Virus record (IMG/VR): IMGVR_UViG_3300037400_001617
Direction: 5' to 3' (one strand)
Length of the DNA stretch: 64,000 bases
DNA from: a virus
Taxonomy: Duplodnaviria > Caudoviricetes
The notes under the pieces were generated by a model. The model was given only the letters and a program-made list of their open reading frames with translations, made no database searches and was not told where the DNA came from. Position numbers and translations under genes: made by a program. How positions within the stretch are numbered: the first letter of the stretch is position 1; each line of letters starts with the position of its first letter. Of the stretch, positions 1-64,000 are shown in pieces.

Positions 1-1377
1 TACATTCTCTGCAGAGTTACCCATAGCAGAAGGATTGAGCAGAGTTACCTGACCATTCTCATCTGTACCAAGTACCTTGTTAGCAGCTTCAGCACCCTGA
101 TCCTTATCAACCTTACCAGCGAGTGCTTCTGCAATAGCTGAGTTCTTTACAGCATTGCTGGATGAAGGATCGATACTAGCATCATAATCTCCAAGTTCTA
201 CTTCACCAAGAGAGTTAGTCTTGAGTATCTTGTTTGCTACAGCCTCGGGGTCATCAGATGTAAAGACCTTGTTCAGTTTGTCAGCGAACTTACTGTCAAG
301 TATCTTACCCTGATTAGCAGAGAGTGCTTTAGTAGTAGATGTACTTGTAAGACTGTCTTCCACATTGTCAGCATCCATCTTAGCATCAAGAAGGTTCTGT
401 ATGATAAGCATGAGTGCTTTCATAGCAGCAAGATCAGGAATCTTACTTGTATCAACTTCGTCGCCAGTGAATGTACTTACGACATCGTTGTTCTTGTTTA
501 CATACTCGGCGAAGTTTACGTCACCTGCAGATACGATAGTGAGCCAGCTACCATTGATAAGAATGGACTGCATGAGCTTACCACTCTGTATATAGTAGAA
601 CCATATCATGTCAGCATCGATAGTGGTGCTGGTGCCGTTCTTTACATATGTGATTTTGTTAGTAGAGGAGTTATATGTAGGCTTTGCATCACACTGAATA
701 GCAGTAGTAGTTCTGAGAAGATCGATCTGCTCATCAGTGTATGCCTTAGCTTCAGTAACTCCGCCCTTTACTTTTTTGCCGACACTACCGTTAGTCTCTT
801 CATCACCGTTAAGAACAGTGATAGCTCTCTCGTTAGCAGCGACTCTTTCCTCAAGGGTAGTGTCGTCTACAGCACCTTTCAGCTCATTTATAGCACCAGA
901 GAGTGTCTGAGCTTCAGTCTGAAGAGTGTCAGAACCAACTTTGCCGTTTAAGGTCTGTATAGAAGTATGGTTAGTTCCGATAGCGGCTCTCAATTCAGCA
1001 TCGTTGTAATTCTCCAAACCATCAAGCTTTTCTTTATCGGTTTGTGAGAAGTTTACATCTGTAAGAACTTTACTGCCGTCTTTATCAACCTTACCATCAA
1101 GGAGTTCTCTTGTTTCGGTTTTGTTGAAGTAGTTTGAAAGGTCTGCACCTTCACCGCCACCATTGAACTCCCTCCACTTACCAGTTTCTGGATCAACTGT
1201 ATTGTTCTTATTGTACATATAAGCCATTCCAGTCTCTTCACAGAAAGTCATGTAAAGAGGAGGAAGATAGTTTTCTGAATATGAAGCCATTTCCGACAGA
1301 GTCTTGAAACCCTGTCTAGTGAAGTCATACTGCTTTCCCTTATAAGAGAATCCAGCAAGAATACTTATACCAGCCAT
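1..1377 (-). CDS. Fibre-like virion protein, 3' end beyond window start
   Basis: Not in the ORF track because it is truncated. ATG at 1377 follows SD AAGGAGTG and reads MAGISILAGFSYKGKQYDFTRQ...DLSNYFNKTETRELLDGKVDKDGSKVLTDVNFSQTDKEKLDGL. The KVDK..GK.L...F...K.KLDGL block is typical of phage head/tail fibre shafts. Confidence 0.65.
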   Translation of the reverse strand, partial: MAGISILAGFSYKGKQYDFTRQGFKTLSEMASYSENYLPPLYMTFCEETGMAYMYNKNNTVDPETGKWREFNGGGEGADLSNYFNKTETRELLDGKVDKDGSKVLTDVNFSQTDKEKLDGLENYNDAELRAAIGTNHTSIQTLNGKVGSDTLQTEAQTLSGAINELKGAVDDTTLEERVAANERAITVLNGDEETNGSVGKKVKGGVTEAKAYTDEQIDLLRTTTAIQCDAKPTYNSSTNKITYVKNGTSTTIDADMIWFYYIQSGKLMQSILINGSWLTIVSAGDVNFAEYVNKNNDVVSTFTGDEVDTSKIPDLAAMKALMLIIQNLLDAKMDADNVEDSLTSTSTTKALSANQGKILDSKFADKLNKVFTSDDPEAVANKILKTNSLGEVELGDYDASIDPSSSNAVKNSAIAEALAGKVDKDQGAEAANKVLGTDENGQVTLLNPSAMGNSAENV

Positions 1378-1396
1378 ATAATCTCACACTCCTTTC

Positions 1397-2308
1397 TTAG
1401 GTAAATGCCAGAGTAACTCCATCAGAAGCAGAAGGTTCGATCTGAGTATATACATAGTATTCAATACCGTCGATTGTAGTTTCTGATCTTGAGAAAGTGT
1501 CTGTATAGTTGAGGTTGTTTACGGTATCCATAACCTTAGTAATAGCTCCAAGTGACTTAGGATAAGCATAAACTACCTTGCCGAATGTCATAGATATACC
1601 AGTGTAGGTATAAGCTTTGCTTGTTTTCAAAGTCGAATTGAGATTCTTTATCTGTGCAGCAGTAGGAATACTGATGTCTGGTCCCATAGTTCCATAGAAC
1701 GACTTACCTACAAACTTAACCGATATAGAAGAAGTGCTTGTCTCAGTACCGTCTGTAACAGAAGCAGAGAAAGTACAATCAGAAGTTATAGGTATAGCAG
1801 GAGTATATGGATACTGGAAGTTACCACCACTAGCTACACCATTAGTAATAGTATTGACCACAGTTCCGTTGACGGAGAATGTGATCTTAGTGATATTCTT
1901 ACTGTTCTTCACGGCAACAGCAGACATAGTAATACTTGTTATCTTTCCAGTAGCAGCATCATACAGTGTAGCAGAAGGATTGATAGTAAGCGATATAGAA
2001 GGCTTAGTATACTTAGTGAGCATATCTCTGATGATAGTCTCAAGATATGTACCAGAAGGATAAGTCTTACCTACCTTTACATTACCGATCTCTACTTGTG
2101 ATGTGAGAGGAGTGGTGATAACAGGATCACCACCACCTCCGCCCTCACCACTGAGTCGGATACGAGTCTCGTTATCTATATCGAAGTATACGGCTCGGCC
2201 ATCTTTAGTCATAAAGTACTGACCGAGTTTCTTAGGCACTTCGTCTATGGCTTCTTGTGGTCCACAGAATGGTAAGAAGCGCCATCTCTTAGTAATTTTG
2301 TATCCCAT
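1397..2308 (-). CDS. Thr/Ser-rich beta-sandwich (Ig-like) virion fibre-associated protein
   Basis: 303 aa, SD GAGGTG, Gly linker, beta-rich; directly upstream of the fibre gene. Confidence 0.5.
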   Translation of the reverse strand: MGYKITKRWRFLPFCGPQEAIDEVPKKLGQYFMTKDGRAVYFDIDNETRIRLSGEGGGGGDPVITTPLTSQVEIGNVKVGKTYPSGTYLETIIRDMLTKYTKPSISLTINPSATLYDAATGKITSITMSAVAVKNSKNITKITFSVNGTVVNTITNGVASGGNFQYPYTPAIPITSDCTFSASVTDGTETSTSSISVKFVGKSFYGTMGPDISIPTAAQIKNLNSTLKTSKAYTYTGISMTFGKVVYAYPKSLGAITKVMDTVNNLNYTDTFSRSETTIDGIEYYVYTQIEPSASDGVTLAFT

Positions 2309-2318
2309 AGTAACACCT

Positions 2319-3125
2319 CTATTCTGTTGTTTTCTTGAGAGATGCCAGTACAGCCCAGTCTCCTCCAGAGAGTATCTTACCTACACCGAGTTTGTTGTCT
2401 GTCTGGAACTGATGGATCGCATCCATCATCTTCTGATCAGCGGTGCCATTGATATCGACATCGTAACCAAGACTCTTAAGTTTCTTCTGAGTCCACATAG
2501 TGAGCTTACCAGAATCTCCAGGTTCTATGGTAAAGTCTCTGAGATTAGTGAGTGTGACGTTACCAATGATTCCGTCTACAACGAGATCGGAATAACCCTT
2601 CTCTTTCAGTATAGTCTGCAGCTCAAGCTCAAGTGATGCAAGCTCTACAGAATCGGGGTTATAATCATCCTGACCAGGGAATACTGTACCTCTCTGGAAA
2701 GTCTCATAACCTTCATTAGTTCTTTCATTACCGAACCACCATTTGTTCTTATAGTCTTCATAACCTCTAGTATCGAGATGACAGTAGTAATCATCGATAA
2801 GAAGAATACCCTTGAAGCCGACTCTCTCTGCTGCTTCAGCAATGTCCCAAGATGAATACTTTTCACCATTCTTCTTGAATACACAAAGGTCTGCAGCTAT
2901 AGAGCCGTTCATATTGCAGTTATGTCCATCGCCTAAGAATGCACCAGGGATAGCAAGAGTAGCAGCATCACAACGATAACCGCTGCTGATCCATATCTCC
3001 TTAGCGTCCATATAAGCGAAGAGCTTTTCGAGCATAGATATCAGTAAGGTAGACGGTGTTCCTTTACCACATCCACACTTACATCTGAATTCATACGAAT
3101 CAAAGTGTTCTGATAAGTTTCCCAT
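2319..3125 (-). CDS. Peptidase M15 family endolysin with C-terminal peptidoglycan-binding domains
   Basis: LSEHF..EFRCKCGCG, SGYRC, H..AADL and HLDTRG M15A motifs; C-terminal LQ..L...GY..VDGIIG..T and AIHQFQ..NKL PG_binding_1-like repeats. Start moved to the ATG after GGAGGTG. Confidence 0.85.
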   Translation of the reverse strand: MGNLSEHFDSYEFRCKCGCGKGTPSTLLISMLEKLFAYMDAKEIWISSGYRCDAATLAIPGAFLGDGHNCNMNGSIAADLCVFKKNGEKYSSWDIAEAAERVGFKGILLIDDYYCHLDTRGYEDYKNKWWFGNERTNEGYETFQRGTVFPGQDDYNPDSVELASLELELQTILKEKGYSDLVVDGIIGNVTLTNLRDFTIEPGDSGKLTMWTQKKLKSLGYDVDINGTADQKMMDAIHQFQTDNKLGVGKILSGGDWAVLASLKKTTE

Positions 3126-3138
3126 AGTAACACCTCCA

Positions 3139-3471
3139 TTAAGGATCAACGATCTCTTCGAGTGTACGGATGTCCTTTATCATGATCTTGCAGAGCTTAG
3201 CTCTGTGATGACCATCTTCATTAGAGCAGTCGATCATGATCCAGTCAGCTTTAAGCTGACCAGCGCAGGGGTGGTTATTGCCGAAGTGGGAGTATACACC
3301 TGTTACAGTACGAAGCATATTGTCCCTTCTGTCTACAGCAATGATCTTATATTTATTACCAGGCGTCATAGATACAGTGATAGTATCCTTAGTGCCATCA
3401 TCTTTATATACATCCAGCTCTATGTCCAGATGTACAGTAGTAATTCCTTTACTTCTTATAACATACGACAT
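3139..3471 (-). CDS. Hypothetical small beta-rich protein (paralog of 3527-4195 and 12750-13172)
   Basis: Strong SD AAGGAGG; shares I.ID.S...I.I/V.DIR motif with the paralogs. Confidence 0.7.
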   Translation of the reverse strand: MSYVIRSKGITTVHLDIELDVYKDDGTKDTITVSMTPGNKYKIIAVDRRDNMLRTVTGVYSHFGNNHPCAGQLKADWIMIDCSNEDGHHRAKLCKIMIKDIRTLEEIVDP

Positions 3472-3526
3472 TAAAAGATTCCTCCTTCCAAAAGTTAAGG
3501 CTAGGGCGTTGCCACCCTAGCCATGA

Positions 3527-4195
3527 TTACGAGTCAAGATAGTCGTGGAGATCAGTACCAAGATCGCCATTCTGACCAGTGCTTGACGATTGTGTATTAT
3601 CAGTAGTAGTTCCGTCAACAGGATCACCTACATCGTGGAGATCAACGAACTCGTCTATTTCTCTCAGAATAAATGGATCTTCGATACAAACGTTACCCTG
3701 TTGAGTAGGAGTCATATGCTCAGGTCCAAGTATAGGAAGCATTCTTTCGATATTCTCAACTCTGATTCTGAGAAGCTTACTTTCGTACATATCACTAGCG
3801 TCGATTATGATCGCAGAGATAGAGATGCAGTGCGGAGCCTTCAGAATCTCCTGAACTCCTTCTACAGTCTCGAAGTCGACGATCTTGCCGACAAAGTGAC
3901 AGATACCGCGAGTGTTCGAGAAGGCATCGATTTCATAGGACACTCCAGGAACGATATCGAATCTCTGTACGTGTCCATGATGATCTGTGTATGTAGTTGA
4001 AAGACGGATAGAACCGTCTATCTTAACCCTTCCTACCTTATGAGGGGGAGGACAATAGGGATGATGACCAGGAACGATATACTGTTTAGGCGGACATGTA
4101 GGTGCAGGACAAGCAACTACTTTAGTCCAACCAGGATGTGTAGTCATATCAGGAGTATAGACTTCGTTTCCATAGGGGAAATTGTTGTTAGCCAT
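3527..4195 (-). CDS. Hypothetical protein with Pro/Cys/His-rich N-terminus and beta-rich core
   Basis: SD AAGGAGG; late-type promoter at 4222-4233. Confidence 0.7.
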   Translation of the reverse strand: MANNNFPYGNEVYTPDMTTHPGWTKVVACPAPTCPPKQYIVPGHHPYCPPPHKVGRVKIDGSIRLSTTYTDHHGHVQRFDIVPGVSYEIDAFSNTRGICHFVGKIVDFETVEGVQEILKAPHCISISAIIIDASDMYESKLLRIRVENIERMLPILGPEHMTPTQQGNVCIEDPFILREIDEFVDLHDVGDPVDGTTTDNTQSSSTGQNGDLGTDLHDYLDS

Positions 4196-4221
4196 AACTC
4201 TCCTCCTTTCGAGATTATTGT

Positions 4222-4233
4222 TAAATAGATGTT
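4222..4233 (-). promoter_or_regulatory. Late-type phage promoter AACA-N6-TA
   Basis: AACAtctattTA on the minus strand, upstream of 4195. Confidence 0.65.
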
Positions 4234-4281
4234 GAGCAAAGGAAGGGTGGTGGGAATGGACCCACCACCTAGTTTAAGGAC

Positions 4282-5298
4282 TTATGTAGGAGTATCTCCG
4301 CAGATGAACTCGATAGAGTTCAGATAGTCTTTATCCTGCATCTGAGCCGTAGTACATTCTGTTAGGTTGCTATACTGTTTACTAAAACTACCAACAGCTT
4401 TACTAAGTTTAGACGAATTGATGATATTCGTGCCACGTTCGAATTGAATACATAGATATGTATGTGAGGTTTGAGTGTGATCTGTTATATCCATGTCGAC
4501 TACATTGTATACAGAACCCCATTCTCTGTTTAATGATAATATATCTATTTGATCGCCTCTAATATGATCTATCGAGCCGATAATCTTACAGAATTGCATT
4601 TGTCCACTGTAACCAACTAAGTAATTACTATAACCAGAACTTTCGCGATGATGAGATGCTACTACGTTGAAGATACAATTCACAAACGATCCTTTTCCGT
4701 AGTTTTGATAATATAATCTTGTTCTTAAGCCTGTCGTATTCATCACGTAGTTTGTATTGAACGAACATTGATAGAAGTTCATATGTCGCTCAGTGTGATA
4801 TCCTCCATTAGCAAAACCGTGGAATGCAGTTACGTCATTATTCTGTGCATCTATACACATAGAGAACTTACATCTATAGAAGTTTATAATAGCAGTATTA
4901 TTACCTTCGCTACAATTGAACATTGATGCTTCCGATGTTGCTGCAAGGATGTACGCATTCTTTATTATAAGGTCGTATATGTATACCTCGACCTCATATG
5001 CATTAAAGAACGTTTTGTCCGATGACATTGAATCCATCATACTAAGTCCAAGTATAGTCCAGTTATTGAAGTATATATGTACTTGAGGTCTATCAGATTT
5101 ATAAGGGGGTGATTGTATGTTTATAGGGTTCCATCCAGCAGACCTAAGATCTATAACTTTAGGAGCATCATAAACCTCTGGGAAGGCTATGTACTTATAT
5201 AGGTTCACCTCATCTGCTAATGCCTCTTTAAGAGACTCTAAAGTATCTACATATACGGGGTCATCTACACTTTGACCTCCTCCTCCAAGTATAGCCAT
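4282..5298 (-). CDS. Adhesin/receptor-binding-like beta-solenoid protein, paralog 3
   Basis: Shares DP.., VIDLR, WTILG.S, CSFN, NC.FN, FCK..G blocks and the C-terminal D..(W/Y)L...F..G.(T/P)P with the two upstream genes. Confidence 0.55.
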   Translation of the reverse strand: MAILGGGGQSVDDPVYVDTLESLKEALADEVNLYKYIAFPEVYDAPKVIDLRSAGWNPINIQSPPYKSDRPQVHIYFNNWTILGLSMMDSMSSDKTFFNAYEVEVYIYDLIIKNAYILAATSEASMFNCSEGNNTAIINFYRCKFSMCIDAQNNDVTAFHGFANGGYHTERHMNFYQCSFNTNYVMNTTGLRTRLYYQNYGKGSFVNCIFNVVASHHRESSGYSNYLVGYSGQMQFCKIIGSIDHIRGDQIDILSLNREWGSVYNVVDMDITDHTQTSHTYLCIQFERGTNIINSSKLSKAVGSFSKQYSNLTECTTAQMQDKDYLNSIEFICGDTPT

Positions 5299-5331
5299 AT
5301 ATATAATTCCTCCTTTTCATGGGTATTGTTT

Positions 5332-5343
5332 TACTAGAATGTT
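5332..5343 (-). promoter_or_regulatory. Late-type phage promoter
   Basis: AACAttctagTA, next to the hairpin at 5358-5379. Confidence 0.65.
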
Positions 5344-5386
5344 CAAGCAATGAAAAGAGAGGAGGGTATTCCCTCCTCTTCTTGTC

Positions 5387-6508
5387 TTAGTCTGATGGAG
5401 GGGTTCCTATAATGAACCCTTGTTCCAATAGCCACTGTCTATCACACATCTCTTCCCTACTGGACGGATGAAGGAACGCGGCAGCGTTAGTGCTATGATA
5501 GCGATCGACTGCACCTATAACAGAATGTGGAAATATAGTTTTATGATAATGTATGATTTTAGCAGTTGCGATAGAGCTATTCGCAACGATCCTGTCAGAA
5601 TCGCTAAAACTTTGAAATGATACATTACAGTAGATGTCGAAGTCTATAACGTCCAACGTGCCACCACCATTATAATATAGAAACATGACACAGCTACTAT
5701 TATTGGGATGGTCGTAGTATATAGACCCAGTAAACTTACAGAAGTAGAAAGTTCCGAAAAATGGATATCTATACATTGCTCCAGTACTACTAGGCATAGA
5801 AGCATTTACGTCTGTCGTCTTACCTTCTATATTAAATAGACAATTGTTAAACTCAAAGTTCTTAATAGCACTAGTACCACTATCTTTACCATTACAATTA
5901 GTAAGTCTGAATGCTGCTACATATTTGAAGTTGAATGAACATGCTGTCACTCTGAATCCAGAATCTCCTACTCCTTGGCCAGTGGCAATACTAGTATTGA
6001 AAAGTGCTATATTTGTATTTGCAGATGCTATAGAAGATAAAGTGCTCAGATCCAGCACTCCAGATGCTCTAATGTTAGATATCAGAATTCTTTTTGAATC
6101 ATTTACATCGCCTACTTGTGAAAACAGACTCGAATGACCTTGTAAGTATATATTCTTGAATGTAAAGTTTTCGACATAAGAGACTACTCTACTGTATCTA
6201 AACTCCATCAATCTGCAGTCTCTTAAGCTTGCACCTAAAATGGTCCAATCGTTACCGTTGATATGAATTGGATCATATCTGAACGAAACAACTAATGCTC
6301 CGCCAGTACCATCACTTAAAAACCAGTTCCATTTTCTCATGTCGATGACTCTTTCGCTAACGGGTATTGGAACACCCTGTTGTGTTTTTGTGGCCATCTC
6401 TACGTAGATTTCCCTATCGTTTTGGCTGTTAGCACATCTATCCACCAATGAATCCCAAGTATCACATACATATGGATCTTCTCTAGTACCAGTTCCCCAA
6501 TATGCCAT
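5387..6508 (-). CDS. Adhesin/receptor-binding-like beta-solenoid protein, paralog 2
   Basis: MAYWGTGTREDPY N-terminus; INGNDWTILG; C-terminal GFIIGTPP. Confidence 0.55.
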   Translation of the reverse strand: MAYWGTGTREDPYVCDTWDSLVDRCANSQNDREIYVEMATKTQQGVPIPVSERVIDMRKWNWFLSDGTGGALVVSFRYDPIHINGNDWTILGASLRDCRLMEFRYSRVVSYVENFTFKNIYLQGHSSLFSQVGDVNDSKRILISNIRASGVLDLSTLSSIASANTNIALFNTSIATGQGVGDSGFRVTACSFNFKYVAAFRLTNCNGKDSGTSAIKNFEFNNCLFNIEGKTTDVNASMPSSTGAMYRYPFFGTFYFCKFTGSIYYDHPNNSSCVMFLYYNGGGTLDVIDFDIYCNVSFQSFSDSDRIVANSSIATAKIIHYHKTIFPHSVIGAVDRYHSTNAAAFLHPSSREEMCDRQWLLEQGFIIGTPPSD

Positions 6509-6527
6509 ACAAACACCTCCTTCTTAG

Positions 6528-7667
6528 TTAAATTGTAGGTGGAGTACCAATAACAAAGCCTTGATTCTCCAACCAGTCTTTATCTGTTAACTGAGCTCTA
6601 TCCACAGGAATCTTGAAAAGAGTGTTTCCGTAAGTTTCAATTGACATATTGTTTTTAGTTGCAGCATTGTCATATTCTATATATCGAATAGAGACCTCAC
6701 TAGCATTCTTAAGATAATGCAACAAGTGGTACGGGAAAAACCAACCAGGATTTGGTGATGAGATGTATATATCTATAACATTGAGACTACCATTGACATT
6801 GGAAATCAAATATGCATATGCACTACTGTCACTACTCTTATCAACTATAAGCTTTCCTGTGATCTTACAAAAGTAGAACACTGCAAAAAACATGTAGTAC
6901 TTATTATGATTATTTGTTCCGTTCTCATTGTCAGTTGTCGGTTTCACTTTACCCTCTATATTGAATAAGCAGTTGTTGAACTCCATTCCATCATTCCAAA
7001 CACCGCCAGTTGTTCCATAAAGAAGGCTAGCTTTGAACAGATTGATGAATTTGAAGTTGAACGAACAAGAAGTAGCCGTAGTATATCCACTTGATGTGGC
7101 TATACCAAATATAGCCGAACCACTATCTTTTATAGTAGAATAAGGATCATTGATACTATTGTCAACTACACCAGAAAACTTACAACCACTTACACTGATT
7201 CTAGTTTTGCTTGAATAGGTACAAAATAGATAACAGGAACCGTGTAAGTATACATTCTGAAAGTTCAAGTTTTTGACTTCATCGGCTCGATTTCTATGTT
7301 TAGGAACAGTACCAGTATACTTAGTGCGGCCTATATAGAACAGAATAGAGTTTCTTAAACTAAGTCCTAGGATCGTCCATCCGTTGCCCTCTATAGTTAT
7401 ATATGGCTGACTACCATTTACAGTTAATTGTATGATTCCTTGTTGTCCTAATGTCGATTTGTTGATGTCCACATACCAATCATGATGCCTCATGTCTATT
7501 ACGCGTTGTTCTGGAGGGATGAGGTTTCCGTTTTGATCGTGTGTAGGGAATTCGATATAATGTCTCTCTTCTTCATCTACCTTAGGTGCATTACACTTGT
7601 CAACGAAATTGTCCCAATCTGTTACTCTCCATGGATCTTCTAATGTTCCACTTCCCCATACTGCCAT
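6528..7667 (-). CDS. Adhesin/receptor-binding-like beta-solenoid protein, paralog 1
   Basis: MAVWGSGTLEDPW N-terminus; IEGNGWTILG; C-terminal GFVIGTPP. Confidence 0.55.
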   Translation of the reverse strand: MAVWGSGTLEDPWRVTDWDNFVDKCNAPKVDEEERHYIEFPTHDQNGNLIPPEQRVIDMRHHDWYVDINKSTLGQQGIIQLTVNGSQPYITIEGNGWTILGLSLRNSILFYIGRTKYTGTVPKHRNRADEVKNLNFQNVYLHGSCYLFCTYSSKTRISVSGCKFSGVVDNSINDPYSTIKDSGSAIFGIATSSGYTTATSCSFNFKFINLFKASLLYGTTGGVWNDGMEFNNCLFNIEGKVKPTTDNENGTNNHNKYYMFFAVFYFCKITGKLIVDKSSDSSAYAYLISNVNGSLNVIDIYISSPNPGWFFPYHLLHYLKNASEVSIRYIEYDNAATKNNMSIETYGNTLFKIPVDRAQLTDKDWLENQGFVIGTPPTI

Positions 7668-7685
7668 TTATATCTCTCCTTTCTA

Positions 7686-8558
7686 CTACACGACTACTAC
7701 AGGCTCAGGAAGCGCAACGCTATACTGTCCTGTAGAATATGGTGTTTTATATCTTAATACTACTGTCTTCTCTCCTGGAGAAGTGTTATCGAATTGTACT
7801 ACGCTGAAGTAGTCATTGTTTGCTTCGTATGTATAACTGCCATAGTCTCTACCCATAACAGTCATGTCTAAAGTTACTGACACTTTCATGCCAGCAACAT
7901 CGAAGTCTTCTCCTACATTGTATGTAGTTTTCGTTGGCATCTGTGTAACTCTCGTACTCAATGGCCAATCTTTTACTACACAGTTCTCTGGGAATGAAGT
8001 ATCAGACCTTTTACATTCAGGGTTAAGATACACTTCCAGCATAGCGGGAGTGTCCTTGAATGCCCATTGTCCGATCTCCATTACGGATGGGAAGATGATA
8101 GCTTTGTTGACTACTTGGTTGTTCATGTATGATCCGTATTCCACGAGTTCTGGAAATGCTGCATGGGTTAAGGAGCCGTCTTTGATATACCATATTCCGT
8201 TTACTTCGAGATCTATCTGTGGGATACCATGGTTAGTTAACTCTTTGGTGACTTCACCAGTGATAGGATCAACTGTCTCTTTAATGTACCAATAGCCAGG
8301 TTTATCAACATCCGAATCATCCAACTCTGGAAGTTTGGGGTTGGTGAGCGTTTTAACCGTCTCGTGAGTTTCGGGATCTTCAGCTTCTTTGATATACCAG
8401 AGTTCATTGTTCTGAAGCGATGGATCTGGTAAGTTCTCGAAGTTGTATATATTGACCAGCTCTCCGTCTATTATATACCAATGCGGGAACGACGTATCAT
8501 TCTCGTGTATTCTGTCGGGATCTACTATATCAAGTATCTCTTGTGGAGTTAATGACAT
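7686..8558 (-). CDS. Protein with four WYI(K/I) repeats, a short BspA-type LRR and a bacterial Ig-like (Big_3-type) domain
   Basis: Four WYI repeats; IFPSVMEIGQWAF (BspA LRR-like); MPTKTTYNVGEDFDVAGMKVSVT...PGEKTVVLRY (Ig-like). Confidence 0.65.
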   Translation of the reverse strand: MSLTPQEILDIVDPDRIHENDTSFPHWYIIDGELVNIYNFENLPDPSLQNNELWYIKEAEDPETHETVKTLTNPKLPELDDSDVDKPGYWYIKETVDPITGEVTKELTNHGIPQIDLEVNGIWYIKDGSLTHAAFPELVEYGSYMNNQVVNKAIIFPSVMEIGQWAFKDTPAMLEVYLNPECKRSDTSFPENCVVKDWPLSTRVTQMPTKTTYNVGEDFDVAGMKVSVTLDMTVMGRDYGSYTYEANNDYFSVVQFDNTSPGEKTVVLRYKTPYSTGQYSVALPEPVVVV

Positions 8559-8581
8559 CAGGTTATCCTCCTTTCTTAGAT

Positions 8582-8626
8582 TATAGAAATGTTCAGGTGC
8601 TCAAATAGTGGTGAAACATCTGAGTA
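8582..8626. promoter_or_regulatory. Back-to-back late-type promoters
   Basis: AACAtttctaTA (minus, 8582-8593) and AACAtctgagTA (plus, 8615-8626) between divergent genes. Confidence 0.7.
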
Positions 8627-8657
8627 ATATAAGACACCTTGAAAGGAGTGTTGATTT

Positions 8658-9440
8658 ATGCCAATGAATAAGATGAGACTTCTTCTTGATAAGATAGAAA
8701 GAAGACTCGGTACAAGACCTCTTAACCTTCCTAAGGGAGAGGGAATCGATAAAGACTCTTGGGCTGAATGTATTATCAAGCCAGATACACTGGTAACATT
8801 CTCTCGCTTCTTTCCGCATGAAGTTCGCATCATGATAAATGCGAGTCCCGAGAACAAGAGAGACGGCTACTATATGATCGACAGTTCATTAGTAGGAGGA
8901 GTAGAGATCCTGGGAGTAAAGGATATAGCTTGGGATGTCTACGGAAACGATGGACTTGTCCAGCAGTCTGGTATCGGTATGTATGACTATCTCGGAGCAT
9001 ACAATAACTACAGTATGGATGACGTTATGCTGCTGCAGGCTAGAGCAGATATGACATCTGTATTCAACAACAGTATCTTCGTGGAGTTCAAAGAGCCTAA
9101 CATGGTCAAGCTGTCTTCTGTAACTAACGGCGATATCACTGGAGGTCTGAAGGATATTCCTATAGATATCTTCGTTCCACATCCAGACAATCTGATGACT
9201 ATATCTCCTACAATGATGGAGACGTTTGAAAGGTTGGCTATAGATGATGTAGCAAATACACTGGTAGCCTTCTTGAATAACTACTCAGATCTCGAGACAG
9301 TGTTTGCAAGTGTAGACATCAACAAGGTTATGAGTAGACTCGAACAGTTCGCTGCGGATAGAGATGACTGTGTAAGGTATCTTGATGAGACTCATGTCTC
9401 TGCAGCAAACACTAACCAGCCTCTGCTGTACTGTGTATAA
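8658..9440 (+). CDS. Putative neck/head-tail adaptor protein (T4 gp13-like)
   Basis: N-terminal LLDKIERRLG resembles the gp13-type L..I.RRLG motif; 260 aa; late-type promoter. Confidence 0.45.
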   Translation: MPMNKMRLLLDKIERRLGTRPLNLPKGEGIDKDSWAECIIKPDTLVTFSRFFPHEVRIMINASPENKRDGYYMIDSSLVGGVEILGVKDIAWDVYGNDGLVQQSGIGMYDYLGAYNNYSMDDVMLLQARADMTSVFNNSIFVEFKEPNMVKLSSVTNGDITGGLKDIPIDIFVPHPDNLMTISPTMMETFERLAIDDVANTLVAFLNNYSDLETVFASVDINKVMSRLEQFAADRDDCVRYLDETHVSAANTNQPLLYCV

Positions 9441-9473
9441 GAAAAAAGAAAGAATGTAGTGAAAGAGATAGAT

Positions 9474-9498
9474 GGGTGAGTGGAAGAACCACTCACCC
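9474..9498. terminator. Hairpin between convergent genes
   Basis: GGGTGAGTGG-aagaa-CCACTCACCC, flanked by A/T-rich tracts. Confidence 0.7.
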
Positions 9499-9513
9499 TT
9501 ATCTTTTGAGATA

Positions 9514-9858
9514 TTAGTCCCAGCCGTAGCGATGTGCTCTACGGCGGTCTGCTTCAGCTCTTCTGCGCTGCTTATCGCTAGCGCAAGTCCTTACTAATCT
9601 GTAAGGGTAGGTGTTTGTTGGAGTCTGTACTACTACATAGTAGTACTCTTCATTTACCATTCTTACCCCGCCAGGAATATTTTCCTTAACTTCATCAGGA
9701 AGGTCTGCTCCAGACACTATAGTTAATTCAGAAATAGGCTCTTCGCCTGTAAATTCTGTCTCGTGTCTGAGGGTTCTTCCGAACCTTCTTGCCTCTTCAT
9801 CGGAGATAACTGCCTCTCTCCAGTCTGTGGTTGTAATGTAGTTAATATGATTAATCAT
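9514..9858 (-). CDS. Orphan protein (114 aa) with Arg-rich C-terminus
   Basis: Start re-assigned to the ATG at 9858 after SD GAAAGGAG; the upstream part of the track ORF is structured leader. Confidence 0.65.
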   Translation of the reverse strand: MINHINYITTTDWREAVISDEEARRFGRTLRHETEFTGEEPISELTIVSGADLPDEVKENIPGGVRMVNEEYYYVVVQTPTNTYPYRLVRTCASDKQRRRAEADRRRAHRYGWD

Positions 9859-9885
9859 ATGAACTCTCCTTTCATATAAAATGAT

Positions 9886-10105
9886 GGTGGAGACTCCTGA
9901 CAGTCTCCACCGCTTTTCAACTAGACTCCTAACGTACCACCTATTAATCAGGATCATAGGTAGTAGGCTTTGCTCATTAGGAGTACCCATAGCGCTCGAC
10001 TAATAGCTCTTTCTGAGAGCCACTCGAACTATTAGCCGCTCGCACTCTAAATGTGATACAATCATTCGCTCAACTCTTAGAACAGAGAGAACTTAATCTT
10101 CTCAC
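9886..10105 (-). ncRNA. Candidate structured leader/ncRNA ending in a GC hairpin
   Basis: 12-bp stem 9998-10009/10026-10037; nested 10-bp stems 9925-9934/9975-9984 and 9935-9944/9956-9965; hairpin 9886-9895/9902-9911. Confidence 0.55.
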
Positions 10106-10111
10106 ACTATT

Positions 10112-10143
10112 ATAGTATACAGTTGTTTATGATTACTTTTACG
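10112..10143 (-). promoter_or_regulatory. Bipartite early-type promoter CGTAAAAGT-N15-TATACTAT
   Basis: Same boxes and 15-nt spacing as 19992-20023 and 36248-36279. Confidence 0.7.
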
Positions 10144-10204
10144 TATGTACATCTCTACCCAATCACCAACGATACAGTAATCAAAGAAGAAAGGAGCGTG
10201 CCAT

Positions 10205-11014
10205 ATGCCGCAAGATCTCTTTCGCAACTCTCAGATCTGTTCAATGGTAGCAGAGGGTGAGGTTGCCAATATCTTATCACATTTCGATTCTGATTATGTG
10301 ATGTCTGTAATTCACGATCACTTGGTTAATAGGTTCACCTACTCCAGTGCTGTGATGACTAAGCCAAACATAGTTGTATCATACAATATGACCTTCAGAA
10401 ACCTTGAGCAGATGTATCCTCTCGATGCACAGAACATTCGTGAGGTTGAGCAGGCATCGTATCAGGAGATCATAGATACAATCTGTCAATTCTATGGATT
10501 CCAGTTTGTTCCTCCAGCAGAGGACACTGATCTATTCACTATAGCACTCTATATGTATGAGTGCTTTGTATCAAAGTTCGACGCTTTCGTTTCTCAGTTC
10601 TATGCAAACTTTATCATGCTGAATAAGGATGCTCTTTGGGATGCACTTGAACTGGTGAACTACAAGAAAGATAAAGACGTTACTACAGTATACGGTAAGA
10701 AAGCATATGATGACATTAAGATGGCTATCATTTGTGCGAAGATGAATGAAGTCCTTTATTACCTTAAGGGTCTTGACATTGATCTCCCCACATATCTTCA
10801 GACATGCTATCCTATAGAGTATGCAAATCTCTTAGCAGATCATGTAAAGGGAGAGAACTTCTACGCAACGTTTATAGCAACTGCTATAGATGTACCTTCG
10901 GTAGTGACAGACATCAAACTCAAGATACACAATACATTGTGTACACAGAATGATATCTCTGTACTCATTCCTCAGCCAGAAGAGAATGGAGATACTACAA
11001 GTGAGGAGGAATAA
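10205..11014 (+). CDS. Hypothetical late protein
   Basis: 269 aa; SD AAGGAG; AACGatacagTA at 10168-10179. Confidence 0.75.
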   Translation: MPQDLFRNSQICSMVAEGEVANILSHFDSDYVMSVIHDHLVNRFTYSSAVMTKPNIVVSYNMTFRNLEQMYPLDAQNIREVEQASYQEIIDTICQFYGFQFVPPAEDTDLFTIALYMYECFVSKFDAFVSQFYANFIMLNKDALWDALELVNYKKDKDVTTVYGKKAYDDIKMAIICAKMNEVLYYLKGLDIDLPTYLQTCYPIEYANLLADHVKGENFYATFIATAIDVPSVVTDIKLKIHNTLCTQNDISVLIPQPEENGDTTSEEE

Positions 11015-11017
11015 TAA

Positions 11018-12703
11018 ATGCCTAGCAGTAAGAGAGGTTATGAGATAGACTTATCCCATGAGGGTGCATATACTACTGGTGATAAGACTATCTATGATGG
11101 TGCTGACCATTCAGCTGAAGTAGATCTTATCATTGGAGCTCTTGATGAACAGAGGAAACAGAATGCCGACAACCAGGTACTGGATCCTATCATTGGAAGA
11201 GCTCCAGAGATGAAAGGAAACTATAACGGCTTTGCAGCAAACGTTAACCCGTTAGAAGCAGAGAGAATTATCGAAATGGACGAGATGGGAGCTCTCACTA
11301 GTGGAATAGTGAAGGGTCTTCTCAAGAATCCAGACGGAATGTCCATAGAGGATCTCGACTACTTCACAAAAATACAAGAAGCAAACGCAAAGTACAATAA
11401 GGAGGATATGGCAATGGCCGAAATGGAACAGAACATTCAGAAACAGATCAATGCAGAAGGATTCGATACTATGGAGGGCTTTATGGAAGCCAGTATAATG
11501 GCTGACCTTGGTAAGGTAAACTCCAGAATCCAGGATGCAGAAGATCCCAATGCAGTAATTGATGTAGATGAGGAGGTAAAGGAGGACGAGTCCGAAGTGT
11601 TTCCTGAAGAGTCAGTCGACACTGAAGCTACTGAGTTTACTCCTGAAGTCGGCACTGTTGAGAGTCTTGGCGAAGCTATTCAGGTGAATGATGATATGGA
11701 ACCCGTAAAGGTTGCTGAAGAGCAGAAAGCTCCTATAACGGATGAAGATCTCGAGGACGTTCCTGTATCTTCACTCGAAGTTACAGATGAACAGGTTCTT
11801 ACAAACATGCATAACATCGTCGGCGAGGGAATCTCTGATAATGATGCTATGGCTCTCATAGATATTATGAGACGCTACAAAGCAGGAGAGAAGTTCTCTG
11901 TATTCAATGCTCTCCCTGAGTCTATCAAGATTCAGATTCGTAAGTCAGCTTCAGAGACTGGAGAAGCTCCGAGACATGCTATTCTCGAGTTCTTTGCTAA
12001 GAACCTTATCAATGATATCATCTCTGATGCTTTCATGAGTACCGAGATCAATAACTTCCAGGAAGAGTTGAATACATATGCTAAAGCTGCAGGTAATGTA
12101 ACTGGTGTTATCGTCGACTCTTATACCGATGAAGTAAAGGAGAAGTTTGAGACTGGTCTTCTTGAGACAGCCGATAAGATTCAGGAGGCTAATCCTGAGA
12201 AAGCAGAAGAGCTCAGAGAGATCGCTAAGTACTTTCGATACACTCACACTCTCGAACTCGTCAAGAAGCATATCGAGAATGGTGGAGACACTTATCTCAA
12301 CCGCTGCTATAAGAAGTCGCGTAAGATCAAGCAGTACACAGCATCCTTCAATGCTTACTATGAAGGTACTGTACCGAAGATCAGAGACATCGAAACACTT
12401 GCTATCCCCTTCCGTCAGTTAATGGTGGATGAAGAGACAGCTGAGACACTCATAGTAATGCTTGGTGATACTTGCTATGAACAGCCTAAGGGTTCACTCG
12501 TAGGAAATATCTATGCATTCTATCTTCTCACTGGTATAATGAATATCGCTATGTCTGCAGACACTAGTGATACTATCCGTGAGATCAGAAACAATATCGC
12601 TGTTATCGTGTCACAGGTTCGTCAGTTCCTCAACAGAAGACTGAAGGACTCCAAGTACGGCGGTGGTAAGAAGAGAAAGAAGGGTAAGAAAGGGAAGCGT
12701 TAA
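11018..12703 (+). CDS. Hypothetical acidic protein with basic C-terminal tail
   Basis: 561 aa; acidic disordered N-half; ends GGGKKRKKGKKGKR. Confidence 0.75.
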   Translation: MPSSKRGYEIDLSHEGAYTTGDKTIYDGADHSAEVDLIIGALDEQRKQNADNQVLDPIIGRAPEMKGNYNGFAANVNPLEAERIIEMDEMGALTSGIVKGLLKNPDGMSIEDLDYFTKIQEANAKYNKEDMAMAEMEQNIQKQINAEGFDTMEGFMEASIMADLGKVNSRIQDAEDPNAVIDVDEEVKEDESEVFPEESVDTEATEFTPEVGTVESLGEAIQVNDDMEPVKVAEEQKAPITDEDLEDVPVSSLEVTDEQVLTNMHNIVGEGISDNDAMALIDIMRRYKAGEKFSVFNALPESIKIQIRKSASETGEAPRHAILEFFAKNLINDIISDAFMSTEINNFQEELNTYAKAAGNVTGVIVDSYTDEVKEKFETGLLETADKIQEANPEKAEELREIAKYFRYTHTLELVKKHIENGGDTYLNRCYKKSRKIKQYTASFNAYYEGTVPKIRDIETLAIPFRQLMVDEETAETLIVMLGDTCYEQPKGSLVGNIYAFYLLTGIMNIAMSADTSDTIREIRNNIAVIVSQVRQFLNRRLKDSKYGGGKKRKKGKKGKR

Positions 12704-12749
12704 TGCTTCCCAAACTATCCTATAATCTATAAATAGGAGGTTCACTTCA

Positions 12750-13172
12750 ATGGTAAACGAAAAAGGTAGCTTAACTTTTCTGAAGACTGATGCACAGTGT
12801 TTCTTTCAGCTTCAGTTAACAGTATGGAACCAAACTCCTAAGGGAGCTAAAGGAACTATCTTTCAGGTAAGTTCGCTCAACGAATATCAGATCGATGTCA
12901 TCAGTGATGAAGCACCTGGTCTGAAGACATACAACTGCAGAATCGTAGGATTCACTATGAGAAATCGTCCTGACTATAAGGGCTTTGTTAACTACGATAA
13001 AGAAACTAACCAGGCTAAGCTTGCAGAAGTAGATACTATCAAGATAGACTACTCCGAGGACGGCAAAGCTGGTGTTACTAGCATCAATGTATGCGACATT
13101 CGTGATATCAGATTAACCTATGCTCCTGGACAGGACTTTGAAGTTATAAGAGATATCAAGGATTTCAGATAA
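12750..13172 (+). CDS. Hypothetical beta-rich protein (paralog of 3139-3471 and 3527-4195)
   Basis: IKIDYS...INVCDIRDI; AACTatcctaTA at 12713-12724. Confidence 0.7.
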   Translation: MVNEKGSLTFLKTDAQCFFQLQLTVWNQTPKGAKGTIFQVSSLNEYQIDVISDEAPGLKTYNCRIVGFTMRNRPDYKGFVNYDKETNQAKLAEVDTIKIDYSEDGKAGVTSINVCDIRDIRLTYAPGQDFEVIRDIKDFR

Positions 13173-13184
13173 GGGGTGATTGCG

Positions 13185-13745
13185 ATGGCCAAGTTCTACA
13201 ATGCTGATGGCACTATCACATCTACCGATAAAATCCTTGACGAATACTATAAAAGGAAAGGTACACCGATGGACTATAATGACTATCTCGGCAGTGATGC
13301 ACTTGAAGAGACTTCCAAAGATACAGGTTCTTGGAAGAAGGTAATCACTGGTACAAAAAGAAACAGCGACGGTACACCGAATATGGGTGACGTATCAGAC
13401 GGCTACCATACATTCGATGAACTCTACGAACACAGAAGCATTCTGTTCTTAGCATTACTGCGTTCTATACAGGATGTAAATGAGTTCGCTGAGTATGAAA
13501 GCCTTCATATTTCTGCACATCCATGGTACTCTAAACAGCATGAAGATGGAACTATGTTTCCTGGAATGTTCATTGCTGGTATGAGTACTGATTATGGAAG
13601 TGTAACATATCACTTCGACGAAAAGTATCTCCCCTTATTCGAAAAGGCTGAGATTGAGTACTTGGAGAGAGCACCTAAATGGGACGGCCACACTCCACAG
13701 GATGGACTTGAAGTTATAAAGTCTCTATTCTGTGGAAACGAGTAA
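13185..13745 (+). CDS. WDGH-motif phage protein
   Basis: SDGYHTFDELYEHR..LF, W.SK.H.DG, TYH and APKWDGHT are the signature of a widespread phage family. Confidence 0.75.
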   Translation: MAKFYNADGTITSTDKILDEYYKRKGTPMDYNDYLGSDALEETSKDTGSWKKVITGTKRNSDGTPNMGDVSDGYHTFDELYEHRSILFLALLRSIQDVNEFAEYESLHISAHPWYSKQHEDGTMFPGMFIAGMSTDYGSVTYHFDEKYLPLFEKAEIEYLERAPKWDGHTPQDGLEVIKSLFCGNE

Positions 13746-13763
13746 CTAAGAGAGGTTAGTTGT

Positions 13764-13910
13764 ATGGGAATGTATACCGAAGCAGAGATTTCTGCTACTT
13801 TAAGACACATAGATGACGAGCTGCACAATATCAATCTCAATCTTATAGAGTTGATCAAGGCGGTTCGTTCTATAAATGAAACTAAGAAAGAGGTAAACGC
13901 ACATGAATAA
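13764..13910 (+). CDS. Small coiled-coil protein (48 aa)
   Basis: Not in track; SD AGAGG; MGMYTEAEISATLRHIDDELHNINLNLIELIKAVRSINETKKEVNAHE; fills the gap and overlaps the next start. Confidence 0.6.
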   Translation: MGMYTEAEISATLRHIDDELHNINLNLIELIKAVRSINETKKEVNAHE

Positions 13911-14784
13911 GAACAACATTTCACCCACAGGCATCATGGCAACTTTTGCCAACATTGTCTCCTTTCTCATAGGAGCATACAACAAGGATAACGAATTCGA
14001 CGTTAAGAAGGACTTCGTTGACCAGGTCAAGGGATACAAGAACTTTCTTGCAGATCAGAACTGGGATGCTACTACTCTTACTGCTGAAGAGATCACTGCA
14101 TTCGGCGGTCTCAGAATAAAACCAGAGGAAGATCTCTTCTTTATTCCTCCTTGGCTCGTAGAGTTCCTTCCTGAGGACTTCCAGCTTATTGACATAGAGC
14201 TTGGTACAAACGCTCACGTTGTAGTAAAGGATATAGACAGGGAAAAGCTCTGGAGCACGGATACAAACGACTACGGTGTCACCAAGTATGCTATTCAGGC
14301 AGTCTCAGAGTCTGACTTTAAGTCAAATAAGGGACTTATGTTCTCTGAAGCTCTTAAGCTGATCACTGATCCTAATAAGGATGGTATGATTATGAGACTT
14401 CCTAACTGGCAGCCCGATGTGTTCATCAAGACTCAGTGGACTGATGAGAACAGTAAGATGACTCATCCTTACCTTTACGTAACCAGCAGATTCGGCTGTG
14501 TTCCGTGGAAGGAAACTGTACCTGAGATGTTCAGCTGTAAGTGGGAAGTATATCAGGAGGACTACTATAACGAAGTAGTAGAAGAGATGAAGAAGCAGAA
14601 GGAAGAGCTCTTCCAGAAGGCTGTACAGCAGAACTTAGCAGCTAACGGTGGTAGGGGTGTAAACGTAGAGCAGATCGGAAAGGATCTTCTTGAGGGACTC
14701 ATGCAGAAGCCTGAAGAGAAGAATGACGGCTGCGAGTGCGATCCTGAAATCGACGCTACTCATTCTGACGAAGTAGATAAATGA
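13903..14784 (+). CDS. Two-domain protein containing a DUF2829/Tad2-like domain
   Basis: MFSEALK...MRLPNW...F...PYLY......VPW......MFSCKW matches the DUF2829 pattern M.F.EAL..K...R..W...PY...VPW......DW. Confidence 0.7.
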   Translation: MNKNNISPTGIMATFANIVSFLIGAYNKDNEFDVKKDFVDQVKGYKNFLADQNWDATTLTAEEITAFGGLRIKPEEDLFFIPPWLVEFLPEDFQLIDIELGTNAHVVVKDIDREKLWSTDTNDYGVTKYAIQAVSESDFKSNKGLMFSEALKLITDPNKDGMIMRLPNWQPDVFIKTQWTDENSKMTHPYLYVTSRFGCVPWKETVPEMFSCKWEVYQEDYYNEVVEEMKKQKEELFQKAVQQNLAANGGRGVNVEQIGKDLLEGLMQKPEEKNDGCECDPEIDATHSDEVDK

Positions 14785-14911
14785 ATAGCTGAACTGGAGT
14801 CAGGATTCGCTAAGCAAGAGAGCATCGTGACTAACCAGTTCGAAGAAGACTTCTTTTATCCAAGCTTCGACAGTGAGATCACTTCGCAGTTCATCTGACA
14901 AAAAACAAACG

Positions 14912-14933
14912 GGAGGGCGCATAAGCGTCCTCC
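14912..14933. terminator. Bidirectional terminator-like hairpin
   Basis: GGAGGGCGC-ataa-GCGTCCTCC with an A-tract before and a T-rich tract after; lies between convergent genes. Confidence 0.65.
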
Positions 14934-14943
14934 TATATTTTGT

Positions 14944-16488
14944 TTACTTCATAGACACTACATGGTTCTTAACCACGATGTGATTAGAACATATAGTGTC
15001 AAATCCCTCGTTGTGAGAGATTACCATGAGTGTGCTATGACACTCACGGTTGATAAGATCTATTGCCCTGTTTCTGTTTCTCTCATCAAGGTTTGACGTA
15101 ACCTCATCAAGAATGAAGATCTTGTTTGGGTTGCGTCTCATCTCGACTATTGTCCTTGCAAGCAGCACGCGCTGCTTGAGACCTGTTGAAAGCTTGAAGC
15201 CCTTTGATCCAACAGGGCAGTCGAGAAGCTTATCGATCTCTACTGGAACGCCTTCAACTCTGAAAGCGTTTCTAAGATCGTTAAGCATATCGAGTTCCTT
15301 AAAGATCTTGATGATCTCTTCATCAGTAACAGTCTCGTCACCAAATGTAACATTGTTTCTGAGACTATCATTCAGAAGAGTTGTCTCCTGGAATACATAG
15401 TATGTATCCAGATTTTCTGGGAGACCAAAGATCTCTTCAGACTTAATCGCACCAGCGATCAAGTTTCCGAAACTTGACTTGCCCTCACCAGATGCACCAG
15501 TGATAAGATATCTTTCACAGCGTCTGATACTGATGTTGTTCACAGTGAACTGAGCGCTGTCCTTCCCATAATCGAAAGAGCCAGATACTGTGAACTGAGA
15601 AGGCATAGAAATCTTCTCATCGTTATCGTTGCCTTCGAGAGCTTCAATCTGCTTGGTAGCAGCCTTAATTTTCGAAGTGTATGCAACGATATCGATGCAC
15701 TTGAAGATTGCATTGTAGATTACATATTCGTTAATGAATACATAACCTAAAGTCTCCTTGTCCCATCTAAAGAAGTATGCAATGAAGCATACGGGGATAT
15801 AAGAGACAGCCTGGCACAGACCGAACCAAGCTCTCTTCTTGATATTGGTACTGTACTTGTACGAGTCATCTGCTGCGTCAGCGACTCTGTTAAATAAGTA
15901 AGAGAACTTACTAGCGTACTTGAGAGTAAGTAAGTTCTCAAGACCATCAACAAGAACTGACTCCAGCTTAGCAGCAGCATCATGTTCGTTCTCGTTGAAC
16001 TTGAACTTTTCGTTGCCCCATAAGTACATAGCAGAGCTAAGTACGAAGCAGCTGAAAAGGATGACTATAGATGCAATGGAAGTACGGATCTTCCATATCA
16101 TAATAGCCATAGGAAGAATACAACTGAAACAGGATACGATAGTCACATATCTCTGTCCAGTGTATTCAGAGATCTTATTGATACTGTCGATGATAGTACC
16201 AACAGAGATCTTATTGATACTCTTAGTCTCAGACCAAGCCGACTTCTCAGTCAGTCTTGTCTTAAGATCAAAGTATACTGTTGAGCTAGCCTTACGACCA
16301 GCTGCATCTCTCGCTGTATCGAGAACGGCGAAAGCTACATTGCAGATGATGAGACCGATAAACAGTCTCTTACTGAATCCATTAGCAATGAGCTTTGAAA
16401 TCACAGTAGCGTTGGCAGTGTTCTGCAAGCCAACAAGGATGGTGAGGACCACCATTAAGATGGTCAGCATAGTTACTTTCTTCTTCAT
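14944..16488 (-). CDS. ABC exporter half-transporter (TMD + NBD fusion)
   Basis: Several hydrophobic segments; Walker A GASGEGKS; Q-loop VFQE; signature LSTGLKQR; Walker B FILDEVTSNLD; H-loop ISH. Start at the ATG after AAGGAGG. Confidence 0.9.
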   Translation of the reverse strand: MKKKVTMLTILMVVLTILVGLQNTANATVISKLIANGFSKRLFIGLIICNVAFAVLDTARDAAGRKASSTVYFDLKTRLTEKSAWSETKSINKISVGTIIDSINKISEYTGQRYVTIVSCFSCILPMAIMIWKIRTSIASIVILFSCFVLSSAMYLWGNEKFKFNENEHDAAAKLESVLVDGLENLLTLKYASKFSYLFNRVADAADDSYKYSTNIKKRAWFGLCQAVSYIPVCFIAYFFRWDKETLGYVFINEYVIYNAIFKCIDIVAYTSKIKAATKQIEALEGNDNDEKISMPSQFTVSGSFDYGKDSAQFTVNNISIRRCERYLITGASGEGKSSFGNLIAGAIKSEEIFGLPENLDTYYVFQETTLLNDSLRNNVTFGDETVTDEEIIKIFKELDMLNDLRNAFRVEGVPVEIDKLLDCPVGSKGFKLSTGLKQRVLLARTIVEMRRNPNKIFILDEVTSNLDERNRNRAIDLINRECHSTLMVISHNEGFDTICSNHIVVKNHVVSMK

Positions 16489-16550
16489 ATAAAGGCCTCC
16501 TTTCAACCTCAGTCAAATTTGTTATTAGAAGAATGATTATAACTACCTAT

Positions 16551-16558
16551 ATAGTATA
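16551..16558 (-). promoter_or_regulatory. Early-type promoter box TATACTAT
   Basis: Upstream of the ABC gene. Confidence 0.55.
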
Positions 16559-16606
16559 CAGCCCAAAAGCAGTAAGATGACGGGAGCACTTAAGCTCCCG
16601 CCACTC

Positions 16607-18973
16607 TTAGTAGTCATAGTAGAAGTCGTCTTCATCATCGTCATCCACACTACTGTATGGATCATTCATATCCTTATAGAACTGGTCTATAGTACCAAGC
16701 ATACAGTACTGGTTTGCAGGATCCTCCAACTCTTCTATAGGTTTGTTGAACTTCTGGCTGTATGCCTTTCTACCTACTGGAGTAGAGAGAATCTTCTGAA
16801 GAGCCTCTTGGTCTTCTTGTCTCTGCTGTTCCAACCAGTCCTTGTAGAGCATGCTACCGTCATCCAGATCCTTAAGCTGCTGCTCTACTCTACCATGCAT
16901 ACCCTCAAGGTCGCCAGAGATATTGATTCCCTCTGTAGCCTCGAAGCTCTGGAAGATAGGCTCTTCAGCTTCATGCTGTTCAGTCTGGAGGTTAGGTATT
17001 CTTATACCCCAGTTCTCTGTAACGTTCTTACCATAGTACAGAGGATAGAGTGAAAGGAGATAAGAGAATACAGCATCATCGTGGCTCTGAGCAGAGTGGT
17101 CGATTCTACCAGTCTTCTTAACCTCAAGGTTCTTCAGCTCTTCATATATGATAGGAGATACGAACTTGTCCTTATGGTCTTCCATTCTAAGCATAAGAAG
17201 GTCCATAAGCTGTTCTCTAACTATCTTAGTGTTGTCGAGTCCATAGACTCTAGTGAGCTGTTTCTTACGATTGATATGGACTCCGTCATACTTCTCCTCT
17301 ATAGTCCTCTCCTTAATCTCATAGTAGAGATTAGACTTGATCTTAGACTTGAGAAGCTTTGCCAATACGCCTGTACCTACACCATTACGCTCTACTACTA
17401 CCAATGCATTTGGTGTCCAGTTGCTTACTACATCATAGATTACCCTAGCAAAGTCAATAGTAGATATGTAGTTACAGTTAAAGTCTGCCATAAGCTTAGA
17501 CGTTGTGGAATCTGTTATACTCATAGCGGATGAGTCTTTGTTATAGCCAGCGGCAACGTCACAGCCAATGATAGGAGCAATACCTGGTCTGAGCTCTTCA
17601 TATACATTGAGAAGAAATGCTCCGACATAGACTTGCTTCTTAGGTTGTCTAACGAATCTGCCAACAATATCAAGCTGTTCTTTTGTGAATGGTGAGTTCT
17701 CTGCAGACATAGCCCACTCAAGAAGGAACTCTCGACGGATGTCTGTCCACTTGTACTCTTGTTCACGGCAACGCTCTTTGAACCACTCTTCTGAATAGCC
17801 AAGCTGTTGATAAGTAGTCTTGATATGTACGAAGATACTCTTCTCGTTGGAGTTGAGTATATTGGTGAGCTCTTGGAGTGAAAGATCATACCAGAGTTCT
17901 GAGAATGGAGTCATGTTGCTTCTCATATCATACATATACTTACCGAACTCATCAGAGATGAATCCAGGTGTAGATGTAAGACAAAGTCCATGAGGAGCTC
18001 CATTGTCTTGACAGTTTCTGAAAGCTCTAGTCATGGCAGGCATTGCATTAGACAACGACTCTCCAAGGAATGGGAAGAACGCAGACTCGTCGAGCCAACA
18101 GTTAGTGATAGTACGACCTCTGAGGAGGGAGATAGCAGCAGTCTTAGAGGTTGCTCTAGCGAGTGCTTCTATCTTGTTGAAGTTGATTGGGTGCTGTACA
18201 TAAGATACAGTATTACGAGCCTTAAGCTTCTTACCGTTCTGACCAAATGCTTGGTCGAATCTAAGGTAAGATGGCAGAGCCTGTATAATCTTCTTCATAT
18301 CGTCAAGGTTTCTCTTAGCATCGTCCAGCTTCTTATTGAGGAAGACCATGTTAGCGTTTCGAGAACCGAAGTTGTATACCCATGAATACCATACTTCACA
18401 TCCTACTGTTTTACCAGTCTGACGAGGCTGCTCATGGTATACATTAAGAGACAATGTAAAGCAGAAGTTAAGAGCTAGGTTTCCTCTGTCAAGTTTGTAC
18501 CTGACGTAAGGTCCACCCTGGCTCTGTACTCTAACAACTTCTCTGATGTAGTAGAAGAAGTTACGTTGACACTCTATAAAGATCTTTTGCTTCATGAACA
18601 GAGGAAGCTTAGGATCATAGGGATCTACATTAGCGAGATCCTTATCAAAGAGTATAAGGAAGAACTTGTTGTTCTTGATTCCTATAGCTTTCAGATAGTA
18701 GTGCATATCCAGAAAGCTTTGGTTCTTAGTATTCATCTGAAAGTAGACAGTAGACCTTTGTCCCGTAAGAGGATCAGTCATCACGTTCTTATTCTGACTT
18801 GGTGGGACAAATGGCATTGTCTTCTTAGGTTTCATTTGTGAAGGATCAATATATTGGTTAGTCTGAACAGTTCCATCGTAAAAGATCTCTGATTCGTTAG
18901 AGCCAGTATATGTGCGGTCTTCTTTAGCGACATCAGTATCTTCGTCAAAAATCACTTCAATAGTACTTGCCAT
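16607..18973 (-). CDS. terL: Terminase large subunit
   Basis: Walker A PRQTGKT; Walker B CWLDESAF; coupling motif TSTPG; nuclease IGCDVAAG..D.S, ERNGVG and HDDAV. Start moved to the ATG at 18973 (SD AGAGGTG) because a late promoter (19022-19033) lies within the track's TTG extension. Confidence 0.92.
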   Translation of the reverse strand: MASTIEVIFDEDTDVAKEDRTYTGSNESEIFYDGTVQTNQYIDPSQMKPKKTMPFVPPSQNKNVMTDPLTGQRSTVYFQMNTKNQSFLDMHYYLKAIGIKNNKFFLILFDKDLANVDPYDPKLPLFMKQKIFIECQRNFFYYIREVVRVQSQGGPYVRYKLDRGNLALNFCFTLSLNVYHEQPRQTGKTVGCEVWYSWVYNFGSRNANMVFLNKKLDDAKRNLDDMKKIIQALPSYLRFDQAFGQNGKKLKARNTVSYVQHPINFNKIEALARATSKTAAISLLRGRTITNCWLDESAFFPFLGESLSNAMPAMTRAFRNCQDNGAPHGLCLTSTPGFISDEFGKYMYDMRSNMTPFSELWYDLSLQELTNILNSNEKSIFVHIKTTYQQLGYSEEWFKERCREQEYKWTDIRREFLLEWAMSAENSPFTKEQLDIVGRFVRQPKKQVYVGAFLLNVYEELRPGIAPIIGCDVAAGYNKDSSAMSITDSTTSKLMADFNCNYISTIDFARVIYDVVSNWTPNALVVVERNGVGTGVLAKLLKSKIKSNLYYEIKERTIEEKYDGVHINRKKQLTRVYGLDNTKIVREQLMDLLMLRMEDHKDKFVSPIIYEELKNLEVKKTGRIDHSAQSHDDAVFSYLLSLYPLYYGKNVTENWGIRIPNLQTEQHEAEEPIFQSFEATEGINISGDLEGMHGRVEQQLKDLDDGSMLYKDWLEQQRQEDQEALQKILSTPVGRKAYSQKFNKPIEELEDPANQYCMLGTIDQFYKDMNDPYSSVDDDDEDDFYYDY

Positions 18974-19048
18974 AATAACACCTCTTTCTGTAGTTGATAC
19001 AGTGGGCTCAATAGCCCTCTTTACGGAGATGTTCGACAAGAAAAAATA

Positions 19049-19068
19049 ACCTCCTGGTTAGAGGAGGT
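19049..19068 (-). terminator. Intrinsic terminator of the 19199-19804 cassette
   Basis: ACCTCCT/AGGAGGT stem followed by TATTTTTTC on the minus strand. Confidence 0.6.
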
Positions 19069-19198
19069 GTATCTAACTGATATACCGACGTTTGTGAGCT
19101 GTATATCATAGATACTAAATAGCGTAGATCATTCAGAAATGAGGACAGGAGGGCATAGTTTTATGGCTTTACCCTCCTTGATTTTCGGCCAGTTTTAT

Positions 19199-19804
19199 TT
19201 AGTCCTCTACTTCAGTTCCAGGGAGTCTTCCCTGGAAGAAGGAGAACTTATTTGCATCGAGACACCCGTAAAAATTACAGGAGTCTCCGTTATAGTTGAA
19301 GCATGCAATATTCCAGTACTTATCTGTGAGATGAGTAATGGATACTAAAAGAAGGCACGCAGCCTTCTTCATGATAAGCGGAATTGATTTCCACCATACA
19401 TTTACAATCTCATCCTCAAAGATTACTTCTGCCAGAGGTATCTCCTTAATGAAATTGTCCTTGGTGTTCTTCTCGATGGCCTGTACGCAAAGACCAAGGT
19501 CTGTCGAAAATCTTTTTGAAGTTACCACCGCTAAGGAGTTAATCACTCCATACGGATCCCCGTCTCTTATTGCGTCTATTAAAGTATCGATGCTTTTCGT
19601 AAAACTTACCCTGTTAAGGCACGAATCCTCAACAGGCTGTCCTGTTCCAGTTATATAATATTCCCCTGTTTCATGGTCGAACTTTGTTACAAGTTCGAAA
19701 AGAATAGACTTGATCTGTGCATTTGTGAATGTCTCTGCTGGCATTACTTTTGCGATCTCGTTTACTGCTGTAGCCTCATTAGCCTTCTTTGTGTTGTTTC
19801 TCAT
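19199..19804 (-). CDS. Orphan protein (201 aa) without an obvious SD
   Basis: Long ORF under a bipartite promoter, flanked by structured 5' and 3' UTRs. Confidence 0.6.
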   Translation of the reverse strand: MRNNTKKANEATAVNEIAKVMPAETFTNAQIKSILFELVTKFDHETGEYYITGTGQPVEDSCLNRVSFTKSIDTLIDAIRDGDPYGVINSLAVVTSKRFSTDLGLCVQAIEKNTKDNFIKEIPLAEVIFEDEIVNVWWKSIPLIMKKAACLLLVSITHLTDKYWNIACFNYNGDSCNFYGCLDANKFSFFQGRLPGTEVED

Positions 19805-19807
19805 AAT

Positions 19808-19985
19808 TCAAGCTCAGTAGGTGCTACACCTTTGACAGAGGTCAAGCTGAGCATAATGTAGTTTCCTTTGGAAACGCCCATTCATAGGGGCACACCCTTT
19901 TTCATGAATGCAGGGATCCTGCTTCTCCATGCAGGATCATAGAATTTTTGCATCCATGGTATGGAGTTAATCAATTCTCTCATAC
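19808..19985 (-). ncRNA. Candidate structured leader RNA
   Basis: GATCCTGC/GCAGGATC hairpin; CATTCAT/ATGAATG stem; three-way junction GCTCAG[TTGAC/GTCAA][AGGTG/CACCT]CTGAGC at 19812-19852. Confidence 0.5.
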
Positions 19986-19991
19986 ACCTCA

Positions 19992-20023
19992 ATGATATAC
20001 AACCATCTTAGCTAACTTTTACG
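19992..20023 (-). promoter_or_regulatory. Bipartite early-type promoter CGTAAAAGT-N15-TATATCAT
   Basis: Second copy of the bipartite motif. Confidence 0.7.
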
Positions 20024-20086
20024 ATAGCCACTACATATATATAATCAGTGCCTACACGGGCACTTAAAATAAAGGAGGACACACAT

Positions 20087-20911
20087 ATGCCACTCGGTAA
20101 TAATTCCTACAACAAAGGCAATTCAAACGGAAAGAAGAACGACTTCTCTCCAACTACTTACTCTAGCGTCAAAATCTCTAACTTTGACTCTGGTGTAGAT
20201 CCATCATCAGTATCCTTTTCATTCTGGAAGGGAATGCTCAGAATAACAATCACCCCTATCAAGAAGAGTGCAGACGGAGGTTATAACTTCGATAAGGACA
20301 ACGCCACAGAAGTTTATCTCACTCCTACCAGAGCAGCTCTCTTCCTTAACTATCTTAAGCTCTTCAGAAAAGATCCCAATGCTTACGTTAACGTAGGTGT
20401 TACTGCAGGAAACTCTATCATCTACGTAACTAACGGTGCAGAGGAGTTCGACGAGCAGGACGGCAATGGACTTTTCCTTATTATAAAGAATCTTGATGAT
20501 AAGGGAAACATAGATTCCGAAATCGCTTACCAGTTCAGAACTACACCTGACAAGGATAACTTCGGTATCCTCAACTACAAAGGCGGTACAGATTTCAGTA
20601 AGGACTATGAGTACACAAAGTTCCTCGACTATGATATCTTTACCAACACAGTAGCTCAGTACGTTAACGGCAACAGTAGTGCAGTTGCAGCTACAGTTGT
20701 TGACGCTACAAGGTTCTCATTCAACAGTATCATCAGCAAGCTGACAAGCATTCAGGAGAATCTCGGCATTGATACTGGAAGCGGATACAAGAGAAAGTCG
20801 AATGCATCGACATTCTTCTCAAATAACGGCAACGAGTCTTCATCTTCGTCTATTCATGGTAGCGACAAGATCGAAGAAGTTGACGACTACAATGATCTCA
20901 TAGACATGTAA
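20087..20911 (+). CDS. Putative single-stranded DNA-binding protein
   Basis: Beta-rich core, Ser/Asn linker, acidic-hydrophobic tail (EEVDDYNDLIDM); heads the chaperonin-containing cluster. Confidence 0.45.
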   Translation: MPLGNNSYNKGNSNGKKNDFSPTTYSSVKISNFDSGVDPSSVSFSFWKGMLRITITPIKKSADGGYNFDKDNATEVYLTPTRAALFLNYLKLFRKDPNAYVNVGVTAGNSIIYVTNGAEEFDEQDGNGLFLIIKNLDDKGNIDSEIAYQFRTTPDKDNFGILNYKGGTDFSKDYEYTKFLDYDIFTNTVAQYVNGNSSAVAATVVDATRFSFNSIISKLTSIQENLGIDTGSGYKRKSNASTFFSNNGNESSSSSIHGSDKIEEVDDYNDLIDM

Positions 20912-20966
20912 CAAAGATAGGGATGTGAAAACATCCCTATCCTTCTCTTTGAAATGGAGTGATACT

Positions 20967-21491
20967 ATGTTTAAGAGAATACTCAATAGGATCAAAAGAA
21001 AGCCTCTAACCAGAGAGGAAGAACTTAAACGTAAATACAGGGGTATGACACGAGATGAGATTATCGAATATCTATGTATGAACGAGAGGTTCGAAGAACT
21101 TAAAGAGATGCATCACTATTGGTTCGCCAATAGCGAGACCAAAGAACTTTGTTCTGTATTCGAAGGATGTCCGATATCGTTCTTTATGGAGTACATGGCG
21201 ATGCATAAGAACGAGAAGTATAAGCATGATGCTATATCACTGTATGACGAAGACCGTAGAAATATATTCTTCTGGGAAGGTGGTACTAGAATGCCATACT
21301 ATCCAGACAACTACATCATCACCAAACTCTACTATACAGGATTAACTTCTGGATTCTATGGTAGGGTTAAGAAGGTTGAATACGAAGAGATAATAAATAC
21401 AATCAAAAAGATGCCTGTAACGAAAGCAAGCCTAAAGTATCTATCTCAGATAGTTCATGATACCTTAAAAGGAGGATTGGATGAAAGTTAA
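20967..21491 (+). CDS. Hypothetical protein
   Basis: SD GGAGTG; overlaps the next start. Confidence 0.65.
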   Translation: MFKRILNRIKRKPLTREEELKRKYRGMTRDEIIEYLCMNERFEELKEMHHYWFANSETKELCSVFEGCPISFFMEYMAMHKNEKYKHDAISLYDEDRRNIFFWEGGTRMPYYPDNYIITKLYYTGLTSGFYGRVKKVEYEEIINTIKKMPVTKASLKYLSQIVHDTLKGGLDES

Positions 21492-21990
21492 AGATATAAT
21501 CCCTTTACTCAAGACATGTAAGGGTAAAGAGAACGAAGAGGTAAACTTCTTTATTAGTACATACGAAAGAATGTACGGAGAAGACCTTTGTACTAACACG
21601 TTAAGCGGACTACCTATAGCAAATGAAGAGACTCTTAGCTATTTCAACGAAAGTGAAGTAGCTGCTATAGATTCAGACGAAAAACACATGATTACTATAT
21701 ACATCAAAGAGAATGAAGAACAGCTTAATGCCAACTTCGTAGGAAGACCATTATCTGACTTCATAGACTTTATGCAATGTATATCTGGTAGTGTGTACTA
21801 TCATTATGACTTTGAAGTATATAACGATAGTATGCTTCATACTAGATCATATGTGAGAGTAGATCATGCTTATGATGAAGCTCTATCAGAAGTCAAGCCA
21901 GATAAAATCAATGCTTTCTTAGAGCATAGTGTAATAACCCATATATCTGAAGAGTCTCAATCGTATCAGCTTTACATAACCGTAAAGTGA
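21481..21990 (+). CDS. Hypothetical protein with a possible internal duplication
   Basis: SD AGGAGG; both halves end in similar V/I..I..E....I/LYI..K segments. Confidence 0.65.
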   Translation: MKVKDIIPLLKTCKGKENEEVNFFISTYERMYGEDLCTNTLSGLPIANEETLSYFNESEVAAIDSDEKHMITIYIKENEEQLNANFVGRPLSDFIDFMQCISGSVYYHYDFEVYNDSMLHTRSYVRVDHAYDEALSEVKPDKINAFLEHSVITHISEESQSYQLYITVK

Positions 21991-22005
21991 TAAGGAGGAA
22001 TGACA

Positions 22006-22701
22006 ATGGACAACAAAGCTCACCAGCAGAAGATTACAAACATGGTCATTGATGCTAAGTGTATTCTTGACTATGACCTCACGATCATGAAGATCTTCCA
22101 GTTCAACTACAACCATCCAGACTATGTGGATCAGGAAGTTATGCATTATTCTCTTGGACAGCTTAAGAACGCTCTTGTAAAGCGCAAGGATGCTAATCCT
22201 CTGACTATATGTATCCCTGAGACAGCTATGGATAGAGCAAACATTGAACAGATTCTTGAAGACATCTATAAGAACAATGAGTATGATATCTTCAAGTATA
22301 TCACTGTTACTGGAACTAGTAAGCTCATCTACATGATGCAGAATCATAGTTCTTTCGATGTAACTGTGGTGTGTAAAGATGAAACCGAGAAGGGTCTTAT
22401 AGAAGGACGTACCAAGTCTTTCAAGACTGTAATCGGATACGACTCTATCGATCCCAAAAACTTCAATGGATTCATGTTCAAGGATATCAGAGATGTCTTT
22501 GCTCTCCCATATAAACTTGAGAAGAAGACTCTCTTCTTCCAGAACTATGAATTCAATATCACTCGTGATACTGATGGAACACCGTTTCCCAATGCAGAGT
22601 ATGCGGTAGCATTAATGCGAGAAGGAAACTACCCAATACTTGTAGAAGTGTATGATCATACTACACTCGAATCTCTTTCTAAACAGCAAACAAGTCAATA
22701 A
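22006..22701 (+). CDS. Hypothetical protein, possibly a degenerate HAD fold
   Basis: N-terminal VIDAKCILDYD loosely resembles the HAD DxD.vL.D motif. Confidence 0.6.
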   Translation: MDNKAHQQKITNMVIDAKCILDYDLTIMKIFQFNYNHPDYVDQEVMHYSLGQLKNALVKRKDANPLTICIPETAMDRANIEQILEDIYKNNEYDIFKYITVTGTSKLIYMMQNHSSFDVTVVCKDETEKGLIEGRTKSFKTVIGYDSIDPKNFNGFMFKDIRDVFALPYKLEKKTLFFQNYEFNITRDTDGTPFPNAEYAVALMREGNYPILVEVYDHTTLESLSKQQTSQ

Positions 22702-22723
22702 TCAATCAAAAGGAGGAAATGCT

Positions 22724-24457
22724 ATGATAAGCAGCAATATAGTTGAAAAGGATACTCTTAGAAGAGTTCAGCTCGAAACACTTGAAGCTCTTCACAGATA
22801 CCTTTCACAGTCATTCGGACCATACGGTTCAAACACCATCCAGTATAAGAAAGAGGGTTATCCTCGTTACACTAAGGACGGTCACACAATTCTTAAGTCA
22901 ATCATGTTCTGCGGCGAGATCGAGCAGGCAGTACTTGCAGACATCGAAGAAGAGACAAGAGCACAGGCTAAGAGAGTCGGTGACTCTACAACCTCTGTTA
23001 CTATTCTCTCATATCTTATATTCAAGAAGCTTACTGAGAGAATCGAAAGTCAGTTCACAAAGACACCTCCTGCAGACATTGTAAGAGCTCTCAAGGAAGT
23101 TGTAGATGCAGCATCTACAATCATCAAGGCTCACGGCAGAGAAGTTACTCTTGACGATATCCGTAAGATCTCACTCATCTCTACAAACAATGACGAGAAG
23201 CTTGCAGAAGAGATCGTTAACGTTCATAAGGATCTCGGTCTTAACGCATACATCGACGTTATGGCTGGTTCTGGAGAAGAGTTCGTTCGTAAGACATACG
23301 ACGGCATGTTCTTCGACTGTGGTTACCACGATGCATGTTTCATCAACATGCCTGAAAAGTCTGTAAACAGACTTGAGAATCCTCGTATCTACTACTTCGA
23401 AGATCCTATTGACACTGTAAACTACGGCGAGCTGTTCGATACAATCATTGCTCACAACATCATCAATCCGATCAATGAGATGAACAGCAATCGTCCTAAC
23501 AACAATGAGATTCCTCAGATCATTCCTACAGTCATCATAGCTCCTAAGATCGTAAGAGACTATGCTCGTACTCTCGAGGTTGTAATGAACTACTGTGCTA
23601 AGTTCACTCAGGCTAATCTCCCTAACACTATCCCGCTCAACATCATCACTGGTGTTACGGATACTGATAAGGTGTACCTGAAGAACATACTCAATCTCTG
23701 CGGAGTTCCTACTATCAACAAGTATGACGACGCTAAGGCTGAAGCAAGAGACCAGAAAAACGGCACTGCTCCTTCAATCAAGAATGTATGGGAGTGGTAC
23801 GGTACTGCAGGTTGCGTAGAGTCTGGTGCATTCTCTACAAAGCTTATCGATCCTAAGAACTACAAGAATGAAGATGGTACATATACAGACGTCTTCAATG
23901 CAGTTCTGAATGATCTCGATGCTCGTATCGCTGAGCTTGAAAAGCAGCACAACGAAACTCTCAAGATCTACCAGTACAAGAAGCAGAAAAACTCACTTCT
24001 CGGTAACATGGTAGAACTCTATGTAGGCGGTATCACTATCGCTGACAGAGATCAGGTAAGAGACCTTGTTGAAGATGCTGTTCTCAACTGTCGTTCAGCA
24101 GTAAATGAAGGCGTTGGCTACGGTGCTAACTTCGAAGGACTCAGAGCATTCAAGGCTCTCATGGATGTATCACTCGGCGATGGCTCTCTCAAGGAAGAAA
24201 TCGTTAAGTGCTTCTATGAAGCATACAAAGAAATCTCTGAGCTTCTCTACAGATATATGGATGATCCTGAGGGTAAGGTTGCACTTTCTCTCGCACAGGA
24301 TTGTCCGTTCGATGTAAGAACTGGTGAGAAGGGTGAGAACGTTCTCTCCTCTATCGATACTGATATTTGTGTACTCAACAGTATCTCAAAGATCATCTCA
24401 CTGATGGTTACTGCTAACCAGTTCCAGATGTCTAATCTCAATATCAACAAGTATTGA
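22724..24457 (+). CDS. groEL: Phage GroEL-like chaperonin
   Basis: FGPYGSN, TKDGHTILK, VGDSTTS, VGG...DLVEDAV and EGVGYG equatorial-domain motifs; ~577 aa. Confidence 0.92.
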   Translation: MISSNIVEKDTLRRVQLETLEALHRYLSQSFGPYGSNTIQYKKEGYPRYTKDGHTILKSIMFCGEIEQAVLADIEEETRAQAKRVGDSTTSVTILSYLIFKKLTERIESQFTKTPPADIVRALKEVVDAASTIIKAHGREVTLDDIRKISLISTNNDEKLAEEIVNVHKDLGLNAYIDVMAGSGEEFVRKTYDGMFFDCGYHDACFINMPEKSVNRLENPRIYYFEDPIDTVNYGELFDTIIAHNIINPINEMNSNRPNNNEIPQIIPTVIIAPKIVRDYARTLEVVMNYCAKFTQANLPNTIPLNIITGVTDTDKVYLKNILNLCGVPTINKYDDAKAEARDQKNGTAPSIKNVWEWYGTAGCVESGAFSTKLIDPKNYKNEDGTYTDVFNAVLNDLDARIAELEKQHNETLKIYQYKKQKNSLLGNMVELYVGGITIADRDQVRDLVEDAVLNCRSAVNEGVGYGANFEGLRAFKALMDVSLGDGSLKEEIVKCFYEAYKEISELLYRYMDDPEGKVALSLAQDCPFDVRTGEKGENVLSSIDTDICVLNSISKIISLMVTANQFQMSNLNINKY

Positions 24458-24582
24458 GTGGCATACTCCGACCCATAAGGTACTGATGAGTATAAACTAG
24501 GGTACCTGTTCAGATATCCCTCTCTCGGACATATGTGTGGGTATCGTTGGGGCTAGTGTCCTTTCAACACCATTCGAAGAGG

Positions 24583-24609
24583 TGGGTAGGGAGTTTATCT
24601 CCCTACCCA
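24583..24609 (+). terminator. Hairpin downstream of the chaperonin gene
   Basis: TGGGTAGGGAG-tttat-CTCCCTACCCA. Confidence 0.6.
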
Positions 24610-24675
24610 TTCTCTCTAATCAACTCTTACCGAACGTCTAACTTTACTATAACTGATTTAATGGAGGTGTACGAT

Positions 24676-25458
24676 ATGAGTAAACTGAGACTCACGTTTG
24701 ACGAATACATTAAGAACCCTTCTGGTAAGGGATCATCAATTAACACTTCTAGAGATACAACTGCTCAGTTCTATCAGACTAAATACGATGCATTGGTAGC
24801 TAGAGATGGTCTGGTGAAATATGAAGTCTATAGAACTGCATCAGATGTGTACTACATACATTTCCATATCCCATCGAATTCTACTAAGGGATTCTTTTAC
24901 GATACTGTAGTCGAACTCAACCCTAGCAACTCGACTACCAAGGGAAACGTAAAGTCCTACTTCGTCAGATTTTATGCAAACGATCCCAACTTCAACTTCA
25001 CTCATGCTCATGCTTACTATACACATGGTTTGATTATACCAGAGCTTGATAAGAAGCTCTCGTTGCAAGTAAAAACAAGCAAAGCTAACACCCGTAACCC
25101 AGATAATGCTGTAGGTTATGTACAGAGTATATATTTTGCTTATCTTACCATGCAAAAGGACAATCTGTTCGATAAAGGGATTCTTGATAGAAAGGCTTCT
25201 GTTGGAGGAGTTAGTAGATTCTCTAAGGATGTCCTTACTTATAAAGACAAGGAAAAGGAAAGAACCAAGTTTATAGAAGACCAAAAACGAAAGGCAGCTC
25301 CTGCAGGAAAGGAGGAGCTTAAGCCTAAAGTGATTTCGTCAAGATTCATTGGTAATGGCCTCTCTCATATACCAGTAGTCTCAAAAATCACTAAGACTTC
25401 TAAGTCATCTTCCGCTATAAAGAATACTCGAACCTCTAAGACTACAAAGAGGAGATAG
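24676..25458 (+). CDS. Hypothetical basic late protein
   Basis: SD GGAGGTG; AACTttactaTA at 24640-24651; Lys/Ser/Thr-rich tail. Confidence 0.7.
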   Translation: MSKLRLTFDEYIKNPSGKGSSINTSRDTTAQFYQTKYDALVARDGLVKYEVYRTASDVYYIHFHIPSNSTKGFFYDTVVELNPSNSTTKGNVKSYFVRFYANDPNFNFTHAHAYYTHGLIIPELDKKLSLQVKTSKANTRNPDNAVGYVQSIYFAYLTMQKDNLFDKGILDRKASVGGVSRFSKDVLTYKDKEKERTKFIEDQKRKAAPAGKEELKPKVISSRFIGNGLSHIPVVSKITKTSKSSSAIKNTRTSKTTKRR

Positions 25459-25521
25459 ATTATATACTATAGATGAGTCCAGAGCATCAACTATACCGCT
25501 CTGGTTAAGGAGGATATACAC

Positions 25522-27207
25522 ATGATACAGCCAACAACAATCAACAACCCTTACGCCTACTATAACTTCTTACACCCGCAGAAGTATAATGTAGTAGGAA
25601 TCGCCAATGATGAACAAGCAATCTATAATCTGTTCACGTATTTCGAAGTCCCACATTGGGTATCTATCGATAACTGGCTACAAACAGATGATGACATGGT
25701 GTTCTATACAATTAAGAACGCTATAGTCATGCCAACGATCTCTGAGTTCTTTGGAATGAACCCAGCAGATCCAAACACAATAAACGTTAATTCGTTTATG
25801 GTAACTCCTAAGAGGTGTTACAACGGTGACGATCTGCGTCAGCATATCTGTCACTATCTCAATTACTTCTGCAAGTTCTATGATCCTGATAAAGAGCTTG
25901 CTAGTCATTATGTGCGTATGAAGCACATGATTGACTTTGGACTCACCACACTTACTGGTGAGAGACATCCGTATAAAAAGGAAGAGTTTATACTCGACAT
26001 CCGTCGTTATATTCTTGGATCTACTATGTGTGCTAAGGTAGCTAAGATGAACGAGGACAACTACTCGCTCAAGCTTAACTATAAGAACAACACAAACCAG
26101 GCTCTTCAGTATAATGATACGCATGGTAAGATATTCATGGAGATTAGTGTGTTCATGAATATGCTTATCCCTCTCGTGAGTCACTTTGTGTATAAGTCTA
26201 AGATGACTTCGACACAAGAGATAGACGAACTCTTTCAGACTGTATATCAGTTTCTCTTTGATCGTTATATAAACACTGTAGATCTAAAGGCTAAGCTGTT
26301 TGAGACAGCCAACACGACGATCGCAAGAGATCAGAGAACTAACAAGGATCTTTGGGACAAGAGTGAGATAAGAGGTATGGATATCTCTGTCAACTCTCTC
26401 GATGCTGTAGATACACTTGTACTTCAGGTAATGCCTAAGTACAAATATAACCAGAATATGGTTATGTATAACTTCACATCGATTAGAAATACTGCTATCC
26501 AGTATGCTGTTGGAATAGCATATGAGTATGATTTGGTTCCACTCTCTTCCTCTAAGAGAGATGGTGAAGACTCTACTTCTCAGTTTGATAAGTTTGAGGC
26601 TACACTTGGTAAGGCTGATGAAGCAAAGTTCCTACATAACACTGCTGTCGCTTACACTGTTATGAGGAACATCGAAAGTCATTATGGTCCTTTCCCACAG
26701 GACATGATAGACTTTTACAAGATAGAACTCGGAAAAGGTGCTAAACCCGTCATTAACTCTTTCCAGTATAAACTTATAACAAACTTCTTCGGAAAGCTGT
26801 TTGGATCAGTACTTCCGATGAAGACTATTAATCTTGATGAATACATCGAGCTTATGATATCCACCAAGAAGAATCTCGTAGCTCAGAACTTCTGTATTCT
26901 TCCTGAGATTATTGCTGGAAGAGTAGTAAAGCTTTCAACAAGAACTGTTCTCAGTAAGAAGCATGAAGATATGCTTACTAGCAGTGAGCATTGGGCTCAG
27001 ATAAGACACAAGTATATGGACAATCAGGTGATACTTTCTCGCATCAAAGCTGATTTCGCTGCGTTGATATCTTCTGATTTCCAGCTCATCCGTTATGATC
27101 CTACAACTGGAAAAGGGGACCAGTATAACGGTCAGCCAATAATAATCAACTCTTCTATATCCTACAGGATTGTAGAAGAATTCTTATTATACGAGCTTAT
27201 GGTATAA
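25522..27207 (+). CDS. Candidate promoter-specificity (sigma-like) subunit of the non-virion RNAP
   Basis: 561 aa, helical-looking; TATACTAT at 25463-25470; two genes from the chaperonin, like AR9 gp228/gp226. Function inferred from synteny only. Confidence 0.4.
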   Translation: MIQPTTINNPYAYYNFLHPQKYNVVGIANDEQAIYNLFTYFEVPHWVSIDNWLQTDDDMVFYTIKNAIVMPTISEFFGMNPADPNTINVNSFMVTPKRCYNGDDLRQHICHYLNYFCKFYDPDKELASHYVRMKHMIDFGLTTLTGERHPYKKEEFILDIRRYILGSTMCAKVAKMNEDNYSLKLNYKNNTNQALQYNDTHGKIFMEISVFMNMLIPLVSHFVYKSKMTSTQEIDELFQTVYQFLFDRYINTVDLKAKLFETANTTIARDQRTNKDLWDKSEIRGMDISVNSLDAVDTLVLQVMPKYKYNQNMVMYNFTSIRNTAIQYAVGIAYEYDLVPLSSSKRDGEDSTSQFDKFEATLGKADEAKFLHNTAVAYTVMRNIESHYGPFPQDMIDFYKIELGKGAKPVINSFQYKLITNFFGKLFGSVLPMKTINLDEYIELMISTKKNLVAQNFCILPEIIAGRVVKLSTRTVLSKKHEDMLTSSEHWAQIRHKYMDNQVILSRIKADFAALISSDFQLIRYDPTTGKGDQYNGQPIIINSSISYRIVEEFLLYELMV

Positions 27208-27266
27208 CCACAAATCTGGACAGAGAGATCTTCTCTCTGTCCTCTATTATAAAAAGGAGGACTCAT

Positions 27267-28541
27267 ATGAGACCAAAGATAGGACAGGTCGTACTTATCG
27301 ACCCAGAGGACAAACTCGAACTGAGAGATAAAGAATCTACCGTAGGAACTGTTATCAAGGTAGAACGTAACCAGAGCACACTGTTAATTTCTATAAACCC
27401 AGAGAAGAAGATAACAGTTCCCAACAAGTATCTCTACAAGATAGAAATGGATGAGACTAATCCGCCATACGTTATAGTGGAGAGAACCCTTCCAAGAGTA
27501 CGATTCACTCAGAACGACTTAAACAAGCTTGATACTGTAACAAAACTTATAGAGCACTTGTCTAATAGACTTGCAGAGTTTGTTCCCAGTAACGAGAAGA
27601 GCGAAATGCTCGATGTGTGTGCATTTGCTAAGAGTAATATGCTCTACACTATGAGCAAGATCAATAGACTCATTTCTGGTGAACTGGAGACTGAAGCAAG
27701 GGATATGTTTATCAACAGATTCCACAAGTATGCTGAAGATGATGAAGAGCCAAGAGACATTAAACCTAATGACACACCAAACACAAAGCTTGTACCAGAA
27801 GAAGTCTCAGAGGATTTCGCAAGAGAAATCGTGAACAGATTCTGCAAGTCTGCTGAAGAGGAGGATATCGGTAAGTTTGACGAGGATACTGTGTTCAATA
27901 GCGATATACTCAAATGGACCAAAGAAGCTTCAAACGGAAACGATATGCTTACAAGGATCGTCATGGATCAGTTTAAGGCTAAGATACACTCTACTTCTAT
28001 AGACGTCTTCAACAAACGTGAAACTATCGAACAGCTTTTCGATGAGAAGTGTGAAGAGCTTGTCGGTAAAGAGCACAATATGAGAGAATTGATATCTGCT
28101 ATGGAAATCATATTCAAGAGCAGTACCAAGTCTATAATCAACATCCCGATCCTTATTGTTATGGATCCTCTGGACCTTATAAAGACTCTTATCGAAAGAC
28201 ATCCTACGAAGATCATGACATACCAGGACCTCATAAGCTTTATCAGTGAAGTTGGATCAGTGGAGGAGATCCTTGATGCAGAGGGGCTTCATCTTCCTGA
28301 TGTAGTGAAGAGCATAGCTGTACCAATCTTCCCGTTTAACGATGAGGTTACACCGACCTCTATCATAAGTATACTCAAGGACACTATAACAGCTATCTGT
28401 ACAGAGGTGTCTGAGCATACAGATATCGAGATACTCGACGATGATGAAATAGAAGATGTAGGACTTGACGATACGTTTATGCTACATCTTCCTATACAGA
28501 TTACTACTATGGCAGTCAAGCCATTCGGAGGAGAAGATTGA
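27267..28541 (+). CDS. Hypothetical protein with an SH3/KOW-like N-terminus
   Basis: KIGQVVLI...VGTVIKV; SD AAGGAGG. Confidence 0.65.
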   Translation: MRPKIGQVVLIDPEDKLELRDKESTVGTVIKVERNQSTLLISINPEKKITVPNKYLYKIEMDETNPPYVIVERTLPRVRFTQNDLNKLDTVTKLIEHLSNRLAEFVPSNEKSEMLDVCAFAKSNMLYTMSKINRLISGELETEARDMFINRFHKYAEDDEEPRDIKPNDTPNTKLVPEEVSEDFAREIVNRFCKSAEEEDIGKFDEDTVFNSDILKWTKEASNGNDMLTRIVMDQFKAKIHSTSIDVFNKRETIEQLFDEKCEELVGKEHNMRELISAMEIIFKSSTKSIINIPILIVMDPLDLIKTLIERHPTKIMTYQDLISFISEVGSVEEILDAEGLHLPDVVKSIAVPIFPFNDEVTPTSIISILKDTITAICTEVSEHTDIEILDDDEIEDVGLDDTFMLHLPIQITTMAVKPFGGED

Positions 28542-28542
28542 A

Positions 28543-28779
28543 ATGAATGATTTAGCAAAGAGAATCTATGAAAACCAGGAAGAGTACAACAAACTCTTCC
28601 TCGAACTCACAAGTAAGTTCAAAGACGACAATAACAGTTCGCTATTCGAATCAACCCGTACGACAGAGATAGACAATCTCCTCAAGAGCATCAATGTGGT
28701 TCGTAACAACCTTGAAGTGCTTAAGGGAGTTGAAGCTTATCTGGAAGAACAAGAAAAGAGGATGTATAATCATGGATGA
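28543..28779 (+). CDS. Small coiled-coil protein
   Basis: SD GGAGGAG; coupled to neighbouring genes. Confidence 0.6.
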   Translation: MNDLAKRIYENQEEYNKLFLELTSKFKDDNNSSLFESTRTTEIDNLLKSINVVRNNLEVLKGVEAYLEEQEKRMYNHG

Positions 28780-29029
28780 TATCGAGAAGGAAATCCAGGA
28801 TGGCTTTCTGAGAAACAAGCTTCGTAAAGCTCGAAAGGCTAAGGGTCTTACACAGCAAGAAGCCGCAAACCTTGCAGATATCTCCGCATCTACTGTCTCT
28901 TATATAGAGACTGGTAAGGGAGATTATATGGCATCTAGTCTTCTTAAATATGCAGATGCTCTTGGATATGAAGTATCTATACACAAGAAGGGCGGACCTA
29001 TCGTAGATACTGAAGAACCAGAAGAGTAA
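28772..29029 (+). CDS. XRE/Cro-C1 HTH transcriptional regulator
   Basis: LRKARKAKGLTQQEAANLADISASTVSYIETG...LLKYADALG. Confidence 0.88.
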   Translation: MDDIEKEIQDGFLRNKLRKARKAKGLTQQEAANLADISASTVSYIETGKGDYMASSLLKYADALGYEVSIHKKGGPIVDTEEPEE

Positions 29030-29090
29030 CGATACAATAATCGGAGGAGTCTATCTCCTCCGATCCTTATTTTTAGAGAGGTGATAGATC

Positions 29091-29315
29091 ATGAGACACA
29101 TCATAGTACCAGGAAACAAGGCTAACAGCAAAGTTAAGAAGTTTAAATGTGATATCTGTGGTTGTGAATGGCTTTCAGATGAGTATGAAGAAGATTGGAC
29201 AATACATTCTATACCTGCATATGACAAATGTCCTACATGCAATACCGAAATATTTGCTATAGGAACTTTCATTGATGGTAAAAAGCACTCTCATGTACGT
29301 AACAAGAAGAGGTGA
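29091..29315 (+). CDS. Small zinc-ribbon protein
   Basis: FKCDICGC and CPTC. Confidence 0.7.
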   Translation: MRHIIVPGNKANSKVKKFKCDICGCEWLSDEYEEDWTIHSIPAYDKCPTCNTEIFAIGTFIDGKKHSHVRNKKR

Positions 29316-29320
29316 GCTGA

Positions 29321-30370
29321 ATGACCAAAGAAGAACTCAAGGAATGGCTTCTTTATAATATGGAAGATGCTAAGCTTGCCTCTGGAGGTAAGCAAGTAGT
29401 ATGTAGATGTCACAACTGTGACGATCACAGCAGACATCTCTATATAGGCCCGTTCGATGATTCCGATAAACCTATTCAGTATCAGTGTAAGAGATGTCCT
29501 AGACCGTTCTATGGAGTGGTCAATAGGGACTTTCTTGAGAGATATAGGACTGCTACTGCAGTACCAGAGGACGTTAACGAGGTTAACAAAGGTACTAACA
29601 AACATCGAAAGAGTATCAATGGTACTTCTAATAGAATCTATAATGTGAATAGGAGTTTCATTACAGACGCTCCACTCACCCAACAGAAACTAGCGCACAT
29701 CAACCAAAGGTTAGGGTTATCTCTAACCTACCAAGACTGTATCGATAACAAGATTATCTTGAATCTAGGGGATCTCTATAGAGGAAACCCATGGATTAAG
29801 AGTTTCACTCGGCATGAGAACATCGTACAACAGCTTGATAAGTACTTCATAGGCTTCTTATCACGTTCAAATGCTTCTCTCAACATGAGAAACCTTGTGT
29901 ATGAGAAGGGTGCAGTGTATGAAGGTATCGATAAGAAGTACGTAAACTACATTCTCTTCAACGAAGGAGTTGAAAATGACTACTATATACTCCCGACAAA
30001 TGTCGATCCTCTTCAGCCTATAGGACTTCATATAGCAGAAGGTCCATTCGATGTATTGGGAATCAAGTATAATGTAGTAGGTCCTGATGTTCCTAACCAG
30101 ATTTACATCGCTGGTAAGGGTAAAGCGTATGATAAGATCGTAGAATTCATCATAACTAGGTATGGATTCATGAATCTTACTCTTAACTACTATCCAGATA
30201 AGGATGTAAAGGACTACGAGATGAATAGAGTGGTGAATATCTTCAAACCATTCGGGTTTAAGCAGCTCGTATTTCGCAACACTTACGAAGGAGAGAAAGA
30301 CTTTGGAGTACCGAAGAACAGAATCATATGTTCTAAGTACACCATAGGTCTAGGGAGAAACAGCTTCTAA
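29321..30370 (+). CDS. DNA primase (Zn finger + TOPRIM)
   Basis: CHNCDD..HLYIG..CKRC zinc domain; AEGPFD, YPDKD and EKDFG TOPRIM motifs. Confidence 0.85.
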   Translation: MTKEELKEWLLYNMEDAKLASGGKQVVCRCHNCDDHSRHLYIGPFDDSDKPIQYQCKRCPRPFYGVVNRDFLERYRTATAVPEDVNEVNKGTNKHRKSINGTSNRIYNVNRSFITDAPLTQQKLAHINQRLGLSLTYQDCIDNKIILNLGDLYRGNPWIKSFTRHENIVQQLDKYFIGFLSRSNASLNMRNLVYEKGAVYEGIDKKYVNYILFNEGVENDYYILPTNVDPLQPIGLHIAEGPFDVLGIKYNVVGPDVPNQIYIAGKGKAYDKIVEFIITRYGFMNLTLNYYPDKDVKDYEMNRVVNIFKPFGFKQLVFRNTYEGEKDFGVPKNRIICSKYTIGLGRNSF

Positions 30371-30422
30371 CGGCTGTTTCTTTTTTATACACATTACATC
30401 ACTATAAACGGAGGAGATTGCA

Positions 30423-30845
30423 ATGCCACTGTATAACAAGTATCGTCAAGTTACGGATTTAAGTGAGTTGAAAGAACCACTTATGACAATAAACCAGTTC
30501 CAGAGACCTATAGAGTTGGAAGGAACAGATGCACAAATCTTGCTTATCGTGAGATTAATCTTATTAGATCCTGGTACTATACAGACACACCCTGATATGG
30601 GTGTAGGATTAATCTCTTTGTATAGATATACTGTAGACGTAGACCTTGATAAACTCAGAAACAGGATACAGGCTCAGATATCTAAATACCTGCCAATGTT
30701 TACTACGGTACAGGTAAGAGTTGATCTCAATGTAAACGAACACACTCTTTACATATACGTCGATTCAGACCAGCTTAATGCGCTCGTACCGTTTGATACA
30801 GAGAACTTGACTATTATCCAAGGTCTCGACAATATGAAAGTATAA
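30423..30845 (+). CDS. Baseplate wedge / sheath initiator (gp25-like)
   Basis: LILLDPGT...HPDMGVGL and IQAQISKYLP match the GPW/gp25 pattern. Confidence 0.7.
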   Translation: MPLYNKYRQVTDLSELKEPLMTINQFQRPIELEGTDAQILLIVRLILLDPGTIQTHPDMGVGLISLYRYTVDVDLDKLRNRIQAQISKYLPMFTTVQVRVDLNVNEHTLYIYVDSDQLNALVPFDTENLTIIQGLDNMKV

Positions 30846-30865
30846 AAGTAAGGGAGGACACCACC

Positions 30866-32812
30866 ATGTCAGACGAGAACAAAAAGATTACTCTTGATGA
30901 TCTATCTAATGGTGCTAAACACACAGCAGCTATACCGCCACCGTTACCTAGATTAGACTCTAGAACAGTCAGAGATGTCAATATTGCAGAGGTAGCTCAA
31001 AAAGCTCCAGAACCAATGCAAGAAGATATGGTTCCTGGTGTTATCAAGAGCGCCATCAGTAAGATTCCAGCAACAATAGAGAGACTTAACAATGAGTCTC
31101 TTGCTATTGTACAAAAGGGACAAGAAGAAAGAATAGAGCAGATGCTCGACTCAGACGATGATGTCGAGATGCCTACCAATTCATCTACTCCTGCTGCTGT
31201 TCAGACATCAACAAACATTGTAAGACAATCGTTTGATGATGACGGAATAGATTTCGATGACGACGACACAGATGACAGTGATGATGATGTCGATTTTCCT
31301 GTCCCTGTGAAGACATACAATACCAAAGTAGAAAGGAAAGTAAACACTATGGAAAATAACAACACCCCTCAGACAGAACTCGATAAGAAGATTCATGCTA
31401 TTGCAGAAGCTGCAGTAGAAACACCTGAGAAGATTGAGTTTCCTGAGCCTACTGATACAGACAAGGAGAAGCTTGCTGAGAAGGTTCAGGAAGCATATGA
31501 GGCTGTAACAGGTGAAACAATCGGCGAAGAGACTAAGGAGGATGAGTCTACTACTGATGTGGAAGAGGAAGATGCTCCTGTTTTACCTCCGACAATTCCT
31601 TCATCCTCAGAAACAGACTTCGGTACTACTACATTCGCTATGTCAGATGACGATCTTGCTCTTCTTGATGATGAAGACATGATTGTTGAGAAGTCTGATA
31701 AGGCTAAAGAAGTCAGCGAAGCTGAAGAGAAGGAGAGACGTAACGCTCTCAGAGACTCTATCAGAATCTCTGTTAAGGAGAACTTCAAGCCTATCGATAA
31801 TAAGGTTGATCTTTCTAAGTTCGAGATTCAGAAGAAGCCTATATCTGCTTCTAAGGTGCTCAACCATATCAAGGAGACTCCTGTAAGAACGGCTACTACA
31901 CCTCTCTTCTCTACTTCTAAGAAGGTAATCGAAGTATCAGAGTTTACTGCTACAGAAATTCAGAAGCTCAACCCTGCTCTCATCAACCAGAATAACTTCT
32001 ATACAGCACTCAGAGATCGTTATCAGCTTCTCTATAACCACATCGTTGATCCTAACAAGCCTGCTACATTCGAAGCTTGGCTGAAGACAGTTCCTGAAGA
32101 TGCAATCGACGATTACTTCTTCGCTGCTTATAAAGCTACATTCGGTGCTGCAAACATTCTTACCTACGAGTGCCCTAAGGACGGATGCGACAACGTATTC
32201 CTTAAGGAAGTACCTGTTATGTCCATGATCAAGTATAAGAACGATGCTGTTAAGAAGGAGTATCTCGATCTTCTCCACAACGGCAAGCTCAACATCTCGA
32301 AAGATACTTACTCTGCTGGACTCTTCCAGGTCAGCGATGAGTACGTGTTCGCTCTCAAGACTCCTACACTCTACGAGAGAGTATTCGAGCCTACACTTCT
32401 CGACTCTCAGATTCTTGAGACTTATGGTCAGCTCATTACACTCATCACTTATATCGACGAAATCTATGTAATCGATCAGGCTAACAACAAGCTTATTCCT
32501 ATCGACATGCAGCCTGTTCATACAGATCCTCGTAAGACTGTAAGAAGACGTATCAAGACATGTGCTTCTATCATCAGAACACTTACATCTGATCAGCTTC
32601 AGACACTTACTGTCGAGACAGACAAGTATGATAAGCCCGATTCAAAGAGAAATCGTAACGACGATGACGACGAAGACACAACACCCGAGATCCAGTACAT
32701 TTATCCTGAGTGTGAGTGTCCTAAGTGCAGGATCAAGATCAAGGAAGCAGTAGCTGATCCTGTCGACATGCTTTTTACACGTCATCAGCTGGGAGTTTAT
32801 CAGCGGATATAA
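30866..32812 (+). CDS. Baseplate hub / tail assembly chaperone-like protein
   Basis: Acidic N-half; core with CPKDGC and CPKC pairs, and LK.PTL, as in gp26-like hub assembly proteins; adjacent to the gp25-like gene. Confidence 0.55.
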   Translation: MSDENKKITLDDLSNGAKHTAAIPPPLPRLDSRTVRDVNIAEVAQKAPEPMQEDMVPGVIKSAISKIPATIERLNNESLAIVQKGQEERIEQMLDSDDDVEMPTNSSTPAAVQTSTNIVRQSFDDDGIDFDDDDTDDSDDDVDFPVPVKTYNTKVERKVNTMENNNTPQTELDKKIHAIAEAAVETPEKIEFPEPTDTDKEKLAEKVQEAYEAVTGETIGEETKEDESTTDVEEEDAPVLPPTIPSSSETDFGTTTFAMSDDDLALLDDEDMIVEKSDKAKEVSEAEEKERRNALRDSIRISVKENFKPIDNKVDLSKFEIQKKPISASKVLNHIKETPVRTATTPLFSTSKKVIEVSEFTATEIQKLNPALINQNNFYTALRDRYQLLYNHIVDPNKPATFEAWLKTVPEDAIDDYFFAAYKATFGAANILTYECPKDGCDNVFLKEVPVMSMIKYKNDAVKKEYLDLLHNGKLNISKDTYSAGLFQVSDEYVFALKTPTLYERVFEPTLLDSQILETYGQLITLITYIDEIYVIDQANNKLIPIDMQPVHTDPRKTVRRRIKTCASIIRTLTSDQLQTLTVETDKYDKPDSKRNRNDDDDEDTTPEIQYIYPECECPKCRIKIKEAVADPVDMLFTRHQLGVYQRI

Positions 32813-33009
32813 GAAGAGCCGAACGGCTTACTAATAATGTATACAAGGGGAGGATATCGTTCATGGAACTCATGACGATGCCTCCTGCTTGGTTCAATGT
32901 TCTTTACATGATCGCTATTGAGAGACAAGAACAGCATGCTAAAGAATTGGCTGAGCAAGCCCAAGCTGATGCAATAGAAGAAGCAATTGAGGAAGGAGGA
33001 GCTATGTAA
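32758..33009 (+). CDS. -1 frame extension of the tail assembly chaperone, or an independent 48-aa ORF from 32863
   Basis: Stop-free -1 frame overlapping ATG CTT TTT AC (32768-32778); encodes ISFMELMTMPPAWFNVLY. Confidence 0.55.
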   Translation, partial: SCRHAFYTSSAGSLSADIRRAERLTNNVYKGRISFMELMTMPPAWFNVLYMIAIERQEQHAKELAEQAQADAIEEAIEEGGAM

Positions 33010-33010
33010 G

Positions 33011-33352
33011 ATGTGTATGATGGACATCTTAAGTCACTCTAAGAAAACTGCTTTAGATAACAAGGTTGATGTAGCGTACTATATCATCAACTATATCGAT
33101 CACGAGCTGATTACTTTCAATCTCATCAATCAGCTTGATAGAGAGTGTATAGATACCAAGATAGACACAGATGGTATCATCACTGTCACTTTCAAGACTA
33201 ACTCTACAGAAGACTATGAGTCCTTCAAGTCAGAGCTCTCTTCTCTGATCGAGAGTAATCCTACAGTAGAAGTATCAGGCAGTTTCTATAACCTAGCCTT
33301 GACAAATATCGAGAATGAAGTAGGAGTGACTATCTCCCCCTATACTACATGA
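33011..33352 (+). CDS. Hypothetical protein
   Basis: SD AGGAGG; start re-assigned. Confidence 0.65.
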   Translation: MCMMDILSHSKKTALDNKVDVAYYIINYIDHELITFNLINQLDRECIDTKIDTDGIITVTFKTNSTEDYESFKSELSSLIESNPTVEVSGSFYNLALTNIENEVGVTISPYTT

Positions 33353-33437
33353 TCGTTCATATAGAAGGTCCAGTGGAGTAAAATCCACTGGATTGCCTTT
33401 GTGAAACATCTATATAATTACGAAAGGAGGAATTTGA

Positions 33438-34649
33438 ATGAGCGGTAAGTTTATCAATAAATCCTATGTTAACACAATAGATGCCTTACAGCAAGGCCAA
33501 GTGAACAGGGTCAAGAATGCGAACTACCTCTTTAACGATAAAAAGCCAGTCATATCAGACTGGTATAATATGAACTCTACTGGCACTACATTCGATGAAG
33601 GTACTAGAGCAGAGTATGCTAGACTTAGTCATGCGTCTCCTATAAGATACAATAAGATTACTGGAGCTGTATTCTATGCTAGCGGAATCAAGCTTGCTAT
33701 GGATGTAGACTTCAATGAAGACGGTCTTGGACTTGCTTCTCAACCTGCTATATCTGGTACAGTACTTCCTAATACGTGGATCCCATATGCTGGAGACTAC
33801 TTCTCGATTCAACACGCTGGAAAGGAGTGGCTGTACAAGGTTACTGCTACATCGTTTGATACTATAGACAATGGTAACAACGTCTATAGCTTTGAGGCTA
33901 TGCTGGACAACTACGGTATAGATGAGATCGAGAGACAAGTAGTAGAGAGATACAAGTTTGTAGTAAACAATATTGGTACAAACTACTCTGTCGTTATCAA
34001 AGAAGAATCATACGATGCTATAGAGACTCTTGATAATCTTCTTTCCCAAATCAAGACGTACTTTGTAGCTCTGTTCTTCAAGGAAGCACTTCAGACCTTT
34101 GTGTATCCTGGAAAGTATGGAGAAGTCTATGATCCTTATATGATAGAGTTCCTTATGAGACATTCTATCCTTACTGGATCTGATCCATATATCTATGTCT
34201 CACAAGCTATACAAGTACCACAGACAATGATATTAGACTACGACAAGACTTTCTTCAAGGCTTTAGAGACTAAGTCTATAGATCGTTTCTGTAATCGTCC
34301 TGCCAATATCAATATCATTGAAGACATCTATAGTCTCTTCCATACTACACTTGTTAAATACTTCAAGGTCGACTATGCAGAGCCCATATTCCAAGGTGGT
34401 TATGCTATACTTGATCCAGTGATGATATCGGATGCTAAGGAAGGTATAGAGCGTCAGAATGATGATCCTAAAGCACTTAACAATATCATCACTCGTTACT
34501 TCCACGATAAACCTCTTGACTCATCGATTTGCGATATCTTTGACAATATAGATTATAAGCCTACGCCATATCTATTCTATGGTCTTCCGATGGCTCTGTT
34601 CTGTATTGAATCCCAGATACGTAATTTGATGAGCAGTTCAACATCTTAG
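33438..34649 (+). CDS. Putative neck/head-closure protein
   Basis: PYAGDYF...LYKVT resembles gp14-type head-closure proteins; AACAtctataTA at 33405-33416. Confidence 0.45.
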   Translation: MSGKFINKSYVNTIDALQQGQVNRVKNANYLFNDKKPVISDWYNMNSTGTTFDEGTRAEYARLSHASPIRYNKITGAVFYASGIKLAMDVDFNEDGLGLASQPAISGTVLPNTWIPYAGDYFSIQHAGKEWLYKVTATSFDTIDNGNNVYSFEAMLDNYGIDEIERQVVERYKFVVNNIGTNYSVVIKEESYDAIETLDNLLSQIKTYFVALFFKEALQTFVYPGKYGEVYDPYMIEFLMRHSILTGSDPYIYVSQAIQVPQTMILDYDKTFFKALETKSIDRFCNRPANINIIEDIYSLFHTTLVKYFKVDYAEPIFQGGYAILDPVMISDAKEGIERQNDDPKALNNIITRYFHDKPLDSSICDIFDNIDYKPTPYLFYGLPMALFCIESQIRNLMSSSTS

Positions 34650-34679
34650 TAACTAAATCCTACTTAAGGAGGGAAAATA

Positions 34680-35102
34680 ATGACTACTGACGTATTAACT
34701 GTAGATGACCTTCTGATTGAAGCGTGTGAAGAAGATGCTGAAATAGAAGAGGGTTACTTCACAGAGAATCTTAAGTTTATACTCGATAGAGATATAGACG
34801 AAGACATCAATAACGGCATGAACTCTATCTTTAATGGAGAGGGTCTTTCACTTGATGAAACTATCATCAATCTTGTTGATCGTCTTGAAACAGAAGTAAA
34901 CGATTCTGAATCTGGAGAAGCTAAACTTTACATAGCACCTGAAGATATACATGATCCAATCGAAGATGAGCTTCCTGGAAAGTTCAGTTCATCACTTTAC
35001 GATTGGGTAGACGAAGACGATCCTAACCAAGAGAGTGCTTGGTATGGAAATGATTCTGGTGACTACAATGTTGGATATGACTCTATATTCGGCGATAACT
35101 AA
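34680..35102 (+). CDS. Highly acidic late protein
   Basis: AACAtcttagTA at 34640-34651; D/E-rich. Confidence 0.7.
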   Translation: MTTDVLTVDDLLIEACEEDAEIEEGYFTENLKFILDRDIDEDINNGMNSIFNGEGLSLDETIINLVDRLETEVNDSESGEAKLYIAPEDIHDPIEDELPGKFSSSLYDWVDEDDPNQESAWYGNDSGDYNVGYDSIFGDN

Positions 35103-35116
35103 AGGAGGTACTAACA

Positions 35117-35491
35117 ATGGACGAATACATCAGAGATATCATAGACAGTAGACGTTCTCTTATTGTAGAACGTGCTGTGGATGAAGACCTTCAGGCTGAG
35201 AAAGAACTCAGTATTGAAGTCAATACTCTTGCTGGCAAGTTCGTAGACGGCTTTATAACCCAGGAAGAAATAGATAGCTGTCAGCTTACTGAAGAGGAGC
35301 TTAACAGCACACTCGACGACATCATAGATGATGCTGAAGCAAACGAACTCGCTTTATATGAACCTGAGACCTTCTCCGACGATGACGGAGAACTTTCAGA
35401 TATCAATGCTATACTTGACTCAGACATAGATCCTGAGCTTCTCGAGCTGGATGATGATGAGTCTATGTATTGCGAACCAAGCGTAGACTAA
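35117..35491 (+). CDS. Highly acidic late protein
   Basis: SD AAGGAGGT; D/E-rich. Confidence 0.7.
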   Translation: MDEYIRDIIDSRRSLIVERAVDEDLQAEKELSIEVNTLAGKFVDGFITQEEIDSCQLTEEELNSTLDDIIDDAEANELALYEPETFSDDDGELSDINAILDSDIDPELLELDDDESMYCEPSVD

Positions 35492-35506
35492 GGAGGTACA
35501 TGAAAC

Positions 35507-36028
35507 ATGAATATCATAAAAAAGAAGTGTATGCTCATTACACCTTGTAATGTCACATTCAGGACATCAAGCGGTAAAGAGATCAAGCCCAATACAAAGA
35601 GTATCGAATTCGTATTGACTAAGGAAATACTTGTAGCTATGAACAGCGGCATCAGAGTATTCGAGATCGGCTCAGACGGTAAGCAGGTTCAGCTTAATAA
35701 GAGCAACTTCGATAAGATCAATGTTCTTATGAACTATGATGAGACGGCAGAGGAGAAGGAAGCTCCTACAGAGGTGCCTGTTGGTCCTGTTAAGATTACA
35801 CCAGCATGGTTGAAGGGTGAAACAGATCATCCTGCAGAAGATAAGCCTAAGGAAGAGGAGACTGTAGATCCTGCAGAAGAGGAGTCACCTTCTGAGGAAG
35901 ATGAGGAAATCGACATGACCCCTCAGGAAGATCCTGAAGCTAAGTACTACGATACTGATTCCGATTCAAAGGACGACTGCGATGAGGAAAAAGAAAACGG
36001 CGAAGACGACGAATTCAACGTTGACTAA
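35507..36028 (+). CDS. Protein with a small N-terminal domain and acidic tail
   Basis: SD AAGGAGGT. Confidence 0.7.
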   Translation: MNIIKKKCMLITPCNVTFRTSSGKEIKPNTKSIEFVLTKEILVAMNSGIRVFEIGSDGKQVQLNKSNFDKINVLMNYDETAEEKEAPTEVPVGPVKITPAWLKGETDHPAEDKPKEEETVDPAEEESPSEEDEEIDMTPQEDPEAKYYDTDSDSKDDCDEEKENGEDDEFNVD

Positions 36029-36040
36029 TCTGCTCGACAA

Positions 36041-36074
36041 AAAAGAACACTGGGTTTGATCCCAGTGTTCTTTT
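36041..36074. terminator. Bidirectional intrinsic terminator
   Basis: Perfect 14-bp inverted repeat AAAAGAACACTGGG/CCCAGTGTTCTTTT. Confidence 0.8.
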
Positions 36075-36084
36075 CTTACTGTGC

Positions 36085-36153
36085 TTAGACTTGGACTTGT
36101 AGCACGTCTTCTGATGGAAATGCATATCCACCACAAGTTTCAAAATCGTCCAT
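36085..36153 (-). CDS. 22-aa acidic peptide MDDFETCGGYAFPSEDVLQVQV
   Basis: Perfect SD AAGGAGGT; own promoter (36248-36279) and terminator; anti-SD ACCTCCTT in the leader. Confidence 0.6.
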   Translation of the reverse strand: MDDFETCGGYAFPSEDVLQVQV

Positions 36154-36247
36154 TTTTAGCACACCTCCTTTCTTGTTAGCTATATGTCCCCTTTAAGGAG
36201 GTAGGGGATATATAAGACTACAGAATTCATTTTCTGTAGACATCTTA

Positions 36248-36279
36248 ATAATATATGCTTCTAAATGCGTACTTTAACG
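36248..36279 (-). promoter_or_regulatory. Bipartite early-type promoter CGTTAAAGT-N15-TATATTAT
   Basis: Third copy of the bipartite motif. Confidence 0.7.
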
Positions 36280-36309
36280 ACGGTGGGATTTCCCCACCGT
36301 CGATTTAAA

Positions 36310-38013
36310 TTAGAATACTGGGTCGATAGGCTTGAATGATGGATCAGGCTGTATAGTGAGGCTATATAGATTCATGATACATTCCTTCGTTACATTACGA
36401 GGACTTATACCATCCATACCTATAAGGTTGATCTTGCTATTTGCAGCTTTCTCCAGTTCAGCATTAGCTTCGATAGTATAGATACCCTTAACTATAGCGG
36501 TATCTCCATCGAAGTCCATACCCATTACATCTATATTACCATTAGAGATAGTAAGAGTTGGAGAGAAGAGAGCAGCGGTGTTTCTTCCGAGATCTTCAGA
36601 TCTGATCTTAGGCCACCACTTATACACTTTACCATCCATCATAACAGGCTCAGTTTCATTAGTAGACTTGATGTTTATCTTGGAAGGATACTGGTTAAGG
36701 TAACGGTCTATAGGGAATCGAGTAATCAGACACATCTTATCTGCAGTCATCTCACATGCAGCAAGATAGAAGAGATCACACCATGTCATAGGTCTTTCTA
36801 TAAGAGGATAGCCTGAATAATCCTTCTGGTCATCTATATGCTCAGATGTAACTTTTCTTCCTTTAAATACTATGAACGGAGTATCTGATGTAGTTTTAAG
36901 TTTCTTCTCTTTCACCATCTTAGCCCATTCAGCTTTATCTATGGGAACTGGTATAGGCTGGAAACGGTTAGAGTATCCATGAACAAATCTCTCTATCTGT
37001 TTCACTATCTCCGTATCAGAGAACATGATCTGATAGTCTTCTATAGGAACAGATATCTCACCACTCGGACCAGTCATGGAATACATAGTCTTACCACCGA
37101 ATTCGTTCTCAAAGAAACGTCTACAGTAGTAGATGATGAATGGCTGGAAGAGTACTATAGCAGCCTCAAGAGGGCATGCTGCATGGTCCATATCAACCAT
37201 GAGGTCTTCTATGTTTTCAACCTTCAGATTGGCAGCAGACATAACAAGACGTACACTATAGTCTACAGTCTTGTACATGACACCCTTCTTTATAATGCCA
37301 GTCTTTCCAGGTAAGTTACCACCAGTTTCTTCACCATTGATTACTGTACCTGCACCGAACCAATCATAGATCTGTTTCAGTGTAACTTGTATTCTACCCT
37401 TAGTAGCATCTGCAAGACTTAGTCCATACTCAGCAGTTTCTCTGAGTGCTTTGGTCGCAATGATAAGAGAGCTGTAGAGCTTATTGATTTCTCCGACGCC
37501 TATACTAGCCTGCTTAGTATCAACGTCTCTATAGTATGGCGGTATAACGGGGCATTTCTTAACCCACATCTGGCTCTTGACTTTGTCAAGAAACTTAATC
37601 TTTGTAGCTCTGTCTTTAGAACTGGATTCTTTGGCAGACCAGTCTATCTTATCGTAGTTTGCTTTGAACCAATTCAGACCAGTATTACCTTCAGGGTCTT
37701 TAACCAATTGTCCTTTAGCATCAATAGAGAAGTTCTCGGTTCCGTGTACTATAGCCTCTACCTTCTTATCTAGAGTACAGAGTATCTTATAGACCAGAGG
37801 ATTGAGGAACCATTCGCCAAGATCTATATATGCATAGATACCAGCTCTTTCAGCTTTAGTAATACCGAAGATCTCATTAGACAGAAGTCCATCTGGTGCT
37901 GGAGTCGGACCGTTAAAGAATACAGGGTTAGTGATCTCTTTACAGTCATTGGCTCTGACAAAGCGTTCTACGTCTAATATACTTATATCGAAATGATTAG
38001 TAGATGAACTCAT
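36310..38013 (-). CDS. rpoC: RNA polymerase beta'-like subunit, N/middle part with catalytic site
   Basis: DGLLSNEIFG, PVIPPYYRD, GKTG, K.VDYSVRLV, TRFP and MDFDGD; AACCattctaTA at 38040-38051. Confidence 0.9.
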   Translation of the reverse strand: MSSSTNHFDISILDVERFVRANDCKEITNPVFFNGPTPAPDGLLSNEIFGITKAERAGIYAYIDLGEWFLNPLVYKILCTLDKKVEAIVHGTENFSIDAKGQLVKDPEGNTGLNWFKANYDKIDWSAKESSSKDRATKIKFLDKVKSQMWVKKCPVIPPYYRDVDTKQASIGVGEINKLYSSLIIATKALRETAEYGLSLADATKGRIQVTLKQIYDWFGAGTVINGEETGGNLPGKTGIIKKGVMYKTVDYSVRLVMSAANLKVENIEDLMVDMDHAACPLEAAIVLFQPFIIYYCRRFFENEFGGKTMYSMTGPSGEISVPIEDYQIMFSDTEIVKQIERFVHGYSNRFQPIPVPIDKAEWAKMVKEKKLKTTSDTPFIVFKGRKVTSEHIDDQKDYSGYPLIERPMTWCDLFYLAACEMTADKMCLITRFPIDRYLNQYPSKINIKSTNETEPVMMDGKVYKWWPKIRSEDLGRNTAALFSPTLTISNGNIDVMGMDFDGDTAIVKGIYTIEANAELEKAANSKINLIGMDGISPRNVTKECIMNLYSLTIQPDPSFKPIDPVF

Positions 38014-38165
38014 TGTAGTACCTCCTTAAGTAAGTTGATTATAGAATGGTTCATGCTTTAGAATCAGGTTCAAATGCAAGTACGACTATATATTATAAAG
38101 GTGTACAAGAGAGTTAGTGATTCAATGCTCTTGAGTACTAAATACATTATTAAGGAGGATCTATT

Positions 38166-38402
38166 ATGATCAATGGTTACAACACGCAACTCCCGTCAAG
38201 AGAGGCTAAGATGACAGGACAGCCTGTCAGTCTCGAAAGCGTGATGAATGAATTCACATTCATCACTACATCAATCAACGCTGGCTATTTGTCAGCAAAA
38301 GACCCTGCAGTTCAGAAGAGGATAAGAGAACTGCAGCATGATATCACTCATCTGCAGAACGCATATCATCAGGCAGCAAATATGGGCCTGATACAGCGCT
38401 AA
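38166..38402 (+). CDS. Small early hypothetical protein
   Basis: TATATTAT at 38089-38096; 5' hairpin; SD AAGGAGG. Confidence 0.7.
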   Translation: MINGYNTQLPSREAKMTGQPVSLESVMNEFTFITTSINAGYLSAKDPAVQKRIRELQHDITHLQNAYHQAANMGLIQR

Positions 38403-38501
38403 GTAGTAGCGCAACCTCCTTGATCGGTCCACTGCCCCGTGGACCGATTATTTTTTGTCGTAGAACATCACTATAATTACACACCCTTGAAAGGAGGACT
38501 C

Positions 38502-39935
38502 ATGATGGGTAGACATTATAGATGTATATACTGCTCTAAGTCTCTTGATAGAGACAAGCTTGTAACCCATATGGAGAAGGAACACTCTGATATGCTTAAT
38601 CCTGATAAGGGATTTACTGCTAATCATGTAGTGTTCGATATATGTAACAACAAACAGCCTGTAGGAGATGCTCGTGGAGTTTGTAGAATCTGTAAGGCTC
38701 CTACTATGTGGAACGAGAAAACTGTTCGTTACGATGCTTTCTGTTCTGATCGCTGTAAATCTGTCGCCAGACAAAATGCAGTGAAGAACATGATGAAAGT
38801 ATATAACAAACCCACTCTTCTCAATGATATGGATCATCAGGAGAAGATGCTCGCCAATAGATCAATCTCTGGTAAGTACAGATGGTCTGACGGAACATAC
38901 AAAACTTACGTAGGAAACTATGAGAAGAAGTTCCTCGAGTTTTGCGATGGGGTCCTTGGAATGGACTCATCAGACCTCGTAACACCTGGTCCTACTTTAA
39001 AGTATGAACATAATGGTGAAGAACACGTCTGGATCACTGATGCTCTTTATCTCCCTTATAACCTCGTCTTTGACATTAAGGATGGTGGAGATAACAAGAA
39101 CACCAGAGAGATGCCAGAGTACCGATCTAAACAAATTGCTAAAGAAAAGATGATTACTGATCAAGGCGAGTATAGCTATATTAGGCTTACTAATAACGAG
39201 TTTGTTCAACTGCTCGATATATTCGCTGAGCTCAAAAAGATCAGCATGGAACCTGATCCGCATACTATATCCAGGATCCATGAAAGCCTGATTGGAGGTG
39301 CACTTCCTCCTGCAGGTGCTACGGATGTTAATCCACACCCTTACCTGTTGAACTATCATACCTTTGCAGGTGGTGATGAGGGCTATGCTCTCTGCAACGA
39401 TATAGCTTCAGATTGTTGTCTGACAGTGGATGATAACGGTAAGATCAAGAAGAAGAACACCAAGAAGCTCCTAGCTCAGAAGGAATGTATTGTATATAAG
39501 TACAAGGGCACTAACGGAGAACAGATCATGAGAGAAGCCTATTCAAAGTACAAGTCTCAAAAGACTGTAAGAATGGACTACTTTGCTAAGTTGGTATCTG
39601 AGATGTCTGACATATTAACGCCAGACCAACTCGACTACTCCCCAGTCCTTGAACAAGTTTCTATATCTTCACTCGGAGAGAAGTTCACATCTCTTTGTGT
39701 TACCATAGAAACTGCAGTAAACGAACTAGTTGGTAACAGAACTCTCTCTGTACCAGTAGTAGATCCATACAAGATGGAACAGTGTCGACACATACTGAGA
39801 AACTATAAGAATCTCGTCGTGAAAGAATGTGTCGATGGTGGATACTATGTGGAGAACACCATATCGAAAACCAGGTCTAGACTCATCGATTCTATAGAGG
39901 ATATCGACAAATCCCTCTTAGATTCAGTGAGCTAA
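38502..39935 (+). CDS. Zn-finger + PD-(D/E)XK (TnsA/gp4-like) nuclease-domain protein
   Basis: CIYC..H...H and CRIC..FCSDRC; YE..F...YEHNG..H.W.TD...VFDIK; AACAtcactaTA at 38464-38475. Confidence 0.6.
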   Translation: MMGRHYRCIYCSKSLDRDKLVTHMEKEHSDMLNPDKGFTANHVVFDICNNKQPVGDARGVCRICKAPTMWNEKTVRYDAFCSDRCKSVARQNAVKNMMKVYNKPTLLNDMDHQEKMLANRSISGKYRWSDGTYKTYVGNYEKKFLEFCDGVLGMDSSDLVTPGPTLKYEHNGEEHVWITDALYLPYNLVFDIKDGGDNKNTREMPEYRSKQIAKEKMITDQGEYSYIRLTNNEFVQLLDIFAELKKISMEPDPHTISRIHESLIGGALPPAGATDVNPHPYLLNYHTFAGGDEGYALCNDIASDCCLTVDDNGKIKKKNTKKLLAQKECIVYKYKGTNGEQIMREAYSKYKSQKTVRMDYFAKLVSEMSDILTPDQLDYSPVLEQVSISSLGEKFTSLCVTIETAVNELVGNRTLSVPVVDPYKMEQCRHILRNYKNLVVKECVDGGYYVENTISKTRSRLIDSIEDIDKSLLDSVS

Positions 39936-39974
39936 ACATATAAGTAAAATCTACAACCCGAAGGAGGTTACATT

Positions 39975-40442
39975 ATGAACTTAAGCACAATGATTCTTCA
40001 GGAAGCTTCTAAGGCAGATCAGAAGATTCTTGATGATATCGAAAGAGATCAGATAGCACATGACTACCAGGATACTTTGGCTGGTCTGGCTACAGTAGGA
40101 AGTATCACTTTCCCAGCATCAGAAGTCCCGATCATAAAGGACGAATGTGGTGAGTGTGGAGAGTGCGGCGAATGTAATGAGAGCTACATGGTAGAGTACG
40201 ACATGCTCTATAAGTTCATGGAAGCTAACAATATCGACGAAGAGTACGAAGCTCATGCAGCACTGTGTGAGGAGTACTCACTTGAACAGGCTCAGCTTGT
40301 AGTAGTTGCAGAATGCGACGAAGTAAACAAGGGCCTTCTTAATAATGCACTTAAGACTGGAGAACTCGGCGTAGCAAGACGTTATTGCTCAGGTCTCTGC
40401 AATCTTCTCAATCACGGAATCCGTGTAATGAAGAAGGGTTAA
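39975..40442 (+). CDS. Acidic late protein with an (ECG)n repeat
   Basis: ECGECGECGEC; AACAtataagTA at 39935-39946. Confidence 0.7.
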   Translation: MNLSTMILQEASKADQKILDDIERDQIAHDYQDTLAGLATVGSITFPASEVPIIKDECGECGECGECNESYMVEYDMLYKFMEANNIDEEYEAHAALCEEYSLEQAQLVVVAECDEVNKGLLNNALKTGELGVARRYCSGLCNLLNHGIRVMKKG

Positions 40443-40522
40443 TTATTACACTAACGGCGACATCATAGTAGGGACCAAGGGTGGTTGCCCTTGGTCCAAT
40501 TCTATGCCTAGGAGGAATCTAT

Positions 40523-41239
40523 ATGAACAATAACCCGTTAGATAGTATCAAACTGCCCGAACTTCATAAAGTCACAATTCCCTCAATCGATAAAGACAAG
40601 ATACCACAGGAGAAAGTGACTATCTCTAAAGAACAGGAAGTTGAATGGGCTAAAGACCTTATACTCAGAGCAACAAACAATACGTATCTGCTGGAAGAGG
40701 GAGAGAAAGATCCTTCTATCGAGATGAAAGAGAAGCTCGATAAGATGTCAGATGATGAGGTACTTGAGATGGCTGAAAAAGTTGGAGAGTGTATCCACAA
40801 GATGGTTCAAAGAAAGAAAGAAGAAGAAGCAACTTTCAGTATGAAAGCTAAGGCAGAACTACATGAAGAGGATGGAGAGATCGTAGCGAATCCTACCAAA
40901 GTCATTAGCTTCAGTCCTGTAGATATAAATGCGGAGTTACTTTCACCTATAATTAAGGAAAGACTTAGTGCAGAACTTGGTATAGGAGAGATTCCAGATG
41001 ATCTTGAGACACAAGTACATCTGTGCAGAACATGGCTCAAGTCTAAAAACTTCTTTGAGCTTCCTGTTGAAGAGATGTATGATTGGCAAGTTATACTGCT
41101 CACGACATCAGCTTTAGACGATAAGCTTGAAATGTATCATAATCTTGCAAGTATGACCACTAAAGATGTCGAGGAAGCTTCTAAGGATTATGAGACTATG
41201 CTTAATAACTTCAATACTGTATTCGGTAAACAAGACTGA
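40523..41239 (+). CDS. Hypothetical acidic protein
   Basis: SD GGAGG; start re-assigned. Confidence 0.7.
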   Translation: MNNNPLDSIKLPELHKVTIPSIDKDKIPQEKVTISKEQEVEWAKDLILRATNNTYLLEEGEKDPSIEMKEKLDKMSDDEVLEMAEKVGECIHKMVQRKKEEEATFSMKAKAELHEEDGEIVANPTKVISFSPVDINAELLSPIIKERLSAELGIGEIPDDLETQVHLCRTWLKSKNFFELPVEEMYDWQVILLTTSALDDKLEMYHNLASMTTKDVEEASKDYETMLNNFNTVFGKQD

Positions 41240-41310
41240 CATTATATATTATAGAGGCGAGTCCCAAGGATATGTCCTTGGGGCATCTCTATTGAAAGGA
41301 GGAATGAGGC

Positions 41311-42147
41311 ATGATTTCATATGCCGACGAAGGGAGCAATCATCCCAAACACGACGTCGTGTGTATTTTTACTGATGGTGGTATACACGACGGACAATCA
41401 TCAGCATCATCAGTTATAGGGCTTCTTAGAAACGATGGAAGTAATGAGCCCTGTTTGGATAAGATAGAAATCTTCTCCAAGTATCACGACAACTCTACAA
41501 ACAACATCGCAGAGCTGTCGGCTATTCTCTTCGGTATAGAGAAAGCCTTTGAGCGTTATAAGAGTTCTGACGATCATACTTACGCATATCTGATCTTCTC
41601 GGACTCTGAATACGCAATTCATTCTTTAACAGAGTGGGTCTTCGGATGGTACAAGACCTACACATGTGAAAAGAAGAATGGCATCGTAGTTCCTTACATG
41701 CTCACTAAGTGTGGTACGCCAGTTAAGAACTGCGAGATTATCAGTGCTATCATAGGAATGATAGTACATCATCAGGATTGGTTTACCTTCCTACAATTTG
41801 TTAATGTGAAGGGTCACACTTGGAAGAAGGGTGGCGTAGAAGAACAGATGGCATACTATAGAAAGGCTAACCAGACTGATATAACAAAGAAAGAAGCTAT
41901 CTTCGTGACGAAGTACAATCACATCGTCGACAGAGTAGCTTCTAATGTTTGTGATTGGGTCCAGGACAATGGATTCGACATAAACTTCGACGACAATGGG
42001 GATCCATGTATGCGTTTCACTGTAAAGGGTATGGACTTCAATGTCTATGATTCCGTAAATGACGGTGTAAGATACTCAAAGTATATGATACTCACTGATG
42101 CTATAATGAGATTGTATAGAGAGATCTTAAACCAGACGCCGTTCTAA
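41311..42147 (+). CDS. rnhA: Ribonuclease HI
   Basis: IFTDGG, TNNIAELSAI, IFSDSEYAI, VKN, VKGH and N..VDRVA; TATATTAT at 41245-41252. Confidence 0.9.
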   Translation: MISYADEGSNHPKHDVVCIFTDGGIHDGQSSASSVIGLLRNDGSNEPCLDKIEIFSKYHDNSTNNIAELSAILFGIEKAFERYKSSDDHTYAYLIFSDSEYAIHSLTEWVFGWYKTYTCEKKNGIVVPYMLTKCGTPVKNCEIISAIIGMIVHHQDWFTFLQFVNVKGHTWKKGGVEEQMAYYRKANQTDITKKEAIFVTKYNHIVDRVASNVCDWVQDNGFDINFDDNGDPCMRFTVKGMDFNVYDSVNDGVRYSKYMILTDAIMRLYREILNQTPF

Positions 42148-42164
42148 TGAAAGGAGAAAGAACT

Positions 42165-42695
42165 ATGTTGACGTTAAACGAAATGATCGATAACGCAGTT
42201 GCAAGACTTTCTATCAAGTCTTATGACATAGTGAGCATAATAGATCTTTCTAATGTTAAGGCGAACTATTCTTCGTTCTACCATTATAATCTAAACAACT
42301 GCTTTATGGTAGAATATGATAAGTACTTTGACATACATTACTGCTTCATATGTGATAACGGCTTTGTTGTTGAATATGAAGAAGAAAGATATGTTGTAAA
42401 TCCCCATGACACCTATAATATCTATAACATAATGGTTCTCTATGGTGTTATGGGCTATAAGCAAAACGATATAGCTAAAGCACTGAACACTTCTGTGTCT
42501 ACTATAGGAAATAGAATAAAGATAATCAAGCAGATATTAGAGGTATCTGATATAAAAGATTTAGATCCAGAAGATGTTGTCAAGATCAAATATGACCGTA
42601 CCCACTTACGATTATCTGATCTAAGCAACAAGTTGCAAGCAATCATCGATAAGTACGAAAGGAGAAAGAACGATGAGAATGTCGATAATGACTAA
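42165..42695 (+). CDS. HTH protein, paralog 1
   Basis: GYKQNDIAKALNTSVSTIGNRIK. Confidence 0.7.
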   Translation: MLTLNEMIDNAVARLSIKSYDIVSIIDLSNVKANYSSFYHYNLNNCFMVEYDKYFDIHYCFICDNGFVVEYEEERYVVNPHDTYNIYNIMVLYGVMGYKQNDIAKALNTSVSTIGNRIKIIKQILEVSDIKDLDPEDVVKIKYDRTHLRLSDLSNKLQAIIDKYERRKNDENVDND

Positions 42696-43098
42696 GGCTA
42701 ACAAAGCCGCTAAAAGACTGGGTATCCGTCCTAGTCAGATCACACATATTCACGATCTCTCAGAAGTCTCCTCAGAGGGAGCTAAGGGAATCATGATCGT
42801 GTTTCAGGTAGCAGATGAGAAGTATGCTGCCATTGTAAGCGACAACGGCCACATTAAGAAGTGGATTGTTGGCGAGAGACATGACAAGGTTGTTAATATG
42901 TCTGCAAAGACTAAGAAGTCTATGAGACTCAATAACAATCAGTACATCATCTTTCTGTTATACGCCTATGGCTTTACCCAGAGAGCAATAGCTCGTCTGA
43001 TGGGTTGCAGTATGGAGCCTATTAACAGAAGAATATCGAACATTCGCCTCATGCTGGAGACAGCTAGTGTAGGCGACGAACTTGAAGAAGAGGACTAA
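42673..43098 (+). CDS. HTH protein, paralog 2
   Basis: GFTQRAIARLMGCSMEPINRRIS. Confidence 0.7.
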   Translation: MRMSIMTKANKAAKRLGIRPSQITHIHDLSEVSSEGAKGIMIVFQVADEKYAAIVSDNGHIKKWIVGERHDKVVNMSAKTKKSMRLNNNQYIIFLLYAYGFTQRAIARLMGCSMEPINRRISNIRLMLETASVGDELEEED

Positions 43099-43102
43099 TC
43101 TG

Positions 43103-43393
43103 ATGGATATGGATATATTTGAACGTGGATATACAGCTTGTACAATGTTAGGGGTTGATCCTAGCACTGTTATTGGTGTAAGATCTATATCTACAGAGGA
43201 GAAAGAAGATGTCGGAATAGCATTGGATTGTGGCGATTGTATACACGTTCGCATCGACAAGTTTATGAAATGCTACAAGAAAACCGACGATATCTCTATA
43301 CTCGTAGAGATGTACAAGGACGGTATCGAAAGATCTCATATAGCTCAGATCTTCGATATATCGATAAAGACTGTTAACGCATTCACAAAATAA
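43103..43393 (+). CDS. HTH protein, paralog 3
   Basis: GIERSHIAQIFDISIKTVN. Confidence 0.65.
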   Translation: MDMDIFERGYTACTMLGVDPSTVIGVRSISTEEKEDVGIALDCGDCIHVRIDKFMKCYKKTDDISILVEMYKDGIERSHIAQIFDISIKTVNAFTK

Positions 43394-43406
43394 TGGAGGT
43401 AATCAC

Positions 43407-45116
43407 ATGATTAAGTTTGAAATTGAAGGAACCACAAACAAGGAGTCATCATACGCTACTATTGGCGTAGACATCGATCCTAATACAGAACACCACACTC
43501 ATGCAGACTTCGATGTACAGTCTACAGATCATACTTCTGTATTCAGAATTAGTGGAATACCGATCGCTATGATCAATCACGATGTCAATAAAGAATACAA
43601 AAGTTTTAAGCCTACCGATACTTTCAAGCTTCTCGGAACCGACTCTACAGGAAACACAAAACAGTTCGATGTAGTTACGGTAGCAAGAAACGGTGTAACC
43701 GTACATGCTAACGGAATGTATAAGAACCTAGGTTTTCTCGAAGGCATCGGAGATACCATATGGGATGAATGCTATGACAAGCATCCTGTGTTCAATGGAA
43801 TGGAGTATACTGCCGAGATGGATGGCAACAGCTTTAACAATCCGTTCCTTGAATATAAGAGATTAAAAACTCTTCCTGATGTAAAAGCAAAAGTCGTACG
43901 TTCTAAGTACGAAGGAATCAACACTCAGAAGATTATCGTAGGAAACTACGATATCGTAGCAAGGGTTGAGGATGGAGAGATTGTAAATATGAACTTCCCC
44001 AGAATCAATCAGTGTATCGATATAAGCGATTCTGGTGACGATTCGTTTGGATCTACTGTGGTTAAGGTAAATCATAAGATCACTGATATACGTCAGTCAA
44101 AGCTTGTAGCCCATGTAGCTTATGTTACTGGAACAGGTATAGTAATAGAATCCTTGGCAGACGGAAACGATGAATACGAAATAGCTATTGGTAAGAAGGC
44201 TGAGAAGCTTGTCTTATCGATACTGAAGTCCAGCGATTATATGTCAACATGGATCGCAAAGGGTGCTCATAACTATGACCATATCAATGTCTACTACATC
44301 ACTCTGAACCAGAACTACGAAGACGTTAAAGAGTACTTCTATATATCGGATCACTCTTCTTTCTGGGCTCTCTATAGAGCAGATCTGAGAGAGGGCGAAC
44401 CTGTTCCGATCAAGATTACATTGGAAAATCTCAAAGTCAACGAGGGAGATAAGTACACATATATGAATACATACTATGACGACTTTGGTGATATAGTGTT
44501 TGAGAAGACGATCGTGGACGGAACAAATGAGTCACACTACACTGAAACAACCAAGAACTATAAGTTGGTATGTGATGTAGAGCATACGAAAGACGAGTCA
44601 AAGTACTCTATAACCATCAATAGAGAAACTGGTGGTGGCGCTCACATTGCAGCTATAATCGAACGTCTCGCCGATATTGCTAAATATGGTGCAGATAAGT
44701 ATGTGGATGCTCTTGAATCTATTATCGAGTACAACGACAATGGCTACTTCCAGCCTATAAACATGTATCGTTATCTTACAAAGATCGAGAGTATCTGTAA
44801 GAATCCTCAGAATGCTCTGAGATGGAACTATACTCTCTTTAATCCTAAGCGCAGCAAACAGTGCATTGATATTGATCTGTTACTTAACCCTGGCGACATA
44901 TTCGGCTTAGCAAGACTTATACTCTGGCATAAGGATGTCTATGAACATGGCCCATGTGAAGAATATAAGCTTCTCGAGAAGATAGAATGGAATTCATTCA
45001 TGCTTCCAAGCGACTTCAAGTGCGAAGAAGAACCGAAACGTGAAAGAAGACTATACAGAAGACATGTGTCTAATGCGTGCGAAGCAATGGCTATGGACGT
45101 GGACGTAGACGACTAA
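43407..45116 (+). CDS. Hypothetical protein
   Basis: 569 aa; SD GGAGGT; no recognised motif. Confidence 0.7.
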   Translation: MIKFEIEGTTNKESSYATIGVDIDPNTEHHTHADFDVQSTDHTSVFRISGIPIAMINHDVNKEYKSFKPTDTFKLLGTDSTGNTKQFDVVTVARNGVTVHANGMYKNLGFLEGIGDTIWDECYDKHPVFNGMEYTAEMDGNSFNNPFLEYKRLKTLPDVKAKVVRSKYEGINTQKIIVGNYDIVARVEDGEIVNMNFPRINQCIDISDSGDDSFGSTVVKVNHKITDIRQSKLVAHVAYVTGTGIVIESLADGNDEYEIAIGKKAEKLVLSILKSSDYMSTWIAKGAHNYDHINVYYITLNQNYEDVKEYFYISDHSSFWALYRADLREGEPVPIKITLENLKVNEGDKYTYMNTYYDDFGDIVFEKTIVDGTNESHYTETTKNYKLVCDVEHTKDESKYSITINRETGGGAHIAAIIERLADIAKYGADKYVDALESIIEYNDNGYFQPINMYRYLTKIESICKNPQNALRWNYTLFNPKRSKQCIDIDLLLNPGDIFGLARLILWHKDVYEHGPCEEYKLLEKIEWNSFMLPSDFKCEEEPKRERRLYRRHVSNACEAMAMDVDVDD

Positions 45117-45284
45117 GACACAAAGGAATGGCTAGAGCACAACGCTCTAGCCAACCCAATTTATTTTTTAGAAAGGAAGTGCACATGAACACATCTTCAA
45201 CCCTTATCATTATGTTACCTGAACAGACTAAATCACTATTGTCTGAACTTTATAATAATCAAATCAGATAAAGGAGGGCTTAAC

Positions 45285-46226
45285 ATGCCTAAGAACTATG
45301 GTACAACTTACTTATACAACAAGTTCCCCTATGAGGAGAAGATCTTCAAGTTCATCATGAACGCTGAGCAGATTCCTGTAATGGATAGCTCGTTCGACGA
45401 TGTGAAGTATGAGTTCAAGAAGAGACAGCTCTCTCCTGCACTCAGTAAAGTTCTTATAAGTAAAAACGTTATTCTTCTTTCCGCTAAGGATGGAAGACCT
45501 GTAAATACTCAGTTCCGTGTATTCTGCTGCAAGGATATCAGAAGTAAGTCGAACGACCTTAAGGTCTTCGTAGACGTTACTGGTCTGATATACAGAGACA
45601 AGGAAAGCAATGAGTTTAAGTGTCGCAATATCGACATACTCATAGCCAATATCGTGAATGCTATGGTAACTCTTATCTACCACAAAGCAGAGGACAAGAT
45701 CCTCACTACTACTATCATACATCAGGCTATGGACGCTTTCTCTAGCCTTATGACTTATATAGTAGACTACCTCACTCATATATCCACCATTCCTTCAACA
45801 AAGAGCAAGTGTCAGTATCTCTGCTGCATGTACTTCGTAAGGAATATTCTTTACAGAAACTTCGACAACAATATGAAGCGTGTAGCTGGTCAGATCTGCG
45901 GTCTGTCTGAAAGAGAACAGGATATGATCATCGCTAGCGTAGATGAAGAGGACGATTTCATCAATCTCAAGTTCTTCATCGAATGCCTCGCTAAATCTAT
46001 CAAGTCACCTAGTCTCAAGATAGACAACATTGTGGACAAGTGGATGTTCTGCTTCGGCTCTAACACTCCATTTGCTATGGAGTACTTCCCTGCATTATCA
46101 GCTATGCTGACAGATGCATATACTGGTGCATATATGAACAACCAGAAGACAATCGAAAAGGTAGTTGGAAACATTCTCGTATCATATACTAAAGCTGTCA
46201 TTGAGAAAGGTAGTGTATTAGTATGA
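45285..46226 (+). CDS. Hypothetical late (probable virion) protein
   Basis: AACTttataaTA at 45246-45257; ATGA-coupled to the next gene. Confidence 0.7.
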   Translation: MPKNYGTTYLYNKFPYEEKIFKFIMNAEQIPVMDSSFDDVKYEFKKRQLSPALSKVLISKNVILLSAKDGRPVNTQFRVFCCKDIRSKSNDLKVFVDVTGLIYRDKESNEFKCRNIDILIANIVNAMVTLIYHKAEDKILTTTIIHQAMDAFSSLMTYIVDYLTHISTIPSTKSKCQYLCCMYFVRNILYRNFDNNMKRVAGQICGLSEREQDMIIASVDEEDDFINLKFFIECLAKSIKSPSLKIDNIVDKWMFCFGSNTPFAMEYFPALSAMLTDAYTGAYMNNQKTIEKVVGNILVSYTKAVIEKGSVLV

Positions 46227-49201
46227 GCAACTTCATAAGAGATGTGTCTGCTCGTTCAAGGGATATCCCCTTGAACGGGCTTCCAGCTGTATATGAAGAC
46301 TATGTATACCCTTCGGATACTACGAACAACTACGAAGAACTCGGTAGTACTAGTCATATCTTTAATCAGCAGCCTATACAGCAGGTAGACTCATATTATA
46401 ATAACCTCTATAGACACACTATAGAGAAACTTAGATCATGCACAGAGACATGGAATGATTACCATAACGCTAATGCTGTTCCTTTCTACATCAAGGAACC
46501 AGTATCTGCAAGAATAAACGATGATACTCTTCATATGAGGATCAACTCTGAAGACAGCAATACCTTTGTTCCAGATGCTTCTACTTTTCTTGTAGAGGAC
46601 CATATCATGAATGACAAGGATCTTGTTGCTAATAATGAGATTGAGACAACAAAGAGATTCACATATCGTCTCAACTTCAATCCCTATATGAACAATACCG
46701 AGAATCTTGAGGTAATGCATGAAGGACATGCACTTAAGTTTATAAATGGTACTATCCATATAGTCTCCAGTTATGCTGTCCCTCCAGTAGATGAGAATGA
46801 TGAAGGTACACTCGATACCCTCACAAGCTTAAAGGACACTGTACTGGACTTCAATATATCCAAAGCTATCGAAGCTTCCAAGTTCAACGATACATTCCTT
46901 ATCGATATAGCACCTACAGTATCTCAGGAAGAAGATCTTAAGATAACAACTGATACACCTTTGGATCTTGGTACTATTATAGATACTGGTATACCTTGCA
47001 CACAAGAAGAACTTTGGAAGAGAGGAATCATAGCACCGTTTCTGTTCTTTATAGACGGTCATCCTCTTGCATGGCATAATGTAGTCTTCACAACCGACAA
47101 GAGAGACACTTATGTCACTTTCATACTCAGATACAATCACATTAAGTCTATAGTATCTAACGACCCCTATATCAGATGTGTCGGATTCCCATTCCCTATA
47201 TACTATATCACACCATATCACTGGGAAGATTACGATATAGAAGGTAAGTATGATCTCTTCTGTTGGAAGGGATATGATGATGATTGGTGTGATCATATCT
47301 ATCCTACTAGCAATCAGAGACAAGCTGCTAGTAACTATCTTCTCTATGCCATCTATCCAGCAGTAGATAATGTATACGTAGAGGATATCAATGTAGAGTT
47401 TAGCAAACTTCGCAAGGCTAATACTACATCCAACCCTCTGTACTACAACTACAAGATATCTACAAGCAAACTTCCTTATGAAAACAAGATCAAACGTACC
47501 AATGTTTTCTCACTGTTCTATTCTAAGGACTGTAAGAACAACACTACTGCTAGAGGAATCATCTCTGAGTTCGATGATGAAGAGAAGATAAAACTTACTT
47601 GGCATCCTTTCAATCATCTCAACTTTACAGTTGATCCTTCTACAATAGATTACGTTGAAGACTACTATGAAGATGAGAGGATCAACATCGATGGAATGTA
47701 CTTCAGAATCTTCTATAACAAGAAGGTTGTATATGACCAAGATAATGTCATGAGACTCTGGAACAAGACCAGGGTAAACCAAGACTATGAGAGATATGTA
47801 GCATCTCTTGAGTCTAATATCAAGCTTTTCATCGATCGTATATACAATCTAGCTCAAGATCCTGTATGGCAAATACATACAGACATAATGCACTTCGACA
47901 ATATGGAAGAAGGCTCTACTCCTATAGATGAGTTTCTTTGGTACAGCAACCAAGAAACAAAAGTTAAGCTTCACGAGATAGCAGATGAGATGTTTGAGTC
48001 TGACTCAGAGCTGATCAAGAACACTATATCTTCTATCATAGATGATGCATCTGTAGAGAACTTCAATACAGATGCTTTAGATGAATGGTGCTTACGTAAA
48101 AATCTTCCAGAGATGTTTGTGTATGGCGATAACATGGATCTTATCATCAATAACATGGGATTACTGGAAGAGGTGTTTGATTTCAAGTATCGTGATTACA
48201 ACGATTACTTCAGAGATCTATATGATGCCACTAACTATATTATCGGATACGATCCAGACAAACTTGAAAAGACTATCATACATCCTACATTCAGTTATAC
48301 TAAGACTGGTAAAGAGCTGTATGGTATGGTATATGAAGACGATACATACGGTCCTTCTATCAAATTCCCTATGGCTGAATGTGATGGTAGAGAATCATAC
48401 CTTATGCTGTTCCATAATGGAGAACTGTACAGGAATTATAACTCGATTCGTTATGACGGTTTCTTCATATACTTCAATATGTCAAAAGACATCGACGTAT
48501 TAAACTCTGATGATGACAAATGGGAGTTCGTATGGTTCAGAAACGTTAACAATGGAGTCTACGAGACTACTTACTACAATCATACATCGGATAAGCTTGC
48601 TACTATGTACGCAACTACTGGTAGTATAGTCACTCAACAGACTGGATATAAAGTAATTGGATGCAATACTGATGTATTCGATCCAGAGGATCTTGTCGTT
48701 ATGACAAACATAATCAACTCGAATCGATACAAAGAAAGAATCAAGAGCAATACAGATGCTGAGTTTAGCAAGACAAAGTATCCATTGTACTATAGACTCT
48801 TCTCATACGAAGGTCATCATGAAGATCCACAGTATAATCACTATGGTGTCTTTAAGTACCTTGCAGACTATAAGCTTAATGGTCTTCATAGAGTATCCAG
48901 ACAGGGTGGAGGAGAGTATTTCATTCAGCCATACATGAGCAGCTTCATGAATAGTAGAAGTGTACTTCACTCTAGCCCCGATCCAAACCCAGACAGAATG
49001 GCAACCTACAAGAGCAGACCAGGACTCGGATCTCATTGTTTCGCGTTCTGTCCGAATACAAGTAATGCGAATATATCATATGAAGGCGATACAAGTGGAA
49101 TGGCTAGTGTATCGAAAGACAATAGCTGGTTCTATGGAACCAATATAACTACCATCAGATGTAGCAATACTTCATATGCTGTTCGTAAGGAAGAAGAATA
49201 A
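46223..49201 (+). CDS. Large virion structural (baseplate-associated) protein
   Basis: 992 aa; FLFFIDG and MLFHNG beta-repeats typical of jumbo-phage baseplate/fibre proteins. Confidence 0.55.
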   Translation: MSNFIRDVSARSRDIPLNGLPAVYEDYVYPSDTTNNYEELGSTSHIFNQQPIQQVDSYYNNLYRHTIEKLRSCTETWNDYHNANAVPFYIKEPVSARINDDTLHMRINSEDSNTFVPDASTFLVEDHIMNDKDLVANNEIETTKRFTYRLNFNPYMNNTENLEVMHEGHALKFINGTIHIVSSYAVPPVDENDEGTLDTLTSLKDTVLDFNISKAIEASKFNDTFLIDIAPTVSQEEDLKITTDTPLDLGTIIDTGIPCTQEELWKRGIIAPFLFFIDGHPLAWHNVVFTTDKRDTYVTFILRYNHIKSIVSNDPYIRCVGFPFPIYYITPYHWEDYDIEGKYDLFCWKGYDDDWCDHIYPTSNQRQAASNYLLYAIYPAVDNVYVEDINVEFSKLRKANTTSNPLYYNYKISTSKLPYENKIKRTNVFSLFYSKDCKNNTTARGIISEFDDEEKIKLTWHPFNHLNFTVDPSTIDYVEDYYEDERINIDGMYFRIFYNKKVVYDQDNVMRLWNKTRVNQDYERYVASLESNIKLFIDRIYNLAQDPVWQIHTDIMHFDNMEEGSTPIDEFLWYSNQETKVKLHEIADEMFESDSELIKNTISSIIDDASVENFNTDALDEWCLRKNLPEMFVYGDNMDLIINNMGLLEEVFDFKYRDYNDYFRDLYDATNYIIGYDPDKLEKTIIHPTFSYTKTGKELYGMVYEDDTYGPSIKFPMAECDGRESYLMLFHNGELYRNYNSIRYDGFFIYFNMSKDIDVLNSDDDKWEFVWFRNVNNGVYETTYYNHTSDKLATMYATTGSIVTQQTGYKVIGCNTDVFDPEDLVVMTNIINSNRYKERIKSNTDAEFSKTKYPLYYRLFSYEGHHEDPQYNHYGVFKYLADYKLNGLHRVSRQGGGEYFIQPYMSSFMNSRSVLHSSPDPNPDRMATYKSRPGLGSHCFAFCPNTSNANISYEGDTSGMASVSKDNSWFYGTNITTIRCSNTSYAVRKEEE

Positions 49202-49214
49202 GGAGGTGATATGA

Positions 49215-50810
49215 ATGTCAACAGCAAGAATTTACTGCGGTGCTTCTGAAGAGATTATACGATCTTCTATCACAAGTGATGTAGATACTCTTACAATATA
49301 TGGTGCTGGTTCAAACTACACACTGACTAAAGAGTTTGTTGACGTAGTATTATCTCTTGATGCTACTATAACAACTTATAATCTTGAAGAGATACATGCT
49401 ATCGGAAAGGAAGCTTTTCGATACGTTAAGAACACAGATGGTTCTTCAATCGCTATCAATGCTGACGATACATTAGAAGTGATAGAGCCATTTGCATTTG
49501 GACAATCGAATGTCCTGAGAAGTATAACTCTTCCCAAATCTCTTAAGAGAATAGAGAACTGTGCGTTCTTCGATTCGGCTATAACTACAGTCAAAATCGA
49601 ACACGAAGACAACGTAGCAGCCTTAGAGTACATAGGCATGTCAGCATTCCAAGACTGTACTAGTTTAACTCAATTCGGTAGAGATGGAGCAGAATCGCAG
49701 GGTTACTTTACAGAAGGTCTTAAGGTTATTGATGCGTACGCATTTGCTAGATGCTCAGCATTGACTATAACCTTCCATGCTCCTGCTAGTCTTGAAACTA
49801 TAGGAGCATACGCATTTGCGTGGTCTGGTATAAGCGGATTCGCTCTACAAGAAGGTTTAAACAAGAGGTCAGGTACTTTACCATCGAATGCTGAATTGGA
49901 AGCTCCAGCCAAAATCACACTGTGCTCAAAGCGCCAATTCAGGTACTTTCATGTCGACGTTTCTAACGAAGTTAACAGAATTGAGCTTCCAGAAGAGTTC
50001 GTTACTTGTGTAAATGATGATCAGTTTATGGTATTCAAAAACGGTCGTCTTATACCACATGGTAACGTTATGTCGAGACCTGTAGATGGAACTCCTCTGT
50101 TCAAATATGAGATCTATATAGATACTCCTAATGCTCAGCCAGGTGACGTACTCGATATATTCTATATACCAGAGATACTTACTTCCATCAATAGCTCCGT
50201 AGAGAACTTCTCTCAGTATAAACCTCCAGAGTCTGAGATAGAGGGACTTATAGAGGACTACTCTTTACTCCAACCATATAACTTCCTCCCTGCAGATCAG
50301 AAGGGGTTCATTAAACTCAGCACTCCTCTATACAACTTCAGCAACAAAGACTCTATGTTCATATTCGTCAATGGTAAGAAAGTAGATATAGATCATATAT
50401 ATGATGTGTCTACTGCTACTATGAGGATAACTCAGTTCCTTCAGCCTCTCGACATACTCAACAACGATGAGTCTAAGCATTACCCAATACAACTCCTCAA
50501 CTTCCAAGACAATCATAGAATCAATTCATTCGTATTCTCCAAAGACGGTTTATCACATTCACCAGACCAAGTAAACATTGTACCATTCGAATGCTTGGAA
50601 TCTTACAACAAACTGTCCATTCTTGATAGAATGCTTTACAATCTCCCAATAGATAAACTTGAAGTTCTCTTCCCAATCGAAACAACCGATATGGATGAAG
50701 ATGACTTCATAGGCGTAAAGTATCCTAGAGACACTGTTATAGTACAGAGACTATACAATATCAACAAGGAATCTGGAGACGACGAATGGTGGAGATACAT
50801 TAACAGTTAA
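49215..50810 (+). CDS. BspA-type LRR domain fused to a virion structural domain
   Basis: LPKSLKRIENCAF, LEYIGMSAFQDCTSL, LKVIDAYAF and LETIGAYAF repeats; then FMVFKNGRL and FIFVNGKKV. Confidence 0.75.
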   Translation: MSTARIYCGASEEIIRSSITSDVDTLTIYGAGSNYTLTKEFVDVVLSLDATITTYNLEEIHAIGKEAFRYVKNTDGSSIAINADDTLEVIEPFAFGQSNVLRSITLPKSLKRIENCAFFDSAITTVKIEHEDNVAALEYIGMSAFQDCTSLTQFGRDGAESQGYFTEGLKVIDAYAFARCSALTITFHAPASLETIGAYAFAWSGISGFALQEGLNKRSGTLPSNAELEAPAKITLCSKRQFRYFHVDVSNEVNRIELPEEFVTCVNDDQFMVFKNGRLIPHGNVMSRPVDGTPLFKYEIYIDTPNAQPGDVLDIFYIPEILTSINSSVENFSQYKPPESEIEGLIEDYSLLQPYNFLPADQKGFIKLSTPLYNFSNKDSMFIFVNGKKVDIDHIYDVSTATMRITQFLQPLDILNNDESKHYPIQLLNFQDNHRINSFVFSKDGLSHSPDQVNIVPFECLESYNKLSILDRMLYNLPIDKLEVLFPIETTDMDEDDFIGVKYPRDTVIVQRLYNINKESGDDEWWRYINS

Positions 50811-50892
50811 TGATAGTGGGTGGAGCAATCCACCCACCATTCTATGACACTGAACTATACTATAATCTATGAAAGGAGATGAAAAGTGTCAA

Positions 50893-51693
50893 ATGACTAC
50901 TACAACACCAAATGAAATTGCTAATGAAGCAACTTCGGCAGAGTCTGTCGAAAAGTATGCTGAGTTGATAAATAAATACGGTGCGTTGGTTGTTATAGCT
51001 GCAGTGTTCTTGGTTATAGTTCTTGCGGTTATGGTAATCATGCTAAAGTCTTATTTAAAAACTCAGAGTCTAATTCAATCTCAGAACCAAACAATGTTTG
51101 AGGCAATTCTTGACAACATAGCAAGCTCCAAAGAAGAGAAAACCAAAGATAAGGAAGAGCATAAAGAGCTCGTAGATACATTCATACGAATGTCTGTCCC
51201 TATCAGATCTACATTGGAAATTCTAGCAGACCGATTGAATGCAGACAGGACGTCAGTGTACGTATTCCATAATGGTACAAACACTACTCACGGTCTTCCA
51301 TTCATAAAGATATCATGTCTGACAGAAGTCATGAAACGGGGAACATTAGTCGCAAGAAAAGTCGTACACCATCAAGGACTGCCTTTAGCATCATTTGACA
51401 AGAGCATAAGCTATCTCGTATCCAATCAGGTTGGATATATTCTTGACAATGACGCGGATGATAGATTCCCAGACATCAAGAATATACTCAACACGGCTGG
51501 AGTGATGGCTGCAGGATTTCTTGCTTTGTATGACGACGATAATAATATGCTCGGAATCATTGTATCAGAATTTGCGGATAGGAAAACAGAAGAGGAGATG
51601 GAAACTGCAATCGATATGATGAAAGAAGAGTCACTCAAGATCATACCCGTACTTGATTATGCAGACTATCAGTTAAAGAAGGAAGAGGAATAA
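50893..51693 (+). CDS. Single-TM + GAF-like protein; holin-like (T4 T architecture)
   Basis: TM segment ALVVIAAVFLVIVLAVMVIML; LNADRTSVYVFHNG and ALYDDDNNMLGIIV GAF-like motifs; AACTatactaTA at 50853-50864. Confidence 0.6.
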   Translation: MTTTTPNEIANEATSAESVEKYAELINKYGALVVIAAVFLVIVLAVMVIMLKSYLKTQSLIQSQNQTMFEAILDNIASSKEEKTKDKEEHKELVDTFIRMSVPIRSTLEILADRLNADRTSVYVFHNGTNTTHGLPFIKISCLTEVMKRGTLVARKVVHHQGLPLASFDKSISYLVSNQVGYILDNDADDRFPDIKNILNTAGVMAAGFLALYDDDNNMLGIIVSEFADRKTEEEMETAIDMMKEESLKIIPVLDYADYQLKKEEE

Positions 51694-51813
51694 CTTCAGA
51701 GGTCCCCTACCGTGATGGTAGGGGACTTTCTACGTCCAAATCTTACCAATAACTATATATTATTGTCATGTATCCTTGAGAACCACAACCACTTTGAAAG
51801 GAGAATGATAATA

Positions 51814-52515
51814 ATGGGTACAAGAAATAACGGAAGGATAGTAGCAGCATTCTTTATGGCAGTCTGCATGACTGTAATATCTCTGCTGATCATCTTTGGT
51901 AGAGAAGAAAAGACTGTGCCGATGAGCAATAACGTTACTACAACTTCCACAACAGAGTGTAGAACATCGACGACAACAACCACAACAATGAAGAAGAGTA
52001 CTACTAGTAAATCTACTTCAACCACAACGACAACCACAAAGACCACAACTACGGAATCTACAACTGAACCTGTAGAGACAGAGCCTCAGAATGATCAAAT
52101 CATCGGAGGCGATGGAACCGTTACCGTTAACGGATGGATTTTCAATAGTCCTATCGATGCACAGTATCTCTATGATCGCTGTGCTGATTATGGAATCGAT
52201 CCTGCTGTCATGTATGGAGTAATGATGGCAGAGTCAACAATGGGTACCGCATGCACTAACTTATGTGGTATCACAGATGTAGCTGCTCAAAGCTACAATG
52301 AAGCTACTGGTAATGGATACTGGAACTGGGAGTCCGATCCTTATCAGAACTTAGAGATCAGTTTATATTGTCTGAATGGAGCCTATGGATACTATGGTAA
52401 TGGCTCTACTTACGATGCACTGGCAGGATATAACACAGGATACTGGGGTCACATTGCAGGTACATACAGCCCGTATGCTGAAACTGTAATGGGTTATGCC
52501 AACTCAGTGTATTAA
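51814..52515 (+). CDS. Membrane-anchored lytic transglycosylase (SLT-like) with a Thr-rich stalk
   Basis: N-terminal TM; poly-Thr linker; YGIDP...MMAES, DPYQN and ALAGYNTG; TATATTAT at 51756-51763. Confidence 0.8.
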   Translation: MGTRNNGRIVAAFFMAVCMTVISLLIIFGREEKTVPMSNNVTTTSTTECRTSTTTTTTMKKSTTSKSTSTTTTTTKTTTTESTTEPVETEPQNDQIIGGDGTVTVNGWIFNSPIDAQYLYDRCADYGIDPAVMYGVMMAESTMGTACTNLCGITDVAAQSYNEATGNGYWNWESDPYQNLEISLYCLNGAYGYYGNGSTYDALAGYNTGYWGHIAGTYSPYAETVMGYANSVY

Positions 52516-52571
52516 ATAGAGAAACCACAAGCCACAAACCTAGGTTCTCAGAATACAAGCAACATGACAAG

Positions 52572-52607
52572 TCCGAGGAGAGTGGTTCTCTCCTCGGATT
52601 CTTTTTT
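52572..52607 (+). terminator. Intrinsic terminator
   Basis: TCCGAGGAGAG/CTCTCCTCGGA followed by TTCTTTTTT. Confidence 0.8.
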
Positions 52608-52664
52608 GTCAGTAGAAACCCCCAGAGCAATTCTGCTCTGGGGATCTGAGTGCTGTGTATGCGA

Positions 52665-52883
52665 TTACGGATTATCAGGATCAACGTTAGAACCGTTACC
52701 GTCGTTGCCGTCCTTAGGAACATAGGCAAGAATCACTGTATCACTCCAGAGAGCTTCTACAACGACATTTGAACCCTGCTCCTTCTCGATCTCAACGATT
52801 GCATCGTTGATGTTCTCGGTAGCTACTTCAGGCTTGTCTGCAATTCTGACAACCTTAACAGCCTTATTCTTAGGAGTTGCCAT
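52665..52883 (-). CDS. Small late protein
   Basis: SD GAGGT; AACAtatgagTA at 52971-52982. Confidence 0.7.
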   Translation of the reverse strand: MATPKNKAVKVVRIADKPEVATENINDAIVEIEKEQGSNVVVEALWSDTVILAYVPKDGNDGNGSNVDPDNP

Positions 52884-53029
52884 AGTCGATTACCTCGCTT
52901 TCTTGATAGATTAGAGCATATATTTATACTCATCAAAAGGAGAATTTTGATAATAGCACCGCTGCTATTTTACTCATATGTTAACAAAAAAGAAGGGATG
53001 AGACGCTCATCCCTTCTAATGATAGTGTA

Positions 53030-54583
53030 TTACGCAACCTTTGGCTCAAGATCAAGACAAGACTGAATGTCGTCAAGATCCTCTTCTGTATATGAATCCA
53101 TAGAAAGGTTAACGAAGCTGTTGAGACAGATGAGATTGTTGGTCTGAAGAGATACATTAGTCTCAAACAGACCAGTGTTTCTGGAGATCTGACCAACGTA
53201 ACGTGGATTGAATACTTCCATACAAGCCTTGAGGAACTCCTGATTGATGATGTACATGCAGTTCAGAGTATCACCATCAAAGTCTGCATTAAGACCAGAG
53301 AGAATCTCAAGTGGCAGTGACATTGCATAAGAGTCAAAGTGAATACCAACAACCTGCATCTGAAGAACTGACAGAGACCAGATAGATGGATTACGATTGA
53401 TAAGTACACCGACATACTCGGAGTTGACTATATTCATCATAATGTCATAGATCTCTTTAGACGGATTGATAGTTGCCATGAACCACTTCTGATATGCAAT
53501 GTGACGAGGCATTGTCTTTGAGAGAATATTGACTATTCTGAACTCAAGAAGCTCTACCATAGATGCATATGGGAGTATTACCTGATCTATCTCAAGATCA
53601 CTGTTCGGCACGATTACTGATCTCGCACAGAAGTTATATCTGCCTCCTATAGTAGAACGTACCAGTCCCTTCTTATGAGAAAGCTGCTTCTCAAGGTCTG
53701 TATAGATATCCATCCACTTAGACTGCATTCTATACAGAATCTGTTTAGCAGGTTTACCAGTACGTCTAGAGACAAGCTGGTTACGATTGACTCTTGTAGC
53801 CTGAGCCGCAAGAATATTATACAGTGAGTTATTACCATCAAAGTTGAACTGACTGTCGTCAAGGTTGAATGGTCTTAACTGTGTAGTATAGACTGGAATG
53901 GAGTGGGTGAACACGATGTTCTTATACTCCATGATGTGGTCATAGTAATCCATCTTCTCTGGCTTCTTGGCATGCTTGTTCTTATAGAACTCCATGATCT
54001 CGTCAAAACGATCACGGAATGCAAGTATACCAATTCCAACGAATGGACTACTCTTACTAGGTTTCACCTCGATAGGTTTACCGTCTACATCTATCTTATC
54101 ATCATTATCGATGATTGCATCGAACTCTTTGGCTCCGATAAATGCAGAGATAGACTTGAACAGGTTGGGATGAATCAGACAATACTTTTCGTCTATACAT
54201 ATCCATCCAAACTTCTCAAAGTCATCACCCATGTAGTCTACTGGAGTATGACAATACTCACAGATCTGTCCATAGTGTAATCTACCATTAAGATGATTGC
54301 ACTTACATCTGTAGCGATTAGAGTATGCATCCTGATCATTCAGAGTGGGACCGAAGAATGTCGAGAAGATACTTTTGTCGCTCTTAAGGTCTTTCTTGAT
54401 GTCCTGACGCTTCTCGATGATCATACCCTTACCTCTCATAAGGTCAGCTTCTCTTTCCTTATCGAGGTCTATGATTTCGAGAGACGTCTCATATACGTAT
54501 TGCTGTTGTGTTTTGGGGTCTGATGATACGGGTGTTATTGAAAGGGTTGTTCTCCTTTCACGTCTGTCGTAGTCGCTTAACAT
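53030..54583 (-). CDS. rpoC: Second RNA polymerase beta'-like subunit, N/middle part with catalytic site
   Basis: SIFSTFFGP, CKC..CEYC zinc ribbon, IPV...LRP, GGRYNFCARSVI, NRNPS and NADFDGD; AACGattctaTA at 54609-54620. Confidence 0.92.
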   Translation of the reverse strand: MLSDYDRRERRTTLSITPVSSDPKTQQQYVYETSLEIIDLDKEREADLMRGKGMIIEKRQDIKKDLKSDKSIFSTFFGPTLNDQDAYSNRYRCKCNHLNGRLHYGQICEYCHTPVDYMGDDFEKFGWICIDEKYCLIHPNLFKSISAFIGAKEFDAIIDNDDKIDVDGKPIEVKPSKSSPFVGIGILAFRDRFDEIMEFYKNKHAKKPEKMDYYDHIMEYKNIVFTHSIPVYTTQLRPFNLDDSQFNFDGNNSLYNILAAQATRVNRNQLVSRRTGKPAKQILYRMQSKWMDIYTDLEKQLSHKKGLVRSTIGGRYNFCARSVIVPNSDLEIDQVILPYASMVELLEFRIVNILSKTMPRHIAYQKWFMATINPSKEIYDIMMNIVNSEYVGVLINRNPSIWSLSVLQMQVVGIHFDSYAMSLPLEILSGLNADFDGDTLNCMYIINQEFLKACMEVFNPRYVGQISRNTGLFETNVSLQTNNLICLNSFVNLSMDSYTEEDLDDIQSCLDLEPKVA

Positions 54584-54637
54584 GGCTAGATTCCTCCTTG
54601 TGTTATATTATAGAATCGTTACAGGTCCTATAACTTT

Positions 54638-55156
54638 CTACTCGAAGATCTCGCTAACGGTCTGAATACCATCATTGAACTCTTCGAAGAATCTGTATTG
54701 CTTCTTTACTGAGATTTCATATGAGTTCACTACGATCTCTGGGTCGGGAACGAAGTACTCTCCATACTTCTCAAGTATTCCGCATCTGCGAACGATTGTG
54801 TTTAATTTCTTCAGCGTCATATTCTCATCGAATTCGATATCCTCGTTCGCTGTGATATCGATACCTTCTATTGAGGAGCCGTCTGATAGTTTACCGAACT
54901 CTGTTTTGATTTCGAATGTAAACTTACCTTCGCTGTCTTGTTCGGCAATAACTTTGATACTGTTGATAACAATCACCTTAGACTTTACTATCTCTGGTGG
55001 TTTGTCTTCTTCTTTGTTAGTGATAGGTGGTTTATAGTTAGAGAGAATCCTATCTCTCGTAGCCTGGTCTACCGAACTTAGAAGAACATATCCCTGCTGT
55101 TTCTGTTTAGGAATGTTCTCTTCATCGTTATCTGTTATCAGTTCGACTTTCGCCAT
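54638..55156 (-). CDS. Hypothetical protein
   Basis: SD AAGGAGGT. Confidence 0.7.
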   Translation of the reverse strand: MAKVELITDNDEENIPKQKQQGYVLLSSVDQATRDRILSNYKPPITNKEEDKPPEIVKSKVIVINSIKVIAEQDSEGKFTFEIKTEFGKLSDGSSIEGIDITANEDIEFDENMTLKKLNTIVRRCGILEKYGEYFVPDPEIVVNSYEISVKKQYRFFEEFNDGIQTVSEIFE

Positions 55157-55250
55157 AATTGTACCTCCTTACGGTTCTATAGTATGTAAGTCTAACCATT
55201 ATTGACTGGTTGAACAATTAAGTAATGAATTCAATGCAAGGAGGTCTATT

Positions 55251-56465
55251 ATGGCTACTAAACGTGTTGCTAAAGAGATCACTAACAAAGAAGATCTCGA
55301 CGAGATACTGAATCTGAGTGATCATGACTGTCTGAAGTTATCTGTAGCGATGGAGTACTTCGGAGAGTTCAATGGTAAAGTAAGATTCCACCCGTATGAT
55401 TGGTTCAAAGTTCCGAAGGGAACTTTCCATAATAACAAGAACGTGTTTACTACTACTCTTGGTGCTTGGCTCTTCAATAAGGGCTGTCTCTCATGGAGCG
55501 GAGTGTTCGAAGAAACTGGATATATCAATGTACCAGTTACCAAGAAGGTTGTCAAGGGTATTCTCACAAAGCTCTCTTATGCTATACTGGAGGAGAGACT
55601 TACTGTTCCTCAGTATAAGAGAATGATCGATGCTATGCAGAAGATGATGCCATACAGCACTGTCATCTGTCCTACTACATCAGAGGCTATGCTTACTATC
55701 GGTAAAACTATAGAACCCAAGAAGAAAGAGCTCTTCAAGAAGTACGAGAAAGAACTCGCTGCTGGAGATGCTCTTACTATGAACAAGATCGAGAAGGAAC
55801 TTCTCGACTACTGTAAAGAGAAGCTTGATGGAGATCCTTGTATGGATGGTATCAACTCTGGTGCTGGAGCAGACTGGGGAAACAACTTCAAGAACATGTA
55901 TGTCATCAAGGGAGCTCAGAAAGATCCAGATCCTACAAAGGGATACAATCTTATCACTTCTAACTACATGGAAGGTGTAAGTAAAGAAGACTACTCTGCT
56001 ATGGCTAACTCTCTTGCTGCAGGTCCTTATGCCCGTGCAAAGAATACTGCTTCTGGAGGCTACTCTGAGAAGCTCTTCTTGGGTGCAACCCAGCACGTCG
56101 TACTTGACGAGAAGGGCTCAGATTGCGGAACCACGAGGACTATTCAGATAACCCTCGATAATACGCGTATGAGAATGATGATGTACTCATACATCGTAGA
56201 GGGGAGCAAACTGGTTCGACTCGATAGTACAAACATGGAGAAGTATAGAGGTAAGACTGTAAAGATGAGATTCGCTTCTATGTGTAAGGGTAAGAAGATC
56301 TGTAACAAGTGTGCTGGAGATCTCTTCTACTTACTGGGAGTAAAGAATGTCGGTACAGCATCACCTCAGCTTGCATCATGCGTAAAGCTGATATCAATGA
56401 AGGCTTTCCATGACTCTACAGATAAATACATCAAGATGGACCCAGGTGAAGCATTCGGAACATAA
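55251..56465 (+). CDS. rpoC: RNA polymerase beta'-like subunit, C-terminal part
   Basis: TTLG, INSGA, SNYMEG, bridge helix TASGGYSEK, DCGT, C..ICNKCAG and trigger loop MKAFH; AACAattaagTA at 55213-55224. Confidence 0.9.
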   Translation: MATKRVAKEITNKEDLDEILNLSDHDCLKLSVAMEYFGEFNGKVRFHPYDWFKVPKGTFHNNKNVFTTTLGAWLFNKGCLSWSGVFEETGYINVPVTKKVVKGILTKLSYAILEERLTVPQYKRMIDAMQKMMPYSTVICPTTSEAMLTIGKTIEPKKKELFKKYEKELAAGDALTMNKIEKELLDYCKEKLDGDPCMDGINSGAGADWGNNFKNMYVIKGAQKDPDPTKGYNLITSNYMEGVSKEDYSAMANSLAAGPYARAKNTASGGYSEKLFLGATQHVVLDEKGSDCGTTRTIQITLDNTRMRMMMYSYIVEGSKLVRLDSTNMEKYRGKTVKMRFASMCKGKKICNKCAGDLFYLLGVKNVGTASPQLASCVKLISMKAFHDSTDKYIKMDPGEAFGT

Positions 56466-56563
56466 GATAATGTCGGTGGGAGCAATCCCACCGACTGTTA
56501 TATATTATTAAGATGTGGAACACCAACCACATCTATATTTTATATCCGAAAGGGAACGATATC

Positions 56564-56839
56564 ATGATGACTATTGAAGATTTTAGAGAACAGAATCCAA
56601 ACAGCTGCGGAAACTTATGTTGGAATTGCAGATATAACTGCGATCACTGGGATAGAAGACATAATGGTGCACGTTGCCTCTCTTTTGAGAGAAGTCCTAA
56701 TCTATCTACAAGTGAACAAAGAGCTTATTTGATGAAGGCACTTAGAGAAGAATATGAAGCTAGCAAGAATAATGCAACTAACTACTTCTACAAGGCCTAT
56801 AGAAGTCTTTACTTCAATGAAGAGGAGACTCTCGTATGA
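56564..56839 (+). CDS. Small Cys-rich early protein
   Basis: CGNLCWNCRYNC; TATATTAT at 56501-56508. Confidence 0.6.
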   Translation: MMTIEDFREQNPNSCGNLCWNCRYNCDHWDRRHNGARCLSFERSPNLSTSEQRAYLMKALREEYEASKNNATNYFYKAYRSLYFNEEETLV

Positions 56840-56881
56840 GAGTCCCCTGTTTCTCTCTTCCACCACATCTTTATTTCTTTT

Positions 56882-57928
56882 TTAGAAGTACAGGTAGTAG
56901 GAGATTTCAATTCCCTTAGAAGTATCAGAGAGGGATTCGTTAGGGAAGTTGAACTTAGTGAATGGTCTGATGTCCTGATAGAACTTCTTGTAGTCTGCGT
57001 CTCCTGCAGAGTCCTTACCGAGGTATGGTACTGCTGTACAGAGTGAGATAGTGTTAATTCTTGCAGAGCTCATAGCATCAAGGTTCTTGAAGTATTCTCT
57101 ACAGTCTGATGCAGAGATAGTCATATGAAGCTCTACTACTACATCAGCATCAGAGATCTTATCGCTTCTGAAGATATCTGTAGCAGAATCAATGATACCA
57201 GAACCGTCTGCCCATCTATAATGGATGATAGGATTGGTATCGAATGTCTTGAAGAAGTATGATATCATCTGGTTAGGTGCTGTACCAGTCGTACAACGAC
57301 CAAAGTAGATTCCTCTATCTGTAACACCAAGGTCACTGTTAGCAGCCTTAACCTTAAATGGTACAAGACAGTTATTTACAGCCTCATCATTGATCATACC
57401 AGGATCATCAATGATAGAGAAGTTTGTGTATCCATATGGAGCGATCCACTTAGTGTTAGACACTCTGAATACTCTGGAGTTGTCTATACCACATCCGTCG
57501 AAGCCGACAGCAAAGAGACAGATTCTCTTGGTAAAGTATTCGTACACTGTCTTAAGTGCAGCCGATGCAGTACTATATGCTGTACCAGAATCACTATTAC
57601 CGAATACATTAAGAGGGTTAGTATTGTCTGACGAACCCATAAGTCTCTTATCGTTAGGCTGATCGAACTGAGTATGATAAGTACTGAAAGCTTCATCATA
57701 GCTCTTTATACCAGCAAACTGTTCATCATATGATGTAGCATCGAATGTAGGATCGAAGAGTATAGCTTTCTTAGCGTTAATCTCTGATCCTGAGATGAGT
57801 ACTTTGTTTGATCCTCTGAAAAGGACCTTACCAGTACCAGTCTCTTTAAGTACGATATCTGTACCTTTGATTGTAGCAGCATCTGATGCTCTGTGTTCAG
57901 AGTCAAATGCGTGTATCTGTTTGTTCAT
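56882..57928 (-). CDS. Baseplate/tail structural protein
   Basis: NKVL.SG, FAVG.DG, INTISL and C-terminal ISYYLYF are typical of fibre-attachment baseplate proteins. Confidence 0.6.
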   Translation of the reverse strand: MNKQIHAFDSEHRASDAATIKGTDIVLKETGTGKVLFRGSNKVLISGSEINAKKAILFDPTFDATSYDEQFAGIKSYDEAFSTYHTQFDQPNDKRLMGSSDNTNPLNVFGNSDSGTAYSTASAALKTVYEYFTKRICLFAVGFDGCGIDNSRVFRVSNTKWIAPYGYTNFSIIDDPGMINDEAVNNCLVPFKVKAANSDLGVTDRGIYFGRCTTGTAPNQMISYFFKTFDTNPIIHYRWADGSGIIDSATDIFRSDKISDADVVVELHMTISASDCREYFKNLDAMSSARINTISLCTAVPYLGKDSAGDADYKKFYQDIRPFTKFNFPNESLSDTSKGIEISYYLYF

Positions 57929-57940
57929 TAATATACCTCC

Positions 57941-60900
57941 TTATACGATTGTACGATAGCAGTCTGGAATTTCACACTCTACAACTACATCTTCCATGAA
58001 GCATGTAGCATCTATCATTGTACACGGGAATCCCTGAATCTCTTCAGGAAGTCTGATCTTGTTATACTTAGAAATATAACGGATAAGTCGAACTTCTCCA
58101 TCTTCGATCGAGTAGATAAAGTCGAGTTCTGTTGTCTGATAGTATGAGAAGCTACGAGAGAACTTAACTCTTTCAGAAGAAAGACCTACTTTATCACTGA
58201 ACCCAAAAGTGGATTTCAATACAGGTGTATCGTACACTGTACTCTTCTCAAAGAAGAAGTGAGCTCCGTTCTTATTAAGGTTATCGAGTATATGCACTCT
58301 GTTACCTGTAGTGTCTGAATCATCATCTATAGAGAATACAGATGATGTATCGATGAGTTGTGTCTTCCAAGATTTGAAGAAGTTGATTATCTTAACGATC
58401 CAGTCTCTTACATACTCTTGGTTGTGAGACGGAATAAGATTGTAGAGATATACCCATTCGCCAGAGTCAAAGTATGCCTCAAGTGCATAGACTACATACT
58501 CACATACCTGGTTGATATATGTACGCCTATCATCTATAGAGCTATAGTTACGAGCAGTATTGAGTATATCTGCAAGATGCTCATCACGATCACTGAGGAA
58601 CTCATAGTAAGTCTCAGCTACATGAGGAGTACCCTCTTCATCCACAGTAAAGAAAGTGAAGTCATTCTGGGTTTCCATGAACGACTCATAGAGTATCTTA
58701 TAGACATCGTATTCTTTTTTGGATTCAGCATGCTTCATCATATACACGAGATGCTCACGAAGCTTTACGTTTGTATAGTAAATCTCCTTAAGCTTTTCGA
58801 ATGTCTGTATAGTCTGAATAGCTGTGGGGTCTTCTTCATCTGTATGGTAAGCATTCATGAAATCAGCTTCAGTGTTTCTTACAAACTCATATGGATAATA
58901 AGAGATATCGACGATATGACCGAATCTTCTGGTATCTTCTATAGGGAAGATATCCTCTGGATCGTACTTACCAGCCACTACAGCATTGTGTACACTAGTA
59001 GGATGAGCTTTGTCGCGAATGCTTGCTACATTGTCTTCATTTATCTTGAAGTAAGCTTTCTTCTTAATGACATCTCCATCAAGATATGATATCTCATAGA
59101 AACCTTCGAAGAAATCATCTATCTTGTGGTTCTTAAGGTCTTGGAAGATCTTACTACCAGGGTCTGTAGCAGTAGGTTCATATCTACCACAAAGGAATGC
59201 ATTCTCTCTAAGCTTTACTCCTTCTTCTATATACTCAAAGAACTGTTCAGGATTCTCAAGTACATCATCGAGATATATCTTCTTTCCAGTTCCAGGCTGT
59301 ACATAGTTTGCATAGGTATCGAAGAGAGTGATGATTCTGTCATAGACTTGACTCCAGTCTTGAGAGAAGTCAAAGCCATTGATAGTCATATTAGCTTCCA
59401 TAGAGCTAGCTACGTTATCTGCTTCTACTCCATTATATAAGTAACTTAAGGCTATCATCATCGCCAAAAGGTCATTCAATCTCACTTGGTTGGGTGAGAT
59501 GAATGAGTCTATGTTTACCATAAGAGCATCTGTAGCCCTAAGGATCTCGCCACTATTTCTCATGGCGTCGAAGATCATATTCATGAAGTACATAGTCTGA
59601 TAAAGATACTTAGTACTATCTATAGCAGAGTCTACACAGATATATTTAGTTCTCTCACATGAGAAGTCTTGGTTAAGAATCTCATTAGTCTTACGCTGAT
59701 GGTAATTGTCCCTTTCAGTCTCAGACATGATTTCATCTCTAGACAGACCATCCCAGAATGGATCCTCTCTAGTGATAGTATCATATGATCTACGAAGAGA
59801 ATCGTTCTCTATATACTTATCAGCATTCTGATCTTCTATAGGAACTCTTAAGAATGCTAAGTCGTAGTTTTCATAATACTTCTCGAAACCAACCATATCC
59901 TCAGTTACGAGATGTGAACTTCCAGGATATATGAATGACTTACCTACATCATCTTCAGTATAGTACTTGAAGTTGGCTCTGTCCTTTTTCTTGGTCTTGA
60001 TAAGCCAGTATGTGAAGATCTCTATATCATCTCTACCAAAGAGGTTCTTGATATCCATGATGTTTCTATTGGTACTCTTGTACTTCAGAATCTCATTGAT
60101 ATTCTTGATGAGCTTGATCTGGTAGTTCATAGGGATCTCTTTATAGTATTCAATACCATAAGACTCAAAGAGATAACGAATGGTACGTGAGTCAAAGATA
60201 TCCTTATTGATGATATACTCTTGCACTTCAGAAATGAGATCTATCATAGTCTGTATGAGAAGAAAGATGATAAGAACGTCTTCATAGTGCTCACTACCGA
60301 TAGCATAAGCATCGCTGTACATGGTAGTGATTGTGTATTCTCTGTTACGATCAAAATAACGGAGAAACTTGTAGTATATAGGGAACTCTGTATTGGTAGC
60401 TCCAAACTTAAGTGTAGGTTTAGGACAATACAGAAGTGAGAAATCTGGAGCCATACGAGCTGTGTATGGATCAATAGCCTTCTCTCTTAAGTGATAGAGG
60501 TATTTAAAGTCAGGACCAGTATAGTCCTGCTTCATAATGTCGAGTATGTTTATATTACGTCTAGAACTTTCACCAATCTCTGAGACATCTCTATAGATCT
60601 CCCAGGCTTGATTGTCTGCAGGGTCCAGATCAGGGTCTAACCAGTCAAGAATCTTTCTGGCTAACTCGCCATCAGGTCCTTCAGCATTGTAATCCCTCTG
60701 GATCTCATGTATGTACTGATACTTGTTTACGGCATCAGCATCATATTCCTCAGTATCAGGGTTATAGTAACCAATACCTACATTGTTAAAGACAGTAAGG
60801 TTCGCTTCCACGGTTATGTAACCTTCATCCTTATATCTTTGGAGAGGTACATACTTGGTAGCATTCAGTTCTTCCATAAGAGCATCATATTCGTCTGCAG

Positions 60901-61228
60901 AAATAACTCCATGATAGTCATGAGTAGCTATCCATTCTTTTATCTCTGCAGTTTCTGGATATGGCTGTTGTCCATTAAGCTGTCTATAGTAGTTATTCAG
61001 TTCATCATAACTCTCTTCAAGATACTGAGACTCATCAATTAGTCCAGCCTTGTAGCGAATCAGTTCATCTGAGTTTCTACGTGATTCAAGCGTCTCGTAT
61101 TTGAGAGCATCTCTCTCATTTTTGACTACGGAGTTGATAGCCATGTTCTTAGTATCTCTGACAACAAGGTCTATATAGGGGTTATCAGTAAACTTCATGT
61201 CATACTGATACGAGTAATGTCCGCCCAT
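57941..61228 (-). CDS. Large baseplate wedge-like protein with a C-terminal BspA/LRR-cap-like segment
   Basis: LIKNINEILKYKST...LFG; C-terminal YSIEDGEV.L..Y...LPEEIQGFP..I...CF; start at 61228 after SD AAGGAG and AACAtctcagTA (61259-61270). Confidence 0.6.
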   Translation of the reverse strand: MGGHYSYQYDMKFTDNPYIDLVVRDTKNMAINSVVKNERDALKYETLESRRNSDELIRYKAGLIDESQYLEESYDELNNYYRQLNGQQPYPETAEIKEWIATHDYHGVISADEYDALMEELNATKYVPLQRYKDEGYITVEANLTVFNNVGIGYYNPDTEEYDADAVNKYQYIHEIQRDYNAEGPDGELARKILDWLDPDLDPADNQAWEIYRDVSEIGESSRRNINILDIMKQDYTGPDFKYLYHLREKAIDPYTARMAPDFSLLYCPKPTLKFGATNTEFPIYYKFLRYFDRNREYTITTMYSDAYAIGSEHYEDVLIIFLLIQTMIDLISEVQEYIINKDIFDSRTIRYLFESYGIEYYKEIPMNYQIKLIKNINEILKYKSTNRNIMDIKNLFGRDDIEIFTYWLIKTKKKDRANFKYYTEDDVGKSFIYPGSSHLVTEDMVGFEKYYENYDLAFLRVPIEDQNADKYIENDSLRRSYDTITREDPFWDGLSRDEIMSETERDNYHQRKTNEILNQDFSCERTKYICVDSAIDSTKYLYQTMYFMNMIFDAMRNSGEILRATDALMVNIDSFISPNQVRLNDLLAMMIALSYLYNGVEADNVASSMEANMTINGFDFSQDWSQVYDRIITLFDTYANYVQPGTGKKIYLDDVLENPEQFFEYIEEGVKLRENAFLCGRYEPTATDPGSKIFQDLKNHKIDDFFEGFYEISYLDGDVIKKKAYFKINEDNVASIRDKAHPTSVHNAVVAGKYDPEDIFPIEDTRRFGHIVDISYYPYEFVRNTEADFMNAYHTDEEDPTAIQTIQTFEKLKEIYYTNVKLREHLVYMMKHAESKKEYDVYKILYESFMETQNDFTFFTVDEEGTPHVAETYYEFLSDRDEHLADILNTARNYSSIDDRRTYINQVCEYVVYALEAYFDSGEWVYLYNLIPSHNQEYVRDWIVKIINFFKSWKTQLIDTSSVFSIDDDSDTTGNRVHILDNLNKNGAHFFFEKSTVYDTPVLKSTFGFSDKVGLSSERVKFSRSFSYYQTTELDFIYSIEDGEVRLIRYISKYNKIRLPEEIQGFPCTMIDATCFMEDVVVECEIPDCYRTIV

Positions 61229-61332
61229 AGCAGTGCACTCCTTTCTATAGTTTGATTTTACTGAGATGTTGGGGGTAGCGAGAATGACGCAAATGAGAGG
61301 GATGCACAAAGCATCCCCCTATTTTGCTTCGG

Positions 61333-61785
61333 TTATATACCAGTTTGTCCGTTGTGTTCCATAACGAAGTTTGTTACTCTGAAGTACACTCTTTTGGCTA
61401 TTATATCAGTGATAGCATCCTCATTGTAGAGGATACATAACTGCTCATATAGAGCTTCTGAAAGTCTTTGTGAGACGAGAGTACAGATATCTTTGTTGAT
61501 CTGAATCTCTTCCTCTTCTTTGATATAGTAATCACTCTTATAAGCAAGATTGAGTATAGTGAACTCCTCAAAACATTGCTCTACAACAAGATCGAGCTTC
61601 TCATCTATCTTGTTATCAATGTCGAGTGTGGTGATATGTTTATATCTTTCAAGTTCCACGTTGTTATCTTTAGCCGTAGCCCATACCTTTATTGCAGTCT
61701 TAGCTAAACTCCTGAGTGACAGGAGGTAGATCATACTAAAAACGATAAGGACTTTGACCAGGAATTGTATCGATATGACTGGCAT
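61333..61785 (-). CDS. Single-pass membrane protein
   Basis: Hydrophobic N-terminus; overlaps the upstream gene. Confidence 0.6.
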   Translation of the reverse strand: MPVISIQFLVKVLIVFSMIYLLSLRSLAKTAIKVWATAKDNNVELERYKHITTLDIDNKIDEKLDLVVEQCFEEFTILNLAYKSDYYIKEEEEIQINKDICTLVSQRLSEALYEQLCILYNEDAITDIIAKRVYFRVTNFVMEHNGQTGI

Positions 61786-62461
61786 AAGTTTTCTCACTCC
61801 AATTCTTTACTTCTTCAGCTACTTCGAGAAGTCCATCATCTACTGAGTCTACTTCTTCGTAAGCTGTGCGTATATAGTAAAGCACCTTGGTACAAATATC
61901 TGGAGTGATGCCGTTGTAGTATCTCTTGAAGAGTTCTGTCCACTTTCCAAATACCTGATTAGGGTGCGTATAAAAGTTATCGGCGTTATGATAGAGCTGA
62001 TGCACAGTTTTACTCATCATAACTATTGGTACCATGTTGTTCGCATGAGCAAATCTGAGCTCTGCTACTACATGAGGTACTGTTACGTATCCATAAGTAT
62101 TAAGAAAGTGTTCGGTGATCATAACTGTAATGTCGAAGATCGTTAAGATACAATGGTTCATTTCCAATGTAGCCATGTTCGAATCGATATTGTGCAGTAC
62201 TTGACAATGATCAAGACCCATCTCCATCAAGTATGCTTTGTAGTTCTTATAGAATCTGAGTCCTCTAAAGAGATTGATAGCACTATGTATGAATCTATTA
62301 TAGAGGTCTACATCTATCATGGAATCCTTAGTCTGCATCATAGGAAGTTCATACGGTGAACTTGGAGAACACAGTGTAGGATTACCATTATTAAGATACG
62401 CTGTTACATCTGGGAAGGGCTGTCCATTACCCTTATATGTAAGATCTAATGTTTCATTCAT
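61736..62461 (-). CDS. Hypothetical late protein, possibly HNH-like fold
   Basis: LEMNH and SKTVHQLYH; AACTatcttaTA at 62486-62497. Confidence 0.6.
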   Translation of the reverse strand: MNETLDLTYKGNGQPFPDVTAYLNNGNPTLCSPSSPYELPMMQTKDSMIDVDLYNRFIHSAINLFRGLRFYKNYKAYLMEMGLDHCQVLHNIDSNMATLEMNHCILTIFDITVMITEHFLNTYGYVTVPHVVAELRFAHANNMVPIVMMSKTVHQLYHNADNFYTHPNQVFGKWTELFKRYYNGITPDICTKVLYYIRTAYEEVDSVDDGLLEVAEEVKNWSEKTYASHIDTIPGQSPYRF

Positions 62462-62504
62462 ATTCTATGCCTCCTTAGCACGTATTATAAGATAGTTTAA
62501 AGAC

Positions 62505-62703
62505 AAAAAGAGGGGAGGAGGCCGTTAAGCCTCCTCTGCGAAGGGGGTGAATGGTTCTAGATAAAGCCAAATTAAGCACCACTTGAAGAATGGATGTCGT
62601 TACGCCTACGACAACCGAGGGCTCAATAGGCAATACATGAGTTGAACCGAATGCTAGAATGATTATAGTCACGTTAGCGAGACGATCCGTCAACATCCCG
62701 CTC
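62505..62703 (-). ncRNA. Candidate ~200-nt structured ncRNA with terminator
   Basis: Several stems and the terminator GAGGAGGC/GCCTCCTC followed by a U-tract; no SD-led ORF. Confidence 0.5.
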
Positions 62704-62731
62704 ACTATAGTGTTATAGGAGTTGTAAAGTA

Positions 62732-63175
62732 TTATTCTGTTTCTTTAACACTTGTTTTCTTTATGTCAATGATAGCAAGCAACTCTTCCGCCGATACAGC
62801 GATATTGCTATTGAGAGGTCTGACATAAATAGAATGGACCCGTCTGAAGTCTTGTAATGCCCTGAATACATCTTTATCAAACTGGTCATGAAGCCCAATA
62901 CTGTACCCTTTGATAAACATAAACAGTCTCACTATACCCCATAGAGTATCTCTAAAGAATGATAGACTTATCTGCTTATCAAGGATTGTTTTCTCAAGCT
63001 GGGGTTCAGATTTGACGTTTAGGTATCGCTTCAGTATTTCCATACAGATGTCGTGTTGCTCTTCGTATGTGTTAAAGTTATGTGATGGTGTGTACTCCAT
63101 ACGTTTCACACAAAAACGAACAAATGATTCTTTGCCGTCTTTATCGATGAAACTATGGTCTTTGTTGATAGACAT
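62732..63175 (-). CDS. Protein with a degenerate peptidoglycan-binding-like domain
   Basis: KGY....FDKDVFRALQDFRR; AACCattctaTA at 63200-63211. Confidence 0.55.
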   Translation of the reverse strand: MSINKDHSFIDKDGKESFVRFCVKRMEYTPSHNFNTYEEQHDICMEILKRYLNVKSEPQLEKTILDKQISLSFFRDTLWGIVRLFMFIKGYSIGLHDQFDKDVFRALQDFRRVHSIYVRPLNSNIAVSAEELLAIIDIKKTSVKETE

Positions 63176-63272
63176 AAACAGTCCCTCCTTTAAAGTGATT
63201 ATAGAATGGTTGCGGGAACTGTAAATGAGCAGTAACAGCAGAGGGAGGCTATTGCCCCCCTCCGCGTATATG

Positions 63273-64000
63273 TCACTTTATGTCGGATTCATTGACCCAA
63301 CCAGTCACATAATTACCGATAGGAGTTTTACCTACATTGCTAGAAGAATTTGTTATTCTGATACGTCCATTGAGTACTTTACCATCATAGATGAAGTAAG
63401 TACCAGTCTTCTTACCAGAAGGGTTCTTAGCTGTAGATGATGTGTAGAGATCTACACTAGAAAGCTCAACTTTCTGTCCTTCACGAATAGTTGTAGTAGG
63501 TGCAGGAGCAGGTGTAGGCTCTTCCTTCTTAGTCTCCTGAACAACAGGAGCTGGAGCAGCCACTGTAGTAGGATTATCGATCCATCCAGTTACATAGTTA
63601 CCGATAGGATTCTTACCTACATTAGCCGCAGAGTTAGTGATACGAATACGTCCATTGACTACTTTATCATCGTATCTGTAGAAAGTACCAGTCTTCTTAC
63701 CAGAAGGGTTCTTAGCAGATGCAGATGAATAGAGAGGAGTATTGTTCAGCTGAAGAACGTTATCGTCTGTTACAACAGGCTGTACAGGCTTCGGCTCTTC
63801 TTCAGGCTGTTCTGTTGCGGGCTGAACACCATTGATCTTAGCTGGGTAGTCTACATAGCAGTAGTCAGCATCTACATCGCCGTAGATACCAGGAATCTTA
63901 GCAGTCCAGCTATACTGCCACATAGTGTGACCAGTGTAAGACGTTCTGTTTACTCCAACTTGAGCTATCCACACATCATACTTGTTCTTGATCTGTGAAG
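63273..64000 (-). CDS. GH25-type endolysin, C-terminal part with two cell-wall-binding repeats (start beyond window end)
   Basis: YDVWIAQ..MWQYS..IPGI.GDVDAD GH25 C-terminus; two ~58-aa repeats LY.S..AKNPSGKKTGT...NGRIRITNS..NVGK.PIGNYVTGW. Confidence 0.85.
   Translation of the reverse strand, partial: SQIKNKYDVWIAQVGVNRTSYTGHTMWQYSWTAKIPGIYGDVDADYCYVDYPAKINGVQPATEQPEEEPKPVQPVVTDDNVLQLNNTPLYSSASAKNPSGKKTGTFYRYDDKVVNGRIRITNSAANVGKNPIGNYVTGWIDNPTTVAAPAPVVQETKKEEPTPAPAPTTTIREGQKVELSSVDLYTSSTAKNPSGKKTGTYFIYDGKVLNGRIRITNSSSNVGKTPIGNYVTGWVNESDIK
63290..63750 (-). repeat. Two direct repeats (~170 bp each) within the endolysin
   Basis: For example ccagtcttcttaccagaagggttcttagc occurs twice. Confidence 0.85.

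Follow-up and report, generated by a model that had tools for sequence, protein, structure and literature searches.

Box-bearing early promoters and structured RNAs in three dispersed, candidate pre-early units of an AR9/phiKZ-like jumbo phage

The stretch of viral DNA analysed here (64,000 nucleotides, hereafter the window) comes from an AR9/phiKZ-like jumbo phage: it encodes split beta/beta'-like RNA polymerase subunits (at 36310, 53030, 55251 and 25522) in what look like two paralogous sets, a feature expected of AR9/phiKZ-type phages with a virion RNA polymerase (RNAP), and its two beta'-N-type families match each other crosswise. Strong AGGAGG sites, together with the nearest cultured phages, are the only basis on which we infer a Firmicute host; an ABC transporter used as query in a genome scan for the host gave no match, and a tRNA search found none. 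The comparison genomes G001 and G002 are near-complete relatives with a polymerase identity of 92%. Contigs from RNA libraries (one from run X1) have a flat depth and possibly derive from DNA, so that expression is neither supported nor contradicted by them.

Three units, few and dispersed among core genes, make up the subject of this analysis:

Unit 1
10112..10143, minus strand: promoter, with the box (-38..-30), 15 nt and the TATACTAT core, in the register of AR9 mapped starts; predicted +1 G at 10105
9878..10105, minus strand: unit 1 RNA, about 230 nt, four domains, with its own hairpin and U-tract at the end
9946..9959, minus strand: CUAUGAUCC module, whose loop part AUCCUGA can pair with the loop of the terminal hairpin
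9886..9911, minus strand: terminator-like hairpin upstream of ORF1, with 3 compensatory pairs
9514..9858, minus strand: ORF1, 114 aa, an optional passenger by comparison with relatives
Unit 2
19992..20023, minus strand: promoter with box, from the motif scan; predicted +1 G at 19985
19805..19985, minus strand: leader, 181 nt, with +1 hairpin, CUAUGAUCC module, two short hairpins and 3' nested stem
19932-19942, minus strand: CUAUGAUCC internal-loop module of the leader
19199..19804, minus strand: ORF2, 201 aa, mostly helical, with a homologue at the site in all relatives examined
19146..19191, minus strand: H-type pseudoknot directly 3' of the ORF2 stop, its third loop ending in AAAACUAUG
19040..19068, minus strand: terminator
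19022-19033: late-type AACA-N6-TA site, after the terminator and ahead of the terminase gene
Unit 3
36248..36279, minus strand: promoter with the GTTAAAGT box variant, from the motif scan; predicted +1 G at 36241
36154..36241, minus strand: leader with two hairpins, the loop of the second (36195-36203) being complementary to the Shine-Dalgarno (36162-36170)
36085..36153, minus strand: ORF3, 22 aa, of which only about the nine first codons (MDDFETCGG-like) are conserved
36039..36074, minus strand: bidirectional terminator at the unit's end

The first-pass annotation had reported a bipartite motif, an upstream box and a TATAYYAT core exactly 15 nt apart, ahead of each unit, and the three motifs lie where it placed them, at that spacing. 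They are the only matches in the window even with up to 3 mismatches; chance would give the box alone 0.65 times, and the full motif never occurred in 60 simulated windows. We regard the three sites as predicted AR9-type virion-polymerase early promoters, TATAYYAT-N6-G+1, with a further box at -38..-30. There is an overlap, at site 3, between the box and the terminator stem of the RNA-polymerase gene lying upstream. By itself TATAYYAT is in no excess, with 27 occurrences against 34 expected; the other sites therefore number more than the six that had been listed, and about ten of them are intergenic and followed by N6-G/A. A divergent promoter having the box as its reverse-strand -35 was considered and rejected, as only site 2 agrees with it.

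Scanning for box plus core outside the window, we found the box in 17 related phages, all with a polymerase-subunit homologue 40-60% identical to that of the window, at 2-13 copies each against 0-2 for the reversed control. Among 51 distinct viral matches 41 have TG at -1/+1, a dinucleotide absent from the search pattern. There are about 40 intergenic early-type sites per 230-kb relative; an AT-rich core placed 6 nt before a G start and repeated ahead of many genes is what is expected of early promoters for a virion RNAP. BpSp, whose polymerase subunit is 31% identical to the window's, has 8 box promoters of the AR9-spaced type, a pattern that Staphylococcus SA1 and Listeria LPJP1 did not show. 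Many box promoters of the relatives and of AR9 have a short plain leader or stand at the head of an operon. A search of the literature for the literal motif returned unrelated primer matches only.

The phage AR9 allows the box to be compared with expression. The early (virion RNAP) promoters of AR9/PBS1 have the consensus AAATATATATTAT-(6N)-G+1, published without an upstream element, and a "pre-early" gene group has been defined, the cause of its timing being left open (PMC5312081). In the published table of start sites we find CGTATY in box register at 10 of 39 early promoters, and all eight "pre-early" genes sit under box promoters (PMC5312081). In these data, which are relative FPKM at three time points, the median 5/20-min ratio is 1.16 for box genes and 0.21 for box-less ones (p=3e-5), and expression peaks at 5 min for 6 of 10 against 0 of 28; at 5 min box genes stand above box-less ones (median 304 vs 85 FPKM, p=0.025), and the two groups are level at 20 min. 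The effect holds within early-class genes alone (p=0.002), and one box gene, g108, resembles the box-less genes (ratio 0.28). No published report linking an upstream box to the pre-early genes was found. The AR9 box (CGTATYAAA) and that of the window (YGTWAAAGT) have only YGTA and an A-run in common, so that their homology rests on the register. These observations support the earlier idea of a co-regulated immediate-early class, and they make AR9 (TATATTAT-6N-G) a closer model than phiKZ, which had been put forward: AR9 and the window phage share the -10 core, the 6-nt gap, the G start, a similar number of sites per genome and the encoding of paralogous beta/beta'-like polymerase subunits, while the leaders of the window phage are longer and far more structured.

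The leaders had been described as highly paired, of about 250, 185 and 90 nt; from the +1 G to the ATG they measure 247, 181 and 88 nt, with folding z-scores of -5.5, -3.6 and -6.6 (the fold of unit 3 including the terminator). Compensatory changes keep the helices of units 1 and 2 among homologues, and the leaders are real, selected RNA structures. Rfam covariance models gave 0 matches at E<=1 in the window and sub-threshold matches only when 20 related cassette loci were scanned. Similarities to T-box, group I intron R/S elements, hammerhead, guanidine-III, preQ1, NAD-II and SRP were weighed and dropped because other defining parts are missing and Rfam gives no match.

In unit 1, the RNA has 17 compensatory pairs (0 of 500 shuffles) and remains whole, with no ORF behind it, in G002 and one run X1 contig. 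As it persists ORF-less in these two relatives, the RNA can be the product, as the first-pass annotation had allowed, and unit 1 is probably a stand-alone non-coding RNA. The terminator is not placed after the ORF as had been described: the one on the minus strand precedes ORF1 (9911-9886), and the hairpin after ORF1 has its U-tract on the plus strand. A kissing interaction is possible between AUCCUGA of the module and the terminal-hairpin loop (9893-9901); both loops are conserved and complementary in 6/6 homologues, without covariation in the alignment. ORF1 is missing in some relatives or swapped for an unrelated 156-aa ORF, which makes three alleles at unit 1. It has 5 homologues, in close relatives, no Pfam, PHROG or Atlas match and a poor structure model (pLDDT 55).

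Unit 2 appears as a mRNA with structures at both ends. Its leader, devoid of a terminator, shows compensatory change (11 pairs/44 cells), and the 3' nested stem ends 7 nt before the ATG of ORF2, which has no recognisable Shine-Dalgarno. ORF2, to which the homologues are 26-86% identical (9 counted in close relatives), has no Pfam, PHROG or Atlas match, and its model (pLDDT 84) finds no match among PDB or viral folds (best Z 5.2), which is not proof of a new fold. Both stems of the 3' pseudoknot are fully paired in 8/8 homologues, through three main sequence versions of stem 1 and five of stem 2. In G002 a unit-2-type leader is joined to a different box promoter. Compared by blastn with cultured phages, units 1 and 2 had chance matches only. 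The leader also has an anticodon-like loop; we do not claim tRNA mimicry, because the position equivalent to U33 is C in most homologues. The late-type site downstream was recognised with the published late promoter consensus (PMC5312081).

The complementarity between loop and Shine-Dalgarno in unit 3 is kept in all 4 sequence variants seen, for an ORF3 of 10-22 aa in relatives. Type I toxin mRNAs such as hok and aapA have masked ribosome sites and a 5'-3' fold-back. The short ORF and anti-Shine-Dalgarno loop of unit 3 recall them, as does the 5'-3' complementarity of some unit 2 homologues, which is absent from the window's allele. However, ORF3 is acidic and variable in length, where a small hydrophobic toxin is expected, and ORF2 is a 201-aa soluble protein.

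The 11-mer said to be shared by leaders 1 and 2 is found at 9949-9959 and 19932-19942 (0.05 expected), with a third copy inside a gene at 25878. By comparison of sequences it belongs to a clade-wide module, YUAYG-N-UCC, detected in 35 of 105 box leaders (partly related copies rather than independent cases) against 0 of 100 other early leaders, for a background of 2%. The module also occurs in the leader of AR9 g292 and in two BpSp leaders, and there is covariation between its variable base and the partner strand; its pairing in unit 1 is different, and one homologue lacks the module. The ORFs had been called unrelated orphans. Their sizes (114, 201 and 22 aa) stand, and ORF1 and ORF2 match no family yet do have 5 and 9 homologues. 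Nor do the units support a single shared architecture: unit 1 would be an RNA gene with an optional passenger, unit 2 a framed mRNA and unit 3 a peptide mRNA.

In relatives, cassettes insert whole. Clean insertions, two in G001, of 521 and 649 bp begin at the box, with microhomology at junctions that lie in terminator U-tracts; single genomes also contain families of near-identical leaders. The architecture had been thought to be without description, but related cassettes are known: the PeSL of T4-type phages associate a repeated early promoter and a structure ahead of unrelated ORFans, with gene gain, loss and replacement (PMC2839356, PMC4122927). Gene insertion, deletion and replacement are likewise seen here (unit 1 alleles, G001 insertions, G002 leader fusion). 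As for a terminator within or right ahead of the promoter, the picture is mixed: site 3 and the G001 insertion sites have one, and no GC-rich terminator abuts the box of site 1. PeSL promoters, however, have a sigma-70 consensus with the terminator hairpin inside or upstream; those of the window are of phage-polymerase type, without TTGACA in the box or a minus-strand sigma-70 call at sites 1 and 2, the structure is within the transcript, the units are few and scattered among core genes, and cassettes insert at terminator U-tracts. The early promoters of phiKZ and 201phi2-1 share an AT-rich extended -10 box, and their logos already show conservation at -20 and -30 (PMC11512511, PMC8244752); in phiKZ 1-30000, 3 of 6 core matches have a ATTCAAAC stretch about as far away. 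Its sequence differs from the box, and in the accessible text of these papers the upstream conservation is described as part of one motif with no timing sub-class, a shared leader module not being among the reported features (PMC11512511, PMC8244752).

Altogether, we favour, with somewhat better than even confidence, the view that the units are "pre-early" transcription units of this phage. The RNA polymerase packaged in the virion would read TATAYYAT (-14..-7) and start at the G seven bases on, at about 40 early promoters per genome, as suggested by the exact agreement with AR9 mapped starts. A minority of promoters would offer, with the YGTA start at -38, an additional upstream contact to the few injected polymerase molecules. 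Such a contact would bring box promoters to full output in the opening minutes, with box-less ones still on the rise, a correlation taken from AR9 and transferred to the window phage. That the box is a functional promoter element is very likely; that it marks a pre-early class in the window phage is, by analogy with AR9, likely too. The hairpin with which the transcripts start at +1 most likely protects their 5' end from decay. YUAYG-N-UCC, on about one third of the transcripts, would most likely serve as a protein-binding site controlling translation or message lifetime, a role that we propose tentatively, at slightly less than even chances. Unit 1 would then be a module-carrying non-coding RNA, decoy or scaffold, unit 2 a mRNA with related elements at both ends, and unit 3 a peptide mRNA whose ribosome site may be masked by a loop. 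Being self-contained from box to terminator, the cassettes would insert whole at terminator U-tracts and swap cargo genes, as relatives illustrate.

Other readings deserve to be weighed. The box might be an operator at which an early phage protein shuts promoters off after the first minutes, the early peak thus reflecting repression and not faster firing. Its restriction to a subset of promoters and the fall of AR9 box genes from 5 to 40 min (g292 776>239>210, g234 296>156>84) agree with this; yet box genes already lead at 5 min and are level with the others at 20 min, and a polymerase contact accounts better for a box whose register is fixed and non-palindromic and which stands exactly at the 5' edge of inserted cassettes; we consider the operator rather unlikely. 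The host's sigma-A polymerase, by itself or helped by an injected factor, could also read the box promoters, in a host-driven first wave: TAYYAT at -12..-7 resembles a sigma -10 and the box lies over the -35 position; in rifampin the yield of AR9 drops about tenfold, host transcription of a few AR9 genes was not excluded by the authors, and both AR9 promoters tested with chloramphenicol, P087 and P104, are box-less (PMC5312081). Against it, the -35..-30 hexamer is AAAAGT in the window and ATTAAA in AR9, unlike TTGACA, at sites 1 and 2 the sigma-70 scan makes no minus-strand call, and the core is identical to that of box-less early promoters; we hold this improbable.

The succession leader-terminator-gene is the layout of Firmicute attenuators. 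Unit 1 has this order, its loops are complementary in all six homologues and the same RNA precedes two unrelated ORFs, so the leaders might be riboswitch-like attenuators, pairing of module loop and terminator loop gating read-through into the ORF by ligand or protein. But full conservation of the unit 1 RNA extends to relatives with no ORF behind it, Rfam has no riboswitch match and the unit 2 leader lacks a terminator; there is little chance that this is correct. Least probable of all, the motifs would be remnants that hitch-hiked with PeSL-like cassettes of recent spread and persist because they serve recombination, not regulation. Near-identical leader families inside single genomes and the clean insertions speak for it; the box register and CUAUGAUCC module nevertheless reach AR9 and BpSp, where the flanking leader sequence is unrelated, and the helices are maintained by compensatory change.

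Retaining the pre-early reading, one may speculate, though we think it unlikely to hold in full, that for the virion polymerases of Firmicute jumbo phages, where no sigma factor can be recognised, an element at the -35 position sets the first wave, that YUAYG-N-UCC tags its RNAs for one reader protein of host or phage, and that the unit 1 RNA is the decoy or scaffold of this reader in the first minutes, possibly against host defence. As of a 2020 review, no virion polymerase of the AR9/phiKZ group had been purified (PMC7598289). The box turns the cause of the AR9 pre-early class into a question of point mutations in a phage culturable on B. subtilis. At least three RNA structures are newly defined (unit 1 RNA, unit 2 leader and 3' pseudoknot), and a 9-nt module is conserved from phages of anaerobic habitats to Bacillus phages. 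The box would also provide a sequence rule for the earliest-expressed, fast-turnover genes, among which host-takeover and anti-defence factors are expected, and it offers a testable clue to how the packaged RNA polymerase chooses its first transcripts.

The window belongs to an AR9/phiKZ-like jumbo phage encoding RNA-polymerase subunits, terminase, GroEL and virion proteins, whose host, judged from AGGAGG sites, is probably a Firmicute. Its polymerase subunit (36310-38013) has about 30% identity to counterparts in Staphylococcus, Bacillus and Listeria jumbo phages, and 91-93% to those of six IMG/VR contigs, including two of ~230 kb, the near-complete relatives G001 and G002. We also observe AACA-N6-TA, fitting the AR9 late-promoter consensus, ahead of a terminase gene (19022-19033, minus strand) and a virion gene (33405-33418, plus strand). 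A stand-alone ABC exporter (membrane and ATPase; 14944-16506, minus strand) lies behind an early promoter without the upstream box described below; in one relative its neighbours match Tad2-like (weakly) and WDGH families.

The first-pass annotation reported three bipartite promoters, a CGTWAAAGT box upstream of a TATAYYAT core. All three are present as described, and the window holds no further match even when 3 mismatches are allowed. Chance would give 0.65 copies of the isolated box in the window, and the core by itself shows no enrichment (27 observed vs 34 expected). The core and its position agree with the AR9 early consensus, core-6N-G (PMC5312081), and the starts predicted from the sequence are:

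10105, minus strand: predicted start of unit 1 (9514-10143)
19985, minus strand: predicted start of unit 2 (19040-20023)
36241, minus strand: predicted start of unit 3 (36039-36279)

These starts would place the box at -38 to -30. Each near-complete relative has ~40 intergenic core-6N-G sites, with the box at only 8 (G001) and 5 (G002). Besides, box 2 read in reverse complement yields a sigma-70-like TTTACG-16-TATAAT site (20018-20045, plus strand) facing a divergent gene; none was found at box 1.

The observation is real, and of wider reach than could be seen from the window. Scanning viral contigs for the bipartite pattern gave 62 stretches, mostly from contigs of 150-270 kb, and 41 of 51 distinct matches have TG at -1/+1, which was absent from the search pattern. 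A homologue of the polymerase subunit (40-60% identity) occurs in 17 of 22 records, and these 17 carry 2-13 box copies each (reversed control, 0-2), of which only those beyond the first, guaranteed by selection, count as evidence. Phage BpSp has 8 box promoters; the scanned genomes of SA1 and LPJP1 have none with the AR9-spaced pattern. The box is a clade-wide feature. A more distantly related phage, G003 (L045-L057; 42% polymerase identity), has five box promoters that precede unrelated ORFs and share one repeated two-hairpin leader of ~80 nt. At L146 5120-5500 (plus strand) a box promoter precedes a stretch of >300 nt that seems not to code for protein and is richer in GC, a candidate larger RNA.

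AR9, a Bacillus phage with mapped early starts, allows the box to be compared with timing (promoters from Table S2, expression from Table S4 of PMC5312081). CGTATY, which occurs just 96 times in its genome, lies upstream of 10 of the 39 listed early promoters, starting at -38 in nine and, in g120, equally far from the core. The median 5/20-min ratio of first genes is 1.16 with the box vs 0.21 without (Mann-Whitney p=3e-5; p=0.002 among genes without late rise), and 6/10 vs 0/28 peak at 5 min. Box genes have a median of 304 FPKM vs 85 at 5 min, and the classes are equal at 20 min. The eight genes called pre-early in PMC5312081 (g048, g109, g111, g120, g169, g235, g289, g292) are all first or downstream members of box-promoter runs. 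That study proposed RNA stability or polymerase affinity as causes and named no upstream element; a review (PMC7598289) confines its description to a motif of ~10 nt at -10. Such an element has precedent in the phiKZ and 201phi2-1 promoter logos shown in PMC11512511, where conservation is visible at -20 and -30, and our literature search found no report tying one to transcription timing. The tie is a correlation within one phage, and may extend to the window phage through the register and the common YGTA; which polymerase would read the box there we infer. Three phiKZ early promoters (L205 2160, 2664, 4515) share ATTCAAAC upstream, roughly at the box position. The 186-bp AR9 gene g283 (L189 3122-3307) ends the P292 box-promoter run. 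Its 5-min FPKM (116,547) far exceeds that of any other gene in the table, and its product is possibly a stable RNA.

The 11-mer noticed in leaders 1 and 2 proved to be the core of a wider YUAYG-N-UCC module. Of 105 distinct box leaders, 35 have it in the first 260 nt (many of these are from relatives, so that independent cases are fewer), as against none of 100 box-less early leaders and a background of ~2%. The module's G-N-UCC portion pairs with a GGA-N'-C strand, N covarying with its partner (A-U 16, U-A 7, C-G 4), in an internal loop (unit 2, G001 family), a hairpin or a pseudoknot (G015), usually 3' of an A-rich stretch. Module-bearing phages range from 92% to about 30% polymerase identity. 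It occurs in 2 of 8 BpSp box leaders and in that of AR9 g292, whose 5/20-min ratio is the highest among the box genes, and was not found in the repeated G003 leader (CUAUG-N-UCC, five sites). A short, permutable, sequence-specific element next to a helix is most simply read as a putative protein-binding site.

Both long leaders are structured, as proposed, their folds being kept by compensatory change at 17 pairs in unit 1 (six homologues; 0/500 shuffles) and 11 pairs (44 cells) among eleven leaders in unit 2. The suggested order of leader, ORF and terminator needs correcting for unit 1: the RNA closes with its own hairpin and U-tract ahead of ORF1, and the ORF is optional. G002 retains the entire RNA with no ORF behind it, a contig of the RNA-library run X1 skips exactly 9507-9873, and in G001 and L143 ORF1 is replaced by an unrelated one of 156 aa; these alleles suggest that the conserved unit is a ~230-nt RNA and ORF1 a passenger. 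The module loop is complementary to the terminal loop in 6/6 homologues, with no covariation.

In unit 2, ORF2 is homologous at this site in every relative examined (26-86% identity), and has a confident predicted fold with no match to known families or folds. The final leader stem stops 7 nt 5' of its ATG in 11/11 leaders, and no Shine-Dalgarno was found in the leader. Immediately 3' of the stop lies an H-type pseudoknot, its two stems fully paired in 8/8 homologues despite differing sequences and its final loop closing with AAAACUAUG in 6/8; the terminator follows ~75 nt further. Within the leader (19809-19852, minus strand) a covarying 3-4 bp stem bears a loop that has an invariant GUCAA at its end and looks like an Asp anticodon loop, with C at the U33 position in most homologues. 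In L010, L011 and L145, GUCUCMUUU 3' of ORF2 homologues is complementary to AAAKGAGAC in the 5' leader, with a matched change in L010/L112; the window allele lacks this pairing.

Unit 3 has a conserved promoter, two hairpins and an ORF of 10-22 aa conserved only at its start, and a leader loop complementary to the Shine-Dalgarno in every variant. It is the weakest of the three, because its box overlaps the terminator stem of the upstream gene and the module was not found.

Units 1-3 keep their positions across the close relatives examined. G001 has three near-identical cassettes, two being clean insertions (521 and 649 bp) vs G002, each running from the box to its own terminator U-tract, within the T-run past a pre-existing hairpin. 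That they start exactly at the box is independent evidence that it forms the 5' edge of the unit. In G002 a unit-2-type leader with 1.1 kb of cargo is joined to another box promoter, which in G001 (127914, minus strand, in L027) drives only a ~55-nt hairpin RNA and terminator. The promoter-early stem-loop (PeSL) cassettes of T4-type phages show similar insertion behaviour (PMC2839356) but a different promoter type.

Altogether, the early promoters of the virion polymerase include a sub-class, marked by the box, that probably defines a pre-early wave, and part of this sub-class carries structured RNAs, undescribed so far, whose functions we infer.
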